64,000 nucleotides of DNA, taken from the IMG/VR virus record IMGVR_UViG_3300031857_000007; one strand, written 5' to 3'. Positions 1 through 64,000 of this stretch are shown here, one piece after another. The notes beneath the pieces were generated by a model. It had not been told where the DNA came from and searched no databases. It saw only the letters and a program-made list of their open reading frames with translations. The stretch's first letter is position 1; every line of letters starts with the position of its first letter. Made by a program: the position numbers and the translations under genes. Source of the stretch: a virus (lineage: Duplodnaviria; Caudoviricetes).

Positions 1-1199
1 ACATAATTAATACTTCTATTTTGTAATTTTTTAGTTGTCCTAGGCTTTTCAAAATCAATAAAAGTTGGAGATATGGTTTCTATCTCATATCCTCTAACAA
101 AAGCTTTTAGTGGAGATATTTTGTAAGTACCAAGATCCTCTGAAGGTACTTTTCCATCATATGTTATCTGATCTTCTGTAAATAACCCATTGTTGCCCTT
201 AAGATCGTTTAATGATTCTTGTACACTTAGTTTTGGTTGTACTACATAATAATCACCAGACTCTTCATAAGTCCTTCTGGCAAGTTCTTTTTGTAAAATA
301 TTATATTGTGGAGTATTAGATACTGATCTAAGAACACCATTCTCAACTTCTAGAAGTTGAACAAAATTTTCAACATCTTTTACACCTAAAGGAACCTTAG
401 AAATTACTGCTTTTATAGATAATCTATCGGCACCTGGAGCAGAATAATTCGAAAATCCCTGTGCATTATCATTCAGCGATTTATCTTTATCTGAAGTAAT
501 AATATCTTCAAAGATTTCAAATCCAACTTTATAACTAGGAGTATTTGAGTATTGGTCTAATAGTATTGTTTGTTCTGGTACTTCAACAAAACAACCTCTT
601 AAAAAGTAAACTCCAGAAGAAATTATAACCGCAGAAGAAGGTGAATTACAATCTACAGAAATTGTGGACGCAATTCCCTCTCCATCTTGAAATATTACTG
701 ATTGTTCTCTATTTAAAGAACTTTTTGTTGTTAGTGCCCCTTCAATTAATAAAATTTCTCCATCAGCAAATCCTTCATAACTATTAGTTTGAGAATCTGA
801 ATTTAAATAGTTTACATATAATGTATTATTTCCTCGATCCGAATTTGTAAAGTCTAGTACACCAATTACGGTTGCTCTTACTCCAGAATTCTGGCCCCTA
901 AGAGTTCTTCCAATTAAACTTGGCAAATATGCAATAACATTGGTTCCCAAATACAAATTCTGAAGTTCAACAGCTTTATAACTATCAACATAGTTTACGC
1001 CACCAGGAATTACAACAGAACCTTCCTTGAAAAAATGATTTCCAAATTGTTCAATTTGATTTTGTAAAATGGATTGAATTGTTGTTAATTCTCTAGCTTG
1101 TACAGGGTACCCTGGTTTAAATAGTACCCTATAGTATCCATTTATTGCATCAAAATCATCAAAATAAGGTGATACATTGAGATTAGTTTCCTGGGGCAT
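1..1199 (-). CDS. Large virion structural protein, DUF4815/VrlC-like (5' part only; runs off the window)
   Basis: Not in the ORF track. Manual translation from ATG at 1199 gives MPQETNLNVSPYFDDFDAINGYYRVLFKPGYPVQARELTTIQSILQNQIEQFG, a typical N-terminus of this T4-like cyanophage family; it follows gp8. Confidence 0.8.
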   Translation of the reverse strand, partial: MPQETNLNVSPYFDDFDAINGYYRVLFKPGYPVQARELTTIQSILQNQIEQFGNHFFKEGSVVIPGGVNYVDSYKAVELQNLYLGTNVIAYLPSLIGRTLRGQNSGVRATVIGVLDFTNSDRGNNTLYVNYLNSDSQTNSYEGFADGEILLIEGALTTKSSLNREQSVIFQDGEGIASTISVDCNSPSSAVIISSGVYFLRGCFVEVPEQTILLDQYSNTPSYKVGFEIFEDIITSDKDKSLNDNAQGFSNYSAPGADRLSIKAVISKVPLGVKDVENFVQLLEVENGVLRSVSNTPQYNILQKELARRTYEESGDYYVVQPKLSVQESLNDLKGNNGLFTEDQITYDGKVPSEDLGTYKISPLKAFVRGYEIETISPTFIDFEKPRTTKKLQNRSINY

Positions 1200-1205
1200 A
1201 ACCGT

Positions 1206-2759
1206 TTAGAATTGCAAAATAACTTTTATATCTTCTTTTTGATTTGAAGACCTTGTTATTGAAGGTCTATTGTCAACATAAATTATATTTCCAGAATATT
1301 TTTTAACTTCTGGATCAGAAACTCCATCGACAAAAGTTTGTCCAAGATAATATGTCCTACTATTTATTGTAGTTGAGACACCACTAAAACTTGTGTCTAT
1401 ACCTAGATTGACACTTCCTCCATAAATTGTTAGCGAACCTCCGGATATTGGATTTGCACTAAATTCATTCATATCATATCCATAGATTGGTGTCGTATTT
1501 CTTGATCCATCACTATTAAAACCAACAAGAGTTCTATCTTGCCAGTATTTAAGAACTCCAGTGTCTTGGTCATAGAAAACAACCCTACCAACAGCCGTTA
1601 TGCCAAGACCTATAGTTTGAGTAATAAAACTATTTTCAGTAAAGACCGCTGTGCTATATCCACTACCAACAAGTTTTAATGCTGACAAACAACTTGCTTT
1701 AGATAAAGTCAATATTGAATCCGAATTAAAACTTTCTGGATTTTCTATAATTCCAATTCTAGCAATCTTATTGCCTACAACAAAATCTGGATTTTGTATA
1801 TCATTTTCAATTCTAGAATAAATTAAGATATTGTATGCGCCCAGTTCTCGGTATATGTCATATCCATGTCCACCTTTTGGTGGAATTATTAAATCAAACG
1901 TTGGTCTTGTAGAACCAGTTGGAACATTTCCAGATTCCAAATCAATTGTTCCGTATGTATATCCAGATCCACCTTTAGTTATCGTAACAGTATCAACTTT
2001 AGAATCATTATTGACCACAATAGTAGCTTCTGCTCCAGATCCATCACCCTTAATAGGAACCCTGGTATAAACTCTATTTGCAGTTCCTATACCAATACCT
2101 CTATTGGTAATAACTGCAATTTTTAGTTGACCACTAGTAGAAGCATTGTCCCTAACTGCAAAATTTTCTGCACTATTTTCCCAATCTGTTGGAACGGGAA
2201 TAAAATTAATAGAATCAAATTTTACAATGTCACTTGGTTTAATTGTATAGAGATATTTCCACACATATCCATCTCCACTAGAACCTGCAGATCTTGGTTC
2301 TAAGTCCGTAAATGTTGGTTCGTCTAAAGATGGTCTTCCTGTAGGATTTTCTGGATCTGTTCCATTATGTAGACAAATATACACTCTAAAATCACTATTT
2401 ACAACATAAAAATTTGAAGAATATATACTAGTAGCATTTGAAGGTTTAGATGTATTTGTCCTGCTAATATCATGACGATACATATCATAAGTGGTTCCGG
2501 AAGACCATGTTATTTTTCTAACCACTTGACGCACATCGTCACTTCCAATTTTTTTTAATGCTACGATAGTATCCCAATAATCGGATTCTTCGTTAAAATT
2601 ATCTTTAGGTGCAAGTGGTGAAGTATCCCAAGTGGAACTATAATCTGTTGCATTGGTCAAACCAACAAATGCATAATAAGAATTTGCTGAGGAAGTTGCT
2701 GCAGAAACAAAATTTTTTGCATTTAATATTCTAAATTGATCAGTTATAATTGCAGACAT
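1206..2759 (-). CDS. gp8: Baseplate wedge subunit gp8
   Basis: 517 aa with RKITWSSGTTYDMY, FYVVNSDFRVYICL and DGYVWKYLYTI motifs; lies in a gp25-gp6-gp7-gp8 run. Confidence 0.85.
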   Translation of the reverse strand: MSAIITDQFRILNAKNFVSAATSSANSYYAFVGLTNATDYSSTWDTSPLAPKDNFNEESDYWDTIVALKKIGSDDVRQVVRKITWSSGTTYDMYRHDISRTNTSKPSNATSIYSSNFYVVNSDFRVYICLHNGTDPENPTGRPSLDEPTFTDLEPRSAGSSGDGYVWKYLYTIKPSDIVKFDSINFIPVPTDWENSAENFAVRDNASTSGQLKIAVITNRGIGIGTANRVYTRVPIKGDGSGAEATIVVNNDSKVDTVTITKGGSGYTYGTIDLESGNVPTGSTRPTFDLIIPPKGGHGYDIYRELGAYNILIYSRIENDIQNPDFVVGNKIARIGIIENPESFNSDSILTLSKASCLSALKLVGSGYSTAVFTENSFITQTIGLGITAVGRVVFYDQDTGVLKYWQDRTLVGFNSDGSRNTTPIYGYDMNEFSANPISGGSLTIYGGSVNLGIDTSFSGVSTTINSRTYYLGQTFVDGVSDPEVKKYSGNIIYVDNRPSITRSSNQKEDIKVILQF

Positions 2760-2779
2760 TTTTAACGTTTTTTATTTAT

Positions 2780-5700
2780 TTATGAATTATAATTAAAGTA
2801 TCTCAATGGATTTAATCTAATTAAAATTGGATTAGTTGACAAACCAGTTGTTCCATTGTTATTGTACGAATTAAATGCTGTTGGATTAGTTCTGCTATTT
2901 GTAGAAACTTTTCCCCAACTATAATTGCCATAGTATCCTGTGTTAGCAATTCCTGTTAACCCATTATAAGAAGAAACTGAAGTTATGACTCTTGAAACAT
3001 AAGTTACACCTATACCAGGTATACTTCTTGTTACATTAGAAACAGAAATAACCTCATAAACATTGTCCAGAAACTCCGTGCCAACGCCAACGATAGATTT
3101 ATCTCTCCTTAAAGAAGTTACACCATTTCCAACATTTGATTTATTTACTACGAAATAATATCCAGTAGAAATTCCACTAATTGTTATTGCTGTTCCTACA
3201 ATCGAAGAATTTCTCAATATTGAATTTTGTGGAATATAGAAATCAAATGCAATAGCAGTGGAAGCAACTCCAACTACTGAAGTTGTTGCAACACCAACAA
3301 TTCTTCCAAAATCACCCTCATATGAAACATATTCAATAATCTCTGAAATTGGTTCTGGATCTTCAATTAAAACAACAGGAGGATTTGTTGTTGTATATCC
3401 AATTCCACCATAATTTATTTGAATTGAAGTTACTACTCCCGCAGAAATAAATGCATTTGCAGAAGCTCTTAGAGTGGTGCCCAATCCGACAGGATTTGCA
3501 ATAGTAACTGTTGGATTTGTTGAGTATCCAATTCCGCCACTTGTAATATTAATAGAACTTATCGTTCCTGCAATTGATACTATTGCGGTACTAGCAGCCG
3601 ATACTTTTTGATCTTGTGAAGTCAATTTGACTGTGTAGTAGATTGAAGAAGATGTATTCTCCTTAGCACTATCAAAGAATGACTTAACACTTTCCACAAA
3701 AATAAATGTAGATCCTACTCCAACACTTTGTATTATATTTGTTGATGGATTTACTAAGGGTTCATACCATTCTCTGTTTTTGGAAATTTGTATGCCGTCA
3801 ATAATAACATCCTCTGTTTGTCTGCACCAGATTACAGGTCTTAAAAGATTTCTATTTGAAGAAACACCAATATTAGAATATGGGTTTGTCAAAACACTAT
3901 CCGAAGAATTAACTCTTGTGACCAATCTATTTGTTTGATTTAAACTAAGATCTTCACTATAAATTCTTAACTGATCTCCAACTTTAACAGTTTCTAAAAT
4001 ATCAACAGAAACTACATCGACACCTTCAGTTCCCTTATAGAAAAGAATTTTAGAAGTATCTCCTGCTCTAGGTGCTTCTACAAACTTGATAATGCTTCCA
4101 CCTTCAAATATGTAGGATTGTCCTGGTGTTTGTAAAATATCATTTATAAACACTAGCAGTGTAGATTCTACATTAATGTTTGATCCTTTTTTGGATCTTA
4201 TTGACTGTTGAACTCCATCAATTTTTATTGGGAAAGTATTAACTTGACCATCAAATAATTCATCTATATTATCAATAACTTGAAAACTTCCAAGAGACCA
4301 ACCATTAAACTGGTCATTATAAATTCTATCGATTGATAATTCAAATGGTTGAAGATTCTTTGTTATATCTGTTGGAATGCCAGTGGATCCACCATACTCA
4401 ATAGTTAATTTTTCACCCTGACCGTATCCATACCCATTATTTTGTATCTCAAAGTCAATGATACTTGATCCTTGTCCAACTACAATACTAATAGTTGCTC
4501 CAGTACCAAATCCAGGAGTTGAATTTGTGGAATAAACTAAAGGAATATTTGAATATGATAATGGAGAATCAAAAATTACCTTTGGTGGATTACTTGAAGT
4601 ATATCCAATTCCAGGATTTGTTATTGAGACACGAACAATATTTCCATTACTAACTGAAGCAAATCCAACATAGGTTATATTTGTAGAAGTTAATGATTCT
4701 GTATACACACCAACATTAACAGTTGTTTGAATTCCAGATCTATATCCAGATCCACTATTTCCAATACTTATTGCTGAGATTGTTCCTGCAGAAGAAACGA
4801 TTGCAGTTCCACCTGCAGCAACAAGAGGTTGATATCCAAAACCTTTAGTGGAACCAACAGAAACAATCTGTCCTCCGAATGGTAAATTTGTGCTAGTAAT
4901 ATCATCTGGATCATATGATCCATTAAATGTTATTGAAGTTATACCTGCATTTTCTGTTAATGTATAGTCTCCTACAATATCAACTACTCCAAGTCTTTGT
5001 GGTCCTTGGAATATTTGATTGATCAGAATTACCGCATTATCTGAAGAAATTCCTGAGATATTTTTGCCTTCTGATCTTAATGTAAATGTTGACTTAATTC
5101 CAGTAAACCCTTCAGAAATATCGTCAAAAATATAATTTTTACTATAAGGATCACTTGTAGAATTTGTAGCGGAAGACCTCATAAAAGATCTACCACTAAA
5201 TGTTGAATGAGTAGTTATTCCTGTATAGTCTCTATCATCTGGTCTATTACTATCAGTTCCTATAGGAGATTTTCCATAAGGTGCTTTAAAGAAATTAATA
5301 GTATTTCCAACAATATTATAATCTCCTAATATCTTTTTAATTAAACTGCCAACAGTGTGAATTCCAATATTTGTACCCATCCAACCACGTTGGACTTGTA
5401 CAATATTAGTACTTCCAAGTCCTACAGTATTCAATCTCATAATTTCATCATCGACCATAATTAAGTCATCGCTGAAGAATGAAGTAATTCCTGAGAATTT
5501 GACTCTATCATCAACGATTTCAACTGTTTTCGCGCATGTCGTAGTAATAGAAGAACCAACAATAGGAGATTGAATTACATTATCAATTGTCACTAATACT
5601 CTAGAATTTTGTCTCTTAGAAGTAAATGAGTGAACAGTTCCGATACCAAGTGAATTTAATTGCAGTGGAATTGGAACAGCCTTTAAAGCATCTGTTGCAG

Positions 5701-8700
5701 AAGCAGCAACTCTTATATCTAAGTCACTTACTTTAATTGCATAAATTGATCCTGGCAATTTATTGGTTATTCCTATTCCGGGAATTGATATTGCAGTTGT
5801 AATTCCAATAGATTGAGTATTTCCAATTCCAGGAGAAGAATATTGGAGTTCTTCGCCAGTAACAAAATAATGTTCTGGAATTCTTATAGTATTATTTGTA
5901 ATATTAACAACGCTTGAATCGGTGCCGTCAAAATAACGCTTAAAGATTTCTCTACCGCTGCTAGTTAATTCAAAAGATCTTCTAACATCTCTTTCAGTAC
6001 CTTCATATGATCCATAATTACTCTTTATAAATCCATTATTCAAATCAATATTATTTGTTGCTATTCCCTCATCCAATGGTTTCATTGCAACTTGGAATAT
6101 TCTAACCTGTGCATTAATATTTGGATTTGGCGTAAAGTATAAATTAGTTTGATTTCCTGAAATGTCAGATCCAAAAGTTCCAAGTCCACTATGAGTTTCT
6201 ACAATTCCAAATTCTGTAATTGAGGTTGTATTGAAAACTGTCTCATCAACAACAACCAATTCTGAAATCTGATATCTACTATTGGTTGTATCTTCGACAG
6301 AAGCAATATAATATGCACCAGAATAATCACTAGAATAACTTGAAACTAAGTTTTGAGTTGGGGCAGATGTAGAAGCTATAGAGACATAATTAGAACTTAA
6401 TGAAGATGTGCTCAATATTGCAGTTCCTGTACCAACAGAACCACTTGTATTTGCCGCAAAAGATATTGCCATAGTGTTTATGGTTGCAGCTACTCCTGGA
6501 TTTGGTATAAATTCTACTATTAGTCCAGGACCAGACAAATATGCATTATATGTACCCAGACCACTACTTGCATATGCATTTCTTGAGTGATTTGTAATTT
6601 GACCATATTCTAAGAGATCTACATTTGTTCCATCGTGAATAGCAGTTAGTTCATCGTATTCATATATGTCATTATTAGATTCTATTTGTACTAATATTTT
6701 TGTTGAACGATATGTAGATGCTATCGATACGATTGTTGAGGGAGTGGACGAAGAAGCATTAACATTACTGGTCGATAATCTTATAATATCTCCAAAATAA
6801 GAGGTAGAAGTTGCTGTAACGTCGTCTTTTAAATTAAATGACAGAAGACTAATATTATAGTCATTAACTGTATACTTAGAAGGATAAAATAGTAAATTGC
6901 CCTCATCGCCATTTACAGTGAAGTCAAATGATCCCAGATCTTCTAGATAACTTTCGACTCTTCCGTATTGATTTAAATACCCAAAATCATTATCATATAG
7001 TAAAGAAACTAATAGAATTTGTCTATCCGAACTAAATCTCTTATCTCTTACATATGTAATATATTTTCTAGATCTGGAGTCATTCATTCTAAATGTATCA
7101 ACAATAGAAAATGGAGTTGATCTAGGAACACTCTTGAATGTGTCACTAAAATCATCTATCTCTAATACTCTATTTCCTATTGATTGGAGATAATCTTGTA
7201 TCTCTTTCGATGTAAAGACTATATCAGTTGAAATTATATTATTATCATTATTGATCGTTTCTTCAAAAACTAAATCATAATCGTAAATGTGATTTAGATT
7301 AATTGTAGAAGAAAAATCGCAGATTCCATAAAAATCTCCATTATCTTGAGAGGTTTGTATGCCAACATAATCCAAATCTCTTGTTTCTATAACAAGATCG
7401 CTAAATTTCTTGTATCCAACAACGTGATTTAAATTACTTACTGGTGTATTCCAGGTTTCATATGGTATTTCTGATTTCAATGAGTATGAAAAATATTGAT
7501 AATAGTCATTATCATGAATTTTTTGTAGACTGCTGTTTAAGAATCCAGTTTGTCTCTCCCACCCTTTAGTTACAATAGAAGAAGAATCAATTTCATAAGT
7601 TGCCTCAAAAGACTCTTTATTTGATATTAATCCTTGAGATTTTGAAGATAAACCTCTCAATACAGTATTTGTATAAAATTCTTTGTTTGTGGAAACTTTT
7701 AGAATTTCATTTTTTTGATCCCAATTTTCAACTATTCCGATTGAATCATCTGATACTACAGTCTCTCCCTTAATAAAATTATTTTTTGATAGAATTGCGT
7801 CAAACTTTGGAAAATGTTTTTCTGGGATTATCCTACCCTTTGAATTTATAGGATCATATCTTCCAGGAACTTGCCCTGATGAAATATATTCGGTAAGATC
7901 ATATGTGACAGTAGCATTAATGCCTCCTATATTTGGAGATACTGCTACAACAGGGAATAATCCATAAGAGTATTGTGAGGAATTATAACCTCTTCCTGTA
8001 GATCCTAGACCAACACTAATGTTCTCAATTAGAACTTTATCTCCAACAGAGAATGGGAAGTCTGAAGCATTGCTGTAACTAACTGCAAGTCCAACAGTGA
8101 CATAATTTGTCAATGGATTGTATCCAATTGACGATATTCCAACTCCATTGCAATTATTTACAGGAATAATAATTGGAGGAACGTTACTAATTCCTGTTGT
8201 ATTTTTGAGAATAGTAACTTCTGTATCACCTACTTTATAGAACAAATCAACATCATCAACAATTTTTCTAGTTAATCCGTCTATTACCAAAAGGTCTGGT
8301 GAAACTGCATAATTTATACCAGCAGAAGTTATACCAATCTTTTCAAAAGAAGTTAAAGTTGAAATTTTTAATATTTCTGGTAGTTTTGCTAACGGTCTAA
8401 TTGTAGTATCAGCATAATAATCATAACCAATATCATTTATTATTGACGTTTTAACTTGCCCAATACTTGAACTGTATGGCAAGAGGACAGCTCCAGTTCC
8501 CTTTTCACTTACAATGGTAGAAATTCCTGGAAGTTTTTCGTACTGAGATCCAGTAGTATCAACATCTAGTGCATAAATTTCACCATATGAAGTTTTTGAG
8601 TCAGTATAATATTCAAATAATCCTTCATTTTTTCTGTAAATATTTTTTTCAGGAACAGTTGGCATACTAAAACTAAATGTAGTAGATCCAATTCCCGAAA

Positions 8701-11700
8701 TTTTATATGTTCCAGTATATTCACTTTCATATCGATATATTGTATTTCCCTCTTTAATATATTCTGCATCAATTATTATCTGTGATTTTTCTACTGGGAT
8801 ATTGTCAATATTTACAACATCCAATTTGTAATATATTGTCTGCGGGAAATTTTGTGTTGCATTAATTTTTACGTTAGCTGTTGGATCAATACCAACAACT
8901 CCTTCCCTATAAATTTCAAATTCGTTGGATAACTGAGAAGTTTCAAATTTATTTTTGAAATTTTTATCTAGATAGAAATTCAGTTCAAACGCAGGATATA
9001 AAGTAGAATTTTTGCTATAAGAAAGAGAAGAATCTGACAAATCAAAAATAACAGAAGATCCTTTTAAAATTGCCAATTCTGGGTTTATTGGCGATAATGT
9101 TCCAAAAGAGGAGCTTCCAATACTTACTATTGAAGGTTTTGAAGATACTGATTCATAATAATTTTCGGATAGTTTAATTTTGTTTTCATCTAAAACTACT
9201 GCATAATAAATTTGCTCATTAGTTAATCCTGTACATGGAGAAGTAGATGTATGAATTATCTTTTGTCCATTATTATATCCATGATTATTAATTGTAATAA
9301 TATCATTGACAATATCAACATCCGAAGAAACAAAAGATCTTGGATTTACTATCAGTCTTCTATTGTAATCATTATACTTGACTACAATAGTTGTTGATAT
9401 TCCTGGAGAAGAATTGATATAAACTGAGTCTTTTATGTTTAAACCGTGCGTTGACGCAGTAGAAATGGTGACAATATTTTTAATTCCAGAACCAATAACA
9501 ACGTTGTCATAATTTGTTCTAAAGCTATGTATTGTTCCAGTACCTATGCCAGTAAAGTATAAAATACTTGTAGGTTTGCTGCTATCAATACCAACATAAG
9601 TTCCTGTTGACCCAACACCAACTTTAAGAGTTGATATTCCTATTAAATCATTATTAATCCTTACAGAATAAACTATTTGATTATCTAATAGTTGGAAACT
9701 AGAAGATCCATTTGTTGAAACGGATACTGGTGTTCCTCCGTTAGAAAAATAGACTAGTCTATCTCCAGTTTCCAATCCATGATTCTCATAGTAAATTGAC
9801 CTTACTGGAATAGTTACAGTAGAACTTCCACTACCTGGATTTGAAATGTATGCAGTATATGTTCCAGTTATACCAATTCCAAGCGATTCTGAAGGATTAA
9901 AATAAATTTCCCTGTTTACTCTATACTGGTTAGAAGTATTATAACCAACATTAATGGTAAACTTTCTTGAATTTTCGTATAGGGGCGTTAAAGATGTATG
10001 TGCAGATCCGACAGTATTATCATACTGCCTTAATACTTTAATTCTTGAAGATTTTATATCGACGGACAATACTTTTACTTTTTCGGTACCTATTCCTAAT
10101 ACATCATTTTCTCTAATATTTGGATAAATTAGAGATCCTGAAATATTAAAATATGTAACAATACCAGTTGCAGCTGCACTTCCAATTCCAGATATTAATT
10201 TAAATGTTTCCGATCTAACACCAACTTCATATAAATTTTTTAAACTTGTAGTAGTTGTATTGATTCCTGTTATATAAACATAATCAGAATTTTTAAATCC
10301 ATGGGGCAAACTTGAGAATCCTATGAAACTACCTAACGTTAGATATGGAGAAAACTCTATATTTTCAATTTTATTAGTAGAGCATGATATTTCTTGGATT
10401 TCATTTCCTTTAACCAAAGAAACTCTGGCTGAAGCTCCTCTTCCACCAGTTTCTGTGTTATCAAATACTACCAAATCTCCAACGTTATAATTGATTCCTC
10501 CACTAACAATTCCTACAGATTCTACCGCACCTTTAGTTGCAAACTTAATTTTGGAAGTTTGATTTTGTATATTTGAAGGTTTTATTAAATAATCATAAAA
10601 AGTGTTTTCATTTGTAAGTCCATATGGTGTTGTATTTCTAAACCAATATGTTCCACTTAAATCTATACTATCTTGATTAGCATATCTTGTAAAATTATAT
10701 TCTATTGGTTTGGATCTAAATTTATTTCCTATTAGATATGGGAATTCGGGTTTTTTGTAGTTTTTAAATACTCCAGAAGATTCTACAGTATCAGAATTGA
10801 TCGTAGAGAAATATGCATAAACACCATTGGGATATTCGGGAGTTATACACCATCTTCCATTATATTCGTCCAAATCTCCTTTTGCTTTAAATTCATAATC
10901 CTGAACAAAGAATCCTTTTGGATATAAATCTAAACTTGGTCTAGTAGTGGGCAAATTCTGTATTATTTCATATCCAGATATCATTTGCTTAACTGTTCCA
11001 GATCTAGATCCAACTTTAGTAAATCCATAAGGACCATAAATTGGATTTCCGTCATATGCCCACCCAATAATTGGTGAGTGAGATGAAGATTTAACTTCCT
11101 TATCATTAATCAGAATTAAATCTGGTGTATAATTTAAATTGCCATCAACAAATCTTGAAGACAATAATGTTTTTCTTAAGCTTCTTGGTGAATATATGTG
11201 AGTATATTGTAATCCATAGTCACTATTAAGACCAGAATCTACTATCCCGTCATCATTTGAGATTTTATTATTTTGGTATAATTTTTCAAATAAATTAATT
11301 GTCCATTCTTTAATCTTTGCCTCAAATTTTGCTTCTTGCCCTCTAGACAATACAATCGCTGTTGTATTTGAAGTATTAAATCCAACTCCACCATTAATTA
11401 CTTTCACTTCTGTTAATTTTCCATCATTAATTATTGGAGTCATTAAAGAAGAATAACCGTCTCCATAATAAATTATTTCTGGAGTCGAATTATAATTTGC
11501 GCCAGAATTATTGACTAAGACATCAACAATTTTTCCATTTGAAACAATTGGTGTTATTTCCGCACCATCGCCATTAACAAGAGTAATTTGGGGTTGTCTA
11601 TTATATCCAATAATATCGGAACAACCATATCCAACTCCACCAGAATCTAAGAAAACTGATTTAATTTCCCCTAAAATAATAGGTCTAATTTTAGCATTAA

Positions 11701-14700
11701 AATCTTGTCCAGATTTTGTAGAAACTCCTATCACACCATTGATTAAAATTTCAATAGGTGGGTAGTTAAAGTAATGATTATCATCATTATTTGATGTCAA
11801 ATTGACAAATTGATTTGTTTCATAGAAATATCTAGATAATGTACTTCCAATTCCCACTTCAGATAACTTAAATTTATCATCGTCAATTTTAGATACAAAG
11901 TATTTTTTAGAAGTTGATAATCCACCAATAGGGTTTATTGACTCATAAGTTATGATATCTCCCTCATTATACCCATGATTTTTTGCAGAAATTTCATTTG
12001 AATATGTGTTGATTCCAGATCTAGTAACTGATATTTTTCTATTGGTAAAATTATATCCAGCGTTTAAAATATTAATAAATCCAATTCTATTTTTTGGTGA
12101 ATATGATCTGAATCTATGATTACCAATACCATATGATGTCAAATTGACAGTATTAATTCCGATAATGGCATCATTTTGAGTTTTATGTAATTTGACTGTA
12201 TATGCGTCCTCTACATAAACATAATATTGAGAATCTGTAGTCAATCCGCCAACAGATTGCTGCTTATCTGTTCTGTAAATAACCCTTTCAGAATCTCTAA
12301 ATTTATGATAAGTTGAAAATGCTATAGTATTATTTGACAAGTCTACCATGTTGGCATTTGATGATGAATTAAAATCAACATAATGCTCAAATGAAGTTAA
12401 AGTTGCTTTGGCAGTTGCTTCCTGCCCATTTAAACCGCTAATAGTTATAATTGGTTCTGATATATAATCAAACCCAGGATCTATAATATCAATTCTTTCT
12501 AAGGTTCCGACAACTGAACAAAATCCAGTTGCGCCAACACCAATTTTATCTGTTATTTGTAAAATTGGGGGATTTACTACATCATAATCGTATCCTCCAC
12601 CAGAGACGATAATTTCTTCTAGTTCTCCATAAAAAATACTATCAGAAGATTTGTAATTTAATACTTCAACACCATTAACTAAAATTCCAATTGCTCCAGG
12701 CAAAGTTTCGTAAATATTGCCATCGTCTTCGGGATCTGATATTTTTCTTATAATTTTTTGAGGTTCAACTTTCTGTGAATTGAATTTGTAATATTCAAAC
12801 TTATTGTTTACGACAGTTCCATTAACACTTACAAATTTATTATTGTCTATATTAGATCTACTTTTGGATAACTTTATTGTATCCTCATCAATTTTTTTGA
12901 CATAATATATGCCATTAAGAATATCCAATCTATTATTCTCGTCAGACTCATTATACCAGATTGCTTCTCCGGTATAAAATCCATGTCTAACAATTCTTAA
13001 TTCTTCTCCAGAAAAAGAACCAGAAAAAGTAACTGATAGATCATTAATGTTGAGTGGTTCTTCATGATAAGTTGGTAATGATGGGGAAGTTACAAATGTA
13101 GAATCCAAATCCGTATATACATTTTGTATATTTGTAGTATAGAGACTTAGTTCTGGTTGATTTGTTGAATTTACTCTTGAAAGAGATTTTTTTACATTAA
13201 CTATTAAATTAGTTGGTGGTATTAACCCTTGCCCTTTAATTATGCAAGAATTTCTATTTTCTATCGAATAAATTGTTGTTTTTATGATAGAACCATCAGT
13301 CAACAATAATTCTAGAATGTCCCCAATGTTGAAAATATTTTGATCTATTGTTGCCAATCTATAAGTATAATCTGTAGAATCGATAAGATCTAAAGATTTT
13401 ATTGTATAACTTGGGCATATATTAAAGATCCAATTATTATCTCTAAACTTTTTAGAGTCATATCCTAAAGTTTTAATTCTTACGGTATCATTTTTTGCAA
13501 AATAATAAGTGTTATCAATGATATCTAAATCAGAAAGGACCCCTGTTACTCTAAACTTTATTATTTGGTTATTTTTTCCATATCCATAAGCATATGCGTC
13601 CACATTTAAGTCGGATCCTGCAGGAATATTTTGATCTATTCCATAGCAATTATACAGCTGAGTTAAACTTTTACCAGAGTATCCAATAGAAACTGTAGTT
13701 CCATTGTCCAATTTGGTATATAAAATTGCTTCAGTGGGAAATGATACTGTAGAATCTACATCAATAAATGTGGCTCCTATTGAAACATTATTGAGTATTT
13801 TTGTTCTTGGGTGTATCGAAAATTCTCCAAATATAGATCCATTGAGTCCAATATCTTTTTGGTAATCATAATCAAGACTAAGAACATAATATTCTTTTCC
13901 ATCTCTTAAAATCTTTTCTATATTATTGACAACACCATTTGCTCCATTGTAAAGATCACCTTGTTCCTGATATATCGTTCTATTCAATAGTTCGCTTAGA
14001 TCTTCGCCTTCTAGAGACTCTACAACTAAATTTCTAACTACTCTATACTGAGCATTTGAAGGCTCAATTAAATAATCTTTTGGTTTTATTACTTCAACGT
14101 CTACTCCATATAGGGCTTTGAATAAAATTTTGTACGATTGATCAGTTCCTTTTGAAGTATAAAAATCTTTTGAATTTGTAATGAAAAGTTCTTCGTTTAA
14201 ATTCTCATAAAATTCTCTACCTTCAAATCCAGGAACAACTTGTTTTTTTATTTTGTTGAAAAAGTCTTTAAGAAATCTTATACTTAAATTACTTACTGTA
14301 GATCCACTAGCATGTGTTGCTATTCCTGATTGAGAGAATATAAGTTGATCTAAATTAGTATTTCCTTGATATGTTGTAATACCACTAAATCCTCTAGCGC
14401 ACCCAACAAATTGATTTGTTGTTATTCCAGTATAGGTAATTATTTCAGAATCAATTTGAATCAATCCATAACTATCAGGAAATCCATATGTGGATTCTAC
14501 CTCAATAACATCTCCCAAAGAATCGATGTCATTAATTAGAACAGTAGAATCTGTAAGATTGGTTAAATTTTCCAATTTTACATATTGATCTATGTTCTGA
14601 AGTATATCAGATACTCCTCCCTTAGCATCGAGTGATTTATAATACTGAGATAGAAATTCCGCGACAAGAGGATACTCATCGCGTACAAATAATGGAAGTT

Positions 14701-14743
14701 GATTTTCAACAATAGAGTTGATTTTGATTCTTGTATCTGCCAT
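2780..14743 (-). CDS. gp7: Baseplate wedge initiator gp7-like giant protein
   Basis: 3987 aa with N-terminal QLPLFVRDEYP and FYTSKGTDQSYKILFKALYG, many GxGY beta-repeats and an IIGWAYDGNPIYGPYG (YHYH-like) segment; sits between gp6 and gp8. Confidence 0.75.
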   Translation of the reverse strand: MADTRIKINSIVENQLPLFVRDEYPLVAEFLSQYYKSLDAKGGVSDILQNIDQYVKLENLTNLTDSTVLINDIDSLGDVIEVESTYGFPDSYGLIQIDSEIITYTGITTNQFVGCARGFSGITTYQGNTNLDQLIFSQSGIATHASGSTVSNLSIRFLKDFFNKIKKQVVPGFEGREFYENLNEELFITNSKDFYTSKGTDQSYKILFKALYGVDVEVIKPKDYLIEPSNAQYRVVRNLVVESLEGEDLSELLNRTIYQEQGDLYNGANGVVNNIEKILRDGKEYYVLSLDYDYQKDIGLNGSIFGEFSIHPRTKILNNVSIGATFIDVDSTVSFPTEAILYTKLDNGTTVSIGYSGKSLTQLYNCYGIDQNIPAGSDLNVDAYAYGYGKNNQIIKFRVTGVLSDLDIIDNTYYFAKNDTVRIKTLGYDSKKFRDNNWIFNICPSYTIKSLDLIDSTDYTYRLATIDQNIFNIGDILELLLTDGSIIKTTIYSIENRNSCIIKGQGLIPPTNLIVNVKKSLSRVNSTNQPELSLYTTNIQNVYTDLDSTFVTSPSLPTYHEEPLNINDLSVTFSGSFSGEELRIVRHGFYTGEAIWYNESDENNRLDILNGIYYVKKIDEDTIKLSKSRSNIDNNKFVSVNGTVVNNKFEYYKFNSQKVEPQKIIRKISDPEDDGNIYETLPGAIGILVNGVEVLNYKSSDSIFYGELEEIIVSGGGYDYDVVNPPILQITDKIGVGATGFCSVVGTLERIDIIDPGFDYISEPIITISGLNGQEATAKATLTSFEHYVDFNSSSNANMVDLSNNTIAFSTYHKFRDSERVIYRTDKQQSVGGLTTDSQYYVYVEDAYTVKLHKTQNDAIIGINTVNLTSYGIGNHRFRSYSPKNRIGFINILNAGYNFTNRKISVTRSGINTYSNEISAKNHGYNEGDIITYESINPIGGLSTSKKYFVSKIDDDKFKLSEVGIGSTLSRYFYETNQFVNLTSNNDDNHYFNYPPIEILINGVIGVSTKSGQDFNAKIRPIILGEIKSVFLDSGGVGYGCSDIIGYNRQPQITLVNGDGAEITPIVSNGKIVDVLVNNSGANYNSTPEIIYYGDGYSSLMTPIINDGKLTEVKVINGGVGFNTSNTTAIVLSRGQEAKFEAKIKEWTINLFEKLYQNNKISNDDGIVDSGLNSDYGLQYTHIYSPRSLRKTLLSSRFVDGNLNYTPDLILINDKEVKSSSHSPIIGWAYDGNPIYGPYGFTKVGSRSGTVKQMISGYEIIQNLPTTRPSLDLYPKGFFVQDYEFKAKGDLDEYNGRWCITPEYPNGVYAYFSTINSDTVESSGVFKNYKKPEFPYLIGNKFRSKPIEYNFTRYANQDSIDLSGTYWFRNTTPYGLTNENTFYDYLIKPSNIQNQTSKIKFATKGAVESVGIVSGGINYNVGDLVVFDNTETGGRGASARVSLVKGNEIQEISCSTNKIENIEFSPYLTLGSFIGFSSLPHGFKNSDYVYITGINTTTTSLKNLYEVGVRSETFKLISGIGSAAATGIVTYFNISGSLIYPNIRENDVLGIGTEKVKVLSVDIKSSRIKVLRQYDNTVGSAHTSLTPLYENSRKFTINVGYNTSNQYRVNREIYFNPSESLGIGITGTYTAYISNPGSGSSTVTIPVRSIYYENHGLETGDRLVYFSNGGTPVSVSTNGSSSFQLLDNQIVYSVRINNDLIGISTLKVGVGSTGTYVGIDSSKPTSILYFTGIGTGTIHSFRTNYDNVVIGSGIKNIVTISTASTHGLNIKDSVYINSSPGISTTIVVKYNDYNRRLIVNPRSFVSSDVDIVNDIITINNHGYNNGQKIIHTSTSPCTGLTNEQIYYAVVLDENKIKLSENYYESVSSKPSIVSIGSSSFGTLSPINPELAILKGSSVIFDLSDSSLSYSKNSTLYPAFELNFYLDKNFKNKFETSQLSNEFEIYREGVVGIDPTANVKINATQNFPQTIYYKLDVVNIDNIPVEKSQIIIDAEYIKEGNTIYRYESEYTGTYKISGIGSTTFSFSMPTVPEKNIYRKNEGLFEYYTDSKTSYGEIYALDVDTTGSQYEKLPGISTIVSEKGTGAVLLPYSSSIGQVKTSIINDIGYDYYADTTIRPLAKLPEILKISTLTSFEKIGITSAGINYAVSPDLLVIDGLTRKIVDDVDLFYKVGDTEVTILKNTTGISNVPPIIIPVNNCNGVGISSIGYNPLTNYVTVGLAVSYSNASDFPFSVGDKVLIENISVGLGSTGRGYNSSQYSYGLFPVVAVSPNIGGINATVTYDLTEYISSGQVPGRYDPINSKGRIIPEKHFPKFDAILSKNNFIKGETVVSDDSIGIVENWDQKNEILKVSTNKEFYTNTVLRGLSSKSQGLISNKESFEATYEIDSSSIVTKGWERQTGFLNSSLQKIHDNDYYQYFSYSLKSEIPYETWNTPVSNLNHVVGYKKFSDLVIETRDLDYVGIQTSQDNGDFYGICDFSSTINLNHIYDYDLVFEETINNDNNIISTDIVFTSKEIQDYLQSIGNRVLEIDDFSDTFKSVPRSTPFSIVDTFRMNDSRSRKYITYVRDKRFSSDRQILLVSLLYDNDFGYLNQYGRVESYLEDLGSFDFTVNGDEGNLLFYPSKYTVNDYNISLLSFNLKDDVTATSTSYFGDIIRLSTSNVNASSSTPSTIVSIASTYRSTKILVQIESNNDIYEYDELTAIHDGTNVDLLEYGQITNHSRNAYASSGLGTYNAYLSGPGLIVEFIPNPGVAATINTMAISFAANTSGSVGTGTAILSTSSLSSNYVSIASTSAPTQNLVSSYSSDYSGAYYIASVEDTTNSRYQISELVVVDETVFNTTSITEFGIVETHSGLGTFGSDISGNQTNLYFTPNPNINAQVRIFQVAMKPLDEGIATNNIDLNNGFIKSNYGSYEGTERDVRRSFELTSSGREIFKRYFDGTDSSVVNITNNTIRIPEHYFVTGEELQYSSPGIGNTQSIGITTAISIPGIGITNKLPGSIYAIKVSDLDIRVAASATDALKAVPIPLQLNSLGIGTVHSFTSKRQNSRVLVTIDNVIQSPIVGSSITTTCAKTVEIVDDRVKFSGITSFFSDDLIMVDDEIMRLNTVGLGSTNIVQVQRGWMGTNIGIHTVGSLIKKILGDYNIVGNTINFFKAPYGKSPIGTDSNRPDDRDYTGITTHSTFSGRSFMRSSATNSTSDPYSKNYIFDDISEGFTGIKSTFTLRSEGKNISGISSDNAVILINQIFQGPQRLGVVDIVGDYTLTENAGITSITFNGSYDPDDITSTNLPFGGQIVSVGSTKGFGYQPLVAAGGTAIVSSAGTISAISIGNSGSGYRSGIQTTVNVGVYTESLTSTNITYVGFASVSNGNIVRVSITNPGIGYTSSNPPKVIFDSPLSYSNIPLVYSTNSTPGFGTGATISIVVGQGSSIIDFEIQNNGYGYGQGEKLTIEYGGSTGIPTDITKNLQPFELSIDRIYNDQFNGWSLGSFQVIDNIDELFDGQVNTFPIKIDGVQQSIRSKKGSNINVESTLLVFINDILQTPGQSYIFEGGSIIKFVEAPRAGDTSKILFYKGTEGVDVVSVDILETVKVGDQLRIYSEDLSLNQTNRLVTRVNSSDSVLTNPYSNIGVSSNRNLLRPVIWCRQTEDVIIDGIQISKNREWYEPLVNPSTNIIQSVGVGSTFIFVESVKSFFDSAKENTSSSIYYTVKLTSQDQKVSAASTAIVSIAGTISSINITSGGIGYSTNPTVTIANPVGLGTTLRASANAFISAGVVTSIQINYGGIGYTTTNPPVVLIEDPEPISEIIEYVSYEGDFGRIVGVATTSVVGVASTAIAFDFYIPQNSILRNSSIVGTAITISGISTGYYFVVNKSNVGNGVTSLRRDKSIVGVGTEFLDNVYEVISVSNVTRSIPGIGVTYVSRVITSVSSYNGLTGIANTGYYGNYSWGKVSTNSRTNPTAFNSYNNNGTTGLSTNPILIRLNPLRYFNYNS

Positions 14744-14746
14744 TTC

Positions 14747-16699
14747 TTATAATCTTACTAAGTTCCCTGTGTCGTAGCTTGATGTAACTATGTATGTTGT
14801 GCCAGTATAGGATGTATTTTTGTATGGAAGGTTGAGATCAGAAATATCTGATCCAGATGCAATTTCATCCTTTAAGGTAGTAATGAAACTATTATTGACA
14901 TCCAACTGTAAATATAAATCTTTTAATCCTATCACATCATTTGATAATGGTATTGCGGATATTTCAATAATTGGTCTTCCTTCAAAGTTCTTTGAAGTGC
15001 CAACAATATTAACTGGATTTAGAAAAATTTCTCCTTTTAAATAATCTATTTTACCTACAGATTTTTTAATCGTTGAAGATTGAGTATCTGAATCCAATCT
15101 AAAGAAAAACAAAGAACCATATCTACCATCAGTCCCCGAATCTGGAATATCTGCCAGATATACAGTCCCTGTTATTCCTGCAATTTCAAATCCAGAAGAT
15201 TTAATATTGTATCCATTTCCACCCTCAACATAAAATTGATTTCCAAAACATATTTCATATTCTGCCAAAGAATTTAATGTTGGACTTAAATCTCGTCTTA
15301 TTTGAATTCTTGTAATATTTGAGGTAATAGATTGATCTGAATTATCAATTATTTTTAGGAATTTGCTATACTTAAATTTTGCACCATATTTATTCAATTC
15401 CGAAGAATTTGCATATTCATTAATGTTATTAAGTACGCCCGTAGAAATATTACTTGGACTTGAAGAGAAATTAGTATTATAGTAAATTCTACTGTCAAAT
15501 TCAACATAAAGATATTTTAGGTCTAAAATTTCTGGAACTATTCCTGCTACACTATATTTTCTCAAGGAGGATATGATATTATCTTTGATTGAGTTTGGTA
15601 CAAATGCTCCGTTAGTTGGTTTTATAGTTATAAAAACTTTTCCATATTCTGGAGGATCTAAATTTTCACCCCCAAAAGCAGAAACTGATTCTGCTTCAGG
15701 ATAAATTTGAGGTACAATCGCTTCATAATCTGCAGCAGTTACAGCCCTATTTTGTGCTGCATATATTCTAGGAGCATATTTTTTAATCGAATTAATAGAT
15801 TCAATATCCTTTCCTCCCGCTGCTGACTGATCTGTTGTTAGATCTGATATATCGCTAGTTATAGTATTTCCTTCATTATCAATGATTCTTCCTGCAAAAG
15901 TGAAGTTACTTAGACCATTTGCCGAAGGTCCATTGGTAACAATATATGAAACTTCAATATAATTATTTGCAGATAGCTTTTTGCCAAAAATACCATCTCC
16001 AAATACCAATTCATATCTTTGATCTTCTATTTCTTGAATAAAGAAAACCTTTGATTCTGGACCAATATCAAATAAACTATCCGACAAATTATATTTTGTT
16101 GATGACGATGAATTCTGATTGTCTCTTACCTGAACACTTATTAGAGAAGAGTCAATATTTGCATTATTTAAAATAAATTTTTGATTTGGATTTAAAGAAT
16201 CTACTGTAAAATTAGAGGTTAGGTAGGTTCCTTCATAAATTTCAACATCTGAAAAAAATGCTATTTTATTTACAACTGGAACAGTGATATCATTTAATAT
16301 ACTAAAAGTGTAACTTTCTCTGCCAAAGGAAGTTGGTGTAGAGCAAACAATTCCTCTTTTTAAAGTTAAAGTCACAGGATTAAATGATAATTCTGTGGTA
16401 TCTACAAAAAAACTTATTTTAGATCTTGGGGAAATTCTAGATTTTGGTATATATCCAATATTTTTCGCAAGAGATACTACATTCTCTCGCAAAGTTGCAC
16501 TATCGATAAAAATTTCATTACTTATCATATTGGCATTATACGAAGAAATGTACGTATTATATGCCAATATATCTAAGATAATAGACAGATTAGATCCTTC
16601 GAAATCATAATCAGTAAAATTCGAGTTCAATCTAAGATAATCCTTTATTGAACTCTTAATATCGTTGAAATCTAAATTTGTAAAATTGACTAATGCCAT
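14747..16699 (-). CDS. gp6: Baseplate wedge subunit gp6
   Basis: LDFNDIKSSIKDYL, DYDFEGSNLSIILDILAYNTY and AQNRAVTAADY are gp6 motifs. Confidence 0.92.
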   Translation of the reverse strand: MALVNFTNLDFNDIKSSIKDYLRLNSNFTDYDFEGSNLSIILDILAYNTYISSYNANMISNEIFIDSATLRENVVSLAKNIGYIPKSRISPRSKISFFVDTTELSFNPVTLTLKRGIVCSTPTSFGRESYTFSILNDITVPVVNKIAFFSDVEIYEGTYLTSNFTVDSLNPNQKFILNNANIDSSLISVQVRDNQNSSSSTKYNLSDSLFDIGPESKVFFIQEIEDQRYELVFGDGIFGKKLSANNYIEVSYIVTNGPSANGLSNFTFAGRIIDNEGNTITSDISDLTTDQSAAGGKDIESINSIKKYAPRIYAAQNRAVTAADYEAIVPQIYPEAESVSAFGGENLDPPEYGKVFITIKPTNGAFVPNSIKDNIISSLRKYSVAGIVPEILDLKYLYVEFDSRIYYNTNFSSSPSNISTGVLNNINEYANSSELNKYGAKFKYSKFLKIIDNSDQSITSNITRIQIRRDLSPTLNSLAEYEICFGNQFYVEGGNGYNIKSSGFEIAGITGTVYLADIPDSGTDGRYGSLFFFRLDSDTQSSTIKKSVGKIDYLKGEIFLNPVNIVGTSKNFEGRPIIEISAIPLSNDVIGLKDLYLQLDVNNSFITTLKDEIASGSDISDLNLPYKNTSYTGTTYIVTSSYDTGNLVRL

Positions 16700-17101
16700 T
16701 TATCGTGACTGCTGTAATGCAAATGATAGTTGCTGAGGTAATGCCTCTATACCAATAATATAATATTTTATGACCACATTAAATTCATTGTTATCATAAT
16801 TTGGTGTAATATCAATACCTATTAAACTAACTCTAGGTTCATTATTTTTGATTGTAAGTTCAATTTCGCTTTTTAATATTGAAGCAGATATCTCATCAAT
16901 GTTTTCAAAGAGTAAACGCGATACTTTTGATCCAAATGTTTCATTAAAAAATTTTTCGCCCGTTCCATATAAAACTAAATTTCTAACGGATCGAGCGATT
17001 GCGGTTTCATTTTTAATTGTGAGAAGATCATAGTTCAGGGGACTCACCTGAAACGAAAGACTTATATCTTTAAATCCCTTTGAAATTCTTTCGACAGGCA
17101 T
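16700..17101 (-). CDS. gp25: Baseplate wedge subunit gp25
   Basis: 133 aa with AIARSVRNLV...GEKFFNETFGS and IKNNEPRV (GPW/gp25 family); directly upstream of gp6. Confidence 0.9.
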   Translation of the reverse strand: MPVERISKGFKDISLSFQVSPLNYDLLTIKNETAIARSVRNLVLYGTGEKFFNETFGSKVSRLLFENIDEISASILKSEIELTIKNNEPRVSLIGIDITPNYDNNEFNVVIKYYIIGIEALPQQLSFALQQSR

Positions 17102-17146
17102 TTATAATATTAAAGTTTATAAATTCTGTATTATTTAGAGACTTTT

Positions 17147-17392
17147 TTACATTCCTATTATTGGTTCTGTACCATATTCCCAGTCATCATAGTCTTCATC
17201 ATTTCTTATTTTTGAGTGAATTTCATTTTGATGAAAGAAATCATGCTTTTTGGGTGTGAGGTCATCATTTGCAATTTCTCTAAGCATTTTTTGCTTATTG
17301 ATTTTAGATTCCCAACCATATTCTGAGGACAAATACTGAGTTCCCCACTCATTTTTCATGAAATTTTGATCTTTATCGACTTGTTTGGTCAT
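17147..17392 (-). CDS. Hypothetical protein
   Basis: 81 aa with an AGGAG ribosome-binding site upstream; collinear with its neighbours. Confidence 0.7.
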   Translation of the reverse strand: MTKQVDKDQNFMKNEWGTQYLSSEYGWESKINKQKMLREIANDDLTPKKHDFFHQNEIHSKIRNDEDYDDWEYGTEPIIGM

Positions 17393-17897
17393 TTTTTTGC
17401 TCCTGATCTGTTAAATCAGAACTTTTTACGGGGTTGCTATCCCGTTTTTCAATCAAATCGTAGTCATCTTCAAGAATTTCTTTTAGATAATCATTATCCC
17501 ACATATTATAATATTCACTTTTAGCAAGATTTTCTCTGAATTTACGTAATTTGTCCGTTGGTTGTCCTAGAATTAAATTATATTTTCCGTTATTCGTTTG
17601 AATTCCTTTAATGTATGTTTTATATGCGCCACAATCTTCAAAAAATTTCCACTTTTCATGTTTTTGATTATAATAATCTACCCAAAATTGAACAGTATCC
17701 AAATCAAAATAGTCTTCTATGATATAAATGATAACTTGATAACCTTCAATTGGTATAATATCTTCTGCGGAGCACTCTATGATCTTAAATTTTGAGTTTG
17801 CTGCAAAAGGACAAATTGCAAATCCATTCAATTCTGGACGAACTTTTGATACTTCCTTTATCCAATTTAAGATATAAAGTTCTTTATCTGAAAACAT
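17373..17897 (-). CDS. Hypothetical protein with CPFA motif
   Basis: 174 aa; late-promoter-like CTTAAATA just upstream. Confidence 0.65.
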   Translation of the reverse strand: MFSDKELYILNWIKEVSKVRPELNGFAICPFAANSKFKIIECSAEDIIPIEGYQVIIYIIEDYFDLDTVQFWVDYYNQKHEKWKFFEDCGAYKTYIKGIQTNNGKYNLILGQPTDKLRKFRENLAKSEYYNMWDNDYLKEILEDDYDLIEKRDSNPVKSSDLTDQEQKNDQTSR

Positions 17898-17931
17898 AAA
17901 AAAAGAGTGCTTATTTCTATTTAAGCACTCT
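17898..17931 (-). terminator. Intrinsic terminator with a nested late promoter
   Basis: Minus strand reads AGAGTGCTTA-aatagaaa-TAAGCACTCT-TTTTTTT: a 10-bp stem plus U-tract, containing CTTAAATA. Confidence 0.65.
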
Positions 17932-17938
17932 AAAAAAA

Positions 17939-18079
17939 TTATTTACCTTGTCCCCGATACTTCTTCTTACGTCCATTACGAGAAGTTGGTGAAAGTAATG
18001 TACGAGGAGAACGCCCCTGACGAGTTTTCTTGGGTGCTCCTGGTTCAAAGATTACCTTATTGTTTCCACCTTTAGCCAT
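17939..18079 (-). CDS. Small basic protein (46 aa)
   Basis: Manual translation: MAKGGNNKVIFEPGAPKKTRQGRSPRTLLSPTSRNGRKKKYRGQGK; GGAGG RBS upstream. Confidence 0.7.
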   Translation of the reverse strand: MAKGGNNKVIFEPGAPKKTRQGRSPRTLLSPTSRNGRKKKYRGQGK

Positions 18080-18235
18080 TTAAATTTCCTCCAGTTCAAT
18101 ATCAATAGGATCAAAAGACTTTTCCTCATAGAAGTTTTCGGAAAAATCTTGAAGAACCTCAGTACATTCTTCAATACTGAGGTTCGAATAAATTTTACGA
18201 CCTTTATAAAGGATATTGTAAAATTTTGTAGTCAT
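18080..18235 (-). CDS. Hypothetical protein (51 aa, probable start MTTKFY)
   Basis: ATG overlaps the upstream stop codon. Confidence 0.6.
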   Translation of the reverse strand: MTTKFYNILYKGRKIYSNLSIEECTEVLQDFSENFYEEKSFDPIDIELEEI

Positions 18236-19002
18236 CAGATAATACGAGTTTTTTCGTGTCCAACGCGAATTCGAGGATCGCACCAAATCTTAAATCCTTT
18301 CTCAATAGCGTCAAGACAGAACGAAACGTCTTCACCACACATATCTTGAACTTGCCCAGATTCAAAGACTTGCATCTTAGGAGCAAACCAAGGATATTCG
18401 AGATTTTCGAAGACTCCATTTTTAATCAGAACCCAACCAAATCCAGTGTAGTCAACAGTAAAAGGCTTACGACGCTTTGAGATTGATTCTACAGTCTCAT
18501 GATTCATGACTCCACCATTCTTACGGAAGTCGTCTTCCTCTAACCAGTGAGCCACTGAGGTTGTGTGCCCGTCTTCAGTTGCATACCAACCAGCAGAAAT
18601 AGGACGTTCCTCACCTTCTGCAGGAAATGCAAGGTCACAAAGTTGCCAGAATTTTTCTGAGTTAAAAACAATGTCATTATCAATCCATAGTTGATAATCA
18701 TATTGTAGTTTTCCATCCCAGGGAACTTGGTTTGGACCTCGGAGAACATTTGCGCCGAGAACTTTACACCTTGCAAAATTAACCATAGATGAGTAATCCT
18801 GAGAAATCTGGATACTCATTTCATTCTTTACTAGATCAAAGCATAGTTGTACGAATGACTTGAGGAATGTATAAGAACAACCTCTTCCAGGAAGACAAAA
18901 AACAATTGACTTCCCTCGCATTCTTTCTCTAATAGCATCATAATCCCACTCTTCAGTCTTGGTCTTAGGTGCTACCGTTTTAACAGTGAATCCTTTTGCC
19001 AT
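18235..19002 (-). CDS. Glycosyltransferase-A-fold-like protein
   Basis: YDYQLWIDNDIVF (DxD-like motif), YTGFGWVLIKNGVF, GEDVSFC and DPRIRVGHEK. Confidence 0.65.
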   Translation of the reverse strand: MAKGFTVKTVAPKTKTEEWDYDAIRERMRGKSIVFCLPGRGCSYTFLKSFVQLCFDLVKNEMSIQISQDYSSMVNFARCKVLGANVLRGPNQVPWDGKLQYDYQLWIDNDIVFNSEKFWQLCDLAFPAEGEERPISAGWYATEDGHTTSVAHWLEEDDFRKNGGVMNHETVESISKRRKPFTVDYTGFGWVLIKNGVFENLEYPWFAPKMQVFESGQVQDMCGEDVSFCLDAIEKGFKIWCDPRIRVGHEKTRII

Positions 19003-19026
19003 AAGTTTTAGTAACCTTCAAAATCA

Positions 19027-19055
19027 ATTTTATCGTCTTATTTAGTGTTTGTCAA
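19027..19055 (-). promoter_or_regulatory. Sigma70-type promoter with a nested T4-late-like promoter
   Basis: TTGACA-17 nt-TAAAAT, with CTAAATA inside the spacer. Confidence 0.7.
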
Positions 19056-19068
19056 TCTAAGAGGCCCC

Positions 19069-19260
19069 TCAAAAAGAAGAAGCGTTTATTATTTCTTTGT
19101 TAATTGCAAGTTCTTCATATTGTAGATCTTCTTTCTTAAATTTTACGTCAAGAACCTCAATCATTCTGTGCATCATTTCCCAGGTCTCCTCAAATTTGTT
19201 CTTTGGGAGATTGTGATATATGCACTTACCCTTTGCATATATGTGATATACTTTATCCAT
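19069..19260 (-). CDS. Hypothetical protein
   Basis: 63 aa ORF, collinear. Confidence 0.6.
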   Translation of the reverse strand: MDKVYHIYAKGKCIYHNLPKNKFEETWEMMHRMIEVLDVKFKKEDLQYEELAINKEIINASSF

Positions 19261-19590
19261 CTGAATAATATTTGAACGGCTTTCGCGTCGGTCCCATTAT
19301 ATATTCACTCACGGGATAGAAGTATTTTTACGGTTTCCTTTACACACAGCAAAATATACTCGAATTGCTCTCCGAGGGTCGTTTTATAATCGGAAATTTT
19401 TTTATCAGAAAATGGTTTATTCTCCACTTTTACCCTCCGGAAATTTTTTTAAGTATAATAACACTCTCGCTTTTTGTCACCTCTGTAGGTTAGGGTAGTT
19501 AACAATTTTTATAACGGGGGGCACGGCGGGGCGGGGGCGGCGGACCGCGCCCCATACAACTGCCCATCACGAACATGCCACTAACGAAGA

Positions 19591-19929
19591 TCAGACCCCA
19601 CGCCGCTCTAAGGCAGCGGAGCGGCGATCTGCGGCATACTGTGCTTTGGCACGGGCAACCACAGAATCAAGATCGCGAACCATCTCCTTACCGATTCCAC
19701 AAACGCGGGTCAGGGTCACACCCTTACCAGCACCCGCAACGGTGTCGCCAGTGGATCCGAAATCACCACCGCGAACGTTACCGATCGCTGCCCCTCTACC
19801 ATGCTGCGATTGACGCTGCCAGGTCTCACCCTTGCGAGCGTGGCGAGTGGGCAGGCGGCGGTAGGAAATTTCACCACGGCAGTCTGCCAGCAGGAGGTCA
19901 AGGCGGTTGGCGGTTTGAGCGTTGATCAT
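19591..19929 (-). CDS. Early hypothetical protein, Arg-rich (probable start MINAQT)
   Basis: ATG lies 22 nt downstream of the TACAAT -10 box; the longer start in the ORF track overlaps the promoter. Confidence 0.65.
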   Translation of the reverse strand: MINAQTANRLDLLLADCRGEISYRRLPTRHARKGETWQRQSQHGRGAAIGNVRGGDFGSTGDTVAGAGKGVTLTRVCGIGKEMVRDLDSVVARAKAQYAADRRSAALERRGV

Positions 19930-19951
19930 GGGATCGGTTGGCGACTTGTGA

Positions 19952-20009
19952 ATTGTAGCACGAAACGGGGTCACCCCCGCCCTGCGTGTGCCTCAGAGTA
20001 CTGGGCGGC
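19952..20009 (-). promoter_or_regulatory. Early promoter element, degenerate copy
   Basis: TACAAT at 19952-19957; half-site GTGCCTCA starts 30 nt away; GGGG-TGA-CCCC in the spacer. Confidence 0.5.
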
Positions 20010-20141
20010 GATGACGGTAGCGGGCACTCCCCAGTGAACGTAGGAGGAAGGGCGGGAACCGTTCTTCAGTTGATCGGCGCGGGAGATCCATTTGATCTGG
20101 CGGGTCTGGAGGTCAGAGCACATGGCGAGAGGGAAGCGCAT
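19971..20141 (-). CDS. Early hypothetical protein (56 aa)
   Basis: Manual translation MRFPLAMCSDLQTRQIKWISRADQLKNGSRPSSYVHWGVPATVIAAQYSEAHAGRG; downstream of a sigma70 promoter. Confidence 0.55.
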   Translation of the reverse strand: MRFPLAMCSDLQTRQIKWISRADQLKNGSRPSSYVHWGVPATVIAAQYSEAHAGRG

Positions 20142-20165
20142 TGGTCGTCTGTCGGTTGCTTGAGA

Positions 20166-20195
20166 ATTCTACAGGGTCAGGGGGGCAGGGGTCAA
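20166..20195 (-). promoter_or_regulatory. Sigma70-type promoter
   Basis: TTGACC-18 nt-TAGAAT; the -35 box overlaps the TGA stop of the upstream gene. Confidence 0.65.
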
Positions 20196-20374
20196 TACCC
20201 CAACCACACCAGGAACTCACCAGCGTCAACCCCGCCGAAGTCAGAGGTCGTGCCATAGTCGGTGCGGAAGTCATCCCACAGACCGTGCTGTTTGGCAGCG
20301 TGTGCCGCTTCGATCCAATAGATGGTGCCATTCTCAGGGTTGGTGATTTCAGCGATCAGGTCGGGGAAGGTCAT
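20192..20374 (-). CDS. Early hypothetical acidic protein (60 aa)
   Basis: ORF directly downstream of the promoter element at 20400-20458. Confidence 0.7.
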   Translation of the reverse strand: MTFPDLIAEITNPENGTIYWIEAAHAAKQHGLWDDFRTDYGTTSDFGGVDAGEFLVWLGY

Positions 20375-20399
20375 CGGTTGCCTTGCGGTTGACTCTGTA

Positions 20400-20458
20400 A
20401 TTCTACAGGGTCAGGAGCGCGATCCACAGGCGGCGGGGGACACTTGGCAAATTGTCTC
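20400..20458 (-). promoter_or_regulatory. Early promoter element
   Basis: TAGAAT at 20400-20405; palindrome GGGACACT-tggcaa-ATTGTCTC at 20437-20458; gap 31 nt. Confidence 0.65.
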
Positions 20459-20566
20459 TGCCTGCTTCTCTTGATATGAATTAATTGTGGCAGTGGCAGA
20501 CTGTACAAAAGTGGAGGCAATTGCAATGCAGAAGATTGCAAACATTGAAGGGAGAATTGCTCGCAT
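20411..20566 (-). CDS. Small predicted membrane/secreted protein (51 aa)
   Basis: Manual translation MRAILPSMFAIFCIAIASTFVQSATATINSYQEKQAETICQVSPAACGSRS; hydrophobic N-terminus. Confidence 0.5.
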   Translation of the reverse strand: MRAILPSMFAIFCIAIASTFVQSATATINSYQEKQAETICQVSPAACGSRS

Positions 20567-20590
20567 TGTACTTATAAAATTAATGTCAGA

Positions 20591-20758
20591 TCAGAATTGA
20601 ATCGCGGTCAAAGTAGGGGCACTGATTGAAGCATAATGTGCGGCACAATCGTTGATGTTCTCCTGTTCAATGTCGCTGGTGATAGTTTCCAGAATCTGGA
20701 GAATGTCGGATCCGTTGTTACCTTGACGCAGAAGGGAAAGAGCCAGTTCGCGGGACAT
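20591..20758 (-). CDS. Early hypothetical protein (55 aa, probable start MSRELA)
   Basis: C-terminal part of track ORF 20591..21019; the upstream part overlaps the real gene at 20823..21068. Confidence 0.55.
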   Translation of the reverse strand: MSRELALSLLRQGNNGSDILQILETITSDIEQENINDCAAHYASISAPTLTAIQF

Positions 20759-20822
20759 TTGATCAAAAAAAGTTAATGTTTGGCGGAGTCTTTTTTGGGC
20801 GCTGCCATTCCCATTGTTCAGG

Positions 20823-21068
20823 TTAGAATGCCACCAATTGATCCAGATCCCATTGTGGCACAACCTGAACCTCAGCATAGGTGCTGGCGTTCTCTGCCAG
20901 CCAAGAATTGATGTGGCGGGTGGTGGTGGCGCTCCACTTGTGCTCTGTCCGCATCCAACCCTTACCAGGCACCAGAGCGGCGACAGGGGTGGAATAGGAG
21001 AACAGAACCTCAGTGCCATCCGCGAGGGAGACTTGAGTTTTGTTGCTGCCGATGGCGGAGACTTTCAT
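20823..21068 (-). CDS. Early hypothetical protein (81 aa)
   Basis: Protein-like VLFSYSTPVAA...WSATTTRHINSWL; follows a promoter element. Confidence 0.75.
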   Translation of the reverse strand: MKVSAIGSNKTQVSLADGTEVLFSYSTPVAALVPGKGWMRTEHKWSATTTRHINSWLAENASTYAEVQVVPQWDLDQLVAF

Positions 21069-21091
21069 GGCGGGTTGCCTGAACTGAGATC

Positions 21092-21151
21092 AGTATAAAG
21101 GGTCAGGGTGGGGGATCGGTGTCCCCCTTGTGCCAGTGCCTCAGTCGGCAT
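21092..21151 (-). promoter_or_regulatory. Early promoter element
   Basis: TATACT at 21092-21097; GTGCCAGT-gcctca-GTCGGCAT at 21130-21151; spacer hairpin GGGGGA-caccga-TCCCCC. Confidence 0.75.
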
Positions 21152-21332
21152 AAAGGGAGTTGAAATCCTCCACAAACTCCAGCGCCTCATCACCCGTCAT
21201 GCGGGAGATCATTTCACGGGCGATCGTTTCCCAGGAGTAGTGATCCGCCAGATCACAGATCGCCTCACGGGCATCGGAAGCGTAGCGGTGAGCGGCGGTG
21301 ATCTGAGCGTAGGTCATTTCCAGGCGGGACAT
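21141..21332 (-). CDS. Early hypothetical acidic protein (63 aa)
   Basis: ORF lies between two promoter elements; its stop codon is inside the next palindrome. Confidence 0.7.
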   Translation of the reverse strand: MSRLEMTYAQITAAHRYASDAREAICDLADHYSWETIAREMISRMTGDEALEFVEDFNSLYAD

Positions 21333-21355
21333 GGTAGATCGGTTGAACTGAGATC

Positions 21356-21414
21356 AGTATAAAGGGTCAGCGGTGCCCCCATATGGGTCTGGTGGACAGT
21401 GCCTCAGTTGGCAC
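21356..21414 (-). promoter_or_regulatory. Early promoter element
   Basis: TATACT at 21356-21361; TGGACAGT-gcctca-GTTGGCAC at 21393-21414; shares 26 identical nt (gaactgagatcagtataaagggtcag) with the copy at 21081. Confidence 0.75.
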
Positions 21415-22300
21415 ACTGGAAACGTCCGCTGTTGAAATTATGATAGGAGAACACCTCACGATTCACGAGTTTGAACATACCAAACTCATTGGTCATTACA
21501 TAACCCTCAGCGTCAATACGATTGCCGTTCACATAAGCAGCAGGACCATAATTGCGACACAAGTATACACAATCATCTTTGATAGACTTAACCAATGCCC
21601 ACAAGCGAATCAGGTTAGGATCACAATCAAAGTCCTCAGCAGCAACCTGTTCGCCAGCACGAATGCAGGCGTTGATTTGTTGTTTGATCTTTGCTGCTTC
21701 CTTATCAGAAACAAACTCACAAGCGGTAGACATTTGGCGGGCAAAGTCCACAACTTCTTTCACATCAGCAAACGATTCTTGATTGTAAAGAATGTATGCT
21801 TCAGGTTTCACAAACTTAACAGTTTCAGTATCATTCCAGATCGCACGGTCAGGCATTGCAACTGCTTCGCGCAGATCATTCTCTGCAAAGTAGCAAGTGT
21901 GAGGGGCAATGATAATCTGCTGAGAAACTACCTCAGAAAACTTGTAAGTAATCGTGTTGGGAGTATACTCATCGCTACCGCCAAAACCAATAAAATCACC
22001 TTGGTAGACAGTATTGGTGCGAGGAAGATAATCAAAGCAAGCATGAAGAATAGACGCAACCTCACCTTGATAGTGTTGATCAATTTCTTCATGAGAGTGA
22101 GCAATGCGAATCTTTTTCTTGTTAAAGACTGCTTTCGTTCCTACAAAGAACTCACCGTTTGCAGGATCAATTCCCCACACAATTGCGGGAGCACCATCAA
22201 TCTTAACGCTCAAAGTGCCAGGGGCAATGAACCAATCAAGACACGAAAGATCACCAGTGAGAATGGTATCTTCGGGGTGTTCGAGGTGTGTGTTTTTCAT
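21404..22300 (-). CDS. Conserved phage protein with a KxDG nucleotidyltransferase/ligase-like motif (DUF6267-like)
   Basis: 298 aa with NTHLEHPED, LSVKIDGAPAIVWG and VYQGDFIGF. Confidence 0.6.
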   Translation of the reverse strand: MKNTHLEHPEDTILTGDLSCLDWFIAPGTLSVKIDGAPAIVWGIDPANGEFFVGTKAVFNKKKIRIAHSHEEIDQHYQGEVASILHACFDYLPRTNTVYQGDFIGFGGSDEYTPNTITYKFSEVVSQQIIIAPHTCYFAENDLREAVAMPDRAIWNDTETVKFVKPEAYILYNQESFADVKEVVDFARQMSTACEFVSDKEAAKIKQQINACIRAGEQVAAEDFDCDPNLIRLWALVKSIKDDCVYLCRNYGPAAYVNGNRIDAEGYVMTNEFGMFKLVNREVFSYHNFNSGRFQCAN

Positions 22301-22306
22301 GCTCTT

Positions 22307-22365
22307 AGTATGGCAGAGAATTGAGCGGATCGCAAGAGGGCGTGTGCCAGTTCTCAGAGTGCCCC
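22307..22365 (-). promoter_or_regulatory. Early promoter element
   Basis: CATACT at 22307-22312; GTGCCAGT-tctcag-AGTGCCCC at 22344-22365; gap 31 nt. Confidence 0.7.
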
Positions 22366-22680
22366 ATTCTCATCAAGAATTCCCCACTGAATGGTTCCCT
22401 GATACATGCCAATGTAACGGTTTCCAATACTCAAACCAACGATTTCATCTTCACTATCACCAATCAGATTGACACTGAAATAGAAATAGTTGCTGATAGA
22501 ATCGGGGGTGCGGAATTTCATAACCTGAATTTTCTCCCAAAGAATAGTAGCAATTGCAGCAACGAATGCTGCGGCAGTGATTACAAAACTCTTCATATCT
22601 TGATAGAGTTTCTGATAATCAACCTCCTGCAGTTTCACGAACAGATCATCAGCAGGCGGGAAAGATTTGGTCAGTTCCAT
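22354..22680 (-). CDS. Hypothetical protein with one predicted TM helix
   Basis: 108 aa; hydrophobic segment FVITAAAFVAAIATILW. Confidence 0.65.
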   Translation of the reverse strand: MELTKSFPPADDLFVKLQEVDYQKLYQDMKSFVITAAAFVAAIATILWEKIQVMKFRTPDSISNYFYFSVNLIGDSEDEIVGLSIGNRYIGMYQGTIQWGILDENGAL

Positions 22681-22701
22681 TGTGAAGAAAAGGTGAAAGA
22701 A

Positions 22702-22875
22702 TCAGTTCAGGAAGGTTGCGGGATTGCCATAATCGGCAATGTGATGACCATTCAAACGAATCTCAGCGTAACCGAATTCCTCTGCCAAATCATAACAGAG
22801 ATCGTATGCCTGACCCTCATCACTCACAGACTGCGACTCATAAGGGGCAGAGGGGACGATAACTTCGTAACGCAT
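22702..22875 (-). CDS. Early hypothetical acidic protein (57 aa)
   Basis: Manual translation MRYEVIVPSAPYESQSVSDEGQAYDLCYDLAEEFGYAEIRLNGHHIADYGNPATFLN. Confidence 0.7.
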   Translation of the reverse strand: MRYEVIVPSAPYESQSVSDEGQAYDLCYDLAEEFGYAEIRLNGHHIADYGNPATFLN

Positions 22876-22897
22876 GAGGTTTGTTTGAACTGAAGTC

Positions 22898-22956
22898 AGT
22901 ATAGGGGGTCAGCGGTGCCCTTGTGGGGTTTTGGTGGACAGTTCAGGGATTGGACC
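22898..22956 (-). promoter_or_regulatory. Early promoter element
   Basis: TATACT at 22898-22903; TGGACAGT-tcaggg-ATTGGACC at 22935-22956; gap 31 nt. Confidence 0.7.
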
Positions 22957-22977
22957 GCCGCGGCCACTCAGTTTGTG

Positions 22978-23154
22978 TCACTTAACCACGATACGGTTCA
23001 ATTCTTCAAGTGTGCTCACATTCCAGTTGGCAATGTCACCATGGGGAGCATACAGTTTGCTATACCATTCCCCATACAATTCAGGATTAATGAGTTGCAC
23101 CTTCTCTAGAGTTTCTGCAATCTCAACATTCAAATTGTGTTGGAAATTAGTCAT
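22978..23154 (-). CDS. Hypothetical protein (58 aa)
   Basis: Manual translation MTNFQHNLNVEIAETLEKVQLINPELYGEWYSKLYAPHGDIANWNVSTLEELNRIVVK. Confidence 0.6.
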   Translation of the reverse strand: MTNFQHNLNVEIAETLEKVQLINPELYGEWYSKLYAPHGDIANWNVSTLEELNRIVVK

Positions 23155-23345
23155 CAACCCTCCAGCAGTTCGGGGTAGTATTCTTCACACTCGGTGATCA
23201 ATTCTTCATCAGAATACTTAGCATAACCCTCATCCAGATAATCATAACAAAGCTGCGTCATTGTCTTGAGATCCATGTCATCCAACATCTGCTGAATGAG
23301 TTGATCTTGGAGTTCAGAACGGTTCATGTTAGTGTCAGTTGCCAT
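23154..23345 (-). CDS. Highly acidic hypothetical protein (start may be 23327)
   Basis: 63 aa, D/E-rich; coupled to its neighbours. Confidence 0.7.
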   Translation of the reverse strand: MATDTNMNRSELQDQLIQQMLDDMDLKTMTQLCYDYLDEGYAKYSDEELITECEEYYPELLEG

Positions 23346-23448
23346 TGATGATGTTCCAGAATTGTTTAGAGTTTGCCCCAGGAATGTGGGGAAGTTTCTT
23401 CTCCCAGTATCCTGTGATGTGACGATACCAAACTTTCAGGATGTTCAT
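23335..23448 (-). CDS. Small hypothetical protein (37 aa)
   Basis: Manual translation MNILKVWYRHITGYWEKKLPHIPGANSKQFWNIINGN. Confidence 0.5.
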   Translation of the reverse strand: MNILKVWYRHITGYWEKKLPHIPGANSKQFWNIINGN

Positions 23449-23451
23449 GAT

Positions 23452-23577
23452 TCAGTAATCGTATTCGCCGTTAATGTAATCCGTGAGGTTAAAATCTTCT
23501 TCTTTCAGTTCAGGAATGTCCAGATCGAAGATCTCACCAGGCATGTCTTGAATCTCTTGCCACATTTCATCAAACAT
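23452..23577 (-). CDS. Very acidic mini-protein (41 aa)
   Basis: Manual translation MFDEMWQEIQDMPGEIFDLDIPELKEEDFNLTDYINGEYDY; GAGGGAG RBS upstream. Confidence 0.65.
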   Translation of the reverse strand: MFDEMWQEIQDMPGEIFDLDIPELKEEDFNLTDYINGEYDY

Positions 23578-23602
23578 TGGTGTCTCCCTCAGGAACAAAC
23601 GT

Positions 23603-23660
23603 AGTATGGCACCGATCAGGGCACGAATCAACCGATGGTGGACAGTACGGGAACTGGCTC
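23603..23660 (-). promoter_or_regulatory. Early promoter element
   Basis: CATACT at 23603-23608; TGGACAGT-acggga-ACTGGCTC at 23639-23660. Confidence 0.7.
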
Positions 23661-23785
23661 ACGAACCCTCTGGCTGCCGCCCAGGAGGCGCTAGAATGGG
23701 GTCACAAGCGAATGAGGGGTGAGGTAGCCCTGCGGACGACAATTATCGACACTGAAGCAGCTTTGAAATATTAATTGCAAAGTAT

Positions 23786-23812
23786 AAAAAAAGGGAGGCA
23801 TTGTGCCCCCCC
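23786..23812 (-). terminator. Intrinsic terminator after the ArdA-like gene
   Basis: GGGGGGCA-caa-TGCCTCCC-TTTTTTT. Confidence 0.8.
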
Positions 23813-23819
23813 ATTTGAT

Positions 23820-24257
23820 TCAGTGATCGCGGAAGATATGCATCGAACGATAAGAAGTTCCATCGTTACATGCAGTGAAATCATAACGCAACGAAGTCTC
23901 CCAAGTTGCTTCCCAATCCACTACAATTCCAGAAGGGATATCATAACCCATATCATCATAGAAAGATTCAGCAAACTCTGCCTCATCATTGAAGCAACCT
24001 TGATAACGCTCATCACAGCATTCAATATCACTCATGCAACCAACTTCGCCAATGAGAGCATCAACTGCCTCGTATCCGATTGCTTCACCACAACGAACAT
24101 ACTCCTCGTAATAGTTACAGAAGTCGTCCTCATTGTAGGTATCAATGAACTCCAACATGTCATCCAGAGCGTAGTTATCTTCCAGACGCTCTTCAATGAA
24201 CTCTACAGTTTGAACATTCAGAGTTTCTTTGTAGTTAGCGGTCAGGGTGATCGACAT
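23820..24257 (-). CDS. ardA: ArdA-like antirestriction (DNA mimic) protein
   Basis: 145 aa, extremely acidic; C-terminal YQGCFNDEAEFAESFYDD...VDWEATWETSLRYDF resembles the ArdA C-terminal pattern. Confidence 0.65.
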   Translation of the reverse strand: MSITLTANYKETLNVQTVEFIEERLEDNYALDDMLEFIDTYNEDDFCNYYEEYVRCGEAIGYEAVDALIGEVGCMSDIECCDERYQGCFNDEAEFAESFYDDMGYDIPSGIVVDWEATWETSLRYDFTACNDGTSYRSMHIFRDH

Positions 24258-24372
24258 GATGAAAAGAATTAGTTTGGGTTGGGGTGCTGATCTCCCCTAC
24301 AGCATGTGAAGGATCTTACCTAGGACCTTTCCGATATCGGTGGTTTCGCTAGGAGGGTTCGCTTCTGAAAGT

Positions 24373-24431
24373 AGTATGGCAGCAGTGGGGGGAGAAATCA
24401 ATCCCCCTTGTGCCACTTGTCAGACCGTCAC
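24373..24431 (-). promoter_or_regulatory. Early promoter element
   Basis: CATACT at 24373-24378; GTGCCACT-tgtcag-ACCGTCAC at 24410-24431; spacer hairpin GGGGGA...TCTCCCCC. Confidence 0.7.
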
Positions 24432-24632
24432 ACGTCCTTCCATTTCACGCAATTGATTCATGATATCAAATAGTTCCATTTCGTCCATATCAGCACTCTC
24501 CATATCTACGGGTGCAAATTCATTCAAATTCACGCTACCGTCAGAATAGATTGGAGCATAGAACAGTTCGTTACTATCTTCCTGCGACAGGGTGAATACA
24601 CAACCGTAGTTGGTGGCAGTGAGAAGAATCAT
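24420..24632 (-). CDS. Early hypothetical acidic protein (70 aa)
   Basis: ORF between two promoter elements. Confidence 0.7.
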   Translation of the reverse strand: MILLTATNYGCVFTLSQEDSNELFYAPIYSDGSVNLNEFAPVDMESADMDEMELFDIMNQLREMEGRVTV

Positions 24633-24653
24633 GGGGCAATCCCTGACGACTTG

Positions 24654-24714
24654 AGTATCATTGCACCCAGCTGCCCCCTGTGGGCGATTTAGTGGACACT
24701 TGAACTAGTGGCAC
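24654..24714 (-). promoter_or_regulatory. Early promoter element
   Basis: GATACT at 24654-24659; TGGACACT-tgaact-AGTGGCAC at 24693-24714. Confidence 0.65.
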
Positions 24715-24842
24715 AATGATACTTGATATTGGCAATCGGTGCGCTATGATCGAGAATCGATAGGATTAATGTAGATTAATCAGAATATTGGGAGGAGAAT
24801 ATAATTCTCCTAGCATGAAGAAATATTAATATTGGGATAGAG

Positions 24843-25004
24843 TTACCAAATACGGTCTAGACTCAGATCTTCAATATATGCCTTCACACGCTCATCGCCA
24901 CCCAATTCAAACAGTTTTTCCCAATCAATATCGCGTGGGTTAAAGTCTTGAAACACGTCTAGTTCTAGAGTAATACGATACTTGTTTTTCTGTGCGTAAA
25001 CCAT
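24843..25004 (-). CDS. Hypothetical protein (53 aa)
   Basis: Manual translation MVYAQKNKYRITLELDVFQDFNPRDIDWEKLFELGGDERVKAYIEDLSLDRIW; has its own sigma70 promoter. Confidence 0.65.
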   Translation of the reverse strand: MVYAQKNKYRITLELDVFQDFNPRDIDWEKLFELGGDERVKAYIEDLSLDRIW

Positions 25005-25030
25005 AGGATCTAGGTGAAGTAACTATGTAC

Positions 25031-25059
25031 ATGTTACATGAATCTAGAAGGAATGTCAA
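25031..25059 (-). promoter_or_regulatory. Sigma70-type promoter
   Basis: TTGACA-17 nt-TAACAT. Confidence 0.6.
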
Positions 25060-25295
25060 GTGCATGGTGTATATATGAATCTCGATATGAATCTAGTTGT
25101 ATATGTGTGAATCTCGATATGTTGATATAATGATATGAATCTAGTTGTATAATGCGAATCTAGATGGGCAATCTAGTTGTATGATGCGAATCTAGTTGAG
25201 TCTAGTTGTGAATCTAGTTGTGAATCTCGAAGGATATATGCGAATCTAGTTGTATAATGATATAACGTTATTGTTATATGATATCATGAATCTAG
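25040..25295. repeat. Array of 13 GAATCT(A/C)G(TTGT) direct repeats (iteron-like)
   Basis: Copies start at about 25040, 25077, 25089, 25109, 25137, 25156, 25169, 25188, 25198, 25210, 25222, 25242 and 25288; spacing is irregular and there is no ORF. Confidence 0.9.
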
Positions 25296-25338
25296 TTTTA
25301 TATGTGCCCGCCTCCGTGTATTTTTGTTTCGGGGGCGC

Positions 25339-25367
25339 TTGACATTTTTTCGGAGTTGTGATACAAT
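25339..25367 (+). promoter_or_regulatory. Near-consensus sigma70 promoter with no downstream ORF
   Basis: TTGACA-17 nt-TACAAT with an extended TG. Confidence 0.75.
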
Positions 25368-25393
25368 GCACGCTAAGATCACAAGACTCTGAG

Positions 25394-25443
25394 GCATTTA
25401 TAAGACATTTATAAGGCATTAATAAGTTTATAAGACATTAAAG
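25394..25443. repeat. Tandem (G/A)CATTTATAAG repeats leading into an AT-rich tract
   Basis: gcatttataag acatttataag gcattaataag tttataag acattaaag. Confidence 0.8.
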
Positions 25444-25564
25444 AACTCAGAGACTCTCTAACAATATAACGATAACATTATAAGAGATAAATCACACAAA
25501 CATATTTAAAAATACATTTATTAATTAATTTAATTGTTTTTTACCATAAAATAAGCATTTTTAG

Positions 25565-26047
25565 TCATAATTGTTCAATAGTATATTCTTTCCATTCTTT
25601 AATCTTACAATCATTCAATAGGAATTGCATCTTATTATAAGGTGCTCTTGGTTTGCGAATTAACCTCATATTGGTTTGTTCTAATAGAGTATTACCTTTC
25701 TTTGTATTACAAGAACTACATGCTACTACAAGATTTTCCCATGTATCTTCTCCACCTCTACATTTAGGAATAACATGATCAATTGTCAATCGTTGTGTAG
25801 ATTCGCAATATTGACAAGTATGATTATCTCTCTTGTAGATCATTGATCTTGATGGTTTGTTCATAACAATCTTAGAAAATGGTACTTTCACATAACTTAA
25901 AAGGCGTATGACTCTATTCGATAATATCTGTGCCTTTTCTTTTAAGAGAAGAACTATTGCTCTTTTCCAACTGGTTATGTTTAATGGTTCATAGGAAGAG
26001 TTTAATACCAAGATACTGGTATTTGGTTGTATCGTTATACCATTCAT
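25565..26047 (-). CDS. HNH endonuclease (McrA-like)
   Basis: CQYC...TIDHVIPKCRGGEDTWENLVVACSSCNTKKG. Confidence 0.9.
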   Translation of the reverse strand: MNGITIQPNTSILVLNSSYEPLNITSWKRAIVLLLKEKAQILSNRVIRLLSYVKVPFSKIVMNKPSRSMIYKRDNHTCQYCESTQRLTIDHVIPKCRGGEDTWENLVVACSSCNTKKGNTLLEQTNMRLIRKPRAPYNKMQFLLNDCKIKEWKEYTIEQL

Positions 26048-26060
26048 GACTCACACTCAT

Positions 26061-26378
26061 TTAATCTCTTTGTCTCCAATCGTCGGGTTTGTCGCCTGTG
26101 AAGAAATCAATTATATCGTCTGCACTATTGAAATTTGTTCTATGATTTGAGGGATCGGGATCACCTAAATCTAATGCATTCATGAAGTCGTCCAAACTCC
26201 CTTCTTGCATATTTGGATTAGCAGCACGTCTTCTTGCTTGTCTTAGAATAGTTGCAGCAGAACGATTTGATTTTGCTAACTTCTCTGCCCATATCATATC
26301 CTCTAAACTTACTTCTTCATGCATTGCGATTTTATCACAGATTGCCTCAAGGCGAAGGCGATATTGCGTAGAGAGCAT
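26061..26378 (-). CDS. Hypothetical protein, paralog of 33668..33985
   Basis: Shares MLSTQYRLRLEAIC and EVSLEDMIWAEKLAK with that copy. Confidence 0.8.
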   Translation of the reverse strand: MLSTQYRLRLEAICDKIAMHEEVSLEDMIWAEKLAKSNRSAATILRQARRRAANPNMQEGSLDDFMNALDLGDPDPSNHRTNFNSADDIIDFFTGDKPDDWRQRD

Positions 26379-26398
26379 GTGTGTTATTCAAATAATGT

Positions 26399-26638
26399 TT
26401 ATTTATTTCTTAATTCTATCTCTTGCTGCAACTCTTTGGCAAGTTTATATGCGCGTCTCCACATGATATACTTTACAATTGGATTGGCAGGATTATGTAA
26501 TATCCACCACTTTGTCTTTTCATATTGTACTCTTGCAAGTTGAGTGAGCATATAAAATCCTCTTGCAACTGATTGATCGGTAAGAATCAAATATGCAATA
26601 CAAAAGAATATAATAAAGTATATGTAATTTGTGCTCAT
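26399..26638 (-). CDS. Small membrane protein, paralog of 34006..34239
   Basis: N-terminal TM helix; WWILHNPANPIVKYIMWRR. Confidence 0.75.
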   Translation of the reverse strand: MSTNYIYFIIFFCIAYLILTDQSVARGFYMLTQLARVQYEKTKWWILHNPANPIVKYIMWRRAYKLAKELQQEIELRNK

Positions 26639-26808
26639 TTTCTTAGTGTTTTCAGATATTCTAAGACAGTATCCCGTACTGCCATAAGTTCATTATAACA
26701 CTCTTGATTATGAGCACATTGTCTCAATTCAGAATCTGGTTTATGTACTGATTCGACAAACAAATCAAGTCCACGATTCCATTTAGTTTCTTGAGATTCA
26801 TTTTCCAT
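26635..26808 (-). CDS. Hypothetical protein (57 aa)
   Basis: Manual translation MENESQETKWNRGLDLFVESVHKPDSELRQCAHNQECYNELMAVRDTVLEYLKTLRK. Confidence 0.65.
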   Translation of the reverse strand: MENESQETKWNRGLDLFVESVHKPDSELRQCAHNQECYNELMAVRDTVLEYLKTLRK

Positions 26809-26968
26809 CTTGTTTAATTGTAACGGGGCAGAAAGGAATAACTTTTCGGATTTCTTGGACTATTTCTGTTTTTTGAACTTCAGTTAATCCAACAACTCTT
26901 TGAATACGGTAAATGATATTCAAAGCTTGTGAACAGGTAATAATGGTTGATGCAGTGAGAACAACCAT
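26798..26968 (-). CDS. Hypothetical protein (56 aa)
   Basis: Manual translation begins MVVLTASTIITCSQALNII; late-like TTAAATA upstream. Confidence 0.55.
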   Translation of the reverse strand: MVVLTASTIITCSQALNIIYRIQRVVGLTEVQKTEIVQEIRKVIPFCPVTIKQDGK

Positions 26969-27021
26969 GTCTATTCTCTTATTCTATTACTATTTAATAC
27001 AGTTTATGATATTTTAATGAT

Positions 27022-27408
27022 TCAATCCCAACTTACATTTTGTACAAGGAAACCAGGCATTACATAGGTCCATGCACCAAGTTCTTGACTGCCACCAACT
27101 TTATACTCCCATTTGTACTCAAACTTATTGTGACTATCCCATGTCACATATCCTTGTTCTTTATCAAATCGTCCTTTGATTGTCAGAGCATGTTTATTGG
27201 AGAAAATATTACGAGTGCGAAGAGAACCGCCCTTTTCGCGAGTTTCAATCACAACACAAGTGTCAGGATAGGTTTGAATACCTGCCTCAAGAATACATGG
27301 AGTTTCATATCGAAATGGTCGATATGTAGTGACATTTTGACCATATGCTGGTACTGAAAAAAGAAGTGCAGCAAACAACAATAGTTTTTTCATGATCATT
27401 TCATTCAA
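27022..27408 (-). CDS. Predicted secreted/periplasmic protein
   Basis: Signal peptide MKKLLLFAALLFSVPAYG. Confidence 0.7.
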   Translation of the reverse strand: MNEMIMKKLLLFAALLFSVPAYGQNVTTYRPFRYETPCILEAGIQTYPDTCVVIETREKGGSLRTRNIFSNKHALTIKGRFDKEQGYVTWDSHNKFEYKWEYKVGGSQELGAWTYVMPGFLVQNVSWD

Positions 27409-27418
27409 TACATTTCAT

Positions 27419-27565
27419 TTACTTTTCCAGGTTATCCAAATATTCGGAAATAACCTTAATGAAGTCTTCTTTGGTGAAGGTGTTAAGAATACTTTCCCTA
27501 GGATCATTTTCATCCCAGGTGATAGTGAGAGATCCGTCTTGTTCTTCATTTACTTCAATCGTCAT
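27419..27565 (-). CDS. Hypothetical protein (48 aa)
   Basis: Manual translation MTIEVNEEQDGSLTITWDENDPRESILNTFTKEDFIKVISEYLDNLEK. Confidence 0.6.
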   Translation of the reverse strand: MTIEVNEEQDGSLTITWDENDPRESILNTFTKEDFIKVISEYLDNLEK

Positions 27566-27896
27566 AATTACTGTCCCATGGTGCTTTACGTTCTAAAACT
27601 CTTTTGACCCTTTCCATTACCTCTGGGTCTGGTGGTTGATTCAACCTATCAACAAGAGCGTCAAAGTTTTCTTTTGATAGAATAATCTTTTCAGGTTTTG
27701 CACCTTTACCCCAGAACTTTTCAAACTCCCATTTGTAGTTCATATCCAACCATCCAGCATTTAGAGAACTCCAAAACTCTCCCCATACATGATAGTCATC
27801 AAAGCGAAAACCTTCATGACCAATCAACCGATACCACCACCAGAATGGAGTATAACGGAAAAACTTATTTGAGATAATCAGTTTATGAATATTCAT
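27555..27896 (-). CDS. Hypothetical Trp-rich protein; C-terminus resembles the DUF1778 pattern
   Basis: IILSKENFDALVDRLNQPPDP at the C-terminus. Confidence 0.6.
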   Translation of the reverse strand: MNIHKLIISNKFFRYTPFWWWYRLIGHEGFRFDDYHVWGEFWSSLNAGWLDMNYKWEFEKFWGKGAKPEKIILSKENFDALVDRLNQPPDPEVMERVKRVLERKAPWDSNYDD

Positions 27897-28060
27897 TTAT
27901 CTTTAATTACACAAGAACTTCCAGTACAGTTTAATTCGCCAGAAGTTCCAGATACTGTAGAAGTATGTTGTTCAGTTTTATCTGGTTTGATATTTGAGTA
28001 GACCATACCAGCAAGACAAACACCAATAAGAGAGAAAAAGATAACGTTGCAAAGTTTCAT
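27893..28060 (-). CDS. Small membrane-anchored protein (55 aa), paralog of 33068..33241
   Basis: Manual translation MKLCNVIFFSLIGVCLAGMVYSNIKPDKTEQHTSTVSGTSGELNCTGSSCVIKDK. Confidence 0.7.
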   Translation of the reverse strand: MKLCNVIFFSLIGVCLAGMVYSNIKPDKTEQHTSTVSGTSGELNCTGSSCVIKDK

Positions 28061-28266
28061 TGTGCTAACCTCAGTTTACGTTCTTTTGAAGAAATGTGCC
28101 CGTAAAATATATCATCATAAGGATAAATGTAATCGTCATACCACCCAGAACAAAGTGCTTCCCAGAAGTCACAATAGTCTCCAGAAACATAACAATCCCA
28201 GGCATACCAGAAGTCATGAAATCCGTCAATGAAGAGTTCCAATTTTGTTGGTTCTTTGAAGTTCAT
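28057..28266 (-). CDS. Hypothetical protein
   Basis: 69 aa; ATGA-type overlaps with neighbours. Confidence 0.6.
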   Translation of the reverse strand: MNFKEPTKLELFIDGFHDFWYAWDCYVSGDYCDFWEALCSGWYDDYIYPYDDIFYGHISSKERKLRLAQ

Positions 28267-28448
28267 GGTGTTTCATTACTCCAATAGTATCTCAGTCTAT
28301 CACTATCAGCAGAAATATTCAAGTGGTAGATCTTGTCGTCTTGTGTGTAAATTCCAACCCACAGACTGCGTTCATTCATACTTTCCAAGTGAAACAACTT
28401 CACCTCTTCCAGTACGATTTCATCAGGGTTTTCAATAAATCTACTCAT
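28263..28448 (-). CDS. Hypothetical protein
   Basis: 61 aa; translationally coupled. Confidence 0.6.
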   Translation of the reverse strand: MSRFIENPDEIVLEEVKLFHLESMNERSLWVGIYTQDDKIYHLNISADSDRLRYYWSNETP

Positions 28449-28660
28449 TTTGCCTCCCAGAACCTACCATCAGAACCACAAGAATAATCAAGTGATTCCC
28501 AACATTTAGCACGGAGCATGTCACAGAACCTGCTCTCATTACCAGTTACAAGATTTGTAGAAGTATTTGGGGAAGTGCAAGTATCGTGTCGGTGTCCCAT
28601 TCCAAATAAATGAGAGACCCAATCCCGACGATAATACTTACAATCTTTACAAAGTTTCAT
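28445..28660 (-). CDS. Cys-rich, putative Zn-binding small protein
   Basis: CKDCKYY...C...C...C...C pattern. Confidence 0.6.
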   Translation of the reverse strand: MKLCKDCKYYRRDWVSHLFGMGHRHDTCTSPNTSTNLVTGNESRFCDMLRAKCWESLDYSCGSDGRFWEAK

Positions 28661-28923
28661 TGGTATGGGTTTTTAAGGTTGTCTAGGATAGCATCAAAGA
28701 AAGCAATGCGATCCTTGTCGTATTCTACATCAACACCATGAGAATTGCAAAAATCTACAATGTTCTTTTCAGTTTTAGTTGGAGAATAGATGTTGCGGAA
28801 CCTCGCATAAGTGATATGATCCCTGAACTCTTGCTTCATGGTCTCAAAGAGTTGGAATAGTTCTTGTTGTGTAAGTTCTACTTCACGATCAGTTGATTGA
28901 TGTCCAGTAAATTTGATGTTCAT
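28657..28923 (-). CDS. Hypothetical protein
   Basis: 88 aa; coupled. Confidence 0.6.
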   Translation of the reverse strand: MNIKFTGHQSTDREVELTQQELFQLFETMKQEFRDHITYARFRNIYSPTKTEKNIVDFCNSHGVDVEYDKDRIAFFDAILDNLKNPYQ

Positions 28924-29210
28924 GATAGGTTAAAGTGTAAATGAGTTTTCCATGTACCAATGGTTTTCTTTTGTAACATATCAGCAATCACATGGGGAAT
29001 AAACCTTGTATATTTGTCCAGAAACTCTCGCTCTGTAAGTTCATCACACCCGCGTAGATAATAATCATTATTAACAAAGTTTGCAAATTTTGCGAACTCA
29101 TAATCTCTTTCTCCATCAAGATTATAACGACAGATTTGCAACCACACAGATCTACCTTCACCAGTCGCAAAGTAATCAATCACAAAGAAACGATAGAATG
29201 GTTTATCCAT
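28920..29210 (-). CDS. Hypothetical protein
   Basis: 96 aa; coupled. Confidence 0.6.
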   Translation of the reverse strand: MDKPFYRFFVIDYFATGEGRSVWLQICRYNLDGERDYEFAKFANFVNNDYYLRGCDELTEREFLDKYTRFIPHVIADMLQKKTIGTWKTHLHFNLS

Positions 29211-29781
29211 TATTTTCCTCCTTCAGTTTTCTCACTCGTTCAAGAAACTCATTACCTTGTTCATACAATCGTGTAATCAAATCCTTAATATCTTCAATAT
29301 CAATCACATTATACTCAACATTCATATTCTCACAACGGAGGGCATCAATCATACATTCAAGTGTCATTGCCTGCATATGTTCTGGGGTGATTGGTGTACC
29401 GTGAGGAAGACCAGAACATTCTTCATTATAGAAGTGATTATATCGTCTCAGGACAGTATCAGCACGTTCTCTACTTTCCCATTCTTCCTTCTCAATCTCA
29501 GCAAGTTTCAGCATAGCATCACCGTGCTTCTCATAGAGTTCATCAAGGGCAGCAAGTGCCTTATTTTCTGCCTCTCTTCGTGCTGCCTCTTCTAACATCT
29601 CTTCGTGCGTAAGATTTTCAAGAACAAGGTCTTTTGCAGAATCTTCCATTTTTTTCATATCCTGTTTGTAGATAAGTTCTTTCAACCTCTGTTTGCCGTA
29701 TTCAGTGAGTTCGTGTTTTTTGTTGCGGAGTTCTTCTACTTCTTCTTGTGTGAGACTAACCCACGGCATGTCTTCATTCAT
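29203..29781 (-). CDS. Hypothetical helical/coiled-coil protein
   Basis: 192 aa, E/K-rich. Confidence 0.65.
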   Translation of the reverse strand: MNEDMPWVSLTQEEVEELRNKKHELTEYGKQRLKELIYKQDMKKMEDSAKDLVLENLTHEEMLEEAARREAENKALAALDELYEKHGDAMLKLAEIEKEEWESRERADTVLRRYNHFYNEECSGLPHGTPITPEHMQAMTLECMIDALRCENMNVEYNVIDIEDIKDLITRLYEQGNEFLERVRKLKEENNG

Positions 29782-30004
29782 AATACTCTTTCCTCACACA
29801 TTCTATTTCAAGGTCTTCTACCCTGTCTTGCAAGTCCATAATAAGTTGAAGGATTTTCATAGTATCCAGATTACCATTTTCATCAGCAACAAGAGAAAGA
29901 TATGATTGTTTTATAATCTCTTGCTGTTCTTCAAATGGTTTGAGATACCATTCCTTTCTTTGTTTTTGAGTATATTTGTCCCAACCTAATGGGTTGTATC
30001 TCAT
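29774..30004 (-). CDS. Hypothetical protein
   Basis: 76 aa; coupled. Confidence 0.6.
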   Translation of the reverse strand: MRYNPLGWDKYTQKQRKEWYLKPFEEQQEIIKQSYLSLVADENGNLDTMKILQLIMDLQDRVEDLEIECVRKEYYE

Positions 30005-30513
30005 CGTAGCATCCCCTTAATTTTTTCAAGACAATGATTAAATCCATCCACAAGTAATTCAGTATTTACATTCTGACTTCCTGCTGCTGATTGTTCTTTC
30101 GGCAACCAATCTTCTACCAAATCTACAACATCATTACAAGCATCAAAATCATAACCAAGTTCATCTACCAATCTATTAAAAAGTTTTTGTGCTTCGTATT
30201 TTTTCACCAACCTATTCACAACCTCATCCATAGGTTTTGGATTATCTTTCTCATCCCATTCTACTTCATCATAATGTTCAGGTTCATCAACCACTCCATC
30301 CTCCTTTGCTGCATTCCAACCATACCGAAAGATATTCCAGGATTGAATATCAAATTTAGTTGCATCTGAACCAGTTTCAGGATACTTGCCGAAAACTTCT
30401 TTATATGCTTCTTCTACTGGTGTCTTTGGTTCTTCTACTCTCTTATACTTCACACCCATAATGGTTGCGTAGTCTCCTTCTATAAGAACTTTTGAGATGT
30501 CGGTTTCAGTCAT
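30001..30513 (-). CDS. Hypothetical protein
   Basis: 170 aa; coupled. Confidence 0.65.
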   Translation of the reverse strand: MTETDISKVLIEGDYATIMGVKYKRVEEPKTPVEEAYKEVFGKYPETGSDATKFDIQSWNIFRYGWNAAKEDGVVDEPEHYDEVEWDEKDNPKPMDEVVNRLVKKYEAQKLFNRLVDELGYDFDACNDVVDLVEDWLPKEQSAAGSQNVNTELLVDGFNHCLEKIKGMLR

Positions 30514-30779
30514 CGGTCTTCATTATAAAATACAAATCCTGTTGCTGTTTTTTCACAGTAGTAATAATACTCTTGGAATACACCATTCATAAAATCTTCA
30601 AGTGTTTCCAGTTCATCACTACCAGTTGAATGATAACAGTCTAACACAAAATCCTCATACTCACCAACAAAACCACAGAAACGGTCAGGAAACTTTGAAA
30701 TACTTTTATCTGGGAAGAGTTCATAGTAAGTATCTAATACTTCCTGCCCATATTCTTCTAGGATTTCTTCAAACGTCAT
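30510..30779 (-). CDS. Acidic hypothetical protein, possibly ArdA-related
   Basis: FCGFVGEYEDFVLDCY pattern, D/E-rich. Confidence 0.55.
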   Translation of the reverse strand: MTFEEILEEYGQEVLDTYYELFPDKSISKFPDRFCGFVGEYEDFVLDCYHSTGSDELETLEDFMNGVFQEYYYYCEKTATGFVFYNEDR

Positions 30780-30954
30780 AAGGTTGCTGTGGGTCTTTTT
30801 TCCAAATTTCTTTGTAGATAATCCAAGGTTCTTCTTGGTGGGTCATTTGAGCAGTCCAGTGGTATCCATTCTCATCAACAGCATCAAGATAATGAATGCG
30901 TGTCTTGGGATCAATTGTGCGTGTGATGTGTGTGAATTTAACTCGTTCAATCAT
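30769..30954 (-). CDS. Hypothetical protein
   Basis: 61 aa; coupled. Confidence 0.6.
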   Translation of the reverse strand: MIERVKFTHITRTIDPKTRIHYLDAVDENGYHWTAQMTHQEEPWIIYKEIWKKDPQQPYDV

Positions 30955-31277
30955 TTTACTCCAAGCAAGTCCTTTTCAAAATCAGTCAAACGAGCAAGAA
31001 GTTCTTGTCGTTTTTGTTCTTTGATTTCTTCTTGTCGTTTTTCTTCCAACATTTCATCAAGAACATCCATCATAGCATCAAAACAATAATTACCCTTGTT
31101 CCAATCACTCTCACCTTTTTGAGTGATGACTACCTTTTCATCAAAGTTTTCTGGACGGAACATTTCATAGATACGAATTACATAATCACCATCTTTGTCC
31201 TCACGAACCTCAACACTTAAATCAAGTTGGTTTGCTTTGGAAAAGAGTTTGAGAAGTTCAGTTTCTCTGATAGTCAT
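30951..31277 (-). CDS. Hypothetical protein (probable start MTIRE)
   Basis: Start adjusted to follow the upstream stop codon. Confidence 0.6.
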   Translation of the reverse strand: MTIRETELLKLFSKANQLDLSVEVREDKDGDYVIRIYEMFRPENFDEKVVITQKGESDWNKGNYCFDAMMDVLDEMLEEKRQEEIKEQKRQELLARLTDFEKDLLGVK

Positions 31278-31278
31278 T

Positions 31279-31452
31279 TCAGTTCTGGTGTTGTTTGAGG
31301 TGAAGTTGGATACATTCCATAACATTATCAAGAGTTAGAGCACTACCCTCATAGTAGTAATCCATATTCATTACATCTGTGACTTTGAGTTTGTAATAAA
31401 AATCTCCATCAGAAGAATACTGATGAATGATGATGTCAGTTTCGTAGTTCAT
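31279..31452 (-). CDS. Early hypothetical protein (57 aa, start MNYETD)
   Basis: ATG lies 21 nt downstream of a TATAAT box. Confidence 0.65.
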   Translation of the reverse strand: MNYETDIIIHQYSSDGDFYYKLKVTDVMNMDYYYEGSALTLDNVMECIQLHLKQHQN

Positions 31453-31473
31453 CGGTTTGTTTCTTATGAAGTC

Positions 31474-31531
31474 ATTATAAGGCAAAAGGAGCACCTGTGG
31501 GATGCTCCTGTGCCAGTTCTTCAAGTGTCCT
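31474..31531 (-). promoter_or_regulatory. Early promoter element with an embedded terminator
   Basis: TATAAT at 31474-31479; GTGCCAGT-tcttca-AGTGTCCT at 31510-31531; spacer AGGAGCA-loop-TGCTCCT-TTT. Confidence 0.75.
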
Positions 31532-31784
31532 ATTTCAGTTCATCTTCCTCTTTTTGAATAGCAGAGATAGCATTTAGAAACTCCAAACCATATTTACCTA
31601 CAACCCAAGCATCTTTATCCTCAAAGAACCTAGTACCGATGGTTCTCATATCATAGCCTTCTGTGCTTTTATTGAAGAAAGCAACGACATAGCAACTATC
31701 ACCAGAGTCGTGAGTATACCACTTGACGAGTTCATACTTGTTGTTGACTTTACTCCAACGAAACTCTATGTTACGAAATCTCAT
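31530..31784 (-). CDS. Hypothetical protein
   Basis: 84 aa; stop codon overlaps the palindrome edge. Confidence 0.65.
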   Translation of the reverse strand: MRFRNIEFRWSKVNNKYELVKWYTHDSGDSCYVVAFFNKSTEGYDMRTIGTRFFEDKDAWVVGKYGLEFLNAISAIQKEEDELK

Positions 31785-31957
31785 TCTTCTTCCTCTTCAT
31801 AAGGGAACATTTCATCATACTCTTCATCAGTGAGAGTCAGATACTGAACATCAGCATCTTTGTGCTCTTCGGCATACACTAACTGATAGTGAGCAAAACT
31901 ACTTTCAGAAGTGCTAGCGTACTCTATGAGTCCATCAACAATACAAAGGTAATTCAT
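31781..31957 (-). CDS. Acidic hypothetical protein (58 aa)
   Basis: Manual translation MNYLCIVDGLIEYASTSESSFAHYQLVYAEEHKDADVQYLTLTDEEYDEMFPYEEEEE. Confidence 0.65.
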   Translation of the reverse strand: MNYLCIVDGLIEYASTSESSFAHYQLVYAEEHKDADVQYLTLTDEEYDEMFPYEEEEE

Positions 31958-32169
31958 TAGAGCACCTCCCAGTGTGCATCAGATTTGTCACCGAAACGAT
32001 TAGTTCCAGTTCTTGTACTAACCCAAAAAAAGTATTTACGGTTTTCTGATGCCAAGAATAACTCACCACCAGTGTCCTGCTCTACAATACAGACAGGATT
32101 GTTTCCCATGATATTTGCTAATCTATTCTTCGCCTTGCTGCTTTTGGGTCTTACGGTTACTCTTCTCAT
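31957..32169 (-). CDS. Hypothetical protein
   Basis: 70 aa; coupled. Confidence 0.65.
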   Translation of the reverse strand: MRRVTVRPKSSKAKNRLANIMGNNPVCIVEQDTGGELFLASENRKYFFWVSTRTGTNRFGDKSDAHWEVL

Positions 32170-32386
32170 TTTGGATCTCCAGTTTCAGTTTGCGAATACC
32201 AGTAATAAAGTAAGCAAAATCACGGGATTCAGTCACCCGTTTTTCTTCACCACAGACACCACATTTACCATTCCAGACAGATGAACAACCGACTGAATAA
32301 ACACCATAAGTTTGACCACAATCCATACAAGTGGTGCCTGCCTGCTCAAGTCGTTTGAGTAGTGCCTTCTTCTCTTTGAGAGTCAT
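32123..32386 (-). CDS. Zn-ribbon-like small protein (start MTLKEKK)
   Basis: CMDCG...CGVCG; follows a promoter element. Confidence 0.6.
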   Translation of the reverse strand: MTLKEKKALLKRLEQAGTTCMDCGQTYGVYSVGCSSVWNGKCGVCGEEKRVTESRDFAYFITGIRKLKLEIQNEKSNRKTQKQQGEE

Positions 32387-32407
32387 AGGGGCGTTTCGTA
32401 TAATGGT

Positions 32408-32465
32408 ATTATAGGGCATCAGGAGGCGTCTTCAACGTCCTCTGTGCCAGTTTCCAAAGTGTCCT
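32408..32465 (-). promoter_or_regulatory. Early promoter element embedded in the upstream CDS
   Basis: TATAAT at 32408-32413; GTGCCAGT-ttccaa-AGTGTCCT at 32444-32465. Confidence 0.7.
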
Positions 32466-32790
32466 CATCGCCAGTAAGGTCTTTAAGTCTATTCATAAAG
32501 TCTTCATCAAGTGGATAGACCTTTTCTTCACCACGATCAATCCTATCACACATCTCCATCAGATATTCTAGAAACTCTTTGGGATATGTTTCATCCATAT
32601 TAATGCTGCACCAGAACCACTGATAACATTCTTCATATGGATCGTCGTTTTTCAGCAGAGCATAATCAGCATAGTTTCCACTGATGAGATCTCTCCACAT
32701 CTTAAAGTTGTTCCAGATCTCTCTCCAACCAGTCTGGAAACAATGTCCGAAGTAATACTCAAACCAGTTCAGTTTTTTCTTCATCAACAC
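32419..32790 (-). CDS. Hypothetical protein
   Basis: 123 aa; coupled. Confidence 0.65.
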   Translation of the reverse strand: MLMKKKLNWFEYYFGHCFQTGWREIWNNFKMWRDLISGNYADYALLKNDDPYEECYQWFWCSINMDETYPKEFLEYLMEMCDRIDRGEEKVYPLDEDFMNRLKDLTGDEDTLETGTEDVEDAS

Positions 32791-33071
32791 TCATCCATTC
32801 CAAGATAATCAGTCTCTTTTTCATCCACTTCCTCTAAATGGTCCCATCTCCAAGTGCGGGAAAGCAAATCAATATCAAACCCAAACTTATATGCCCAGAA
32901 GAGAATACCTAAAAGACCATTACTTCCCATTGTAATCTGAAGATAAGGTGAAGAAGGATAATCATTCCAACTTACAGAAAACTGAAACAAACTCCATCGT
33001 TTAATATTAACAACTTGAACATAAACTTCGTGTCCAAAGTCATAGCGATGCTTAAATTTAATTAGATTCAT
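32784..33071 (-). CDS. Hypothetical aromatic-rich protein
   Basis: 95 aa; coupled. Confidence 0.6.
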   Translation of the reverse strand: MNLIKFKHRYDFGHEVYVQVVNIKRWSLFQFSVSWNDYPSSPYLQITMGSNGLLGILFWAYKFGFDIDLLSRTWRWDHLEEVDEKETDYLGMDEC

Positions 33072-33241
33072 TGCTCTTTAATAACACAAGATGTAGTGCA
33101 TTTAAGGTCACCAGAAGATCCAGAGACCGTAGATGTATGGTGTGGTGTTTTTTCTGGTGTCAGATTATATGATACAATAGCGGACACAAAAAACGCAAGT
33201 GCAGGGATTGCGACATATTGTAGATAAGTTTTACTGCTCAT
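33068..33241 (-). CDS. Small membrane-anchored protein, paralog of 27893..28060
   Basis: HTSTVSGSSGDLKCTTSCVIK is shared with that copy. Confidence 0.7.
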   Translation of the reverse strand: MSSKTYLQYVAIPALAFFVSAIVSYNLTPEKTPHHTSTVSGSSGDLKCTTSCVIKEQ

Positions 33242-33416
33242 TATTGTTTTCCTCAAAGTCAAACCATTCATACAGAGAGTTCATCGCACCATCAACCACA
33301 CAATCAACCACAGCATCTTCGTGTGGGTTCTCTACGTGTTTATGGGCACGATTGTATCCATAACGGACACCTTCTTCCAGTGCCATCTCCAATACCTTAC
33401 GAAAGTTAGGTTTCAT
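33231..33416 (-). CDS. Hypothetical protein
   Basis: 61 aa. Confidence 0.65.
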   Translation of the reverse strand: MKPNFRKVLEMALEEGVRYGYNRAHKHVENPHEDAVVDCVVDGAMNSLYEWFDFEENNNEQ

Positions 33417-33417
33417 A

Positions 33418-33621
33418 TCAATAAGGAAGAGATTTCAGACCATCCAGAACTTCCTGAAAGCGTTCGGCACGACTCTTGTGGTGCTCTACATTCTCCTCAA
33501 GCACACTCACAATATCGTCCAGGACAACATCCAGAGACGCATCAGTATCAAAGTATTGTTGGATTGCTTCGGCAAGATACCGCCGCCGACTCCATTCCAT
33601 ACTATAGGGTTTGTAGTCCAT
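33418..33621 (-). CDS. Hypothetical protein
   Basis: 67 aa, downstream of a consensus promoter. Confidence 0.65.
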   Translation of the reverse strand: MDYKPYSMEWSRRRYLAEAIQQYFDTDASLDVVLDDIVSVLEENVEHHKSRAERFQEVLDGLKSLPY

Positions 33622-33642
33622 AATCAGAGTGTATATGCGGGT

Positions 33643-33671
33643 ATTATAAAGGTTTTTTCAGATATTGTCAA
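33643..33671 (-). promoter_or_regulatory. Consensus sigma70 promoter
   Basis: TTGACA-17 nt-TATAAT. Confidence 0.8.
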
Positions 33672-33985
33672 TCTCTTGTTCGCCAATCGGTTTCGTCATC
33701 ATCACGTTTAAACCAATCATGCAGTTCATCTGGGTTGTCAAAACCTCTTCTACCAAATCTTTCGTGCCCTAAACCACCAATATCCATTGAGTTTAGGAAA
33801 TCATCCATTTCATCCATATTGGGATTTTCCGCTTTACGTCTTGCCTGGCGGAGCATTGTTCCAGCAGAGCGATTTGCCTTTGCAAGTTTCTCTGCCCAGA
33901 TCATATCTTCTAAACTTACTTCTTTATGAAGTACAATCTTCTCACAGATTGCTTCCAGTCTCAATCTGTACTGCGTAGAGAGCAT
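33668..33985 (-). CDS. Hypothetical protein, paralog of 26061..26378
   Basis: Same length (105 aa) and a near-identical N-terminal half. Confidence 0.8.
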   Translation of the reverse strand: MLSTQYRLRLEAICEKIVLHKEVSLEDMIWAEKLAKANRSAGTMLRQARRKAENPNMDEMDDFLNSMDIGGLGHERFGRRGFDNPDELHDWFKRDDDETDWRTRD

Positions 33986-34005
33986 ATGTATTACCAGATG
34001 TAGTG

Positions 34006-34239
34006 TTATTTATTTTTATATTCGTCCATTAACTCTTTTGCGAGTTTCATAGAACGACGCCACATTAAATATTTTACCACAGGATTACGTGGATTGTTTA
34101 ACAACCACCACTTTTGTTTCTCATAGTTAGACTTTGCTAACTTAAGCACATAATAAAAGGCAGCAGCGATACTATCATCTGTTGCGATAAAGTATGCCGC
34201 TACTGCAAATACGATAAACCAAGCATAATAAGACATCAT
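34006..34239 (-). CDS. Small membrane protein, paralog of 26399..26638
   Basis: WWLLNNPRNPVVKYLMWRR. Confidence 0.75.
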   Translation of the reverse strand: MMSYYAWFIVFAVAAYFIATDDSIAAAFYYVLKLAKSNYEKQKWWLLNNPRNPVVKYLMWRRSMKLAKELMDEYKNK

Positions 34240-34261
34240 CTAGGTCTCATAGTTTTATTAT

Positions 34262-34507
34262 TTAACCAAGAAATTGATCTAGACTGGAGACCGATGCGCC
34301 TTTTGCGGACTTTTGAATGTAGGTTTTGGCGGACTTGTAATTGTTTGCTAGATGAACCTGCTGTCCGTTGTGAATGATAATAAACTTTTTACCAAATGGC
34401 ACTGCTGCCCACATACCATCTTTAGTGACATAACCTTGTGGATCTGATGGTTTTGGATTTAAGATTCCTGGACGATCTACAAAAGGTTTCTGAAAGTTTT
34501 CGCTCAT
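34262..34507 (-). CDS. Hypothetical protein
   Basis: 81 aa. Confidence 0.65.
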   Translation of the reverse strand: MSENFQKPFVDRPGILNPKPSDPQGYVTKDGMWAAVPFGKKFIIIHNGQQVHLANNYKSAKTYIQKSAKGASVSSLDQFLG

Positions 34508-34647
34508 CCGAATACAGCGGTCACACCAATAACTTTAGCACTTGGATTACGTGCTAGAGCAGTCCGCCTGGCATCATCATAATCACGTGCCTCGACAATC
34601 TCATCAAAGACTTTGCCAGCGACATAGAGTTGGACTTTGCAGCGCAT
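34504..34647 (-). CDS. Hypothetical protein (47 aa)
   Basis: Manual translation MRCKVQLYVAGKVFDEIVEARDYDDARRTALARNPSAKVIGVTAVFG. Confidence 0.65.
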   Translation of the reverse strand: MRCKVQLYVAGKVFDEIVEARDYDDARRTALARNPSAKVIGVTAVFG

Positions 34648-34686
34648 TAGAGTTTCTCCTGATGTGTAGGTAGTATAGCAGAAAAG

Positions 34687-35916
34687 TCAGCGCCTGACAA
34701 TGCTGACGGCAACCTCACCTTGCTTGAAGATGATGTCCACCACATTCTGGACTGCCTTCGCAGTGCCCGTAGATGCCTTGTCAAAGACCGGGCAGACCAC
34801 CAGACCATAGGATTTAGTGTAGGACGACAGGTCGCCTGCCTGAATGGCGCCAGAGCGGATTCCAGCGGCGTCTTGGGGGTGCAGACGCAGCGTCCGACCA
34901 ACGGTCTGACCGATGCCCACAACGTCCATAGAGCGCAAGAACACGACCGCTTCCAGAGCAGAAATGTTGATGCCTTCTGCCAGAATGCTGTGATGCAGGA
35001 CCACAAACTTTTTGTCAGGGTCTTTGCCCCAAGCATTCAGAGTGTCAAAAAACACCTCACGATTGACCTTCTGCCCATCAATAAATGCACCGTGCTTGGC
35101 AGTAATGTGCAGCACAGAGTAACCTTGCTCGGCAATCTGGTCTGCAAAGTCAGATTCAGACAGCAGAGCAATGATGTGGCGAGTTGCCTTTGCACACACC
35201 AGAATCTTATCGACAGGATTGTCCTGAATGATTTGCATCAGATACTCACAGTCCCGTTGAGCAATATCCTCACCCTTGACGGACAGACGCATTGGAGCAG
35301 TAATCACTTTGGGAGGAATGATATAGCCACCCTGTACCAATTCAGGAGCAGGAACTTTGGCGATGATATTACCGTAGACAGCAACATCATTCATACCAGG
35401 TTTGGCAACGGTGGCAGAATACTTGGGAGTTGCAGTAAAGAAGTAGCAACGCTTTGCTTCAGCAGCAAAATGCTCTACAGCAGGAAAGAAGTGACGTTGA
35501 ACGCTATTGTGTGCCTCATCAAAGTAAATCGTATCCACCTCAATATCTGCCTTTGCAAGTTGCTGCAGAGAATTGTAAGTGGTGAAAATCAGTTTGTGAC
35601 CTTGAGTTTGCTCATACCAAGTGCGAATCGCATTGGGACGAGTGCTGCTGAAGTGATGAGTCTCACCACTGTGAATGTGCATCACAGAAGCATTAGTGAT
35701 AAACTCAAGGTATTCAGCAGACAACTGCTCTGCCAGGAGGATGCGCGGCGCCGTCACTACAATAGTCTTGGGGGTGCTAGACTGAAACACACGAATAGCA
35801 TCAAAAATGCCCACGTTGGTCTTACCACCACCGGTAGGAAACACACAGATACCTTTGAGATGCTGTGCCAGAGCATCCAGAGCAACTTGTTGGTGAGGGC
35901 GAAGTTGGTACATCAT
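34687..35916 (-). CDS. SF2 DEAH-box helicase (ResIII-like)
   Basis: PTGGGKT (Walker A), DEAH, ILAEGIN and QTVGRTLR motifs. Confidence 0.9.
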   Translation of the reverse strand: MMYQLRPHQQVALDALAQHLKGICVFPTGGGKTNVGIFDAIRVFQSSTPKTIVVTAPRILLAEQLSAEYLEFITNASVMHIHSGETHHFSSTRPNAIRTWYEQTQGHKLIFTTYNSLQQLAKADIEVDTIYFDEAHNSVQRHFFPAVEHFAAEAKRCYFFTATPKYSATVAKPGMNDVAVYGNIIAKVPAPELVQGGYIIPPKVITAPMRLSVKGEDIAQRDCEYLMQIIQDNPVDKILVCAKATRHIIALLSESDFADQIAEQGYSVLHITAKHGAFIDGQKVNREVFFDTLNAWGKDPDKKFVVLHHSILAEGINISALEAVVFLRSMDVVGIGQTVGRTLRLHPQDAAGIRSGAIQAGDLSSYTKSYGLVVCPVFDKASTGTAKAVQNVVDIIFKQGEVAVSIVRR

Positions 35917-35935
35917 CTCTCAATTCAATACACAT

Positions 35936-35993
35936 ATTATAGCAGCAAAAAAGGGGTCTTGCGACCCCCCTGTGCCAGTTTGTCAAGTGTCTT
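35936..35993 (-). promoter_or_regulatory. Early promoter element with an embedded intrinsic terminator
   Basis: TATAAT at 35936-35941; GTGCCAGT-ttgtca-AGTGTCTT at 35972-35993; spacer GGGGTC-gcaa-GACCCC-TTTTTT. Confidence 0.75.
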
Positions 35994-36005
35994 AAGTATC
36001 AAGAC

Positions 36006-38021
36006 TTATGGAATTGTAGCGATACCACACCAACCAATTCCATTATAAACTTCTAATCTCTTGTTAGTTGTATTATAAATCAAACCACCTTCTACAATTG
36101 ATAATGAATTTCTCTGCGTTGTTGTGACTTTAGGTGGAATCATAAATTGGAATATACTTCCAAGAGTTGGAACATTATACCCAGCAGCACTAAAATCAGC
36201 AAAAGAACTTGGAGTCGTTGTTCCAACTCCAACACCCTGAAAATAACCAACACCACGAGCAGCATCAACACTTACATCGTATGCAAGACTTGGTGCATAA
36301 GTGAATACATTTGTTCCAACTCCAATGCCACCAAGTGAATTGACTATGAATGCAGTAGTGCCGGCATTAACTATAAGAGGATAAGTTGAAGATGCAGATG
36401 TTTGAATGCCAATGTTTCCAGTAGTAGTAATCGTTGTAAATCCTACTGAAGAATTTACTTGAATACGATTAAATGTTGAAATGCCTGTTGTTGCATTTAC
36501 GTTGTTATTTAAAGATCCCGTAAGAGACAGTGTAGTTGTAATAAGATTATTTGCTGTTAAAACTCCACCAACAGTTAAGTTTCCGGAAACTCCAAGATTT
36601 CCACCAACAAAAGAATTTCCAGTTACTGTTGACGTTCCAACTACGTGTAGAGTGTTAGATGGAATGGTAATTCCAATTCCAAGAGAACCTCCATAAGTCA
36701 AAGTCATTAATGGAGTATTAGCATTTTGCCCATAAATCCAATTAAATGCACCAGTTCCGACACCAGAAGAACCTAGATTCAAGTAATTATTTACATTTCC
36801 AAGAGCATAATTGATAATATCTAAAGAAGACTGTGTGCTATATCCTTGACTTACGTTAGTATTTCCAAATCTTAATACCCCATTGGAAGTTTGTAGTGAA
36901 TTGCTTCTTCCAATAGAAATAAGTGCGGATTGAGTATCACTTGTAACTAGAATTGATGCAGCAGTTGCATTTCTAATTTGCAAATCACCAATTGGATTAG
37001 TTGTTCCAATTCCAATACTTGTTTGGGCAACTAGATTTGTGGTTGTTGTAAGTCCTGATACACCAAGAGTAGTGGCAGTTATGATTCCACTTGCATTTAA
37101 ATTGGCAGCCGTTATATTTCCAACAGTAATACTTGGGGTCCCTGTTAGTGATTGTGCCGTGCTTGCAGTTCCAGTTACATTCCCAACAAATCCGCCAGCG
37201 GCAGTTACGATCCCAGAAACGCTGATGCTTTGAGGTAATCTAGGATTGGATAAAGTGCCCGAAGAAATATTTGAAGCATTGATTCCAGAAATATCTGTTC
37301 CAAATCCGGCAAAACTGTACGCTGTTACGATTCCAGAAACACTAATGCTTTGAGGTAATCTAGGGTTGGATAAAGTGCCTGAAGAAATATTTGAAGCATT
37401 AATTTGAGTGATGTTTGACCCAATTCCATCAAAACTTGCAGCAGTTACAACTCCAGAAACATTGATGTTTTGGGGTAATCTAGGATTGGATAAAGTTCCT
37501 GAAGAAATGTTAGAGGCATTAATCTGAGTAATATCTGACCCAATTCCAGCAAAACTTGCAGCAGTTATGATTCCTGTATATGTTGCATTTCCATTATTAT
37601 TGATCGTGACTGCAACACCAACCTGTAAAGTTCCTGTTGGATTGGTTGTCGCCACACCAACACTTGATGTTGTAGAAATAGTGCCTGCAGAAACATACCA
37701 ACCATCAACAGCAATTGCATAAATGTTTGTTAGTCCCGCAGCATCTCCATAAAAAGTTGTTGCAGTTACGACTCCAGAAGCATTTATATTTGACGCAGTT
37801 AAAAATCCAACGGTGCTAACACCAGTAACATTCAAGTCACCAATTTTTGCACTCGTTGCAGTAACTAGTCCAATAACTCTAGTATCACCATAAACATTTA
37901 AAAGATAAGATTCTGGAATTGTTGTTCCAATTCCAACCAAGCCATTCGCATTTACAACGAAATTATCTTCGTCAACTTGGACTCCATTTCTAAAATTAAA
38001 TGACTTCTTATAATTTGCCAT
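36006..38021 (-). CDS. Tail fibre-like structural protein
   Basis: 671 aa, G/T/S/V-rich; recurring VGIGTTxP motifs and three ~40-aa internal repeats. Confidence 0.75.
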   Translation of the reverse strand: MANYKKSFNFRNGVQVDEDNFVVNANGLVGIGTTIPESYLLNVYGDTRVIGLVTATSAKIGDLNVTGVSTVGFLTASNINASGVVTATTFYGDAAGLTNIYAIAVDGWYVSAGTISTTSSVGVATTNPTGTLQVGVAVTINNNGNATYTGIITAASFAGIGSDITQINASNISSGTLSNPRLPQNINVSGVVTAASFDGIGSNITQINASNISSGTLSNPRLPQSISVSGIVTAYSFAGFGTDISGINASNISSGTLSNPRLPQSISVSGIVTAAGGFVGNVTGTASTAQSLTGTPSITVGNITAANLNASGIITATTLGVSGLTTTTNLVAQTSIGIGTTNPIGDLQIRNATAASILVTSDTQSALISIGRSNSLQTSNGVLRFGNTNVSQGYSTQSSLDIINYALGNVNNYLNLGSSGVGTGAFNWIYGQNANTPLMTLTYGGSLGIGITIPSNTLHVVGTSTVTGNSFVGGNLGVSGNLTVGGVLTANNLITTTLSLTGSLNNNVNATTGISTFNRIQVNSSVGFTTITTTGNIGIQTSASSTYPLIVNAGTTAFIVNSLGGIGVGTNVFTYAPSLAYDVSVDAARGVGYFQGVGVGTTTPSSFADFSAAGYNVPTLGSIFQFMIPPKVTTTQRNSLSIVEGGLIYNTTNKRLEVYNGIGWCGIATIP

Positions 38022-38038
38022 TTTAGATTTTTAACTAT

Positions 38039-38671
38039 TTATGGTTGGCTAGTAATATAATAAAGTTTTGGAATATAAGTATCAATGACAGATTGAATTT
38101 CAAAAACTTCACCTTTTTTAATTCTTAAATACTTACCAAAATTAAGGTTGGTGAAATTTTCTTGAGTAGGACTTTTATAGGTGATTGTGTTTAATTCTGA
38201 TTTATATATTGGATTTGCAAGATAAAGATCTTTGTTTTTATCAACTACTTCTATCGTTTCTCCTGCTGATATTTTTATTTGCTCACCATTTAAAGTTTTT
38301 GCAGAACTTGGACACTCCCACTCCACTCCTTCAGATTCATTTGTGGTAAACAAACTATTAAAATGTAATGAATAGCACCATTTTGAATTATCTTCTAAGG
38401 CAGTTATTAAAACTGCCTTTTGTGGTCTTCTATTAAAAGAGTCTCCAGCATAAACAGTATCGATTACATCCGTTCCTATTTCTTGAAATGTAAAGCTTCC
38501 TTCGGTTGCAAAAGTGCATCCATAATCTTCTATTTGATTATCTTCTCCCAATTCAAGACTAGTTTTTGATAAGTCGCAGGTGATGAATATTTCACCTTTA
38601 TTCATAGTCCAATAACTTAACAGCAGTTTATTTTTACTATCTCTAAAATTTTTAAATTCTACTGGTTGCAT
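38039..38671 (-). CDS. Hypothetical protein in the fibre cluster
   Basis: 210 aa; coupled to the upstream gene. Confidence 0.7.
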   Translation of the reverse strand: MQPVEFKNFRDSKNKLLLSYWTMNKGEIFITCDLSKTSLELGEDNQIEDYGCTFATEGSFTFQEIGTDVIDTVYAGDSFNRRPQKAVLITALEDNSKWCYSLHFNSLFTTNESEGVEWECPSSAKTLNGEQIKISAGETIEVVDKNKDLYLANPIYKSELNTITYKSPTQENFTNLNFGKYLRIKKGEVFEIQSVIDTYIPKLYYITSQP

Positions 38672-39558
38672 TACCCAACACCTCCTAATCTAGATCCAGT
38701 TACCAACCAAGTTGCAAAACCACTATTAACTATATAGTTGCCTGCCGTCCCTCCGCCACCAGAAGAACTTCCACCATTTTGCCCTAGATTTCCTCCACTT
38801 GCACCAGCAGATCCTGAGGCGCTTGCAGCCCCATTTTGAGAATATCCACCGCCGCCGCCGCCACCGCCGGCAGTTAAATTTCCTGCAGTACCACTATTTG
38901 CACCAGATCCACCAGATCCGGCAACAGATCCGGCGCCGCCACCACCTCCACCACCATCGGCGCAGGCAGTATCACACCTTTGCTCACAACAACCAACTTG
39001 CCGACATTGAGTAAAGCAACCACCGCTTCCTGCGCCGCCGCCACCTCCGCCGCCACCGATGGTTCCATTATTTGTAATGAAAGTTGTGAGATTTAAAGTT
39101 AAAGCTGGACCGCCATTGCTGCCCCCTCCACCATTTGCATTTCCACCATTTCCGCCAGCACCCACAATGTAATTATTATTTGTTAGATAGAGTGAAGATC
39201 CTGCAGGAAAACTGCCGGTATTGAAGGCAGTTGTTGAAGTGTTTGATGCACTTATTGTTCCGTTTACAGTTAAGTAATATTTAACTGGCAGATTATTGGT
39301 AATAATCGTTGCAATTGATTTATATCCACCCGTAACAGATGCATTTGAAAGGTCATTATAGGCATTGTAATCTGTAGCCGCACCTATAGTTCTTGTAGCA
39401 TTAATTATTTTACTATAAAAATCTGAAAACTTTATCTGACCGCTGTTTGGAATACCAGCGTCTAAACCATAATATCTTGATATTGACCTTGTACCGGCAA
39501 TACCAAATTCATTTGTTATATCGGTAAAACTAATTGCACCAGATGATGGAGTGGGCAT
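38671..39558 (-). CDS. Glycine-rich tail-fibre tip/adhesin-like protein
   Basis: SGAISFTDITNEFG N-terminus and poly-Gly segments, reminiscent of gp38-type adhesins. Confidence 0.65.
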   Translation of the reverse strand: MPTPSSGAISFTDITNEFGIAGTRSISRYYGLDAGIPNSGQIKFSDFYSKIINATRTIGAATDYNAYNDLSNASVTGGYKSIATIITNNLPVKYYLTVNGTISASNTSTTAFNTGSFPAGSSLYLTNNNYIVGAGGNGGNANGGGGSNGGPALTLNLTTFITNNGTIGGGGGGGGAGSGGCFTQCRQVGCCEQRCDTACADGGGGGGGAGSVAGSGGSGANSGTAGNLTAGGGGGGGGYSQNGAASASGSAGASGGNLGQNGGSSSGGGGTAGNYIVNSGFATWLVTGSRLGGVG

Positions 39559-39559
39559 T

Positions 39560-42500
39560 TTACTTATTGATTGTTTGTTTTAGTTCATCAATTTCAGTTT
39601 TTAAATCTTTAATTGCTTCAATTAAAAGTGGGACAAGTTTTTCATAACGAACGGCGAGGTATCCATTCTCTCTTGTTGTTACTGCCTCCGGTAAAACTTC
39701 AAGAATTTCTTGTGCAACAACACCAACATCATTACCCTCTTTGTTTGATTTTTCATTCCAATCAAATGTATTACCACTGATTGAAATGACCTTATTCAAA
39801 GCATCTGGGATTGGAGTGATATTATCTTTTAACCTTTGGTCCGAAGTATAGAATGCCGTGATATCTTGAGTGACTCTTAATTCACCATTAACAGTTGTAA
39901 TATCGGTGATTGCATCTCCAAGAGTTGTGTTTCCATTAACGTTTAATGTTCCAGCAACTGTTACATTTGCTCCCGAAAGACTGATAGCGGTTGATCCATC
40001 AGATGCTTGAATATCATTACCATTGACTCTAATATCGCCAGCAAATGTGGTCAGGGTATTTGATGTCAGAGTAATATTAGTATTACCATTTGATGCCTGA
40101 ATATCATTACCATTAATACGAATATCGCCAGCAAATGTAGTCAGAGTGTTAGATGTTAATGTAATATTAGTATTTCCATCAGATGCTTGAATATCATTAC
40201 CATTAATTCTCAGGTCATTTGTAACAATTAAATCATTGGCAGTGGTTACATTTGTTCCAGATAGACTGAGTGCAACAGATCCGGTGGAAGATTGAATATC
40301 ATTACCATTAATTCTCAGGTCATTTGTGACAATGAGATTATTGGCAGTTGTTACATCTGTACCTGACAAACTAAGTGCTACAGAACCTGCTGAAGACTGA
40401 ATATCATTACCATTAATACGAATATCGCCAGCAAATGTTGTAAGTGTATTAGATGCTAATGTAATGTTTGTGTTACCATCAGATGCTTGAATATCGTTGC
40501 CATTGACGCGCAAATCGCTGCTTACTATTACAATTCCTGACCCATTTGGAGTAAGTGTAATGTTGCCGTTGGTATTTGTAGAACTTAATACATTTCCGTC
40601 CAGTCTCAAATTATCAACATCAAGAGATGTATTTAAAGTTACGCTACCAGTGAAAACAGAATTTCCACCAACATAAAGATTTTCTCCAATTCCAACTCCA
40701 CCTTTGACAGTCAGAGCACCTTTTCCAACAGAATCGGAAGATGTTGTATTTGTAATTCTGACTTGTCCACTAAATGTAACAGCATCTTTTGCTCTGATTT
40801 GTTTGTTGAATGTTACAGGACCGTCAAATTGAGAAAGAACCGTACCAGAATCACCACCCTCTACAAGAAGTCTTTCTTTAACAGTGACTTCATCATAAAC
40901 AACACTGGATTTGGAAGGATCTTGTCCAGTTACTGTAGGAGTTGGAATATCATATGAAGTAACCTCACCTGAAGTTGAAGATGTTTTGGTGTTTCCACTG
41001 AAGAAATCACCATTGTTATTCATACCAGTATAAACAACAATGCCCCCAGATCTTTCTTGTGATTGAACTAAGAAATCTTCTCTTTCAGTAAGAGACTTGA
41101 TTTGAACTTGAGGAAGACCAGTGGAATAGTTTCCGGGACCGTAACCAAGATATTCAAATGTATGTCCAGAAGCACGAAGAATTGATGGTCTACGGAATTC
41201 AACTGGAATTGGGTCAATCTTACGAATTAGTGATCCTGCATCGTGAGTTTCTTTTCTTGTTCCAAGAGCACCACGAATGACTGTAAATTGAGAATTATTA
41301 CTTGAAGAAGTAATTCTCATTATTTCACTATCAATTTGGATGTAAGATCCCATTGAGAATCTTGCACCAGTTCCAATACCCGAAGTAATAGAAGAAATTT
41401 GAAGAGTTGTTGCAGCAGAATCATCTGTAATTGCTGCAGTGAGTCTTACAATTTCATTTCCATAAAAAGAAGTTTGACGAATACCAAAGTTTTCTTCTCT
41501 AATATCAGAAATCGCATCATTAGCAGACAGACCGTGCTTCAATACATGACCATTTGCAACACTCAATGATTGATTTGTAATCGCAGTAAATGTAGTTACG
41601 CCTACTCTTTCCTTAACTAGATAGTCTCCAGCATTATTATTAGAAGAATCGATGACTCTAAACTTGTTTCCTGCCAACAATCCATGTGGAGTTGCTGTCG
41701 TGAATGTTGCAATTCCAGTTGTTGAACTATAACTTGTAGATGTAATTCTAGCAGATGGTCCTACAATGAAGACATACTCACCAACAACTGGTGTTGGATC
41801 TCCAGCAGTTTTAGCAATAGAGATTTGAGATGCAGAATTAACTGCACTGATACGATGATAAGAATCAGATGTGGTGCCAATACCAGTAATCTGAACTACA
41901 TCACCAATGCTTGTAGAAATACCGGCGGTTGATAATGTATATCTCGCGTTACCATTACCAGCACCAATTCTGGTGTTGTCAAAATAGAGTGCTTCTCCGT
42001 TTGTATATCCAGATCCAGCGGAAATAATATCAACGGAAGTAACAGCACCACCAGTTACAACTACTTTTGCGGTGGCACCTTTCCAAGTTCCAACAGAGGG
42101 ACTTGGGTCTGTGTTTAGGAGTTTTACATCATAATAGGTGCCATTATTGTATGATGCTCCAGCAGTAATCGCACCAATAGCAATACCACCGAGACCATGA
42201 TTTCTTCCAAAGGTAAGAGTAGCACTTGTTGAAGATGAAGTAAGCGAAGTAATTGATTGACCAATTCCTAGAGATGTTGCGAATTTATCAATCGTTTCGC
42301 GGGTAATACTCTTCTTTAAGTCGCTTGTATTTGTGTCGCCAATTGGTGAGCGAAGTGCAAATGTTTTTGCTGCTGGAGGATTGGAATTGACATTATCTCT
42401 ATCCAATTGGGGATAAAGATCCACAGGACTTTGCGAATACTTTAGGTTTATAAACTCTTCAGGAATTCCGTTACTTGCATTTAAAACATACAAGTGGTAG

Positions 42501-45370
42501 ATTCCATCTTGCTGCCCCTCAACATAAGAAGAAATTACTTCATTTCGATAGACATAAAGATTTTGTCGAATATCATTTCTTTCGAAACGAGGAAGATCTC
42601 TAATTTGGTCATCGGTAACTCTTAAATCAATATTATTTGTGCTGGAAGCACCTGGAGTATGAACTCTTCCAGTCAAATCTGTGGTAGAGTATGTAAACGA
42701 CATATCATTTACAACAGAAGCAACACGGAATCTTCCGTTGTATCCACGATTATATGTGCCAGTTAAGTTACTGCTGTCGGTTACATTCTTAACAATGACA
42801 ATATCATCAACATTTAAGTCATGTGGAAGTTCAGATAAGACTGTAACCGTACCAGAACTTACTGTGCAAGTTGTAATGAATCTTTGATTCTTATTGTAAT
42901 TGTAATCGGTGCTTGCAATACTAGTTCTTGTAAAATCATTAGGTCTTGCACCAGTTGTGCTTGAGTCCTGAATAATAAATCCGTTTTCTGGATCCTTAGC
43001 ACCAGAAAGTTCTTTTGGAATAACTGCTCTTATCTTATAAACTTTCTCATCCAAACTTCTTTCATCAATGATTCTCTTCACATAAGTGAGATCGGTGGTC
43101 TCACTTAATCCAGCAACACCAAGCGTATTAATTTGATTGTAAATTTGGTTACCGCTATTTACGGTAATAAACCAGTTACCTGCACTTGAGTCATATTGAA
43201 TTGGCGATCCAATATCACCTGCAATTTTATCAGAAACTCTACTATAAACCTTCAGTTGAGTGCCACCATAAAGAGTCAGAGCTTCATTATTCAGAGCATT
43301 TGTAAATGATGTTGCAAGTTTAATTTGAGTAGAGCTAACTCGAATTGTATAGTAATCGATATGTGGGGTTACATTTTCTGGCAAATCTCCTGTTTCACTA
43401 TTGATGATAATCTTTTCACCCGTTTGAATGGCATGAGTTCCAAGAGTTAGAATTGAAGAAGATACATTTGTTACTGAATATGCGTGGAAGGAACTTGTGA
43501 TTCCATCCTCCATATAAATGTCTGCAGAATATTCTGTAGCCCCAATTGCAAGGTATAATTTATCACGAACTCTTGCACCAATTCGGTATCCTTGAGTAAC
43601 ACTCACAGGAATACTATCTGATGCATTTAATCCATAAAGATAAAGATGAGTTGATACGCCAACAGAAGTTGTAAGACCAACATCAATTGACAACCATTCA
43701 ATATCTTCTTCTACTAAACTAATATCTCTTGGAGTAATGATAGAAGTGATGAAAGCATTATCATCTTTTGAAAATGCCTCTGCTTTGAATCCATCAGAGT
43801 TTAATGAAATTTGACCGAAGTTTGAGTTAGAGTTAGTAATCGATGCATCACCACCGGACTCTAAATCAAAATGCTTATTGAAACCAATTGCAAAAACAGA
43901 AACAACTTGAATAAAAGAATCGTTTGTTACTTTGATATGACTCGTTTCCCACCCATGACGATAGATGGCATTTGGATCTAAGTGGTAGACTTTTGTTGTA
44001 TCTGTTTGAGAAGCGCCAGTAGGTAAGTCTCCACCATAAACGGTGTTATAAATGACACCATTATAAGTTCTAGTTTCCTTATCATACTTTACAAAAGCTC
44101 TATCATCTTTTTGGAGTGACACAGCAGTAAACTGTGCAACAACCATTGAACGGAATCCTGATGCTTTGCTGCCATCAGCGTGCATTCCATTCATACCCCA
44201 AACTGATCTTAATGAGCAGTTAAAGATATATGGCGAAGCACCAGATACTGTATCAGTTTCTACCGTAACTGTAGCACCCGATGCACTTGGACTAGCAGGT
44301 AATGTGATTGGGAATGTTTGAAGTAGATACGTAAATTGTGTATCACTAATGACTGCTTGTACAGTTGAAGCAATGTTATATTCTGGTGCAGAAACTCCTC
44401 TGATTTTAATTGGAGTGCCTATGTTTAAATTGTGCGCTTCTGTTGTAGTTACAGTAACTTGTGTGCTTGCTGTCGTTCCGTTACCAGAAATAATTGTTGC
44501 AATTTCAATAGGATCTGAAGCAAAGGCACCAACAATTTGCCATTCTGGATTTCTCTTTGCAAAATCTTCAGTGCTGGCAGGAAACTTTGCAGTCGTTGGA
44601 ATTGGGCGATATGAATTAAAAGCATTCGATAACTTACTATAATACATATCAAGGTCTGTTAGACCATATGTGCCAACCTCATTGACACCATCAGCATATT
44701 CAAAACAGGTCAGTTTATGGTGAGAGAATCTTGGTGCTGACTGATAGTTACTTGAAAAGAAAGATGGGTGAGTATAAACAAGACTAGAATCATCTGCGTC
44801 AAAAAATGAAAACTGCCAGAAATAACAAGCTCCTGTTACTCTAAAGATTGCAGATTTAGAAACCAAAGGATCCGTTGGGTTTGGAACATACTTTGGTCTA
44901 ACTTTTGTTTTTCTTAAGTCAAGACCTACAATAGAAGTTCCTCTAGGAACTACAACACCGCCAGTAACGCTGTTAAATTTGTAAAGAATATTATCTTCTT
45001 GCGTTAAATCGAAGTTGGAATCTAATTCTAGGGATAAAACTGCTTGTGCAGGAGATCCAATTCCTCCAGTTGGCGGCACAGCATATGCAGTTCCACTATT
45101 ATCATAAATTGCAAAACCTGGTCTGTTATCAATTAAATGCTCACCTGGCCAAACTAAAATTGTTGTTTTTTCTACTAAATCATTATCATTTCCATTCACA
45201 AAAGAAAATCTTGCTGCTTCCAATAACGCTCTTTGAATCGTCTTAAATGGCTGAGCAAGAGAGTTGCCAGTATTTGTAATTGAATCTGTAGCGTCTAAAT
45301 CATTTGGATTTACATATAATGTACGCCCTTCAATGTTTTTGATAAAGTTGTCTAATTTATTTAATCCCAA
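39560..45370 (-). CDS. Long tail fibre with a C-terminal intramolecular chaperone (peptidase S74-like) domain
   Basis: 1936 aa; TLYVNPNDLDATD N-terminus; TSDQRLKDNITPI...GVVAQEILEVLPEAV...VRYEKLVPLLIEAIKDL C-terminus; apparent TTG start. Confidence 0.85.
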   Translation of the reverse strand: MGLNKLDNFIKNIEGRTLYVNPNDLDATDSITNTGNSLAQPFKTIQRALLEAARFSFVNGNDNDLVEKTTILVWPGEHLIDNRPGFAIYDNSGTAYAVPPTGGIGSPAQAVLSLELDSNFDLTQEDNILYKFNSVTGGVVVPRGTSIVGLDLRKTKVRPKYVPNPTDPLVSKSAIFRVTGACYFWQFSFFDADDSSLVYTHPSFFSSNYQSAPRFSHHKLTCFEYADGVNEVGTYGLTDLDMYYSKLSNAFNSYRPIPTTAKFPASTEDFAKRNPEWQIVGAFASDPIEIATIISGNGTTASTQVTVTTTEAHNLNIGTPIKIRGVSAPEYNIASTVQAVISDTQFTYLLQTFPITLPASPSASGATVTVETDTVSGASPYIFNCSLRSVWGMNGMHADGSKASGFRSMVVAQFTAVSLQKDDRAFVKYDKETRTYNGVIYNTVYGGDLPTGASQTDTTKVYHLDPNAIYRHGWETSHIKVTNDSFIQVVSVFAIGFNKHFDLESGGDASITNSNSNFGQISLNSDGFKAEAFSKDDNAFITSIITPRDISLVEEDIEWLSIDVGLTTSVGVSTHLYLYGLNASDSIPVSVTQGYRIGARVRDKLYLAIGATEYSADIYMEDGITSSFHAYSVTNVSSSILTLGTHAIQTGEKIIINSETGDLPENVTPHIDYYTIRVSSTQIKLATSFTNALNNEALTLYGGTQLKVYSRVSDKIAGDIGSPIQYDSSAGNWFITVNSGNQIYNQINTLGVAGLSETTDLTYVKRIIDERSLDEKVYKIRAVIPKELSGAKDPENGFIIQDSSTTGARPNDFTRTSIASTDYNYNKNQRFITTCTVSSGTVTVLSELPHDLNVDDIVIVKNVTDSSNLTGTYNRGYNGRFRVASVVNDMSFTYSTTDLTGRVHTPGASSTNNIDLRVTDDQIRDLPRFERNDIRQNLYVYRNEVISSYVEGQQDGIYHLYVLNASNGIPEEFINLKYSQSPVDLYPQLDRDNVNSNPPAAKTFALRSPIGDTNTSDLKKSITRETIDKFATSLGIGQSITSLTSSSTSATLTFGRNHGLGGIAIGAITAGASYNNGTYYDVKLLNTDPSPSVGTWKGATAKVVVTGGAVTSVDIISAGSGYTNGEALYFDNTRIGAGNGNARYTLSTAGISTSIGDVVQITGIGTTSDSYHRISAVNSASQISIAKTAGDPTPVVGEYVFIVGPSARITSTSYSSTTGIATFTTATPHGLLAGNKFRVIDSSNNNAGDYLVKERVGVTTFTAITNQSLSVANGHVLKHGLSANDAISDIREENFGIRQTSFYGNEIVRLTAAITDDSAATTLQISSITSGIGTGARFSMGSYIQIDSEIMRITSSSNNSQFTVIRGALGTRKETHDAGSLIRKIDPIPVEFRRPSILRASGHTFEYLGYGPGNYSTGLPQVQIKSLTEREDFLVQSQERSGGIVVYTGMNNNGDFFSGNTKTSSTSGEVTSYDIPTPTVTGQDPSKSSVVYDEVTVKERLLVEGGDSGTVLSQFDGPVTFNKQIRAKDAVTFSGQVRITNTTSSDSVGKGALTVKGGVGIGENLYVGGNSVFTGSVTLNTSLDVDNLRLDGNVLSSTNTNGNITLTPNGSGIVIVSSDLRVNGNDIQASDGNTNITLASNTLTTFAGDIRINGNDIQSSAGSVALSLSGTDVTTANNLIVTNDLRINGNDIQSSTGSVALSLSGTNVTTANDLIVTNDLRINGNDIQASDGNTNITLTSNTLTTFAGDIRINGNDIQASNGNTNITLTSNTLTTFAGDIRVNGNDIQASDGSTAISLSGANVTVAGTLNVNGNTTLGDAITDITTVNGELRVTQDITAFYTSDQRLKDNITPIPDALNKVISISGNTFDWNEKSNKEGNDVGVVAQEILEVLPEAVTTRENGYLAVRYEKLVPLLIEAIKDLKTEIDELKQTINK

Positions 45371-45399
45371 GGTTCCACACCATTAAATTCTTCTGTGTT

Positions 45400-45942
45400 T
45401 TATTTATATTTGCTCATCCAATACTTGTGTAGAAATCCCAAAATATAATCATCGCCAGGACGCTCTTTACTTAACTTATTTTCTATACCGTTATTCCACC
45501 ATTTTTTTCCAAAAGATGGATTATTTTCTCCCGATAGTCCTTTACTCATATTGTGTCTGTGTTCTTTCGTAAATATTTTTTTCTTTGCTGCCTCACTTAA
45601 TTTTCGTTTATGTTCATCTGTAAATTTCTTACCTTTATGACTATCACTTAACTTCTTTTTAGTTTCATCACTTAAACGGCGACCAGCACATCCTTCTCCA
45701 CCGTCAGTCATATTTCTCAAAATACCTGTTCCCAAATCTTTTCGACCAAGGACAGCAATCATATAAATCTCGTGCTTTCTTGCTTCTTCATCGGTAAGAT
45801 TTTTCTTTAAATAAATTATTCTTTCTTTTTCTTTAGGAACAGCAATTCTATGTAAATTATTAGTAATTCTTCCTGCCTTACCCTTACCAATATAATAAGG
45901 TGTGCCGTCTTCACGCAAATAAGCGTAAGTGTAGTATTCCAT
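45400..45942 (-). CDS. GIY-YIG-type homing endonuclease with NUMOD3 repeats (probable start MEYYTYAY)
   Basis: YYTYAYLREDGTPYYIGKG; ETKKKLSDSHKGKKFTDEHKRKLSEA repeats; GENNPSFGK. Confidence 0.85.
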   Translation of the reverse strand: MEYYTYAYLREDGTPYYIGKGKAGRITNNLHRIAVPKEKERIIYLKKNLTDEEARKHEIYMIAVLGRKDLGTGILRNMTDGGEGCAGRRLSDETKKKLSDSHKGKKFTDEHKRKLSEAAKKKIFTKEHRHNMSKGLSGENNPSFGKKWWNNGIENKLSKERPGDDYILGFLHKYWMSKYK

Positions 45943-46039
45943 CTGCTTTTTGTTTGTGGTAATAATATTTATACAAGAAAAGGAGCATTTCTGCTCCCAT
46001 TCTTTACTTTTGAATAACCACAAACAAAAGCATTATTAT

Positions 46040-46360
46040 TTATGAAGTCAAATCTTCCCCACCATATTCAAATTCAAGGTCGTCTGGAAGGTCTTCAGGG
46101 TTTTCTAACTCAACTGGAAAGAAGCAAGGATGCACCTCTTCATCGATAAGATAGAAAGAACTTCTATATAAGTCTTCTGGTTCAAATGTACGATTCTTAT
46201 CTGCTGCTCTACAAAGATCTTGATCGTATAAATGTCCGTCTGGGAGTTCGTCAAACGTGAAAGGAATGTGATTAATAAAATACATCTTCACGATCATACT
46301 GCCATCGTTATACCAGCAGTATGCAGTGTCGATACGATAAGACATAGGAAAAATTCCCAT
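46040..46360 (-). CDS. Hypothetical protein
   Basis: 106 aa; probable start MSYRID. Confidence 0.7.
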   Translation of the reverse strand: MGIFPMSYRIDTAYCWYNDGSMIVKMYFINHIPFTFDELPDGHLYDQDLCRAADKNRTFEPEDLYRSSFYLIDEEVHPCFFPVELENPEDLPDDLEFEYGGEDLTS

Positions 46361-46369
46361 ATCTTATAT

Positions 46370-46831
46370 TTATTTTTTATTCTTACCCCTGTAGGTGTCT
46401 GTTTGAGCGTGACAGTTGGGGCACAGGATGCGAAGGTTTTCTAAACGATTATCGTGATGGTTGCCGTTTATGTGGTCAAGTTCAATAGGTGCTGGTTTTC
46501 CATTCCACTCCGTTATACCACAGCACTCGCACTTATGTTGTTTGAGACCTTCTGCTATTAATCGTTTTTTAAATTTATGCGATTGGTGATATGAATTTTC
46601 AGTCAAATAATATTCAATAGGTTTTTTAGTGTAATCGTGTGTTTTTCCTCTTAAGTGTGCTTGCCCAGTAAAATGAGAATCATCAAGATTTAGAGTTTTT
46701 ATTCTTTTTTGAGCAACTTCATAGTTTCCACCTGCTTGTTTTAAATTAAGTTTGGATAAAACTTGTCTAATACTCGTGGAAGTTTTGACTGCCTCTATAA
46801 ATTGCTCATCAGTATATTTACGATTAGACAT
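46370..46831 (-). CDS. HNH homing endonuclease
   Basis: CECCG...IELDHINGNHHDNRLENLRILCPNCH; TATAAATA at 46855-46862 upstream. Confidence 0.9.
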   Translation of the reverse strand: MSNRKYTDEQFIEAVKTSTSIRQVLSKLNLKQAGGNYEVAQKRIKTLNLDDSHFTGQAHLRGKTHDYTKKPIEYYLTENSYHQSHKFKKRLIAEGLKQHKCECCGITEWNGKPAPIELDHINGNHHDNRLENLRILCPNCHAQTDTYRGKNKK

Positions 46832-46879
46832 AACTTAAACGGAAAACTCATTATTATTTATATTGCTATGTCTTTTAAG

Positions 46880-46954
46880 TAGCGGTGGCGAGATTCGAAC
46901 TCGCACTGTATTGATTTTAAGTCAACTGCCTGCTGCCGATTGGGCTACACCGCC
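46880..46954 (-). tRNA. trnL: tRNA-Leu(UAA) with a short variable loop
   Basis: Cloverleaf GGCGGTG...CACCGCT-A; anticodon loop CT-TAA-AA; T-arm GCGAG-TTCGAAT-CTCGC; no encoded CCA. Confidence 0.9.
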
Positions 46955-46963
46955 AATAAGACC

Positions 46964-46992
46964 ATTATAACTCAAAGAGTTGTAGTGGTCAA
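46964..46992 (-). promoter_or_regulatory. Sigma70 promoter for tRNA-Leu
   Basis: TTGACC-17 nt-TATAAT between the two tRNA genes. Confidence 0.7.
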
Positions 46993-46993
46993 G

Positions 46994-47067
46994 TGCTCGT
47001 TGAGAGAATCGAACTCTTCCTACGGCGCTTTATGAGAACGCTGCCTTCACCAGATGGCTAAACGAGC
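46994..47067 (-). tRNA. tRNA with CAU anticodon (elongator Met or lysidine Ile2; not resolved)
   Basis: GCTCGTT/AACGAGC acceptor stem; loop CT-CAT-AA; TTCGATT T-loop. Confidence 0.85.
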
Positions 47068-47096
47068 ATTCGCTATTCGCAAATAAAGAATAGCAA

Positions 47097-47184
47097 TACG
47101 AGTGCCTGGATTCGAACCAGGTCAAAGCCGCTAATCTGGCGGAAAGAGTTTATAAGACTCCTCTGACTACCAAGTCTCACTCGC
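47097..47184 (-). tRNA. Atypical tRNA with UAU anticodon (Ile by anticodon) and a long variable arm
   Basis: GCGAGTG/CACTCGT-A acceptor; GACT-TGGT-AGTC D-arm; GGAGT-CTTATAA-ACTCT anticodon arm; CCGC-CAGATTA-GCGG variable arm; CCTGG-TTCGAAT-CCAGG T-arm. Confidence 0.75.
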
Positions 47185-47192
47185 TTCTGCGT

Positions 47193-47366
47193 TTATGATG
47201 CCTCGTTATTATACTCAGTGTGTATTCGTATGAGGTCATCATCGGCAGGTATCATAACTGCTGCTCTACCATTCTCGTCTACTATACCTAAACTCTCTCC
47301 GTTTTCCACTCTTTCAATTAGTTCGTCAAAACGTTCTTGAAACTCTGCCACTGTGAAAACTTCCAT
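47193..47366 (-). CDS. Phd/YefM-like antitoxin-fold protein (57 aa)
   Basis: Manual translation MEVFTVAEFQERFDELIERVENGESLGIVDENGRAAVMIPADDDLIRIHTEYNNEAS; TATAAATA at 47380-47387. Confidence 0.65.
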   Translation of the reverse strand: MEVFTVAEFQERFDELIERVENGESLGIVDENGRAAVMIPADDDLIRIHTEYNNEAS

Positions 47367-47395
47367 TCGGTTTTTTCGATATTTATACTATAGCA

Positions 47396-47596
47396 TCACT
47401 GCCCATAAATGGCAAGATCAGCATACTCAATCTGCTCAGGGTCAAGTTGAGCGGTGACAACTTCCAACACATTCATAAACTCTTCTACAGTATCACACTC
47501 AACCAAACGCTCGCTGCCCTGGTCGCTGAGGAGAAGGAAGGTGCGGGTGCATACATCAATCACAATGCCCTGGACGGTTTCTTGTGCAGTGCTCAT
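47396..47596 (-). CDS. Hypothetical protein
   Basis: 66 aa behind a consensus promoter. Confidence 0.75.
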   Translation of the reverse strand: MSTAQETVQGIVIDVCTRTFLLLSDQGSERLVECDTVEEFMNVLEVVTAQLDPEQIEYADLAIYGQ

Positions 47597-47622
47597 GGGG
47601 TGGTTTCGTCGATTACCCCCAT

Positions 47623-47651
47623 ATTATAGGGCAGCTGGGGGCGGGTGTCAA
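47623..47651 (-). promoter_or_regulatory. Consensus sigma70 promoter
   Basis: TTGACA-17 nt-TATAAT. Confidence 0.85.
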
Positions 47652-47995
47652 GGGGTTTGGTCGGTCGATCCTTCAATTATATTCATAGGGTTATCCATAG
47701 GTCTTATCTGTGCTGGCACAACTCCTTGTTGAAGGGCTGAAATATAAAGTTGTTGATTTTGTTGGTTTGCCCTTACAACTTCATTTCTAAAACTTTCTAC
47801 TGCTCCTCCAGTTTGATTTGATTTTTGTGCGATTTCTACTGCCATAAAAGGCATCCAAGCAACAGCACAACCCCACTCATCCACTGGTTCTCCGGTGTTA
47901 GGATTTGTCCCTCTCATTTGAGTATACCAAGAACACTTAAGTCCGATACAATCTTTTTTAATCAGTGGGCAAAAGTTGCCTGGTTTGATTTTCAT
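47648..47995 (-). CDS. Cys-containing hypothetical protein in the tail-fibre cluster
   Basis: CPLIKKDCIGLKCSW...WGCAVAW. Confidence 0.7.
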   Translation of the reverse strand: MKIKPGNFCPLIKKDCIGLKCSWYTQMRGTNPNTGEPVDEWGCAVAWMPFMAVEIAQKSNQTGGAVESFRNEVVRANQQNQQLYISALQQGVVPAQIRPMDNPMNIIEGSTDQTP

Positions 47996-48002
47996 TTTAT
48001 TA

Positions 48003-48476
48003 TCAATAAGTAGGTTTTATTGGCCAATTTGAGTCGGTTGGATTTACAACAAGTTGTTTGGGGTCCGTAATACTTTCTGGTAAATCTCTCAATAATTGAC
48101 GGTAATTTTTCCAAGAAATTTTTTGTTCTTCAGTAAATGAAACATCAGACATTTGAGTCCAATCGCAATCAGACAATCTTTGATTTCTCAAAACTCTCAA
48201 CTCTTCCCAATAGTCTCTTGCTGCTTCAATTGCATCAAGTTCATCTTGAAGAATTTTCTTTTCATTATTAAAATCTGCAACTGCCTGTTCAAAAATTCCA
48301 AGATTTTCTATTCTTTCATTTGGTGTTTCATCATTATACTCTACTTCACCCCAAGTATCATACCATTGAAGAGCATGAACATTTGATGGAATCCAGTTTA
48401 AATCTTGTTGAATATCGAGTAGTCCATTATTATCAATCGCAATATATTTGTCTCCAGGAATAATCGTGAGTCTCAT
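48003..48476 (-). CDS. Tail fibre assembly chaperone-like protein
   Basis: LRVLRNQRLSDCDWTQMSDV...WKNYRQLLRDLP. Confidence 0.75.
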   Translation of the reverse strand: MRLTIIPGDKYIAIDNNGLLDIQQDLNWIPSNVHALQWYDTWGEVEYNDETPNERIENLGIFEQAVADFNNEKKILQDELDAIEAARDYWEELRVLRNQRLSDCDWTQMSDVSFTEEQKISWKNYRQLLRDLPESITDPKQLVVNPTDSNWPIKPTY

Positions 48477-48560
48477 TATTCTCCTTCAGGTAATTTTTTA
48501 ATGTAATATTGATTCACAATGACAAAATATTCAGTAATTAAATTAACTAAGTATATAGTA

Positions 48561-49712
48561 TCAATTTCTAGAAGCAATAATTAAATCTACATATTGAACT
48601 GCAAAGTCCATTGATGCCCCAGAGAATGATGCAGATCCACTCCATGATGGGTTTGTAAATGTGTGACTGTGAGCATTCATTGAAACGGAACCAGACCAGG
48701 ATGGATTAGTAAATCCGTGACCATGAGCGCCACTTCCGCCAGTAGCAGCAGTAGATGGAGTAACAAGAACTTGAGTACCACCCCCAGCAAATCCTTGACT
48801 TCCACCACCTCCATTATCAATAAGAAAAGTTCCTGTAGTAGTACCATGACTATGTGATGGCATCTCCGCAGTAGACAGAGTAGTATTGCTTACACCTCCA
48901 CCAGAGTTAGATCCAGAAACAGAACCAGTAACAGTTGTGTTTGCAATACTTCCTCCACTATTAGAACCAGAAACACTCACAGACCCTGATGGAGTTCTTG
49001 ATGCGAACACTGAAGTAAATGCTGTACTTCCACCAGAACCAGCAGCACCACTCACCACTCTCAATGTTTTATCATTATGTGTTGTTTGTTTTGTCCATCC
49101 AGTCGGTGCTGCTGTTTGTTGAAACAACATTAATGTTCCTGATGGAAATGTTTGTGTAGAATATGTAGTAGAATCAACTGATCCGTCTGCTTTTAAAAAT
49201 TGACTTGAAGTTCCTCCAGATTTAACAAAAGAACCTGCGGTAAGTGCATTTGTGCTGGGATTATAAGTTAGATCTGCATCAACTTTAACAAGATTATTTC
49301 CAGAAGTAGCATCAACAAAAGTTAAGTATCTCGAAGCATTTGTTGAATCTAAATTAATTCCAATAGAAGTTGCAGATCCAACGTTTGCGGCTGATGCATT
49401 AATCCAAGCAGTCTTTGTTCCATCAGAAGATAAAATTTGTCCAGATGATCCAAAAGTATTACTACCATCAAAATATTTTCCAATAATTCGAATATCTTGA
49501 AATGTAGAAATACCACTTGAAGTTATATTTCCAGTCACATTGCCAAGTATATCGCCGGTAATATCGCCAGTTAAATTACCAATTACATTGCCGGTAATAT
49601 CGCCAGTTAAATTACCAATTACATTGCCAGTTAGATCTCCTGATATACCCGCATATGCATTAATTTTTTCATTGAAAAAAGTTTCTTGCCCGAAATATTG
49701 ACTGTTGCTCAT
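48561..49712 (-). CDS. Tail fibre-like protein
   Basis: 383 aa; GDITGNVIGNLT repeats; FPSGTLMLFQQTAAPTGWTK collar-like motif. Confidence 0.7.
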   Translation of the reverse strand: MSNSQYFGQETFFNEKINAYAGISGDLTGNVIGNLTGDITGNVIGNLTGDITGDILGNVTGNITSSGISTFQDIRIIGKYFDGSNTFGSSGQILSSDGTKTAWINASAANVGSATSIGINLDSTNASRYLTFVDATSGNNLVKVDADLTYNPSTNALTAGSFVKSGGTSSQFLKADGSVDSTTYSTQTFPSGTLMLFQQTAAPTGWTKQTTHNDKTLRVVSGAAGSGGSTAFTSVFASRTPSGSVSVSGSNSGGSIANTTVTGSVSGSNSGGGVSNTTLSTAEMPSHSHGTTTGTFLIDNGGGGSQGFAGGGTQVLVTPSTAATGGSGAHGHGFTNPSWSGSVSMNAHSHTFTNPSWSGSASFSGASMDFAVQYVDLIIASRN

Positions 49713-50284
49713 GATATTGCATCAACGACCGTGTTAATTACGTTGCCAACAATTCCACTTACCGCATTATCAATAAAGTCAATACCAACAAAACTTCCAG
49801 AGAAAACTTTTTTTGTAAAATCAATTCCAAGTAAAGAAGGAATGTTTCCACTAGTTCCTTTTATGTCTACTCGTTGACCATCAATCATGATGCGACCAGC
49901 ACCACTCTTCATTGTGATATTTCTTCCTGCTTTGAAATGAATATCTTCTTCTGCTTCAATCATAATATTGGTCGCATACAAACGAACCATTCCGTTTGCT
50001 GATATGGAAACATTTCCATTGTTACCAATGATTACAACGTCTTCTCTTCCTTCAGGATTTTTAGAACCGCCAGAAATTTGAATGGTTTGGTCATTGTAAA
50101 TTGAAAATAACCCACCACTACTTAAACTAATTGAAGATTGGTTATCTCCACTATCAGTGACACCATAAATTTTATACACATCCGTACCACTCAACCCCAT
50201 CTGAGGGTTTGCAGTATCAATCCTGAAGTTTGGATTAAAACTAATAAGTTGTCTTTTAAAAATGTTTTTATCTCTTTCTGCCAT
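49709..50284 (-). CDS. Hypothetical protein downstream of gp5, possibly spike-associated
   Basis: 191 aa with short beta-repeat-like segments. Confidence 0.55.
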   Translation of the reverse strand: MAERDKNIFKRQLISFNPNFRIDTANPQMGLSGTDVYKIYGVTDSGDNQSSISLSSGGLFSIYNDQTIQISGGSKNPEGREDVVIIGNNGNVSISANGMVRLYATNIMIEAEEDIHFKAGRNITMKSGAGRIMIDGQRVDIKGTSGNIPSLLGIDFTKKVFSGSFVGIDFIDNAVSGIVGNVINTVVDAIS

Positions 50285-50285
50285 T

Positions 50286-52301
50286 TTATATCGGGCAATC
50301 TATGGATGTTTGCACCTCTTGTGCAAAAAGATTTGCTGAATTGGGAGAATTAGGATCTGCATCCGGAGAAGCAGGAATAGGTCCAGTCTCTTTGAGTGCT
50401 CCTATGACGGGGCGTAAAATTGCTCCAAATCCAGTATCTGATTCTATGTTAAGTCTAGGTAGACTATCGACGATATTATTTAGAGGAATGACTTGAGAGA
50501 TACGACCATCAACAATCTGAGAGTTGTATTCATTTCCAAGATTGTCAGTGACAACTGCATCTTCATATCCACCTCCACCATCTTCAACCAATACTCGCAA
50601 GACAGAAAACTCTGCAAGGTTACCAACAGAATAATTTTCACCCTCAGAAACCATATAAATGGATTCAACTTGACCACTATCATTAATAAGTGCTCTTGCT
50701 ACTGCACCATATCCTTGATCTGCATCATCAATAATTTCAACAAATGGCGAATAAGCATAACCAGATCCAGGATTCGTCAATTGAACTCCAATGATACTTG
50801 CAGTTGTATTCCCATCCGGATTTGTTACAAGATTTCCAAAGATAGGAATTGCAGATGCTCCAGATCCACGCCCACCAAAAATGTTGATAACTGGCGGGCT
50901 TGCAAATTGTAGAGCACCTGTAAAGCATTCTGTTACGGAATTAATGTCTACACCAGAACTAATGATATTTGTAATATCTCTAATGTTTCCATAAGTATTA
51001 ACCAGAGAAGATGCAGTTGATGAAACCGAACCGGAAGGTCCTCCACCAACCGTCCACTCATTTACAAGTCCTTTGTAATTATCTAAACTTTGATTGCAGG
51101 CAAATCCAGCACCAAATTCAGACAACAACCCAATCGCTTCTCTCAAAATGTTTCCCAAATTGAAATTAGAGAAGAATTGAAGAAGTTTCTCAACTGCCGA
51201 CAAGGGACCATCAAATAAAGTTTCAAGCACACCAATGATTGAATTTAACAATGTGCCAGCAAATTGATCTGCAGCACAACTTACAAAGCGGTCTACATTA
51301 TTGACGGTGGAGTTTAGAATATCGAATACTAAACTCTTCATACTTTCAATTGCAGCACCAGCAATACATCCAAATGCTTCTTCAAGTGCCTTAACTGGCA
51401 AAACCATTGTTTCTTGTGCAGCGACACCGGCAAGATGTGCTGCAACTGGATTACCAGTGGCTGCAAGAACTTGAGAAAAAACTAGTTTGTAAAGCAAATC
51501 CAATCCTTGTTTTAAAAGACCTATTAGACCAGGAAAATCTTCATTTCCATAAATTAAAAAATTAAAAAGTCCACCAATCAAATCATTGCATAAAGTAACA
51601 ATTTTATTTGCTGCTTCACGAATTGTTTGCGCTATTTTTTCTACGTTTCCTTGAAGATTTTTTAATTTACGAAGAAGATTTTTGACAATTGATTTGATTT
51701 TATCAACTCTTGTATTCTTAACAGTATTTGCTAATGGAATTTGGTTTCCAATTGCAAAGTTTTCAGAAAATACTTGATATCCAACTCTCTGTGCTATTTC
51801 TGCTGCTTGCTCTTCAGTGACGCTTGCAGGCGATGGATTGGAATTTTCTTTTACTTCATTTGATTGAATTGGAGTAACTTTTGCCTTTTCAACTTTACTA
51901 GAATATCCAGTAAAAGGAACAAATGGCGACTGATAAGTTTTTGAGGGAACAGAAAAACTTCTGCCAAATGTTGCCAGAATTACAGGAATTTGAGCATTAT
52001 CGCCATCCAAAAAGAATCCAAGAACAGTATCGCCTGGTTGAAGTTGCACACCAGTCGCTACATTTGCAGCACCACTTCCTGCTGTAGTTGGAATTAAACA
52101 TTGTGCCCAAGGAAGGTCTTCATTAGGAAGTTCTGCTTCACTATAAGGATGATAACCAATAATTCTTACTTTAAATCTATTTCCCCATCCCTTACCATCT
52201 ACTTGACCATTCATATCCTCGATAGGAGGAATCTGTCCAATCCACCATCGAAAACCGTCTCTACCGATAAAATTACTTTTAAGAAGTGATTCGTCTATCA
52301 T
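50286..52301 (-). CDS. gp5: Baseplate hub subunit gp5-like (OB-fold N-terminus)
   Basis: FRWWIGQI...RFKVRIIGYHP...DLPWAQCLIP...VLGFFLDGDNAQIPVILATF. Confidence 0.8.
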   Translation of the reverse strand: MIDESLLKSNFIGRDGFRWWIGQIPPIEDMNGQVDGKGWGNRFKVRIIGYHPYSEAELPNEDLPWAQCLIPTTAGSGAANVATGVQLQPGDTVLGFFLDGDNAQIPVILATFGRSFSVPSKTYQSPFVPFTGYSSKVEKAKVTPIQSNEVKENSNPSPASVTEEQAAEIAQRVGYQVFSENFAIGNQIPLANTVKNTRVDKIKSIVKNLLRKLKNLQGNVEKIAQTIREAANKIVTLCNDLIGGLFNFLIYGNEDFPGLIGLLKQGLDLLYKLVFSQVLAATGNPVAAHLAGVAAQETMVLPVKALEEAFGCIAGAAIESMKSLVFDILNSTVNNVDRFVSCAADQFAGTLLNSIIGVLETLFDGPLSAVEKLLQFFSNFNLGNILREAIGLLSEFGAGFACNQSLDNYKGLVNEWTVGGGPSGSVSSTASSLVNTYGNIRDITNIISSGVDINSVTECFTGALQFASPPVINIFGGRGSGASAIPIFGNLVTNPDGNTTASIIGVQLTNPGSGYAYSPFVEIIDDADQGYGAVARALINDSGQVESIYMVSEGENYSVGNLAEFSVLRVLVEDGGGGYEDAVVTDNLGNEYNSQIVDGRISQVIPLNNIVDSLPRLNIESDTGFGAILRPVIGALKETGPIPASPDADPNSPNSANLFAQEVQTSIDCPI

Positions 52302-52304
52302 TTA

Positions 52305-53666
52305 TTATGCCTTCTTGTTAATTCCAAAAGTGTCTCTGATTAATTTCATAGAAGTATATGAACGATTCGCATCAAAGTGATGACACAATTCCTTAATCAT
52401 ATATAGACCACTCGTTTCAGTGTCATATTCCTTCGCGTCCGATTGTGTAATCTTTGGAAAACGACATTCAACTACGTCTCCAGCTCTTAAGTTTGTATTG
52501 GATGGTACAATAATACTCAAAGTTTGAGTAAACAGAATATTATATCTCATTAAAGATTGAGATTGATATAAAGTTTGGTCAGAGTTAATTTTTGAAGAAA
52601 CTTCCAAACTAGTTGCAGGATTCAATGTCCCCACATCATAAACTGCAGTAATAATTCTAGTTGGTACATCTCCCAGTGTTAAATCAGAACCATCAGATAG
52701 TGGTGGTAGTTTAATTTGACTGCCAAGATTATTTGACTTTCCAGCATAATCTTCAAGTTTAAACTTTCCTTCTTCTGGTTTAGAGAATGAAAAATCTAGT
52801 GGATTGAAAAACATTCGATGACTTGCATAAGTGCCAAGTTTAAGTTTTTCAATTAGATTTTGATTTTTCTCGATGTAATAATTTAAAATTCTAAAATCAT
52901 TATTAACCTTGTCGTCATTTTCATCATATGCCTGATTGACCTGATTATAAGTATAAACAACACGGGTATCGTTTATATCTGTTCTGGGTGGTTGTGTAAT
53001 CAATCCATCAACAGATCTAAATTGAAATCCATCCTGTGTTTGATAGAATAAAAATCCAGCAGTTGCACTTCCAGAAGATTGAGGAACTGCCTTTGATGCT
53101 AACCAGACTAAAAGAGTAAAGGGTTTCCTCAAATTCCCTATAAATCCATATTTGTTTGAGGATTTATCAATTGCACCTATTTTTTCGGTTTTAAGATAAT
53201 TTGTTAAGATATTTTCTACAGAATCACTAATTGCACTATCAACCTTAAACTTTTTACCAACTCGTACAGTTTCATTTGTGATTGCTTCTCTAGAAACCAA
53301 GTGAAGTGTAAAACTTTCTTGATTGGTTTCCGAAATTACATCAGTGATACTTGAAACATATAAGTAATCTGCAACTCTTTTTGTAAAATCTAGTCCGGGA
53401 TTTGTTGCAGAGTTGCCTGCAATTTTCATCGAAACTCTTTCACCACCTCTTAAAGGAAGACCATTATAAATTGACTGCCTTCCGGTGCCATTCTCTGCAA
53501 CAATTGTGTTTCCGGTGTTGATGACTTTTATTTTTGCAGTAATAGTTGGAGAGAAAATATCCTCATAATAATCAATCGAAATAGCACCTGTTGAAATGTC
53601 AATCGTTCGACTACGGTCGCTCGATTCTAAAATTAACTCTTCATATATGGACTTTTGAATTGACAT
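52305..53666 (-). CDS. Baseplate hub protein, possibly gp27-like
   Basis: 453 aa; YYEDIFSP N-terminus; ending SGLYMIKELCHHF; adjacent to gp5. Confidence 0.5.
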   Translation of the reverse strand: MSIQKSIYEELILESSDRSRTIDISTGAISIDYYEDIFSPTITAKIKVINTGNTIVAENGTGRQSIYNGLPLRGGERVSMKIAGNSATNPGLDFTKRVADYLYVSSITDVISETNQESFTLHLVSREAITNETVRVGKKFKVDSAISDSVENILTNYLKTEKIGAIDKSSNKYGFIGNLRKPFTLLVWLASKAVPQSSGSATAGFLFYQTQDGFQFRSVDGLITQPPRTDINDTRVVYTYNQVNQAYDENDDKVNNDFRILNYYIEKNQNLIEKLKLGTYASHRMFFNPLDFSFSKPEEGKFKLEDYAGKSNNLGSQIKLPPLSDGSDLTLGDVPTRIITAVYDVGTLNPATSLEVSSKINSDQTLYQSQSLMRYNILFTQTLSIIVPSNTNLRAGDVVECRFPKITQSDAKEYDTETSGLYMIKELCHHFDANRSYTSMKLIRDTFGINKKA

Positions 53667-55567
53667 TATACGTATGCTAAATCTAAAAGAAGTTTATTCT
53701 TGATAAAGTTATTTAACAGTTGAAAATCACTGATTGGAGACGGTGACATATCTCCACCACCAGATGCAGGAGTAATGATATTCTGCTGTTGTTGAGGTTC
53801 AATAATCATAATGTCTTGACCCTTTCTTTCCGGTGTCAGTGATAATGGCACCATATTTGTTTGCTGTGGTGGTGCAGACATTTGCACTTCAGATGTTGTG
53901 TTAAATGGTGCAAATTTACTATATTTGTTTAGTGGGTCAAATTTACCAGTTAAAGTACCACCATTCCATCCAGTTCCAGTTTCCCAGTGCAAATGAGGTC
54001 CACTAGTTCTTCCACTCATTCCAACTTTGCCAATTACCTCACCTTTTTTAACTGGACCACTGCGTTTATATCCAGATTGCATATGCCCATATAAATGGTA
54101 AATTCCAAGATTATCTCTCATTACTAAAAAGTTTCCCCATCCGTTTTCATAATCAGAATCAACAATAACACCATCAGAAACAGCCCTTAATGAGGTGCCT
54201 TGTTTAACTGCTAAATCGGATCCACCATGTGTTCGTGTCCCCCTTAATTCCCCATACCTACTTGTTATAATTGGGGTAATTCCTCTAGATGAAACTGCCT
54301 GTGTAGATTGTTGAGAAGTCTGAGCGGGACCTCCTTTTCTTTGCATATCTAGAGCATCTCCCGCTGTTTCAGGTGATATACTAGCTCTATTTCTACCAAC
54401 ACCAGCATATCTAGATTGCCCACGAACTCTACCAGCTTCAGGATATTCTAGACCAACTGAAGCAAATTCTCTTGCCAATTGTTGAATAGCTAATCTTCTA
54501 TTATTTGATTTTCCATTAATATATGCACCAATTTCTGGTCTCTTTACATCAATCAAATAATCAAACAGTCTGTTTTGAGTTGCAGAATTAAACTTAGCAT
54601 TTAATGGAATTTTAGTATGTCTAACCGCACCAGCTAAAGTGACGGGAATAAATTGATATTTACCAACTGCAAAAACTCTATTTTCTTTTTGAGCTTGCAT
54701 AATTTCACCAACTGTCATATCAGTTAGGTTTTTGCCAAAAATAGATTTTGCACCACCTGGAGTATCACCAGCATTTCCCCTATTAACTGAATTAAGTCCA
54801 CCCTCACCCTTTACAACTAAGGATGCCAATTCGGGATATTTTGTCCCACCCCCTGAAGTCACGGTGCCACCACTGTAAGGTGGTGGTTCTGCATAAGCAC
54901 CTTCATTAGTTTGCTGTGTGCCCACTTCAGGAATCTTTTCTCCACTATACTTACCTTCTGTGAGTGGAGTTGTTAATAGTCCAAATGCTTCTTCAATTTG
55001 ACTTGTAAGGTTTTCCATCGTAAAGTTCAAATCACTCATTGCAGTTTTGACACGGTTTGAAGTATCAAAGAAATCAAACTGCAATAGATTTTGACCAAGT
55101 GCTCCTAAAATATTTCCAACATTAACAAACAATCTAATGGTGTTATTAAAAAATCCTGAAAGAATTTGACCTGCTTTTTGAATTCTTGCAACAAACTCTT
55201 TACCCATTGCAATCCAAGTCGGAAGATTATTCATCAACCACCCAGCAGATAAGTATCCAATAAATCCTAAAATTCGATTAAAAAACCCCCCCACGCCTGC
55301 TGATTGAGTAAGTTGTTGAGGACCACCAAGACTAATAGCAACTCTTGGCGCTTCAAGTTCATCCTCAAGCATCATTCTTTTTTCATTTTCTTCTCTTCTT
55401 TTTCTAAAAAGATTTGTCTGTGCAAATGATTCTCTTTTAACTTTAGTTCTTTTTAGAATAACCTGACCAATATTTTTTACAGAGCTTCGTGCTTCAGTGA
55501 CTTTCTTTTGAGAATCACTTGCCGAAGTCGTAACTTTTTTTAAATTTAGAGGAGATGCTACTACCAT
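53666..55567 (-). CDS. Virion-associated peptidoglycan hydrolase (lysozyme-like plus M23 peptidase domains)
   Basis: AVGKYQFIPVTL...FNSATQNRLF (lysozyme-like); HGGSDL...YGHM...GPHLHWE (M23). Confidence 0.75.
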   Translation of the reverse strand: MVVASPLNLKKVTTSASDSQKKVTEARSSVKNIGQVILKRTKVKRESFAQTNLFRKRREENEKRMMLEDELEAPRVAISLGGPQQLTQSAGVGGFFNRILGFIGYLSAGWLMNNLPTWIAMGKEFVARIQKAGQILSGFFNNTIRLFVNVGNILGALGQNLLQFDFFDTSNRVKTAMSDLNFTMENLTSQIEEAFGLLTTPLTEGKYSGEKIPEVGTQQTNEGAYAEPPPYSGGTVTSGGGTKYPELASLVVKGEGGLNSVNRGNAGDTPGGAKSIFGKNLTDMTVGEIMQAQKENRVFAVGKYQFIPVTLAGAVRHTKIPLNAKFNSATQNRLFDYLIDVKRPEIGAYINGKSNNRRLAIQQLAREFASVGLEYPEAGRVRGQSRYAGVGRNRASISPETAGDALDMQRKGGPAQTSQQSTQAVSSRGITPIITSRYGELRGTRTHGGSDLAVKQGTSLRAVSDGVIVDSDYENGWGNFLVMRDNLGIYHLYGHMQSGYKRSGPVKKGEVIGKVGMSGRTSGPHLHWETGTGWNGGTLTGKFDPLNKYSKFAPFNTTSEVQMSAPPQQTNMVPLSLTPERKGQDIMIIEPQQQQNIITPASGGGDMSPSPISDFQLLNNFIKNKLLLDLAYV

Positions 55568-55568
55568 A

Positions 55569-57176
55569 TCACATCACCACATTATAATTCATTTGTGAAT
55601 AAAGCACATAAAAATTATCAGTATTGGAAGATGGTATGAATGGCACATCAGTCAATGGTTCTTGTTGTGCTACCATTGTTTGTGTTCTATCTCTACCACC
55701 ACCTGCCATAATAATATTTGCCTTTGCTTCAGGTAATGTTCCAACAGGAGTAGTTGGTTTTGGTGGTGCCTGCATGTTTGCCGCTGGTTTTTCTTGAATC
55801 AATCCTTCGATATTTAATGTTCCGTAAGGAGATGCTGTTTCTTGTGCTAAAGGTTGTGCTGGTGCCTGTAACATATTTGCAGTATCCACACTGAATTTCA
55901 TTTCAGATGCTGGCGGCATTGCTGGTGTTTGTGGTTGTGATGGAGACACTTTTGCTGCTGTTGGTGTTGGTGTTGGCGCATTATCTTTTTTCTTACCCAA
56001 GAATGTTCCTTCAAAAGCACCATACTCTCTTGCAATGTCAACACCTAAAGCAGGAAGTCCGATAATTGGGACAGCAGATGCGTAGGACAACAATCCGCCC
56101 GTGATATCTCCTTTTGCAATTCTGTAAGTTCCAACTCCAAGTGCTATAGGAGCAAAAAGTTTAGAAGCAACATTTCCAGCTCCCCTTAAAACTCCTTGAG
56201 CACCTTTTCCAATATTTCCAATTCCACCTAAAAACCTTCCCAAAGGTCCGCTTCTACTCAAAACTCTTCCACCACTTGTAGTAATGGGAGTCCTACCACC
56301 AGCACCTGTAATTGCTCTTGCTGCCCCTCTACCAAGTCCAAGCAACCCACCAATTGCTGACCCTGCTAATCTAAAAGGTGCTAAAGCAATTCTAGCAACA
56401 AGTGCCCCCAATCTCAATGTTAATCCAGTAATCGTTCTCATTAAGAGACCGAATCCTATTTTAACAGCAGCAAAAGCACCTATTGCATATAAAACATTCT
56501 TAATAACATTATTCTTAATTTCTTCAAGTTTTTTACTATTTCCTTCAGTCAGTGCTTTTAAGGTTTCAATACCTTGATTTGTAAGCCATCCAAAGAATAA
56601 TGTTGTCAGAGACCCCATAATACGGTCAAACAAACTTGTAATGGTTTGTTGAAGTTTGAGTATTGGTCTTGCAAGTGCCGCTTGAATTCCTCTTTCAAGA
56701 GCACTTTCTTTACCAAGACGAATTTTACGCTCTGCTAATCTTCTTTCTTGTTCTTGCTCTTGCTTGAGTTGATTTTGCTCAACAGCACTTTCTGCTTGCA
56801 ATAATTTGGCAGTGTTTTGCACTCCCTGATTTAAGTCGGTGACTTGCACACGAATCACATCAAGACTCTGCTGAAGACCGCCAACTGTTTGTTGAGTTGT
56901 TTGAATGCTTAAGTCTTGTGCTCTATCAACTAAACTAACTTGAGGTCTAACTACAATTGCTGTGCCAGTAGTGGCGCCAGCACCGCCACCTCCTCCACCT
57001 ACTCCAGCACTACCTCCACCGCCAGAGACTACACGCCCACCAAAAACAGTTCTTGGGAGGGTTGTAATTCTACCTAAAGAAAATTTTTGAAGGGTAATTC
57101 TTTCTGTGCCAGTATAATACCCACCACCCGGTTTTTCACCTGTTTGTGCTCTTAAACCAGCTTCTGCCCTATCCAT
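55569..57176 (-). CDS. Hypothetical hub/tape-measure-like protein
   Basis: 535 aa; coiled-coil, Gly/Ala-rich amphipathic region and Pro-rich tail. Confidence 0.55.
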   Translation of the reverse strand: MDRAEAGLRAQTGEKPGGGYYTGTERITLQKFSLGRITTLPRTVFGGRVVSGGGGSAGVGGGGGGAGATTGTAIVVRPQVSLVDRAQDLSIQTTQQTVGGLQQSLDVIRVQVTDLNQGVQNTAKLLQAESAVEQNQLKQEQEQERRLAERKIRLGKESALERGIQAALARPILKLQQTITSLFDRIMGSLTTLFFGWLTNQGIETLKALTEGNSKKLEEIKNNVIKNVLYAIGAFAAVKIGFGLLMRTITGLTLRLGALVARIALAPFRLAGSAIGGLLGLGRGAARAITGAGGRTPITTSGGRVLSRSGPLGRFLGGIGNIGKGAQGVLRGAGNVASKLFAPIALGVGTYRIAKGDITGGLLSYASAVPIIGLPALGVDIAREYGAFEGTFLGKKKDNAPTPTPTAAKVSPSQPQTPAMPPASEMKFSVDTANMLQAPAQPLAQETASPYGTLNIEGLIQEKPAANMQAPPKPTTPVGTLPEAKANIIMAGGGRDRTQTMVAQQEPLTDVPFIPSSNTDNFYVLYSQMNYNVVM

Positions 57177-57342
57177 TCGCTTGATTCTTCAGGGTTTCCT
57201 CTTCAATATATTGTTGGAGAAGAGTAATATAAACCTCCCTTTCCCAAGGAATCATATTTTCCAACTCTGTTAATGAATATTTATGGTGCTGAATCAAGGC
57301 AAAGTTTGTCTTGTAGTATGATGCAAGGTCTTCGTGCATCAT
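57169..57342 (-). CDS. gp51: Baseplate hub assembly catalyst gp51
   Basis: Manual translation MMHEDLASYYKTNFALIQHHKYSLTELENMIPWEREVYITLLQQYIEEE; follows gp26. Confidence 0.85.
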   Translation of the reverse strand: MMHEDLASYYKTNFALIQHHKYSLTELENMIPWEREVYITLLQQYIEEETLKNQANG

Positions 57343-57344
57343 TC

Positions 57345-58064
57345 CTAGGCGAAAAAACTTGTTAGACCCTCCAATACTACTTCACTTTCCACTTCAGTAT
57401 TTGGATTTGTAACTTTAATAGTATGAGAAAGTTTAGGCATTGTTTCAAAAAACTTTTCAATGTCTTTAAACTGTTGAGAAGTTAGTTGCTCAAGAAATTC
57501 CTTAAGTTCTTTTTTTGTTACATCAGAAGATGACCAAGACTCTTCTTCACTATAAATCTGCTCAATACAAGAGGTAATCATATCAAATGTTTCATCAACA
57601 GAAATTTCAGATCCAGCAATAAAATTACTCTTGACAAATTCTTGCATTGATGGATATCTCATTCTCAAAGTTAAACTATCATCAAGTTTGATATCTCTCG
57701 AATGGTCTTCTCTAAACTCAACTTCAATATCATCTAGATTGATACTTACAGGAACTTGTGTATTTCCATCATCGGGACAAGTAATTAAAACATCAACGGT
57801 TTCACCAACAGATTTTCCACGAATGTTGAGGAACAAATATTCAATATCAAAAGTTGCAAGTTGCTCAATCTTAATTCCACGAGTAACAATGCAATTGCCA
57901 ATTACTGTTTTTACTGCTTCAGCAATTTGCTTTGGGTCTTCACTTTCCATTGCAATGATTAAAACCTTTTCTTCCTTCACAAGAAATGGGCGATACTTGA
58001 TACTTTTCTTTAGAGAAGGAATTTCCAACTCATAGGTCGGTGTTGAAATTTTTGGTAAAGGCAT
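57345..58064 (-). CDS. gp26: Baseplate hub subunit gp26
   Basis: MPLPKISTPTYEL...YRPFLVKEEK...FLNIRGKSVGE. Confidence 0.9.
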   Translation of the reverse strand: MPLPKISTPTYELEIPSLKKSIKYRPFLVKEEKVLIIAMESEDPKQIAEAVKTVIGNCIVTRGIKIEQLATFDIEYLFLNIRGKSVGETVDVLITCPDDGNTQVPVSINLDDIEVEFREDHSRDIKLDDSLTLRMRYPSMQEFVKSNFIAGSEISVDETFDMITSCIEQIYSEEESWSSSDVTKKELKEFLEQLTSQQFKDIEKFFETMPKLSHTIKVTNPNTEVESEVVLEGLTSFFA

Positions 58065-58094
58065 AATAACCTATAGAAACGTCAGTAAAGTTAT

Positions 58095-58934
58095 TTAGAA
58101 GAGAGTTTCTGAGTTCGCTTGTGTAGATAATGGATTTGAAGATAAAGAATCTGATGCTGACTGAAGTGCTTCGCTATTGCTTACTCCAAAAGTATAAGTT
58201 TCCTGAGATGCTCGGAAAACATCCTCTGCAGATTGTGGAGCCGATGGAATATTCTGCGGTTGAAGAGGATTGAGATTATTATTATTTCCGATAACAAATT
58301 GATTAAAGGAATTTGTTGCTCCAGCAATATAACGATCGTATTGAAAAGAAGCAGAAACTTTTAAAGTATCTGATGACGTATATGAAACAGGAACTGAACT
58401 TATGTTTAATGGAAACAACCCTCTAAAATTATATACAATCTCCCTTCGATAATCCCTATCAAACTTAACTATTCTAACTTGATTTGCCTTATAATATTGG
58501 GGGTATTGCATTCTCACAAAATAATTACTGACATTTTGACTAATTGGTGCGTTTTCACCAATAAGACCTTGATTATTAAAAGACCCACTGGCAATAAATT
58601 CCATCCAACATTCTAAAAAGTTAAGCATTTGATAATCACTATCGACATAAAAATCTAGAGTGATTTCTGAATAGATTCTAGAGCTTGCAAACTTTTCTTG
58701 AACTCCCATATAATTTCCATCAACTGTAAAAGATCCTAATGATGTTGTTGGAAGCACAGCAGAGTAGCATAACAGACCAGCGCCTTCAGCAATAAATCTG
58801 GGATTGATTCCCCTTCTAGAAAGGTAAAACATCAACTCTGGAGGCAGCATTCCAAATTGCACTTCATAATGAGAAGTTTGTGCAAGATTGGTTAGCAGTG
58901 GTTTAATATCCGATATTCTGCGAGGAAATGCCAC
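58095..58934 (-). CDS. gp54: Tail tube-like baseplate junction protein (gp54/gp19 family)
   Basis: ITLDFYVD, FRGLFPLNISSV and SFQYDRY; divergent from gp4. Confidence 0.6.
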   Translation of the reverse strand: MAFPRRISDIKPLLTNLAQTSHYEVQFGMLPPELMFYLSRRGINPRFIAEGAGLLCYSAVLPTTSLGSFTVDGNYMGVQEKFASSRIYSEITLDFYVDSDYQMLNFLECWMEFIASGSFNNQGLIGENAPISQNVSNYFVRMQYPQYYKANQVRIVKFDRDYRREIVYNFRGLFPLNISSVPVSYTSSDTLKVSASFQYDRYIAGATNSFNQFVIGNNNNLNPLQPQNIPSAPQSAEDVFRASQETYTFGVSNSEALQSASDSLSSNPLSTQANSETLF

Positions 58935-58975
58935 TCTAAATACCTTATACGAGTCTTATATTATTAAGTATTTAG
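58935..58975. promoter_or_regulatory. Divergent pair of late-like promoters
   Basis: CTAAATAC on the plus strand near 58936 and on the minus strand near 58968-58975. Confidence 0.55.
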
Positions 58976-59413
58976 ATGTCATATAAGGGAAAATATAAAC
59001 CATCGCATCCTGAAAAATACAACGGAGATCCTACAAATATCATTTATCGATCTCTTTGGGAAAGAAAGTTTTGTGTCTATTGTGATACGAATGAAAAAAT
59101 AATTGAATGGTCATCAGAAGAAAAAGCAATTCCTTATCGGTCACCAATCGACGGAAAGATACATCGGTACTTTCCAGACTTCCTTATTAAAGTCAAAGAA
59201 TCTGATGGTAGTATTAAAAAATATATGATTGAGATTAAACCCTCAAAACAAACAGTGCCTCCCCCAAAACCAAAGAGACAAACAAAGCAATACATTGCAG
59301 AGGTTTATGAGTATGCTAAAAATCAATCAAAGTGGGAAGCAGCAAGAGAATGGTGTGCTGATCGTGGGTATGAGTTTAAGGTAATCACCGAACACGAATT
59401 GGGAATTAAGTAA
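58976..59413 (+). CDS. gp4: Head completion nuclease gp4
   Basis: YKGKYKP...YRSLWERKF...IHRYFPDF...IEIKP. Confidence 0.9.
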   Translation: MSYKGKYKPSHPEKYNGDPTNIIYRSLWERKFCVYCDTNEKIIEWSSEEKAIPYRSPIDGKIHRYFPDFLIKVKESDGSIKKYMIEIKPSKQTVPPPKPKRQTKQYIAEVYEYAKNQSKWEAAREWCADRGYEFKVITEHELGIK

Positions 59414-59787
59414 TGCCAAGAAAGACTTTACAACAAAGAAAAAGAAGTCGTATTACCCTTCTTGTAAAAAATCTGCTTGGGACAGAAAATGCTAATGATA
59501 TTATGAATAAATTAAAGACTATTTTACCAGAAACTGTAGGACCACCGAAGGCAGGTAAGTTTTATATTTTTGTATATAACGCAAAGACTTCTGGAGTGAG
59601 ATATGACCAAAATCCTTTAGTCGCAGTTACAGAAGTTTTTAATTGGGGATTTAGAGGAATCAATTATCACTGGGGAGAAGTGCGCCAATACACTTGGGAT
59701 GAAGTTGCAGGTGCTGTCTATGAGGTCTATAGGGAAGAAATAGATGACTTAAGGCGATTGCCTTTCAGCAACATTCTAACTAAATAG
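59413..59787 (+). CDS. gp2: gp2-like DNA end protector (short form)
   Basis: FYIFVYNAKT...YDQNPLV...GFRGINYH; coupled to gp4. Confidence 0.55.
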   Translation: MPRKTLQQRKRSRITLLVKNLLGTENANDIMNKLKTILPETVGPPKAGKFYIFVYNAKTSGVRYDQNPLVAVTEVFNWGFRGINYHWGEVRQYTWDEVAGAVYEVYREEIDDLRRLPFSNILTK

Positions 59788-59799
59788 TTCAAAAAATAA

Positions 59800-60717
59800 A
59801 TGTCCAAACCAACAGTATTCAGATACCCATTAGGTCTCATAGATCAGAATACTGACTATGTAAAAATTGATGCTTATAAGTATCGTCCTCCAGGACTTAA
59901 TGTTCCTACACAGCAAAACTTTTCTTTTGCTCAAAAAAGTTCTGATGGACTATATGATAGTTTGGGTGCAAAAGAAATAAGAGGGACTATTATTTTACCC
60001 ATTCCACAAAGTATGCCTACCAACACACAATCTGCGAGTTGGTCTGAAGGTAGAATGGGTCCAGGAGCAACTTTAGGATTGGGAATAGCATCTAAAACTA
60101 TAGAAAGTAAAGATTTTTTTAGTAATTTGGGGTCAAGTTTAGCAGCAGCTGCTGTTGGTATCAGCAAAGCTGCACAAACAACACTAGGTCAAAAAGGATT
60201 GCAAAGTTTTTTTGCTGCAAAAGGTGTTGAACAATTGCTAGGGCAAGATGGTCTATTTAATGATGTTTTAGCAAGACAAACAGGAGCAGTATTTAATGAA
60301 AATATTGAATTGTTATTCAGAGGTTTAAATCTTCGAGCACCATTTCAATTTGCCTTCGATTTGGCGCCAAGAGATGATAAAGAAGCACAAGTAATTCGAA
60401 ATATGGTCATTTTCCTTAAAAAAGAAATGGCAGCTAGAAAAGGAAGCCAAACTGGAGCAGCTGCTGGATTATTCTTAACTGCTCCAAGCGTTTTTAAAGT
60501 TCAATATATGAGTGGTGGAAAACCACATCCATATCTCAACAAGTTTAAAATTTGCGCCCTTACTGATTTAGCACTTAACTTTACTGGGTCTAATACATAT
60601 GCAACCTATTCTGACGGAACTCCAGTGCATATGAGTTTGGGATTAACATTCCAAGAGTTGACTCCAATTTACGCCCAAGACTACCCGGAAAGAAACGAAA
60701 CAGGAGTTGGATACTAA
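59800..60717 (+). CDS. gp48: Baseplate tail tube cap gp48
   Basis: FRYP; NENIELLFRG...FQFAFDLAPR; KICALT; LTFQELTPIY. Confidence 0.85.
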   Translation: MSKPTVFRYPLGLIDQNTDYVKIDAYKYRPPGLNVPTQQNFSFAQKSSDGLYDSLGAKEIRGTIILPIPQSMPTNTQSASWSEGRMGPGATLGLGIASKTIESKDFFSNLGSSLAAAAVGISKAAQTTLGQKGLQSFFAAKGVEQLLGQDGLFNDVLARQTGAVFNENIELLFRGLNLRAPFQFAFDLAPRDDKEAQVIRNMVIFLKKEMAARKGSQTGAAAGLFLTAPSVFKVQYMSGGKPHPYLNKFKICALTDLALNFTGSNTYATYSDGTPVHMSLGLTFQELTPIYAQDYPERNETGVGY

Positions 60718-61409
60718 TGACATACTTCAGAGAACTTCCAAATTTAGAATATCAATCCTTTTTACCAGGAACTAAATCTTCTCATCAATATGTCACGGTA
60801 AAGAATTTATTCCGTAGAGTTAAACTTCGTGACGACTTACAAAATGTCTTCACTATCTTTGACAAATATCAAATTCCAGATGGTTCCAGACCAGAGTTGG
60901 TCGCACAAGAACTTTATGGAAGCGTTCAATATGATTGGGTTGTGATTGTATCTGCAGGAATTACAAGACTTAGAGATGAATGGCCACTTTCCGATAAACA
61001 AGTCTATGATTATTCGGAATCAATTTATGGAAGTGACTTAAATGAAATTCATCATTATGAAACCAAAGAAGTCAAAGACCCAGAAGATCGTTTAATTTTA
61101 CCTTCTGGTCAAGTTGTTGATGAAGACTTTAAAGTTTATTATACTTACGATGGAAATCTTTATACAAATGACGCAACAGCACTTGGAGAAAATGTCATTC
61201 GCATATCAGACCCAATTGTGGGTGTGAGTAATTATGAATATGAAGTCAGAAAAAACAATGATAAAAGAGGTATCTACGTATTAAAACCAAGATACCTCCA
61301 ACAAGTTATTAATGATACAAGAAAAGCGATGATCTATGATAGGTCATCGCAGTATGTGAATGATAGATTAATTAAGACTGAAAACACAAAGGTTTCAATT
61401 CCATTTTAA
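60717..61409 (+). CDS. gp53: Baseplate wedge component gp53
   Basis: YFRELPNLEY...RPELVAQELYG...IHHYET. Confidence 0.9.
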   Translation: MTYFRELPNLEYQSFLPGTKSSHQYVTVKNLFRRVKLRDDLQNVFTIFDKYQIPDGSRPELVAQELYGSVQYDWVVIVSAGITRLRDEWPLSDKQVYDYSESIYGSDLNEIHHYETKEVKDPEDRLILPSGQVVDEDFKVYYTYDGNLYTNDATALGENVIRISDPIVGVSNYEYEVRKNNDKRGIYVLKPRYLQQVINDTRKAMIYDRSSQYVNDRLIKTENTKVSIPF

Positions 61410-61432
61410 AGGAGGAGATTTCTCTCCTCCTC
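61408..61432. terminator. Hairpin between convergent gp53 and gp32
   Basis: AGGAGGAG-atttct-CTCCTCCT. Confidence 0.65.
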
Positions 61433-61439
61433 ATACACA

Positions 61440-62363
61440 TCAGTCTTCGGCAAGTTTTGCGAAGTACGAAAGTGCGTCATCATCCTCATCTTCTTCCACT
61501 GGAGCAGCAGCACGACGAGTGGGTTGAAGATTATTCAGTTCGCTACGAAGACCATCATCAAGGTCCCTTGCAGAACCACGAGAATACTCTTCCTCGTTAT
61601 CAACTTCTTCATCGAGACGCACAGACTTTGCACCAAGCACTGAATCAAGACGCTTCTTCAATTCTTCATAAGTCTTGAATTGGTCAGGAGCAACAAATTC
61701 GGTAAGAGAATACTGCTTCTTCCAGATTGCTTCCATTGCATCATCATCGTCCAGAAGAGCTCCAACCGAAGCAAACTCACTGGAATCATAGTTACGATAA
61801 CCAGCAACACTCTTTGCCTTCAGTTTGAAGTTTGCACCTTGCCAGAAGTCAAAGGCATTAATCGGAGTTTCGTCCTCATATTCAGGTTGCATTGCTTCCA
61901 TAATCTTATCAAAGATTTTCTTACCATACTTGAAGAGGAAGACTTTACCTTCGTTTTCAGGATTGGCAGGGTCTTTGACGACATAAACATTGCTGACATA
62001 AGTCAGTTTACGCTTCTGCTTACGGGCAACTTCTTTGCCAGCATCAGTGCCATTATTCCAGAGTCCAGAGTTGTGCTCGCACACAGGGCACTTTTGATTC
62101 ACGGTAGTCAGGCACGTATCAATTAACCAACCACCAGGACCTTGAAATGCGTGACTATAAACTTTGACAAACGGAATATCTTCCCCATTAGGAGCAGGAA
62201 GAAAACGGATTACGGCATAACCATTATTTGACTTATCTACACTCAACTTCCAAAAGCGGTCATCACTAGAACTTTCGGAGTTATTCATTTTTTCTACTTC
62301 TTTCACCAGTTTTTCGGTGAGAGAACCAAGTTTGGATTGCTTCTTAAGATTTTCGAATGACAT
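61440..62363 (-). CDS. gp32: Single-stranded DNA-binding protein gp32
   Basis: AVIRFLPAP, CPVCE, YGKKIFDKI, FDFWQGANFKLK and an acidic tail. Confidence 0.95.
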   Translation of the reverse strand: MSFENLKKQSKLGSLTEKLVKEVEKMNNSESSSDDRFWKLSVDKSNNGYAVIRFLPAPNGEDIPFVKVYSHAFQGPGGWLIDTCLTTVNQKCPVCEHNSGLWNNGTDAGKEVARKQKRKLTYVSNVYVVKDPANPENEGKVFLFKYGKKIFDKIMEAMQPEYEDETPINAFDFWQGANFKLKAKSVAGYRNYDSSEFASVGALLDDDDAMEAIWKKQYSLTEFVAPDQFKTYEELKKRLDSVLGAKSVRLDEEVDNEEEYSRGSARDLDDGLRSELNNLQPTRRAAAPVEEDEDDDALSYFAKLAED

Positions 62364-62404
62364 AGGATTTTTAGGATACTTGGGATGAATTGGATTACTT
62401 GGAT

Positions 62405-62433
62405 ATTATAGCAAAAATGCTCTCAACCGTCAA
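62405..62433 (-). promoter_or_regulatory. Sigma70 promoter for gp32
   Basis: TTGACG-17 nt-TATAAT. Confidence 0.75.
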
Positions 62434-62755
62434 TGAATTGCTTGAGAGATTCGATGGTTTTGGTCATACTGCTAAACAGTACTCCCATATCAGTCTCTGG
62501 TGGGAAACCCATCAGGGCAACTGATTTACGAAGATTCTCTTTCATCACAACCGCTTCTGGGTCATCCGAAAGAGACAATCTTGTATACATTACTCTCTGT
62601 TTTTCAAGTAACATTTCAAGTCTTTCAATATGCTCCAGTTTATCTTCACGGGACATAACACCAAAAGTCAAAATGCTTCCATATATACTCTCTTGTAACT
62701 GATTGATTTCTTTCAGTTCTTCCTGAATAATATCAGAATCAAAAAATTTACTCAT
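62423..62755 (-). CDS. Hypothetical protein (probable start MSKFFDS)
   Basis: 110 aa between gp59 and gp32. Confidence 0.75.
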   Translation of the reverse strand: MSKFFDSDIIQEELKEINQLQESIYGSILTFGVMSREDKLEHIERLEMLLEKQRVMYTRLSLSDDPEAVVMKENLRKSVALMGFPPETDMGVLFSSMTKTIESLKQFIDG

Positions 62756-63344
62756 TGATAATTTCCCGTAAAATCTTCTTGAATTGAAACACATCAATAT
62801 TTAGAAATGGATTGTATTTTTTCATTTTTAAACTGACGGTTTCCCATACCGGATCTGAAAGTTTCTTATCAAACTTTTTCCCGAACAGGAATATTTTATC
62901 ATAGATGATTAGAGTTTCAATAGAAATCTTCCCGCTCAGGAATCTTTTTAGAACGGGTGGATGACCTTTGGAACAGTTCAAGGCATCCTCTAATTTTGTT
63001 TCCAAGAACAATTCGCTGCTTTGCTCTTTGAACAAGTAAGTCAAACTCTGTTGTCTCCGCATCCAATCTGCGTATTTCCTTTCGCCAGAATTGATAATTT
63101 CGCCAATCCATAAATTACTCGCGTTGTCTGCCTCTACAAAATTTGATACTAAAAAATCTACGACTTCTTTGTCAGAGTATTTGCGACTTGTTTTCTCGAA
63201 CCAATATTTATCGCGCCTCTTATTAAAGGAAGCAATACTGGCACGGGTCTTCGCACCATACTTGAAGAAATCGTATTTTGGATTTGTAAAATGATTTTTA
63301 AGTGACAGATAATGTTGATAAGTTTCAAATGGAGTCACAATCAT
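62748..63344 (-). CDS. gp59: Helicase loader gp59
   Basis: YLSLKNHFTNPKYDFFKY...FNKRRDKYWFEK. Confidence 0.85.
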   Translation of the reverse strand: MIVTPFETYQHYLSLKNHFTNPKYDFFKYGAKTRASIASFNKRRDKYWFEKTSRKYSDKEVVDFLVSNFVEADNASNLWIGEIINSGERKYADWMRRQQSLTYLFKEQSSELFLETKLEDALNCSKGHPPVLKRFLSGKISIETLIIYDKIFLFGKKFDKKLSDPVWETVSLKMKKYNPFLNIDVFQFKKILREIINE

Positions 63345-63601
63345 AGAGGCAGTTTTGCACGCGAGGTCCGCTTCATAAAGTTTAAACTTATCGCATCATA
63401 TTTCAACTTTTCTTTTAGAGGTTTTGAAATAAGTTTTGTAACTGACTCAACTTCAAGACTATTGATCTCACAATAATGACAAATTGCGTCAATATAATTG
63501 AAGTTTTCTTCAATTACAATTTTCTCTATTTCTAGAGCAAACTTTGAAGGAGTAAGAAACTTATTTTCTATGACTTGTTCTAATTCTTTATTTGGTTCCA
63601 T
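63341..63601 (-). CDS. gp33: Late transcription co-activator gp33 (probable start MEPNKE)
   Basis: YIDAICHYCE...KLISKPLKEKLKYDA. Confidence 0.85.
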   Translation of the reverse strand: MEPNKELEQVIENKFLTPSKFALEIEKIVIEENFNYIDAICHYCEINSLEVESVTKLISKPLKEKLKYDAISLNFMKRTSRAKLPL

Positions 63602-64000
63602 AGATCTCCAGTTTATCTCTAACAAACTTTCTAATGTATTCGGTGAGAAGTTTGATGTATTTTGATTTGTCATATTCTTCATAAACGACGCATTCTCCAT
63701 TTTCACAAGCCATGATGATTACAAGTTTTTTGACTGAAATACCAGTCAGTTCATATAGCATACAACCATATGCCATACATTGAACAAAATAGTGTTCAAT
63801 CCACTCGCGTGGTTTTGGTTTTTTAGAAGTCTTAAAGTCAATTATTGCTAACTCGCCGTTATATTCAGCGATACAATCAACTGTCCCAGCAATACCCAGT
63901 TGCTTACTATATAGGGACCCTTCAAGGGCGTAAATATTATTTATGCGCTTTATCTCCGTTTTCGCAATCTTAAAAAGAAAATCCGCAATCGGCGCAACAG
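63588..64000 (-). CDS. PD-(D/E)XK (Cas4-like) exonuclease, 3' part
   Basis: Manual upstream extension gives LEGSLYSKQLGIAGTVDCIAEYNGELAIIDFKTS...YFVQCMAY. Confidence 0.85.
   Translation of the reverse strand, partial: VAPIADFLFKIAKTEIKRINNIYALEGSLYSKQLGIAGTVDCIAEYNGELAIIDFKTSKKPKPREWIEHYFVQCMAYGCMLYELTGISVKKLVIIMACENGECVVYEEYDKSKYIKLLTEYIRKFVRDKLEIYGTK

Follow-up and report, generated by a model that had tools for sequence, protein, structure and literature searches.

The window, a 64,000-nt stretch of viral DNA, carries 11 robust copies and one degenerate copy (19988) of a compact unit in which a 22-bp quasi-dyad stands 30-33 nt upstream of a -10 hexamer. We consider it probable, at roughly three chances in four, that these repeats of a palindrome plus a TATAAT-like box represent genuine promoter cassettes, namely early-type promoters of a T4-like cyanomyovirus that are read on the minus strand and belong to a type common to the T4-like viruses of cyanobacteria. 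Because their half-sites resemble those that precede the host's Yfr2 small-RNA genes, the host regulator PlmA becomes a candidate activator of these early-type virus genes, and one that can be tested.

Anatomy of the cassettes in the window

All units are read on the minus strand, the strand of nearly all genes in the window, and they share one order: the quasi-dyad kkGmCAsT-N6-AsTGkCmy, the spacer, a -10 hexamer (TACAAT, TAGAAT, TATACT, CATACT, GATACT or TATAAT) and, in most units, an ATG that follows after 21-25 nt (Table 1). This last distance is kept in 10 of the 12, the exceptions being the unit at 22344 (6 nt) and the one at 24410 (about 115 nt). The palindrome starts given in the original prediction are all correct, and the hexamer coupling and spacing that it described hold for all 12 units. 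An IUPAC scan of the window with up to two mismatches returned 23 strand-matches of the dyad against 2.3 expected, a count reached by none of 100 shuffles. Moreover, a weight matrix trained on 329 units, exclusively from other phages, recovered 11 of the 12 sites with 19.8-41.6 bits (the best score in 20 shuffles was 13.1); site 19988 fell below its dyad threshold and is truly degenerate, and the dyad at 21130 has a weak left half. Two extra pattern matches lie inside large structural genes, one at 52405 with no -10 at the right distance and one at 7125 with a TAGAAT at 33 nt (17 bits).

Table 1. Probable promoter cassettes of the window, all on the minus strand (score, foreign-trained weight matrix)
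Unit	Span	Dyad	Spacer	-10 hexamer	Score (bits)	First ATG or target
12	35936-35993	35972-35993, AAGACACTTGACAAACTGGCAC	30 nt; GC hairpin then T-run, MFE -14.0, z -3.1	TATAAT 35936-35941	37.3	DNA helicase gene 34687-35916
11	32408-32465	32444-32465	30 nt; moderate hairpin, MFE -8.4, with TTGAAG -35-like hexamer inside	TATAAT 32408-32413	38.2	ATG 32386, small ORF ending 32123
10	31474-31531	31510-31531, AGGACACTTGAAGAACTGGCAC (family consensus); edge overlapped by upstream gene's stop codon	terminator-like hairpin then TTTT, MFE -13.2, z -4.2; terminator flagged at 31509-31487	TATAAT 31474-31479	41.6	ATG 31452
9	24654-24714	24693-24714	33 nt	GATACT (weak) 24654-24659	20.5	ATG 24632 (70-aa ORF)
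8	24373-24431	24410-24431	hairpin, MFE -11.4, z -2.8	CATACT 24373-24378, TGC just before	25.0	ArdA-like anti-restriction gene 23820-24257 (phrog_36653, E 2e-44) after ~115 nt leader
7	23603-23660	23639-23660	30 nt; hairpin not significant, z 0.1	CATACT 23603-23608	20.4	ATG 23577 (41-aa ORF)
6	22898-22956	22935-22956, left half weak	31 nt	TATACT 22898-22903	19.8	ATG 22875 (57-aa ORF)
5	22307-22365	22344-22365	31 nt; no hairpin, z -0.1	CATACT 22307-22312	27.8	DUF6267 gene 21404-22300
4	21356-21414	21393-21414	31 nt	TATACT 21356-21361	23.6	ATG 21332 (63-aa ORF)
3	21092-21151	21130-21151, left half degenerate	32 nt; hairpin, MFE -11.8, z -3.5	TATACT 21092-21097	24.2	ATG 21068 (81-aa ORF)
2	20400-20458	20437-20458	31 nt; no hairpin, z +1.8	TAGAAT 20400-20405	22.6	ATG 20374 (60-aa ORF)
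1 (degenerate)	19952-20009	19988-20009 (remnant), GCCGCCCAGTACTCTGAGGCAC	strong hairpin, MFE -16.4, z -2.7	TACAAT 19952-19957		ATG 19929

The absence of a -35 box, which had been claimed for every copy, holds in 11 of the 12; a sigma-70 scan detected a -35-like hexamer in the unit at 32444 (TTGAAG-16-TATAAT), and canonical TTGACA-17-TATAAT promoters are present elsewhere in the same region. The dyad also differs from the CRP and NtcA sites, as had been stated. The description as a three-part promoter with a hairpin spacer was borne out for the dyad and the -10 but not for the hairpin as a constant part: the spacer folds with z of -2.7 or lower relative to shuffles in 5 of 12 units, while in 4-5 of 12 it does not do so at all, and it is clearly stable in 43% of 338 related units, so the spacer hairpin is a frequent option. 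Likewise, the repeated upstream dyad is real but is a quasi-dyad rather than a palindrome, and its commonest form is systematically asymmetric.

Several units have features of their own. Because the ATG of the DUF6267 gene lies only 6 nt past the hexamer, the mRNA from unit 5 is probably leaderless. For the dyad of unit 9, the plus strand holds a better -10 (TATGAT 24745-24750, 30 nt off) and gives a score of 30.6 bits, so this dyad may be bidirectional; the unit 7 dyad has a plus-strand TAGAAT at 31 nt (23692-23697; 24.5 bits). Unit 4 is a paralogue of unit 3, with the common sequence ...CTGACCCTTTATACTGATCTCAGTTCA. Nine units fall in a 7-kb island of 44-53% GC within a genome of 30-38% GC, and these copies are GC-rich variants with TATACT/CATACT hexamers. 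The genes driven encode the ArdA-like anti-restriction protein, the helicase and small ORFans, and are of early type.

Related units in other cyanophages

The virus of the window is a freshwater cyanomyovirus, and the cassette is not peculiar to it. An exact-pattern scan of IMG/VR yielded more than 119 cassette loci, and the cassette occurs with sharp 30/31-nt spacing in more than 100 viral contigs as well as in S-PM2 and Syn9. Among the 338 unique units from the IMG/VR loci, the window, S-PM2 and Syn9, the dyad lies 30 nt from the -10 in 171 and 31 nt in 93. In S-PM2, the small-ORF region contains about 10 sites. In Syn9, to which the original prediction had linked a motif of this class, units precede gp61, gp68, gp73 and gp89/90; they sit in the gp55-gp93 cluster upstream of the baseplate gene gp6, which is syntenic with the window at 17-36 kb (helicase, small ORFs, gp6). 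BLAST of one unit gave full-length matches (93-95%) only in Synechococcus phage records (S-SRM01, S-PM2). Matches to Bacillus and Aeromonas in that search were short and weak.

Doron and colleagues (2016, ISME J 10:1437) reportedly described an early-gene regulatory element of the T4-like cyanophages Syn9 and P-TIM40. Since the cassette recurs in the viral contigs, S-PM2 and Syn9, the units of the window presumably belong to this element, which they resemble in the kind of phage, the genome region (a small-ORF cluster adjoining the baseplate module) and the motif. In contrast, the window's phage is a freshwater one, and nine of its copies are the variants of the high-GC island. Judging from the gene content and the homology to Syn9, the cassettes would act early in infection.

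Host half-sites and a candidate binder

CGRE1 is the site of PlmA (PMM1637, GntR family) in the promoters of the yfr2 small RNAs of marine picocyanobacteria; a pull-down with CGRE1 recovered PMM1637, which also gave an EMSA shift of the element and increased the expression of a reporter (Lambrecht et al. 2018, PMC6191309). Across 5 marine Synechococcus genomes and genomes sampled from 61 of their family, we found the host element upstream of Cyano-1/Yfr2 genes as AACTG[G/T]CAC-n-GTG[C/A]CAGTT. Its 9-nt half-site is identical to that of the phage (AACTG[G/T]CAC, reverse complement GTG[C/A]CAGTT). Its promoters likewise show a -10 but lack an evident -35, and the spacing of the forward (left) half from the -10 agrees: this half ends 42-44 nt ahead of the hexamer in 20 of the 41 host promoters, and in the majority of phage units the distance is 43-44 nt. 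One host promoter class (e.g. in WH7803) reads AGGACAGTTGAAGGAGCGCCC, and the phage consensus is AGGACACTTGAAGAACTGGCAC. When a phage model of 60 units was applied within 95 kb around yfr2 loci, 20 of the 22 local matches fell on yfr2 promoters.

However, the arrangement of the halves differs. The host halves face outward with a 1-2 nt gap and the partner half upstream, whereas the phage halves face inward with a 4-6 nt gap and the partner half downstream; the distance from CGRE1 to the -10 in marine Synechococcus is 7-8 nt. No copy of the host arrangement occurs in the window. The dyad is enriched in the window, but five host genomes show no enrichment of the phage arrangement (4-10 matches versus 20-40 for the reversed-pattern control). 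The two also differ in the left half, which in 52% of phage units reads CACTT where the host has CAGTT. With E up to 10, the phage model gave no full-length match in these genomes except one site in a low-GC island. A single shared half-site is possibly insufficient for binding, because the yfr5 promoter, which keeps just one motif half, was not shifted by PMM1637 (PMC6191309). The open literature searchable for CGRE1 or PMM1637 contained no link to phage promoters. The binding factor, which the original prediction held to be unknown, need no longer be regarded as wholly so, because the half-sites are those of host PlmA/CGRE1, though arranged differently. Within the promoter reading, the half-site match points to PlmA as the best candidate binder of the phage dyad, plausible and unproven, with the odds a little against it.

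Proposed mechanism and alternative readings

According to the promoter reading, the -10 hexamer alone would form the core promoter, and host RNA polymerase carrying the primary sigma factor would presumably initiate about 7 nt past it. The -35 region is free of sequence constraint, with a GC hairpin there in about half of the copies, and transcription of the upstream gene probably ends at those hairpins that are followed by a T-run. The conserved quasi-dyad, at about -64 to -43 with its centre near -54, would then govern how strongly and when the promoter fires, as the site of an activator, rather than a repressor, that would already be in the cell when the DNA enters, PlmA being the best candidate. 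Metatranscriptome contigs cover 30.5-34.7 kb and are uninformative on RNA starts.

A site centred at -54 could also serve a phage-made regulator, either an activator delivered with the virion or an early or middle product that later shuts the early promoters off, with the dyad as its operator. The inward-facing N4-6 arrangement, not found in the five host genomes, fits a factor with its own geometry, and in the BLAST of one unit the element is confined to cyanomyoviruses. Yet a Pfam scan of 20 window ORFs, most from the cassette region, turned up no DNA-binding domain, which agrees with the earlier view that the window has no evident regulator, and the host yfr2 match in both the 9-nt half-site and the -10 distance would have to be coincidence or mimicry. 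Repressors usually overlap the core promoter, so position -54 would be atypical for one, and a promoter that lacks a -35 needs assistance from the very start, when no phage protein has yet been made. A phage-encoded binder thus seems unlikely to us. We regard as very improbable the idea that the palindrome is a stem-loop at the 3' end of the upstream transcript, serving termination, processing or stability, with an incidental -10 nearby. The dyad does lie directly 3' of the upstream gene's stop codon, and a terminator-like hairpin follows it in about half of the copies. But the dyad does not fit an RNA stem. In its commonest form only 4 of the 8 positions would pair, and half-site position 7, where selection for a stem would favour complementarity, is non-complementary in 245 of 338 units. 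What is conserved is sequence, not pairing. The two half-site subtypes occur in both orientations, and the 30-31 nt spacing to the -10 is the same with or without a hairpin.

It is also improbable, though less so than the stem-loop, that the units are chiefly recombination cassettes, offering short homology for swaps of small genes so that their conservation reflects swapping. The model for this is the PeSL (promoter-early stem-loop) of T4, RB49/phi1 and KVP40/nt-1 (Arbiol 2010; Comeau 2014, PMC4122927), likewise a compact unit of early-type promoter plus stem-loop repeated between small ORFs in hyperplastic regions of T4-like genomes. In PeSLs, however, the stem-loop precedes a sigma-70 -35 box, whereas the window cassettes have no -35, an optional stem-loop in its position and a conserved quasi-dyad further upstream. 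Some gene-module boundaries of relatives do coincide with units: about 11 homology blocks of related contigs start or stop exactly at the dyad edge 31531/2 (unit 10), divergence between contigs of relatives sets in at 24399/24433, 31531 and 32425, and the clustering of nine units in the high-GC island fits this picture. The blocks, however, break equally often at cassette-free junctions (33667, 33413-16, 33068-73 and 27021), so the association of breakpoints with cassettes is not specific, and swapping leaves unexplained the tight dyad sequence and -10 spacing and the match to host promoters. A role in recombination can coexist with the promoter reading but is no substitute for it.

Cassette architecture in the window

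The minus strand carries almost all genes of the window and is therefore the strand on which the cassettes must be read. In each unit, named here by the start of its dyad, the preceding gene's stop codon is followed by a quasi-dyad of 22 bp (kkGmCAsT-N6-AsTGkCmy), 30 to 33 nt of spacer, a -10 hexamer and the ATG of a small ORF. The distance from hexamer to ATG is 21 to 25 nt in 10 of 12 units. The leader of unit 24410 is longer, about 115 nt, and in unit 22344 the ATG of the DUF6267 gene follows 6 nt after the hexamer, so the mRNA is probably leaderless.

The dyad pattern gave 23 strand-matches in the window against 2.3 expected, and a weight matrix trained on units of other phages recovered 11 of the 12 sites at 19.8 to 41.6 bits, with shuffled windows never exceeding 13.1 bits. 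The original prediction is confirmed, and its reading of the 12 sites as repeated promoters with a fixed-distance upstream dyad was essentially right. Site 19988, which it had called a degenerate copy, is indeed a degenerate remnant, and it escapes the foreign-trained matrix. The proposed lack of a -35 element holds for 11 units, a -35-like hexamer being flagged in the other by a sigma-70 scan. The spacer hairpin had been taken as a constant part; it is real but optional, being far stabler than shuffles in 5 of the 12 units and absent in four or five.

Downstream of all units, on the same strand, lie small ORFs, an anti-restriction gene and a helicase gene, and the products concerned (ArdA-like anti-restriction protein, helicase, DUF6267, ORFans) fit the early class. 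Metatranscriptome contigs from three studies overlap parts of 30.5-34.7 kb, such contigs being blind to starts, strand and level and open to DNA carry-over, and so they speak neither for nor against transcription from the cassettes. No Rfam family was found in the cassette region.

A promoter class shared among cyanophages

The exact scan of IMG/VR for GGACACT-N6-ACTGGCAC returned at least 119 loci, although chance could yield a similar number of single matches in a collection that large. Most low-GC matches displayed the whole architecture, and the fetched loci contained many additional copies. Altogether 468 dyads were collected from the listed IMG/VR loci, the window, S-PM2 and Syn9; 342 of them had a good -10 hexamer 27 to 35 nt downstream, giving 338 unique units from more than 100 contigs. 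Their logo joins ggGACAcTT.a..AACTGGCACA to tgc.cTATAATa across 30 nt in which no sequence is conserved. Dyad and -10 are 30 nt apart in 171 units and 31 nt apart in a further 93, together 78%, a spacing that is equal with or without a hairpin. Strong spacer hairpins (MFE <= -8 kcal/mol) occur in 43% of the 338 units versus 4% of shuffles, and a T-run follows 42 of 144 of them. We read the -35 region as unconstrained because no -35 box is used, the space often housing the terminator of the upstream gene.

S-PM2 has about 10 sites in its small-ORF region. As had been supposed, the motif class is shared with Syn9, where units precede gp61, gp68, gp73 and gp89/90 within the gp55-gp93 cluster, ahead of the baseplate gene; this cluster is syntenic with 17-36 kb of the window. 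Among viruses of ocean and lake phytoplankton, the T4-like cyanophages are some of the most abundant, and Doron et al. reportedly described in 2016 a novel regulatory element that governs transcription of early genes in Syn9 and P-TIM40 and is conserved across the group. Since the motif sits at such genes in Syn9, the cassette is very likely this element. The window shares with that promoter element the phage type, the placement upstream of small genes in the early/hyperplastic region, the motif, the fixed-distance -10 and the lack of a host-like -35. It belongs to a T4-like cyanomyovirus and encodes gp6- and gp8-type baseplate proteins, a helicase, an HNH endonuclease and two tRNAs; its few nucleotide-level relatives are Synechococcus phages, and near-identical DNA occurs in freshwater and lake metagenomes of more than 10 studies. 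The window is a new freshwater representative of a known kind of promoter and shows that both marine and lake lineages carry the cassette. With its 58 bp, the cassette can also serve as a compact marker when early transcription units are annotated in contigs of cyanophages.

Two other roles deserve weighing against a promoter with a protein-bound dyad. A gene-shuffling role like that of the promoter-early stem-loop (PeSL) cassettes of T4-like phages is compatible with the promoter reading: about 11 blocks of homology with relatives stop at the dyad edge (31531/2), and three cassettes are points where contigs of relatives diverge. However, cassette-free junctions break equally often, so the association with break points is not specific. 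The core promoter differs: PeSL cassettes have sigma-70 -35 and -10 elements about 17 nt apart, and the window units lack a -35-like hexamer in 11 of 12 cases. PeSL cassettes also have a terminator-like stem-loop immediately upstream of the promoter; the hairpin of the window units, where present, lies inside the promoter, between dyad and -10. Reading the dyad as an RNA element is disfavoured by its pairing, and the dyad is not a stem in RNA or DNA: the commonest form, aGGACACT...ACTGGCAC, would pair at 4 of 8 positions, and at position 7 of the half-site 245 of 338 units have non-complementary halves and only 72 complementary ones. Such statistics indicate that conservation of the dyad is one of sequence, each half being drawn to a consensus, as expected of a protein-binding site. 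That the half-site subtypes GTGCCA.. and GGACA.. are found in either order agrees with a binder of two-fold symmetry.

The dyad and PlmA, a candidate binder from the host

A transcription start 7 nt past the hexamer would put the dyad at about -64 to -43. Sites for NtcA (GTA-N8-TAC) or CRP (TGTGA-N6-TCACA) are centred near -41.5, while the dyad centre lies near -54; in agreement with the original prediction, the 338-unit logo shows neither consensus. The TGGCAC of a sigma-54 promoter (TGGCAC-N5-TTGC, 12 nt before the start) is present, 30 nt from a -10 box, but TTGC follows five bases on in no unit, and to our knowledge cyanobacteria lack sigma-54. A -35-like TTGACA or TTGAAG within the dyad spacer is rejected as a promoter element, since its distance from the -10 would be about 37 to 40 nt, and about 23 nt even with the hairpin looped out. 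A third half-site hidden in the hairpin's 5' arm, such as would form an outward-facing host-type pair with ACTGGCAC, is rejected, the spacer having no sequence conservation.

In yfr2 promoters the palindrome CGRE1 is bound by PMM1637 (PlmA), which increased their expression in an E. coli reporter assay (Lambrecht et al. 2018, PMC6191309). The published PMM1637 assays covered yfr2 and yfr4 only, and a promoter keeping one motif half gave no shift (PMC6191309). For comparison, Synechococcus genomes were reached via psbA, and yfr2 genes were located by the family RF01701 (Cyano-1) in five of them, then in genomes sampled from 61 of their family. We take Cyano-1 to be the Yfr2 family, and the palindromes of CGRE1 type that lie upstream of its matches support this. 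PlmA is a GntR-type regulator present in all cyanobacteria and, as far as we know, nowhere else; in the host, the Yfr2 small RNAs induced by stress are under its control, and it is in communication with PII-PipX, a sensor of nitrogen and energy.

Upstream of the host Cyano-1/Yfr2 genes we found AACTG[G/T]CAC-n-GTG[C/A]CAGTT, whose 9-nt half-sites are the same as those of the phage. Promoter sequences include AACTGGCAC-A-GTGCCAGTT and variants, and the half-site AACTG[G/T]CAC also appears in the phage logo. With host promoters anchored on the conserved GTGAGG at the RNA start, 20 of 41 have the forward half (..CAGTT) ending 42 to 44 nt ahead of the -10 (mode 43); the phage left half ends 43 to 44 nt before it in most units and 43 to 46 nt in the window. 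One class of host promoters has the forward half alone, followed by a conserved AGCGCC, and the half-only promoter of WH7803, a host of S-PM2 and Syn9, reads AGGACAGTTGAAGGAGCGCCC versus the phage consensus AGGACACTTGAAGAACTGGCAC. A sequence-only model from 60 phage units placed 20 of 22 local matches on yfr2 promoters within 95 kb around the yfr2 loci; run genome-wide in the five Synechococcus genomes it found nothing at yfr2 genes, so the similarity is visible locally only.

The arrangement of the halves is where phage and host part. In CGRE1 they face outward, 1 to 2 nt apart, with the partner half upstream, and form a 21-22 bp palindrome; in the phage dyad they face inward, 4 to 6 nt apart, with the partner downstream. 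Whole-site centres are about 13 bp apart, the marine Synechococcus site being 7 to 8 nt from the -10. The window holds just one weak, chance-level match to the CGRE1 arrangement, and perfect copies in hosts occur at yfr2 genes only. In the five host genomes no full-length match to the phage model was found, nor was the phage half-site arrangement enriched. The single near-perfect phage-type dyad there, TGGACACTACAGGTAGTGGCAC, is in a low-GC stretch of the Synechococcus MIT S1220 chromosome (G005:3227229-3227278, L205 / L287), where it could represent DNA of phage origin within a host island.

Judged by sequence comparison, it is unlikely that the same half-site at the same position is shared by chance, though given these limits we rate PlmA as a candidate binder at somewhat short of even odds. 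A phage-made or virion-delivered binder is possible, in line with the missing full phage-type arrangement in the host genomes; against it, none of 20 window ORFs scanned has a recognisable DNA-binding domain, which also bears out the earlier remark that no regulator is evident in the window. A further-reaching reading, to which we assign a probability of about 0.35, is that T4-like cyanophages may use borrowed PlmA to switch on their first genes, the half-site being re-used in a rearranged, phage-specific geometry, and that early infection would thereby be coupled to, or deliberately uncoupled from, the host's light, nitrogen or redox state. This putative PlmA/CGRE1 link, partly supported, is what the follow-up adds; among the searchable open papers we found none that ties CGRE1 or PMM1637 to phage promoters or prints the motif. 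We know of no name given so far to the factor acting on the early-gene element called novel in 2016. The comparison offers a concrete protein to test, PlmA/PMM1637, with reagents published by Lambrecht et al. in 2018 (recombinant PMM1637, EMSA and GFP reporter). Should PlmA be the factor, the launch of infection would be tied to a sensor by which the host reads nitrogen, light or redox state; should it not be, the exact copy of the host half-site, equally far from the -10, still wants explaining.

Neighbouring elements and genomic setting

Positions of individual features in the window
Feature	Position	Strand	Remarks
DUF6267 gene	21404-22300	-	ATG and -10 hexamer of unit 22344 at 22300-22312
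Second -10-like hexamer TATGAT, opposite strand; dyad 24693 (24693-24750)	24745-24750	+	canonical distance, 30.6 bits total; faces ORF-free gap 24633-24842
Second -10-like hexamer TAGAAT, opposite strand; dyad 23639 (23639-23697)	23692-23697	+	canonical distance, 24.5 bits; faces ORF-free gap 23605-23819
Perfect sigma-70 promoter TTGACA-17-TATAAT	33643-33671	-	12 of 12 matches
Further host-type sigma-70 promoters	19027-19055; 34672-34700	-	among small genes
T4-late-like CTAAATA motifs	17102-17146; 19003-19068; 58851-58975		
Dyad-like GTGACACATTCAAGAGTGTTCC	7125-7146	-	TAGAAT 33 nt downstream; 17.0 bits, exceeding every shuffle; within 3987-aa structural gene (2780-14743)
Strong terminator GGGGGGGCACAATGCCTCCC, then T7	23792-23812	-	directly 3' of anti-restriction gene; TATACT immediately after
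GC island	18000-25000		44-53% GC within genome of 30-38%
Nine direct copies of GAATCTAGTTGT	25089-25299	+	0-2 mismatches; AT-rich, ORF-poor gap
HNH endonuclease gene	25565-26047	-	adjoined by GAATCTAGTTGT array

Canonical sigma-70 promoters are a second promoter class beside the dyad cassettes. The sigma-70 scan that flagged one of the 12 units picked up perfect ones elsewhere in the cassette region, for instance that at 33643-33671; the two further sequences read TTGACA-17-TAAAAT (19027-19055) and TTGTCA-17-TATACT (34672-34700), the latter with TG before it. Dyads 24693 and 23639 may be bidirectional promoters making small non-coding RNAs; no Rfam family matches at the two plus-strand gaps. 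The dyad-like site in the structural gene could be a promoter within that gene or a match by chance, and the terminator behind the anti-restriction gene forms a terminator-plus-(-10) junction without an upstream dyad.

The GC island contains 9 of the 12 cassettes, with TATACT or CATACT hexamers and GC-rich spacers. Viral contigs of higher GC (L015, L119, L097) match its genes at 70-92% identity, suggesting that the island was acquired from a higher-GC cyanophage lineage. Elsewhere in the window GAATCTAGTTGT has chance-level matches only, and its array could represent iterons, an origin or a homing-related array.

Follow-up and report, generated by a model that had tools for sequence, protein, structure and literature searches.

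The repeat array and its surroundings

The window (the whole stretch of 64,000 nucleotides analysed here) belongs to a T4-like cyanophage, with Pfam matches to gp32, gp59, a gp33-like protein, and baseplate and tail proteins. Its nearest DNA matches are Synechococcus phages, none of which is close. The locus described here is non-coding and combines an array of short direct repeats with two divergent promoters, a conserved leader and an AT-rich tract (Table 1). All genes around the array are encoded on the minus strand. To its left runs an early operon that is led by a 53-aa gene and includes an ArdA-like gene. This 53-aa gene is highly conserved beside the module in most relatives, with or without the array. 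The HNH (McrA-like) gene on the right, which lies outside the conserved module, is found beside it in this phage only among the loci examined; isolate S-SRM01 carries a homologue elsewhere in its genome.

Some further features of the window concern its gene content. An island of higher G+C content extends from 18000 to 24500 (0.43-0.51 against 0.30-0.38 elsewhere) and has long ORFs open on both strands; several acidic mini-proteins are encoded in it and, on the minus strand at 23820-24257, the ArdA-like anti-restriction protein. A single ORF of 3987 aa (2780-14743) is located beside the baseplate genes in the part of the window with the lowest G+C content (~0.30). ARAGORN predicts tRNA genes for Leu-TAA, Met-CAT and Ile-TAT at 46879-47184, of which Rfam supports Leu and Met only. 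Among the 71 ORFs, Pfam also detects an antitoxin domain (Phd/YefM) and the N-terminal domain of a TnsA-like endonuclease. Upstream of early genes we observed TGTGCCA/TGGCACA inverted repeats at 12 sites between 19988 and 35972 (e.g. 21393, 24693, 31510 and 35972). These palindromes were considered as relatives of the array and rejected, as their word is of a different, unrelated type. It is similar to the -24 element of sigma54 promoters, although no sigma54 is known to us in cyanobacteria.

The array motif GAATCT(A/C)G occurs as 11 exact copies and two one-base variants, and a further variant at the start of the neighbouring gene brings the number to 14, all on one strand and spanning 25006-25295. 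The 64-kb window contains 13 matches to GAATCTMG, of which the exact copies of the array make up 11, against a mean of 3.19 in 100 shuffles, none of which reached 13. The motif clusters at one locus only, as it does in isolate S-BM3. Intervals between copies range from 10 to 46 nt, and TRF finds local periods of 12 (25188-25227, 3.5 copies) and 19 (25137-25198, 3.6 copies). The conserved repeat core measures 8-12 nt, its invariant part being ATCT[A/C]G, with spacing modes of 12, 19-20, 24 and 30-32 nt. Helical phasing of the spacings is weak (R 0.28 at 10.5 bp), and its significance is overstated because the arrays are related to one another. The window sites are mainly single half-sites, the symmetric form being limited to the 8-bp ATCTAGAT. 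Outside the motif, the top strand of the array has C at only 6 of 144 nt. No ORF of more than 63 codons was found over any of the copies.

Both promoters were returned by a sigma70 scan. The -35 hexamer of the leftward promoter occupies 25054-25059 and its 17-nt spacer contains the repeat copy at 25040-25047. The same holds for loci L077, L030 and L062, which have a copy inside the spacer of this promoter and, as in the window, another immediately ahead of the 53-aa start codon. The rightward promoter is the best sigma70 match of the scanned region and is kept across related loci. Since the neighbouring genes are all on the minus strand, this promoter serves no gene. The possibility that the array itself is a cluster of sigma70 promoters was rejected: it holds a single additional match, a weak one, and the number of matches in the region equals the shuffle expectation.

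Where the window has a hairpin next to the rightward -35 box, many relatives have a G-run. The leader that follows the promoter is the most conserved piece of the module, being present in 26-28 of 30 loci with at most two mismatches per 14-mer. Beyond it, the units of CATTTATAAGA stand where relatives have one to five longer leader units. The AT-rich tract, located 105-195 nt downstream of the rightward promoter, exceeds every other stretch of the 64-kb window in AT content at scales of 40, 60, 80 and 100 bp, and its sequence is partly conserved in relatives. The sequence-only reading had described 13 copies at irregular intervals in ORF-free DNA, bracketed by two divergent promoters and accompanied by an AT-rich tract, and all of these elements were recovered.

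The stretch 25459..25488 is an inverted copy (89%) of the array segment 25261-25279. More precisely, 25261-25279 and 25464-25482 form an inverted repeat of 89% complementarity that brackets the plus-strand promoter, and its second arm falls where relatives place 9-mer boxes. Loci L030 and L062 retain words similar to this repeat.

Table 1. Positions of the array, promoters, module elements and flanking genes in the window.
Feature	Position	Strand	Details
53-aa early gene, PHROG 12516	24843..25004	-	leftward from array; start codon 25002-25004
14th repeat copy, one-base variant GGATCTAG	25006-25013	+	directly before start codon of 53-aa gene
Leftward sigma70-type promoter	25059-25031	-	TTGACA-17-TAACAT, 10/12; sigma70 scan
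Array of 13 direct copies of GAATCT(A/C)G	25040..25295	+	copies often extended by TTGT
Exact copies of GAATCT(A/C)G	25040, 25077, 25089, 25109, 25137, 25156	+	motif search
Exact copies of GAATCT(A/C)G (continued)	25188, 25210, 25222, 25242, 25288	+	motif search
One-base variant copy	25169-25176	+	C at base 1
One-base variant copy	25198-25205	+	G at base 3
GC-rich hairpin	25306..25338	+	8-bp stem, -16.2 kcal/mol, z -2.55; abuts rightward -35
Rightward sigma70 promoter	25339-25367	+	TTGACA-17-TACAAT, 11/12, with TG (extended -10)
Conserved leader and predicted transcript start	25368..25390	+	contains GCTAAGATCAC; predicted start ~25372-25376
Tandem repeat of 11-nt unit CATTTATAAGA	25395..25439	+	4.4 copies
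Position of relatives' 9-mers (2 direct, 1 inverted)	25459..25488	+	no DnaA box here
AT-rich tract, candidate DNA unwinding element	25472..25562		95% AT over 40 bp
HNH endonuclease gene	25565..26047	-	convergent; right boundary of module

The module and the array in related phages

The rightward promoter forms part of a non-coding module found at 40 or more cyanomyovirus loci (30 IMG/VR loci and at least eight isolates). The isolates comprise S-SM2, S-SRM01, Bellamy, S-BM3, SynMITS9220M01, S-SCSM2R, S-8S53/55/56 and S-SCSM1. Its sigma70 promoter is near consensus and is followed by a conserved leader; further downstream come, in this order, one to five leader repeat units, a trio of 9-mers (two direct, one inverted) and an AT-rich tract. 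The isolates share the promoter and the ~20 bases transcribed first, and in their records this region either falls between genes or has no annotation. The module is present once per genome in S-SM2, S-BM3, Bellamy and S-SRM01, the genomes in which it was counted.

In 12 of the 27 unique loci the module carries clustered copies, with at most one mismatch, of TTTTCCACA, which is the cyanobacterial DnaA box (PMC4674748). S-SM2 has three perfect boxes in 190 kb, two of which lie at the module at a distance of 21 bp, and in both S-BM3 and S-SM2 the module is the densest DnaA-box cluster of the genome. Other loci have 9-mers of the ATTCTCAAT or TTATCAATA type; the ATTCTCAAT type retains the layout of two direct and one inverted copy. 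At the window module no DnaA box was found with up to one mismatch, and the 64 kb contain no perfect box; one-mismatch boxes in the window are below chance level and unclustered.

Syntenic arrays in relatives, proposed earlier as a check, do exist: an array is present in about 11 distinct related modules, including those of S-BM3 and S-SRM01, and missing from about two thirds of modules. Eight loci or locus pairs share both core and orientation with the window (L030, L062/L202, L076/L113, L077, L089, L163, L174 and S-BM3), whereas in S-SRM01 and L192 the core is inverted. Copy numbers range from 6 to 21. The module of S-SM2 has no array, and that of Bellamy has neither array nor DnaA boxes. 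A complementary distribution of arrays and DnaA boxes was considered and dropped, as S-BM3 has both.

From the start codon of the 53-aa gene to the rightward promoter the distance is 126-140 nt at 18 array-less loci, against 306-531 nt at array-bearing ones. By these spacer lengths, the array is an additional 170-400 nt that have been inserted, or have arisen by expansion, between the -35 boxes of the two promoters. Since about two thirds of the loci do without it, the array is accessory rather than a set of defining origin iterons.

Aligned to the arrays of L077 or L030, the window array shows 66-69% identity with many gaps and is no longer alignable, and yet each of the three retains 13-17 core copies despite diverged spacers. 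Between close relatives the motif is conserved a little more strongly than the spacers (0.98 versus 0.93 and 0.95 versus 0.90), and L174 contains recent block duplications of ~50 nt. Together these two observations indicate that slippage contributes to upkeep of the array. Across genera the core is kept with differing flanks and in both orientations, which argues for a probable function.

The sites of some relatives are more symmetric than those of the window. S-BM3 has perfect palindromes in which two ATCTAG half-sites face each other across 1 nt, and S-SRM01 and L192 have TCTCG/CGAGA palindromes, also across 1 nt. Such palindromic full sites suggest a dimeric binder. In L163 the -35 box of the rightward promoter has sites directly next to it. 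All ten 10-mer sites of S-SRM01 (241 kb) fall within an early region of 5.5 kb, where they form three intergenic clusters. Its two additional small TCTCG/CGAGA clusters (MW015081.1) are intergenic, one at a distance of 2.5 kb from the module (88.1-88.3 kb) and the other at 5.3 kb (90.9-91.0 kb).

In S-8S53 (L279, OQ504982.1) the position of the window array is taken by another kind of repeat. About ten copies of a GC-rich CGCGCAGG-type repeat (~330-640) lie there upstream of the conserved promoter, with three DnaA-like boxes downstream of it.

A proposed operator-like array on an origin-like module: interpretation and alternatives

We estimate a probability of roughly 50% that the copies form an operator-like array of half-sites, which controls the leftward early promoter and modulates the rightward promoter of an origin-like module. 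The copies (core ATCT[A/C]G) would be half-sites for a putative sequence-specific DNA-binding protein, probably a dimer. The accessory array grows and shrinks through block duplication and has been inserted into a back-to-back promoter spacer of ~133 bp, within a conserved and apparently single-copy non-coding module. This module comprises a strong predicted early promoter, a leader, repeats, initiator-type 9-mer boxes and an easily melted AT tract, and its rightward transcript may prime or activate an origin, as at T4 oriE, oriF and oriG. When occupied, the array would most likely shut off leftward early transcription, given that the promoter has one site within its spacer and its mRNA has another at the 5' end; the promoter on the origin side would probably be modulated as well. 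In short, the array, its insertion, the promoters, the synteny, the kept motif, the DnaA boxes and the AT tract are observations, whereas we infer protein binding, repression and origin function, with the array as a putative control element of the origin region rather than the origin core.

Two properties typical of operators are found: sites overlap core promoter elements (25040-25047 in the spacer, 25006-25013 at the mRNA 5' end), and symmetric dimer sites occur in S-BM3, S-SRM01 and L192. A cognate DNA-binding protein is the third, and here no candidate emerged from Pfam, proteome comparison or an AF2 model of the 53-aa neighbour. Against the operator reading, most copies lie 50-280 nt from either promoter, which exceeds the need of simple repression. 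The single cluster in the window and in S-BM3 fits locus-specific iterons equally well, and recent block duplications could retain the motif without selection.

The search for the binder covered several sources. Among the 71 window ORFs, Pfam revealed no classical regulator or Rep protein; the matches related to DNA binding are limited to the Phd/YefM antitoxin domain, HNH and NUMOD3. No Rep-like gene was found near the array by Pfam on these ORFs, and PHROGs assign no function to the neighbouring genes. The 53-aa neighbour was considered as an autoregulated ribbon-helix-helix repressor and rejected, its AF2 model (pLDDT 78) being predicted almost helix-free. Comparison of the proteomes of S-BM3 and S-SRM01 with those of S-SM2 and Bellamy yields 12 proteins that are common to the array-bearing phages and absent from the array-less ones, and none of these 12 has a recognisable DNA-binding domain. 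When the window ORFs are compared with 29 loci, some genes are restricted to array-bearing loci, but this pattern is confounded by close kinship. Searching for three spaced copies of the 8-mer was unspecific both in a viral collection, where 103 of 108 hits were unrelated tandem repeats, and in a bacterial collection, where no host array was recognised.

With regard to the module itself, a promoter occurs together with boxes of swappable initiator type and an AT tract that is conserved, which is the layout of an origin that transcription primes or activates. The module is the strongest candidate for a replication origin of T4-like cyanophages, and we lean slightly towards the view that it is one. 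GC and AT skew are monotonic in four complete genomes because nearly all genes lie on one strand; they give no origin signal in either direction, so that GC skew cannot test the origin reading. The sequence-only reading had proposed the array as iterons of a candidate replication origin. The origin-like build holds up (conserved promoter and leader, AT tract, DnaA boxes in relatives), the role of the array as defining iterons does not. The repressor-operator array that it had mentioned as the alternative fits at least as well, given the site within a promoter, the palindromes and the clusters of S-SRM01.

We consider it unlikely that the copies are true iterons, on which a phage- or host-encoded initiator would assemble to open the AT-rich tract, in replacement of the DnaA boxes of relatives. 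The array does reside on an origin-like module, its motif is clustered at a single locus in the window and in S-BM3, and its modal spacing of 19-20 nt is iteron-like. The lack of a perfect DnaA box in the 64 kb (with one-mismatch boxes below chance) fits this reading as well, as do the four modules with the largest arrays in the window clade, in which no 9-mer boxes are recognisable. The CGCGCAGG-type repeat of S-8S53, with ~10 copies at the array spot, is what swappable initiator specificities would lead one to expect, and at T4 oriE syntenic iterons adjoin an early promoter (PMC3016281). However, about two thirds of modules are array-free, and arrays coexist with DnaA boxes in S-BM3 and with other boxes in L076, L192 and S-SRM01. 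The geometry is unfavourable too: the promoter stands between the array and the AT tract, which are 180-450 nt apart, and the orientation of the array relative to this tract is reversed in S-SRM01 and L192. Moreover, S-SRM01 has more clusters at other intergenic sites, and no Rep-like gene is encoded nearby (71 window ORFs, Pfam).

A broader version, which we regard as doubtful, is that T4-like cyanophages share one conserved, transcript-driven origin with a modular initiator-binding cassette. Some lineages would then dock host DnaA, and others would use arrays of the GAATCTAG type (as here) or the CGCGCAGG type (S-8S53), bound by a putative phage or host initiator; the array of the window would thus stand in functionally for DnaA boxes.

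Somewhat less probable still is a purely transcriptional locus, that is, an early regulatory or non-coding RNA module without an origin, in which the array regulates the two promoters. DnaA also acts in transcription regulation, so the presence of its boxes is compatible with such a locus. The promoter and the first ~20 transcribed bases are the most conserved part of the module, as this explanation would predict, and in S-BM3 and S-8S53 the transcript can be taken as an mRNA leader because a plus-strand gene follows the module. Properties of the transcript itself point the other way. It has no Rfam match at the gathering score nor at E up to 1, and its predicted fold is weak (z -1.7); a structured RNA gene finds no support in either result. 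The number of leader units varies between loci from 1 to 5, which makes a conserved RNA structure unlikely, and relatives do not retain the inverted repeat of the window. In addition, swappable boxes in the arrangement of two direct and one inverted, next to an AT tract conserved in sequence, are a typical origin layout.

That the array is a functionless product of slippage, in which a short unit expanded in a recombination-prone, gene-free spacer, appears improbable. The block duplications of ~50 nt in L174 and the marginal excess of motif over spacer conservation in close relatives are in line with it, and tandem repeats with the array 8-mer turn up frequently in viral and bacterial sequences that are unrelated. 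Slippage would not readily account for a core that persists in several genera despite differing flanks, in either orientation and in palindromic form, nor for positionally conserved copies in promoter elements. Finally, a decoy that titrates a host DNA-binding protein (a regulator or defence sensor) early in infection is the most improbable explanation, because the position is fixed between the same promoter pair in several genera, copies lie within promoter elements and we know of no host site with the array motif, even though the copy number, at 10-21, is high and changes fast, no phage-encoded binder was found (71 window ORFs, proteome comparisons) and the array lies beside an early operon with an ArdA-like anti-restriction gene.

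Comparison with known systems

By analogy, the nearest known case is T4 oriE. Its repeats measure 12 nt and are evenly spaced, and their role is still undefined (Kreuzer and Brister 2010, PMC3016281). The two loci have in common a T4-type phage, an early promoter of the host sigma70 type at the repeats (here predicted with scores of 11/12 plus TG and 10/12) and short direct repeats that are syntenic in relatives, here in ~11 modules, though about two thirds of modules lack them. The even spacing, in contrast, is not seen in the window, where intervals vary between 10 and 46 nt and period 12 is restricted to 25188-25227. The arrangement differs as well, as the array lies upstream of the promoter with one copy inside a second, divergent promoter.

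The putative origin also resembles T4 oriF (uvsY) and oriG (gene 34), in which a promoter without a gene fires into an easily melted tract (PMC3016281); a predicted promoter followed by a candidate DNA unwinding element is likewise the layout of the window. The promoters of oriF and oriG are MotA-dependent middle promoters, and cyanophages have no MotA. The promoter of our locus is of the early type, and ~100 nt of repeats (in relatives, also DnaA boxes) precede the AT tract.

Taken over all loci, the joint presence of direct repeats, an AT tract and, in relatives, DnaA boxes recalls origins of the P1, F and RK2 type. Iteron-type theta origins with host DnaA boxes include P1 oriR, F, RK2, pSC101 and R6K gamma. 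Compared with these, whose iterons are regular and 17-22 bp long, the window has neither an adjacent Rep gene nor a DnaA box, and its repeats appear shorter and irregular. Arrays of the omega repressor heptad (pSM19035) and of ParR/parC (R1) are contiguous, and their small binder is encoded adjacently. They share with our array the many sub-sites of 7-11 bp, direct or inverted, over or between promoters; here the spacing is irregular, and the 53-aa neighbour, judged by its predicted model, appears unlike such binders. The cyanobacterial oriC forms a last point of reference, since the modules of relatives cluster the exact box TTTTCCACA by an AT-rich tract (PMC4674748). The window, by comparison, lacks a DnaA box, and the module is far smaller and promoter-driven.

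It had been noted beforehand that no mapped origin of T4-like cyanophages was known, and our literature search gave the same outcome: for cyanomyoviruses (Kyanoviridae, T4-like) no paper was found that maps an origin or describes DnaA boxes, the sole mention found being a review that cites a predicted single theta origin for Syn9 (PMC2984593). New here are the array as an optional insertion into a spacer of fixed length, the half-site and palindrome structure common to several genera, the S-8S53 locus with another repeat in the array position, and a window lineage without DnaA boxes.

T4-like cyanophages rank among the most abundant viruses of the ocean. The locus and its relatives provide a concrete single-copy origin candidate that is testable in cultured phage-host pairs, and S-BM3 is an isolate with both array and DnaA boxes. 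If host DnaA or another factor is recruited, phage replication would be tied to the replication state of the host. A control region that accepts lineage-specific cassettes of binding sites points to a putative DNA-binding regulator or initiator of early infection. As a separate observation, the leader units of L163 (~6660-6800, reverse strand coordinates) carry AATCTAAG, which is one base longer than the array core and hints that array and leader units are perhaps read by one factor.

Follow-up and report, generated by a model that had tools for sequence, protein, structure and literature searches.

Which amino acid does a tRNA carry when it joins a UAU anticodon to a long extra arm, and what is the arm for? 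The question is raised by an 88-nt gene in a 64,000-nt stretch of viral DNA (IMG/VR record IMGVR_UViG_3300031857_000007), the whole of which is called the window here. The window derives from a T4-like cyanophage, with baseplate and tail genes and a hub/lysozyme product 85.5% identical to that of Synechococcus phage S-SRM01.

Structure and conservation of the 88-nt tRNA

The features of the locus are collected in Table 1. The first-pass annotation had described an 88-nt tRNA with UAU, a long extra arm and a 4-nt D loop, and all of these are seen in the sequence, as are G1-U72, A73, the lone A8 linker, the 4-bp D stem with its UGGU loop, and the CCGC/GCGG stem of the extra-arm hairpin. Features beyond that description are a 7-bp anticodon stem, a 6-nt gap separating the extra arm from the T stem, the lack of an encoded CCA and an extra-arm loop that is an invariant 7-mer centered on GAU. 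The first anticodon loop reads CU-UAU-AA, and the anticodon stem is separated from the T stem by 21 nt that contain the GAU hairpin. Minimum-energy and centroid predictions both give the cloverleaf (-31.1 kcal/mol, z -2.6). At its gathering score Rfam missed the gene, the best weak match being tRNA-Sec (RF01852) at 29.7 bits against a 47-bit cut-off.

Table 1. Features of the tRNA locus, and genes of the window that lack ATA codons.
Feature	Position	Strand	Remarks
Sigma-70-type promoter	47623-47651	-	perfect 12/12; consensus match only
DUF7294 ORF	47396-47596	-	66 aa; putatively on the same transcript as the UAU tRNA
Phd/YefM-like ORF	47193-47366	-	57 aa; directly upstream of the UAU tRNA; 28.7 bits, just below the 29.8 cut-off
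tRNA gene, two anticodon-type arms (UAU, then GAU)	47097-47184	-	88 nt; compact D arm; no encoded CCA
Acceptor stem, 5' strand	47178-47184	-	partner 47098-47104; G1-U72; discriminator A73 at 47097
Linker A8 and D arm	47165-47177	-	single linker base; 4-bp stem, 4-nt loop with invariant GG
A26 and UAU anticodon arm	47143-47164	-	7 bp; anticodon 47152-47154; top three pairs shared with the alternative helix
Second anticodon-type arm	47128-47142	-	4-bp covarying stem; 7-nt loop CAGAUUA; GAU at 47134-47136
Linker CUUUGA	47122-47127	-	6 nt; first four bases able to pair with nt 26-29 (47161-47164) in the alternative fold
T arm	47105-47121	-	canonical; 5 bp; loop UUCGAAU
CAU-anticodon tRNA	46993-47067	-	ARAGORN: tRNA-Met; G1-C72, U3-A70, C4-G69, 3-bp D stem
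tRNA-Leu(UAA)	46879-46954	-	own 11/12 promoter at 46964-46992
Zero-ATA genes (DUF6267, helicase, hub, gp32-like)	18235-22300, 34687-35916, 57345-58064, 61440-62363		

The same tRNA is present in S-SRM01 (100% identical) and S-SKS1 (82%), unannotated in both, and relatives were found on more than 119 IMG/VR contigs, at least 120 distinct members with the compact D arm being parsed. Covariation among homologs, a check suggested at first pass, was confirmed in all five stems: over 54 aligned distinct relatives, 99.5% of cells pair, and both-side changes occur at 19 of 27 pairs, in all five helices. Among 104 relatives, G1-U72 is kept in 94 and A73 in all 104, pair 3-70 is always Watson-Crick, and CCA is encoded in 61. 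On this sequence record, the 88-nt gene encodes a genuine tRNA that has been conserved.

Two Nostoc genomes have copies as well, next to an integrase-like ORF. A relaxed pattern run over 401 genomes of the cyanobacterial phylum gave nothing above background except the known Nostoc copy (1/401), and blastn against plasmids gave chance matches only; the compact UAU+GAU tRNA is mainly phage-borne. One Nostoc copy (L151:1249-1337) adjoins the integrase-like ORF at 1488-2018, which points to a possible integration site or mobile element.

The GAU second loop also recurs on tRNA bodies that are unrelated and have a normal D arm, S-CRM01 included. In S-CRM01 the two-arm UAU tRNA (L003:2904-2993) has no annotation and a D arm of another type; it is followed by a compact-type 3'-half remnant (~2995-3060), an arrangement which suggests that one tRNA form was replaced by the other. 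Small unexpected variable-arm hairpins lacking a GAU loop were seen as well in phage tRNAs with CAU, GUU, GCA, UGU, UGG or UUU anticodons (L144, L261, L301, L335, L243, L253, L318, L211 and L320).

The second anticodon-type arm

Long variable arms normally mark Leu, Ser, Tyr and Sec tRNAs, as the first-pass annotation pointed out, but the arm found here is not of class II. Across relatives the stem of the arm varies with compensation while its loop stays constant as C(A/C)-GAU-(U/C)A, and the "variable arm" is best described as a second anticodon-type hairpin centered on GAU, the normal isoleucine anticodon. The tie between GAU and UAU appeared from both sides. An anticodon-blind pattern scan returned UAU in 119 of the 119 tRNA matches listed, and a loop-only scan found UAU upstream in 128/128 distinct hairpin matches, the remaining 11 matches not being tRNAs. 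When only UAU and a long arm were required, GAU lay in register in 22/24 clusters versus 7/208 Leu, Ser and Tyr arms, the clusters being defined at <80% identity and their sequences not fully independent. The second loop ends 9-10 nt before the T stem, as an ordinary tRNA anticodon loop does, while the distance between the two loops ranges from 9 to 15, and in some members (L364, L295, L352) it is the exact canonical Ile loop or precedes a class I variable-loop sequence.

The bases flanking the two anticodons differ. U33 and A37 are both present in the first loop in 165/165 sequences, whereas the second has U33 in 4/165 and A37 in 12/165 and is dominated by A33 and U37, unlike a real Ile loop. 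Because the first loop has U33 and A37 and the second mostly does not, the UAU arm is taken to be the decoding loop. A compact-D sub-family of at least two lineages carries GAC, a Val anticodon, in place of GAU in its second loop (L279:7870-7961(+), L628, L632, L639, L621, L630, L644, L648 and L652). The prediction that these members read AUA as Val failed, as ATA still aligns as Ile in the contigs tested (lnL Ile -464, Val -521).

We consider it likely that the second loop is selected for a job linked to tRNA-Ile. Mimicry of an AUN codon was set aside, since the G that precedes AU never varies, and an H-type pseudoknot between the GAU loop and the linker was ruled out by geometry (0-1-nt loops). 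Cyanobacteria are not known to have T-boxes, and a T-box target for the second arm was set aside on that ground. A search of the open-access literature returned no description of a UAU+GAU two-arm tRNA. Cyanophage tRNA-Ile(TAT) genes had been noted earlier, their structure not being treated (PMC3152331). Within the literature searched the two-arm layout appears to be new, and the charging principle proposed below is possibly new.

Reading of AUA in the carrier genomes

In homologs, the ATA columns of window genes hold Ile at 0.32, Val at 0.19, Leu at 0.15 and Ser at 0.005 (77 columns); they resemble ATT/ATC columns and differ from those for Leu (L 0.53) and for Ser. Log-likelihoods for these columns were -164 for Ile, -189 for Val, -203 for Leu and -259 for Met. 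At the level of selection, AUA is Ile in the carrier genome, evidence that bears on the 88-nt tRNA indirectly, as an Ile2-type tRNA adjoins it. That neighbor, the CAU tRNA, is most likely of the Ile2 (lysidine) type, resembling the cyanobacterial Ile2 tRNA more than elongator Met, and comes after 37 of ~55 members of the compact-D UAU sub-type. Since it probably covers AUA, the column test does not prove that the UAU tRNA carries Ile. Likely AUA readers stand side by side elsewhere too: there are two in the window phage and three in each of four further loci (L042, L054, L056, L058).

Charging with Leu or Ser, with AUA recoded or made ambiguous in the manner of allo-tRNAs or nev-tRNAs, was the lead proposal of the first-pass annotation. 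It can draw on A73 and the long arm, on the leucylation in vitro of nematode nev-tRNA-Ile(UAU) (PMC3333845) and on the Ser mis-inserted by allo-tRNAs. Bacterial LeuRS needs an A15-U48 pair and A20a, and A73 and C2-G71 count against SerRS (PMC9976931). The 88-nt tRNA has the A73 of a bacterial tRNA-Leu, but its 4-nt D loop leaves no room for an A15-U48 pair or A20a; where a tRNA-Ser would have G73 and no C2-G71 antideterminant, it has A73 and C2-G71. In addition, the ATA columns align with Ile and Val rather than with Leu or Ser, one structural gene of 3987 aa contains 144 ATA codons, and the loop of the arm is sequence-fixed on GAU. With Leu/Ser identity elements absent and ATA columns Ile-like, wholesale recoding is therefore rejected. 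The proposal is unsupported and Leu/Ser charging very improbable, low-level AUA ambiguity being compatible with the column test.

Nematode nev-tRNA-Ile(UAU) shares UAU, a long arm and A73 with the 88-nt tRNA (PMC3333845, PMC4300185). Its arm is a synthetase identity element, whereas the arm described here displays the cognate Ile anticodon. The nev-tRNA is eukaryotic, derives from tRNA-Leu in its D and V arms and can be charged with Leu in vitro, mistranslation not having been observed in vivo (PMC3333845, PMC4300185), while the 88-nt tRNA stands in a cyanophage context and has no Leu D arm.

The fallback given at first pass, a TilS-independent tRNA-Ile, fits best. The gene has the U33-UAU-A37 loop, the A73 and the tRNA fold of a tRNA-Ile(UAU) and lacks the short class I variable loop. 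It is most likely an Ile-type AUA reader. Its closest functional counterparts are the TilS-independent tRNA-Ile(UAU) of the Mycoplasma mobile type (PMC3575796) and the short cyanomyovirus tRNA-Ile(TAT) (PMC3152331), which share with it UAU, U33, A37 and A73; the M. mobile type reads AUA as Ile in the absence of lysidine, as the 88-nt tRNA presumably does. These counterparts are class I cloverleaves of 72-76 nt, to which the 88-nt tRNA adds the GAU arm, the compact D arm and the 7-bp anticodon stem.

Use of ATA was compared among phages. The share of ATA among Ile codons is 35% in the window baseplate genes and, for S-SRM01, S-SKS1 and S-CRM01, 18-28% in the regions richest in it; phages that have a short UAU tRNA range over 4-38%, and those where no AUA tRNA was found over 1-8%, a comparison of few genomes and of regions not strictly homologous. 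Use of ATA in the window depends on the gene, from 35-41% in the baseplate genes (1206-17101) to zero in the four genes listed last in Table 1. At 18001-24000 the window has a G+C content of 43-51%, compared with ~31% upstream, and some of its long ORFs on the opposite strand are probably shadow ORFs.

A role outside translation, as a tRNA-like regulatory RNA or an integration target, has been proposed for most allo-tRNA(UAU), and the variants tested were inactive as suppressors. The Nostoc copy beside an integrase-like ORF would suit such a role, and the Ile2-type neighbor could cover AUA. We regard it as decidedly improbable for the 88-nt tRNA, whose stems are intact and covarying, whose U33, A37 and A73 are invariant, whose relatives often encode CCA (61/104) and which is embedded in tRNA clusters, its carriage accompanying high ATA use.

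The allo-tRNA(UAU) group (Mukai et al., PMC5389517) shares UAU, a D tetraloop, a long anticodon stem and a long extra arm with the 88-nt tRNA, as far as the main text describes it, and is characterized there by "possible five-stem-junction structures" and a location near toxin-antitoxin genes. The D stem of the 88-nt tRNA, at 4 bp, is shorter than in allo-tRNA. In that main text the acceptor/T branch of allo-tRNAs is 8/4 or 9/3 and the discriminator mostly G73 or U73, both of which give Ser identity; the 88-nt tRNA has a 7/5 branch with covariation in both stems. Neither the G73/U73 discriminator for Ser nor a G3-U70 pair for Ala occurs in its relatives. The GAU loop is absent from the main text of that paper, whose description sets the 88-nt tRNA apart, and the five-stem group could overlap the two-arm family.

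Possible roles of the GAU arm

As the main reading, to which we give a probability of roughly 40%, we propose a tRNA-Ile of the phage in which the UAU arm decodes and the GAU arm aids charging. The UAU arm would read AUA as Ile and support the AUA-rich late genes, TilS not being needed. The second arm has GAU where the ordinary anticodon lies relative to the T arm and would not be used on the ribosome; it would serve as a recognition handle that raises charging by a host IleRS of the Trp type, which disfavors U34. E. coli IleRS (W905) charges a UAU tRNA at ~1%, and M. mobile solved this problem in the enzyme (PMC3575796), by a synthetase changed to Arg865; the sampled cyanobacterial IleRS keep the Trp equivalent to W905 (10/10 readable sequences). 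In the S. aureus IleRS complex, bases are contacted at positions 34 and 35, and no second loop has lost either of these two, even among the GAC variants.

Other evidence counts against the handle. The persistence of the GAC second-loop sub-family with AUA still read as Ile is one such point. Another concerns t6A37, on which recognition by bacterial IleRS depends strongly: position 37 of the GAU loop is U, where t6A cannot form. The modification is dispensable in Synechocystis (PMC7694415). Short ordinary UAU tRNAs that lack a GAU arm are found in the same slot in S-SM2, S-B43 and S-B05 and elsewhere in S-SCSM1, S-SSM7 and B3, the last being the phage that uses ATA most (0.38). Short and two-arm UAU tRNAs occur together at seven loci. 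Since UAU tRNAs without the arm persist, the GAU arm is not required and would be at most an enhancer. A function as IleRS handle is possible, and we advance it tentatively. The short UAU tRNAs that follow the Phd-like ORF in S-B43, S-SM2 and S-B05 (L571:1674-1747, L572:1672-1745, L574:1674-1747) have G1-U72 and a 3-bp D stem.

The short tRNAs lend weight to another account, in which an ordinary tRNA-Ile is charged through its UAU arm as they are, and the GA(U/C) loop, descended from a GAU tRNA, is kept for structural docking or for another partner such as a modifying or processing enzyme. The GAC variants, the dominance of A33 and U37 in the second loop and the UAU fold as ground state agree with this account. 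If the loop were purely structural, GAU should not return in register on unrelated bodies as often as the anticodon-only scan found, set against the Leu, Ser and Tyr arms, and we judge the account rather unlikely.

If IleRS reads the second loop, the GAU arm must take the anticodon position, and in the compact sub-family an exchange of strands could bring this about. There, two partners are available to nt 27-29, the UUU on the 3' side of the UAU arm and the linker on the 3' side of the GAU arm, and in this gene both folds put a 7-nt loop (UAU or GAU) 12 layers from the elbow/D loop. The anticodon stem of tRNA-Sec has 6 layers, and D stem plus anticodon stem amount to 12 layers in both tRNAs, as 4+1+7 here and 6+6 in tRNA-Sec. 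The bacterial tRNA-Sec also shares the 4-nt D loop with GG and the long arm; the 88-nt tRNA differs in having no UCA anticodon, no G73 and no 13-bp acceptor/T domain, and it falls below the Rfam cut-off.

In the proposed switch, nt 26-29 would change pairing partner; the GAU arm would then occupy the anticodon position during charging, and the UAU arm would return to that position for decoding. The alternative helix pairs 3/3 in 117/120 members, compared with 12% for shuffled linkers. A preset test for a non-U partner in the anticodon stem gave mostly chance matches and two informative clades, both of which fit both pairings, one only being a clean compensation: in the Nostoc clade A28 is replaced by C and both partners by G instead of U, a single clean three-way compensation among related sequences. 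This result lends weak support to strand exchange, and a base triple could be another cause of the covariation at nt 26-29. The switched state is ~5.6 kcal/mol worse than the UAU fold in the nearest-neighbor model, the UAU fold being the ground state. As a general rule, strand exchange was ruled out for the class with normal D arms (2.28 observed, 2.36 shuffled). A natural tRNA whose identity and decoding are split over two anticodon arms by a strand-exchange switch, with GAU presented to IleRS and UAU to the ribosome, is an idea we hold with some doubt, as probably not correct in this full form. Such a tRNA would let a phage gain an AUA reader which the host IleRS would charge poorly if it lacked the second arm.

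The equal reach of the two folds, together with ATT being the most used Ile codon in the window phage (53 per 1000), might also suit a dual decoder, either arm entering the ribosome and a single tRNA serving AUA and AUU/AUC. With U33 lacking from the second loop in 161/165, mostly no purine at 37, and a normal GAU tRNA also encoded by several carriers, we find this hardly credible.

The neighborhood of the gene bears on a further function. The order is promoter, DUF7294 ORF, Phd/YefM-like ORF, UAU tRNA, CAU tRNA, tRNA-Leu(UAA) and HNH gene, and transcription of both small ORFs and of the tRNAs would be expected to start from the 12/12 promoter. The Phd/YefM-like ORF occupies the same slot in S-SKS1, S-SRM01, S-SM2 and S-B43; it is an orphan with no toxin adjoining, and relatives occur in 22 cyanophage records, often beside tRNAs. 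The spacer between the UAU and CAU tRNAs (47068-47096(-)) forms a hairpin of -11.4 kcal/mol with its flanks, possibly a processing signal. Two free-standing homing-endonuclease-like genes (46370-46831(-), 45400-46023(-)) come after the tRNA cluster, and in S-SRM01 an HNH gene lies between the UAU and CAU tRNAs.

This setting suggests a protective role, raised at first pass too as a decoy for anticodon nucleases: where host anticodon nucleases or toxins attack tRNA-Ile, the GAU arm might serve as decoy or shield, being cleaved in its own loop while the decoding arm stays intact, with the Phd-like ORF in the same counter-defence unit. The orphan ORF directly upstream, the perfect match to a host-type promoter consensus and the conserved slot are in keeping with this, and cyanophage antitoxins have been proposed as counter-defence (PMC9964418). 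The Phd-like ORF, however, also precedes short UAU tRNAs or no UAU tRNA at all, the second loop lacks U33 and A37, PrrC needs t6A, and no cognate nuclease was identified, and we consider a decoy improbable.

Whatever the mechanism, the tRNA architecture described here is abundant, has escaped both Rfam and GenBank annotation, and is present in the cultured phages S-SRM01, S-SKS1 and S-CRM01. Textbook tRNAs use one anticodon for both synthetase recognition and decoding. If the charging proposal is true, a non-decoding second cognate anticodon in a widespread natural tRNA would mean that recognition and decoding are separable. It would also explain how phages read AUA without lysidine where the host IleRS disfavors U34, and would provide a design rule for codon reassignment with anticodon-reading synthetases.
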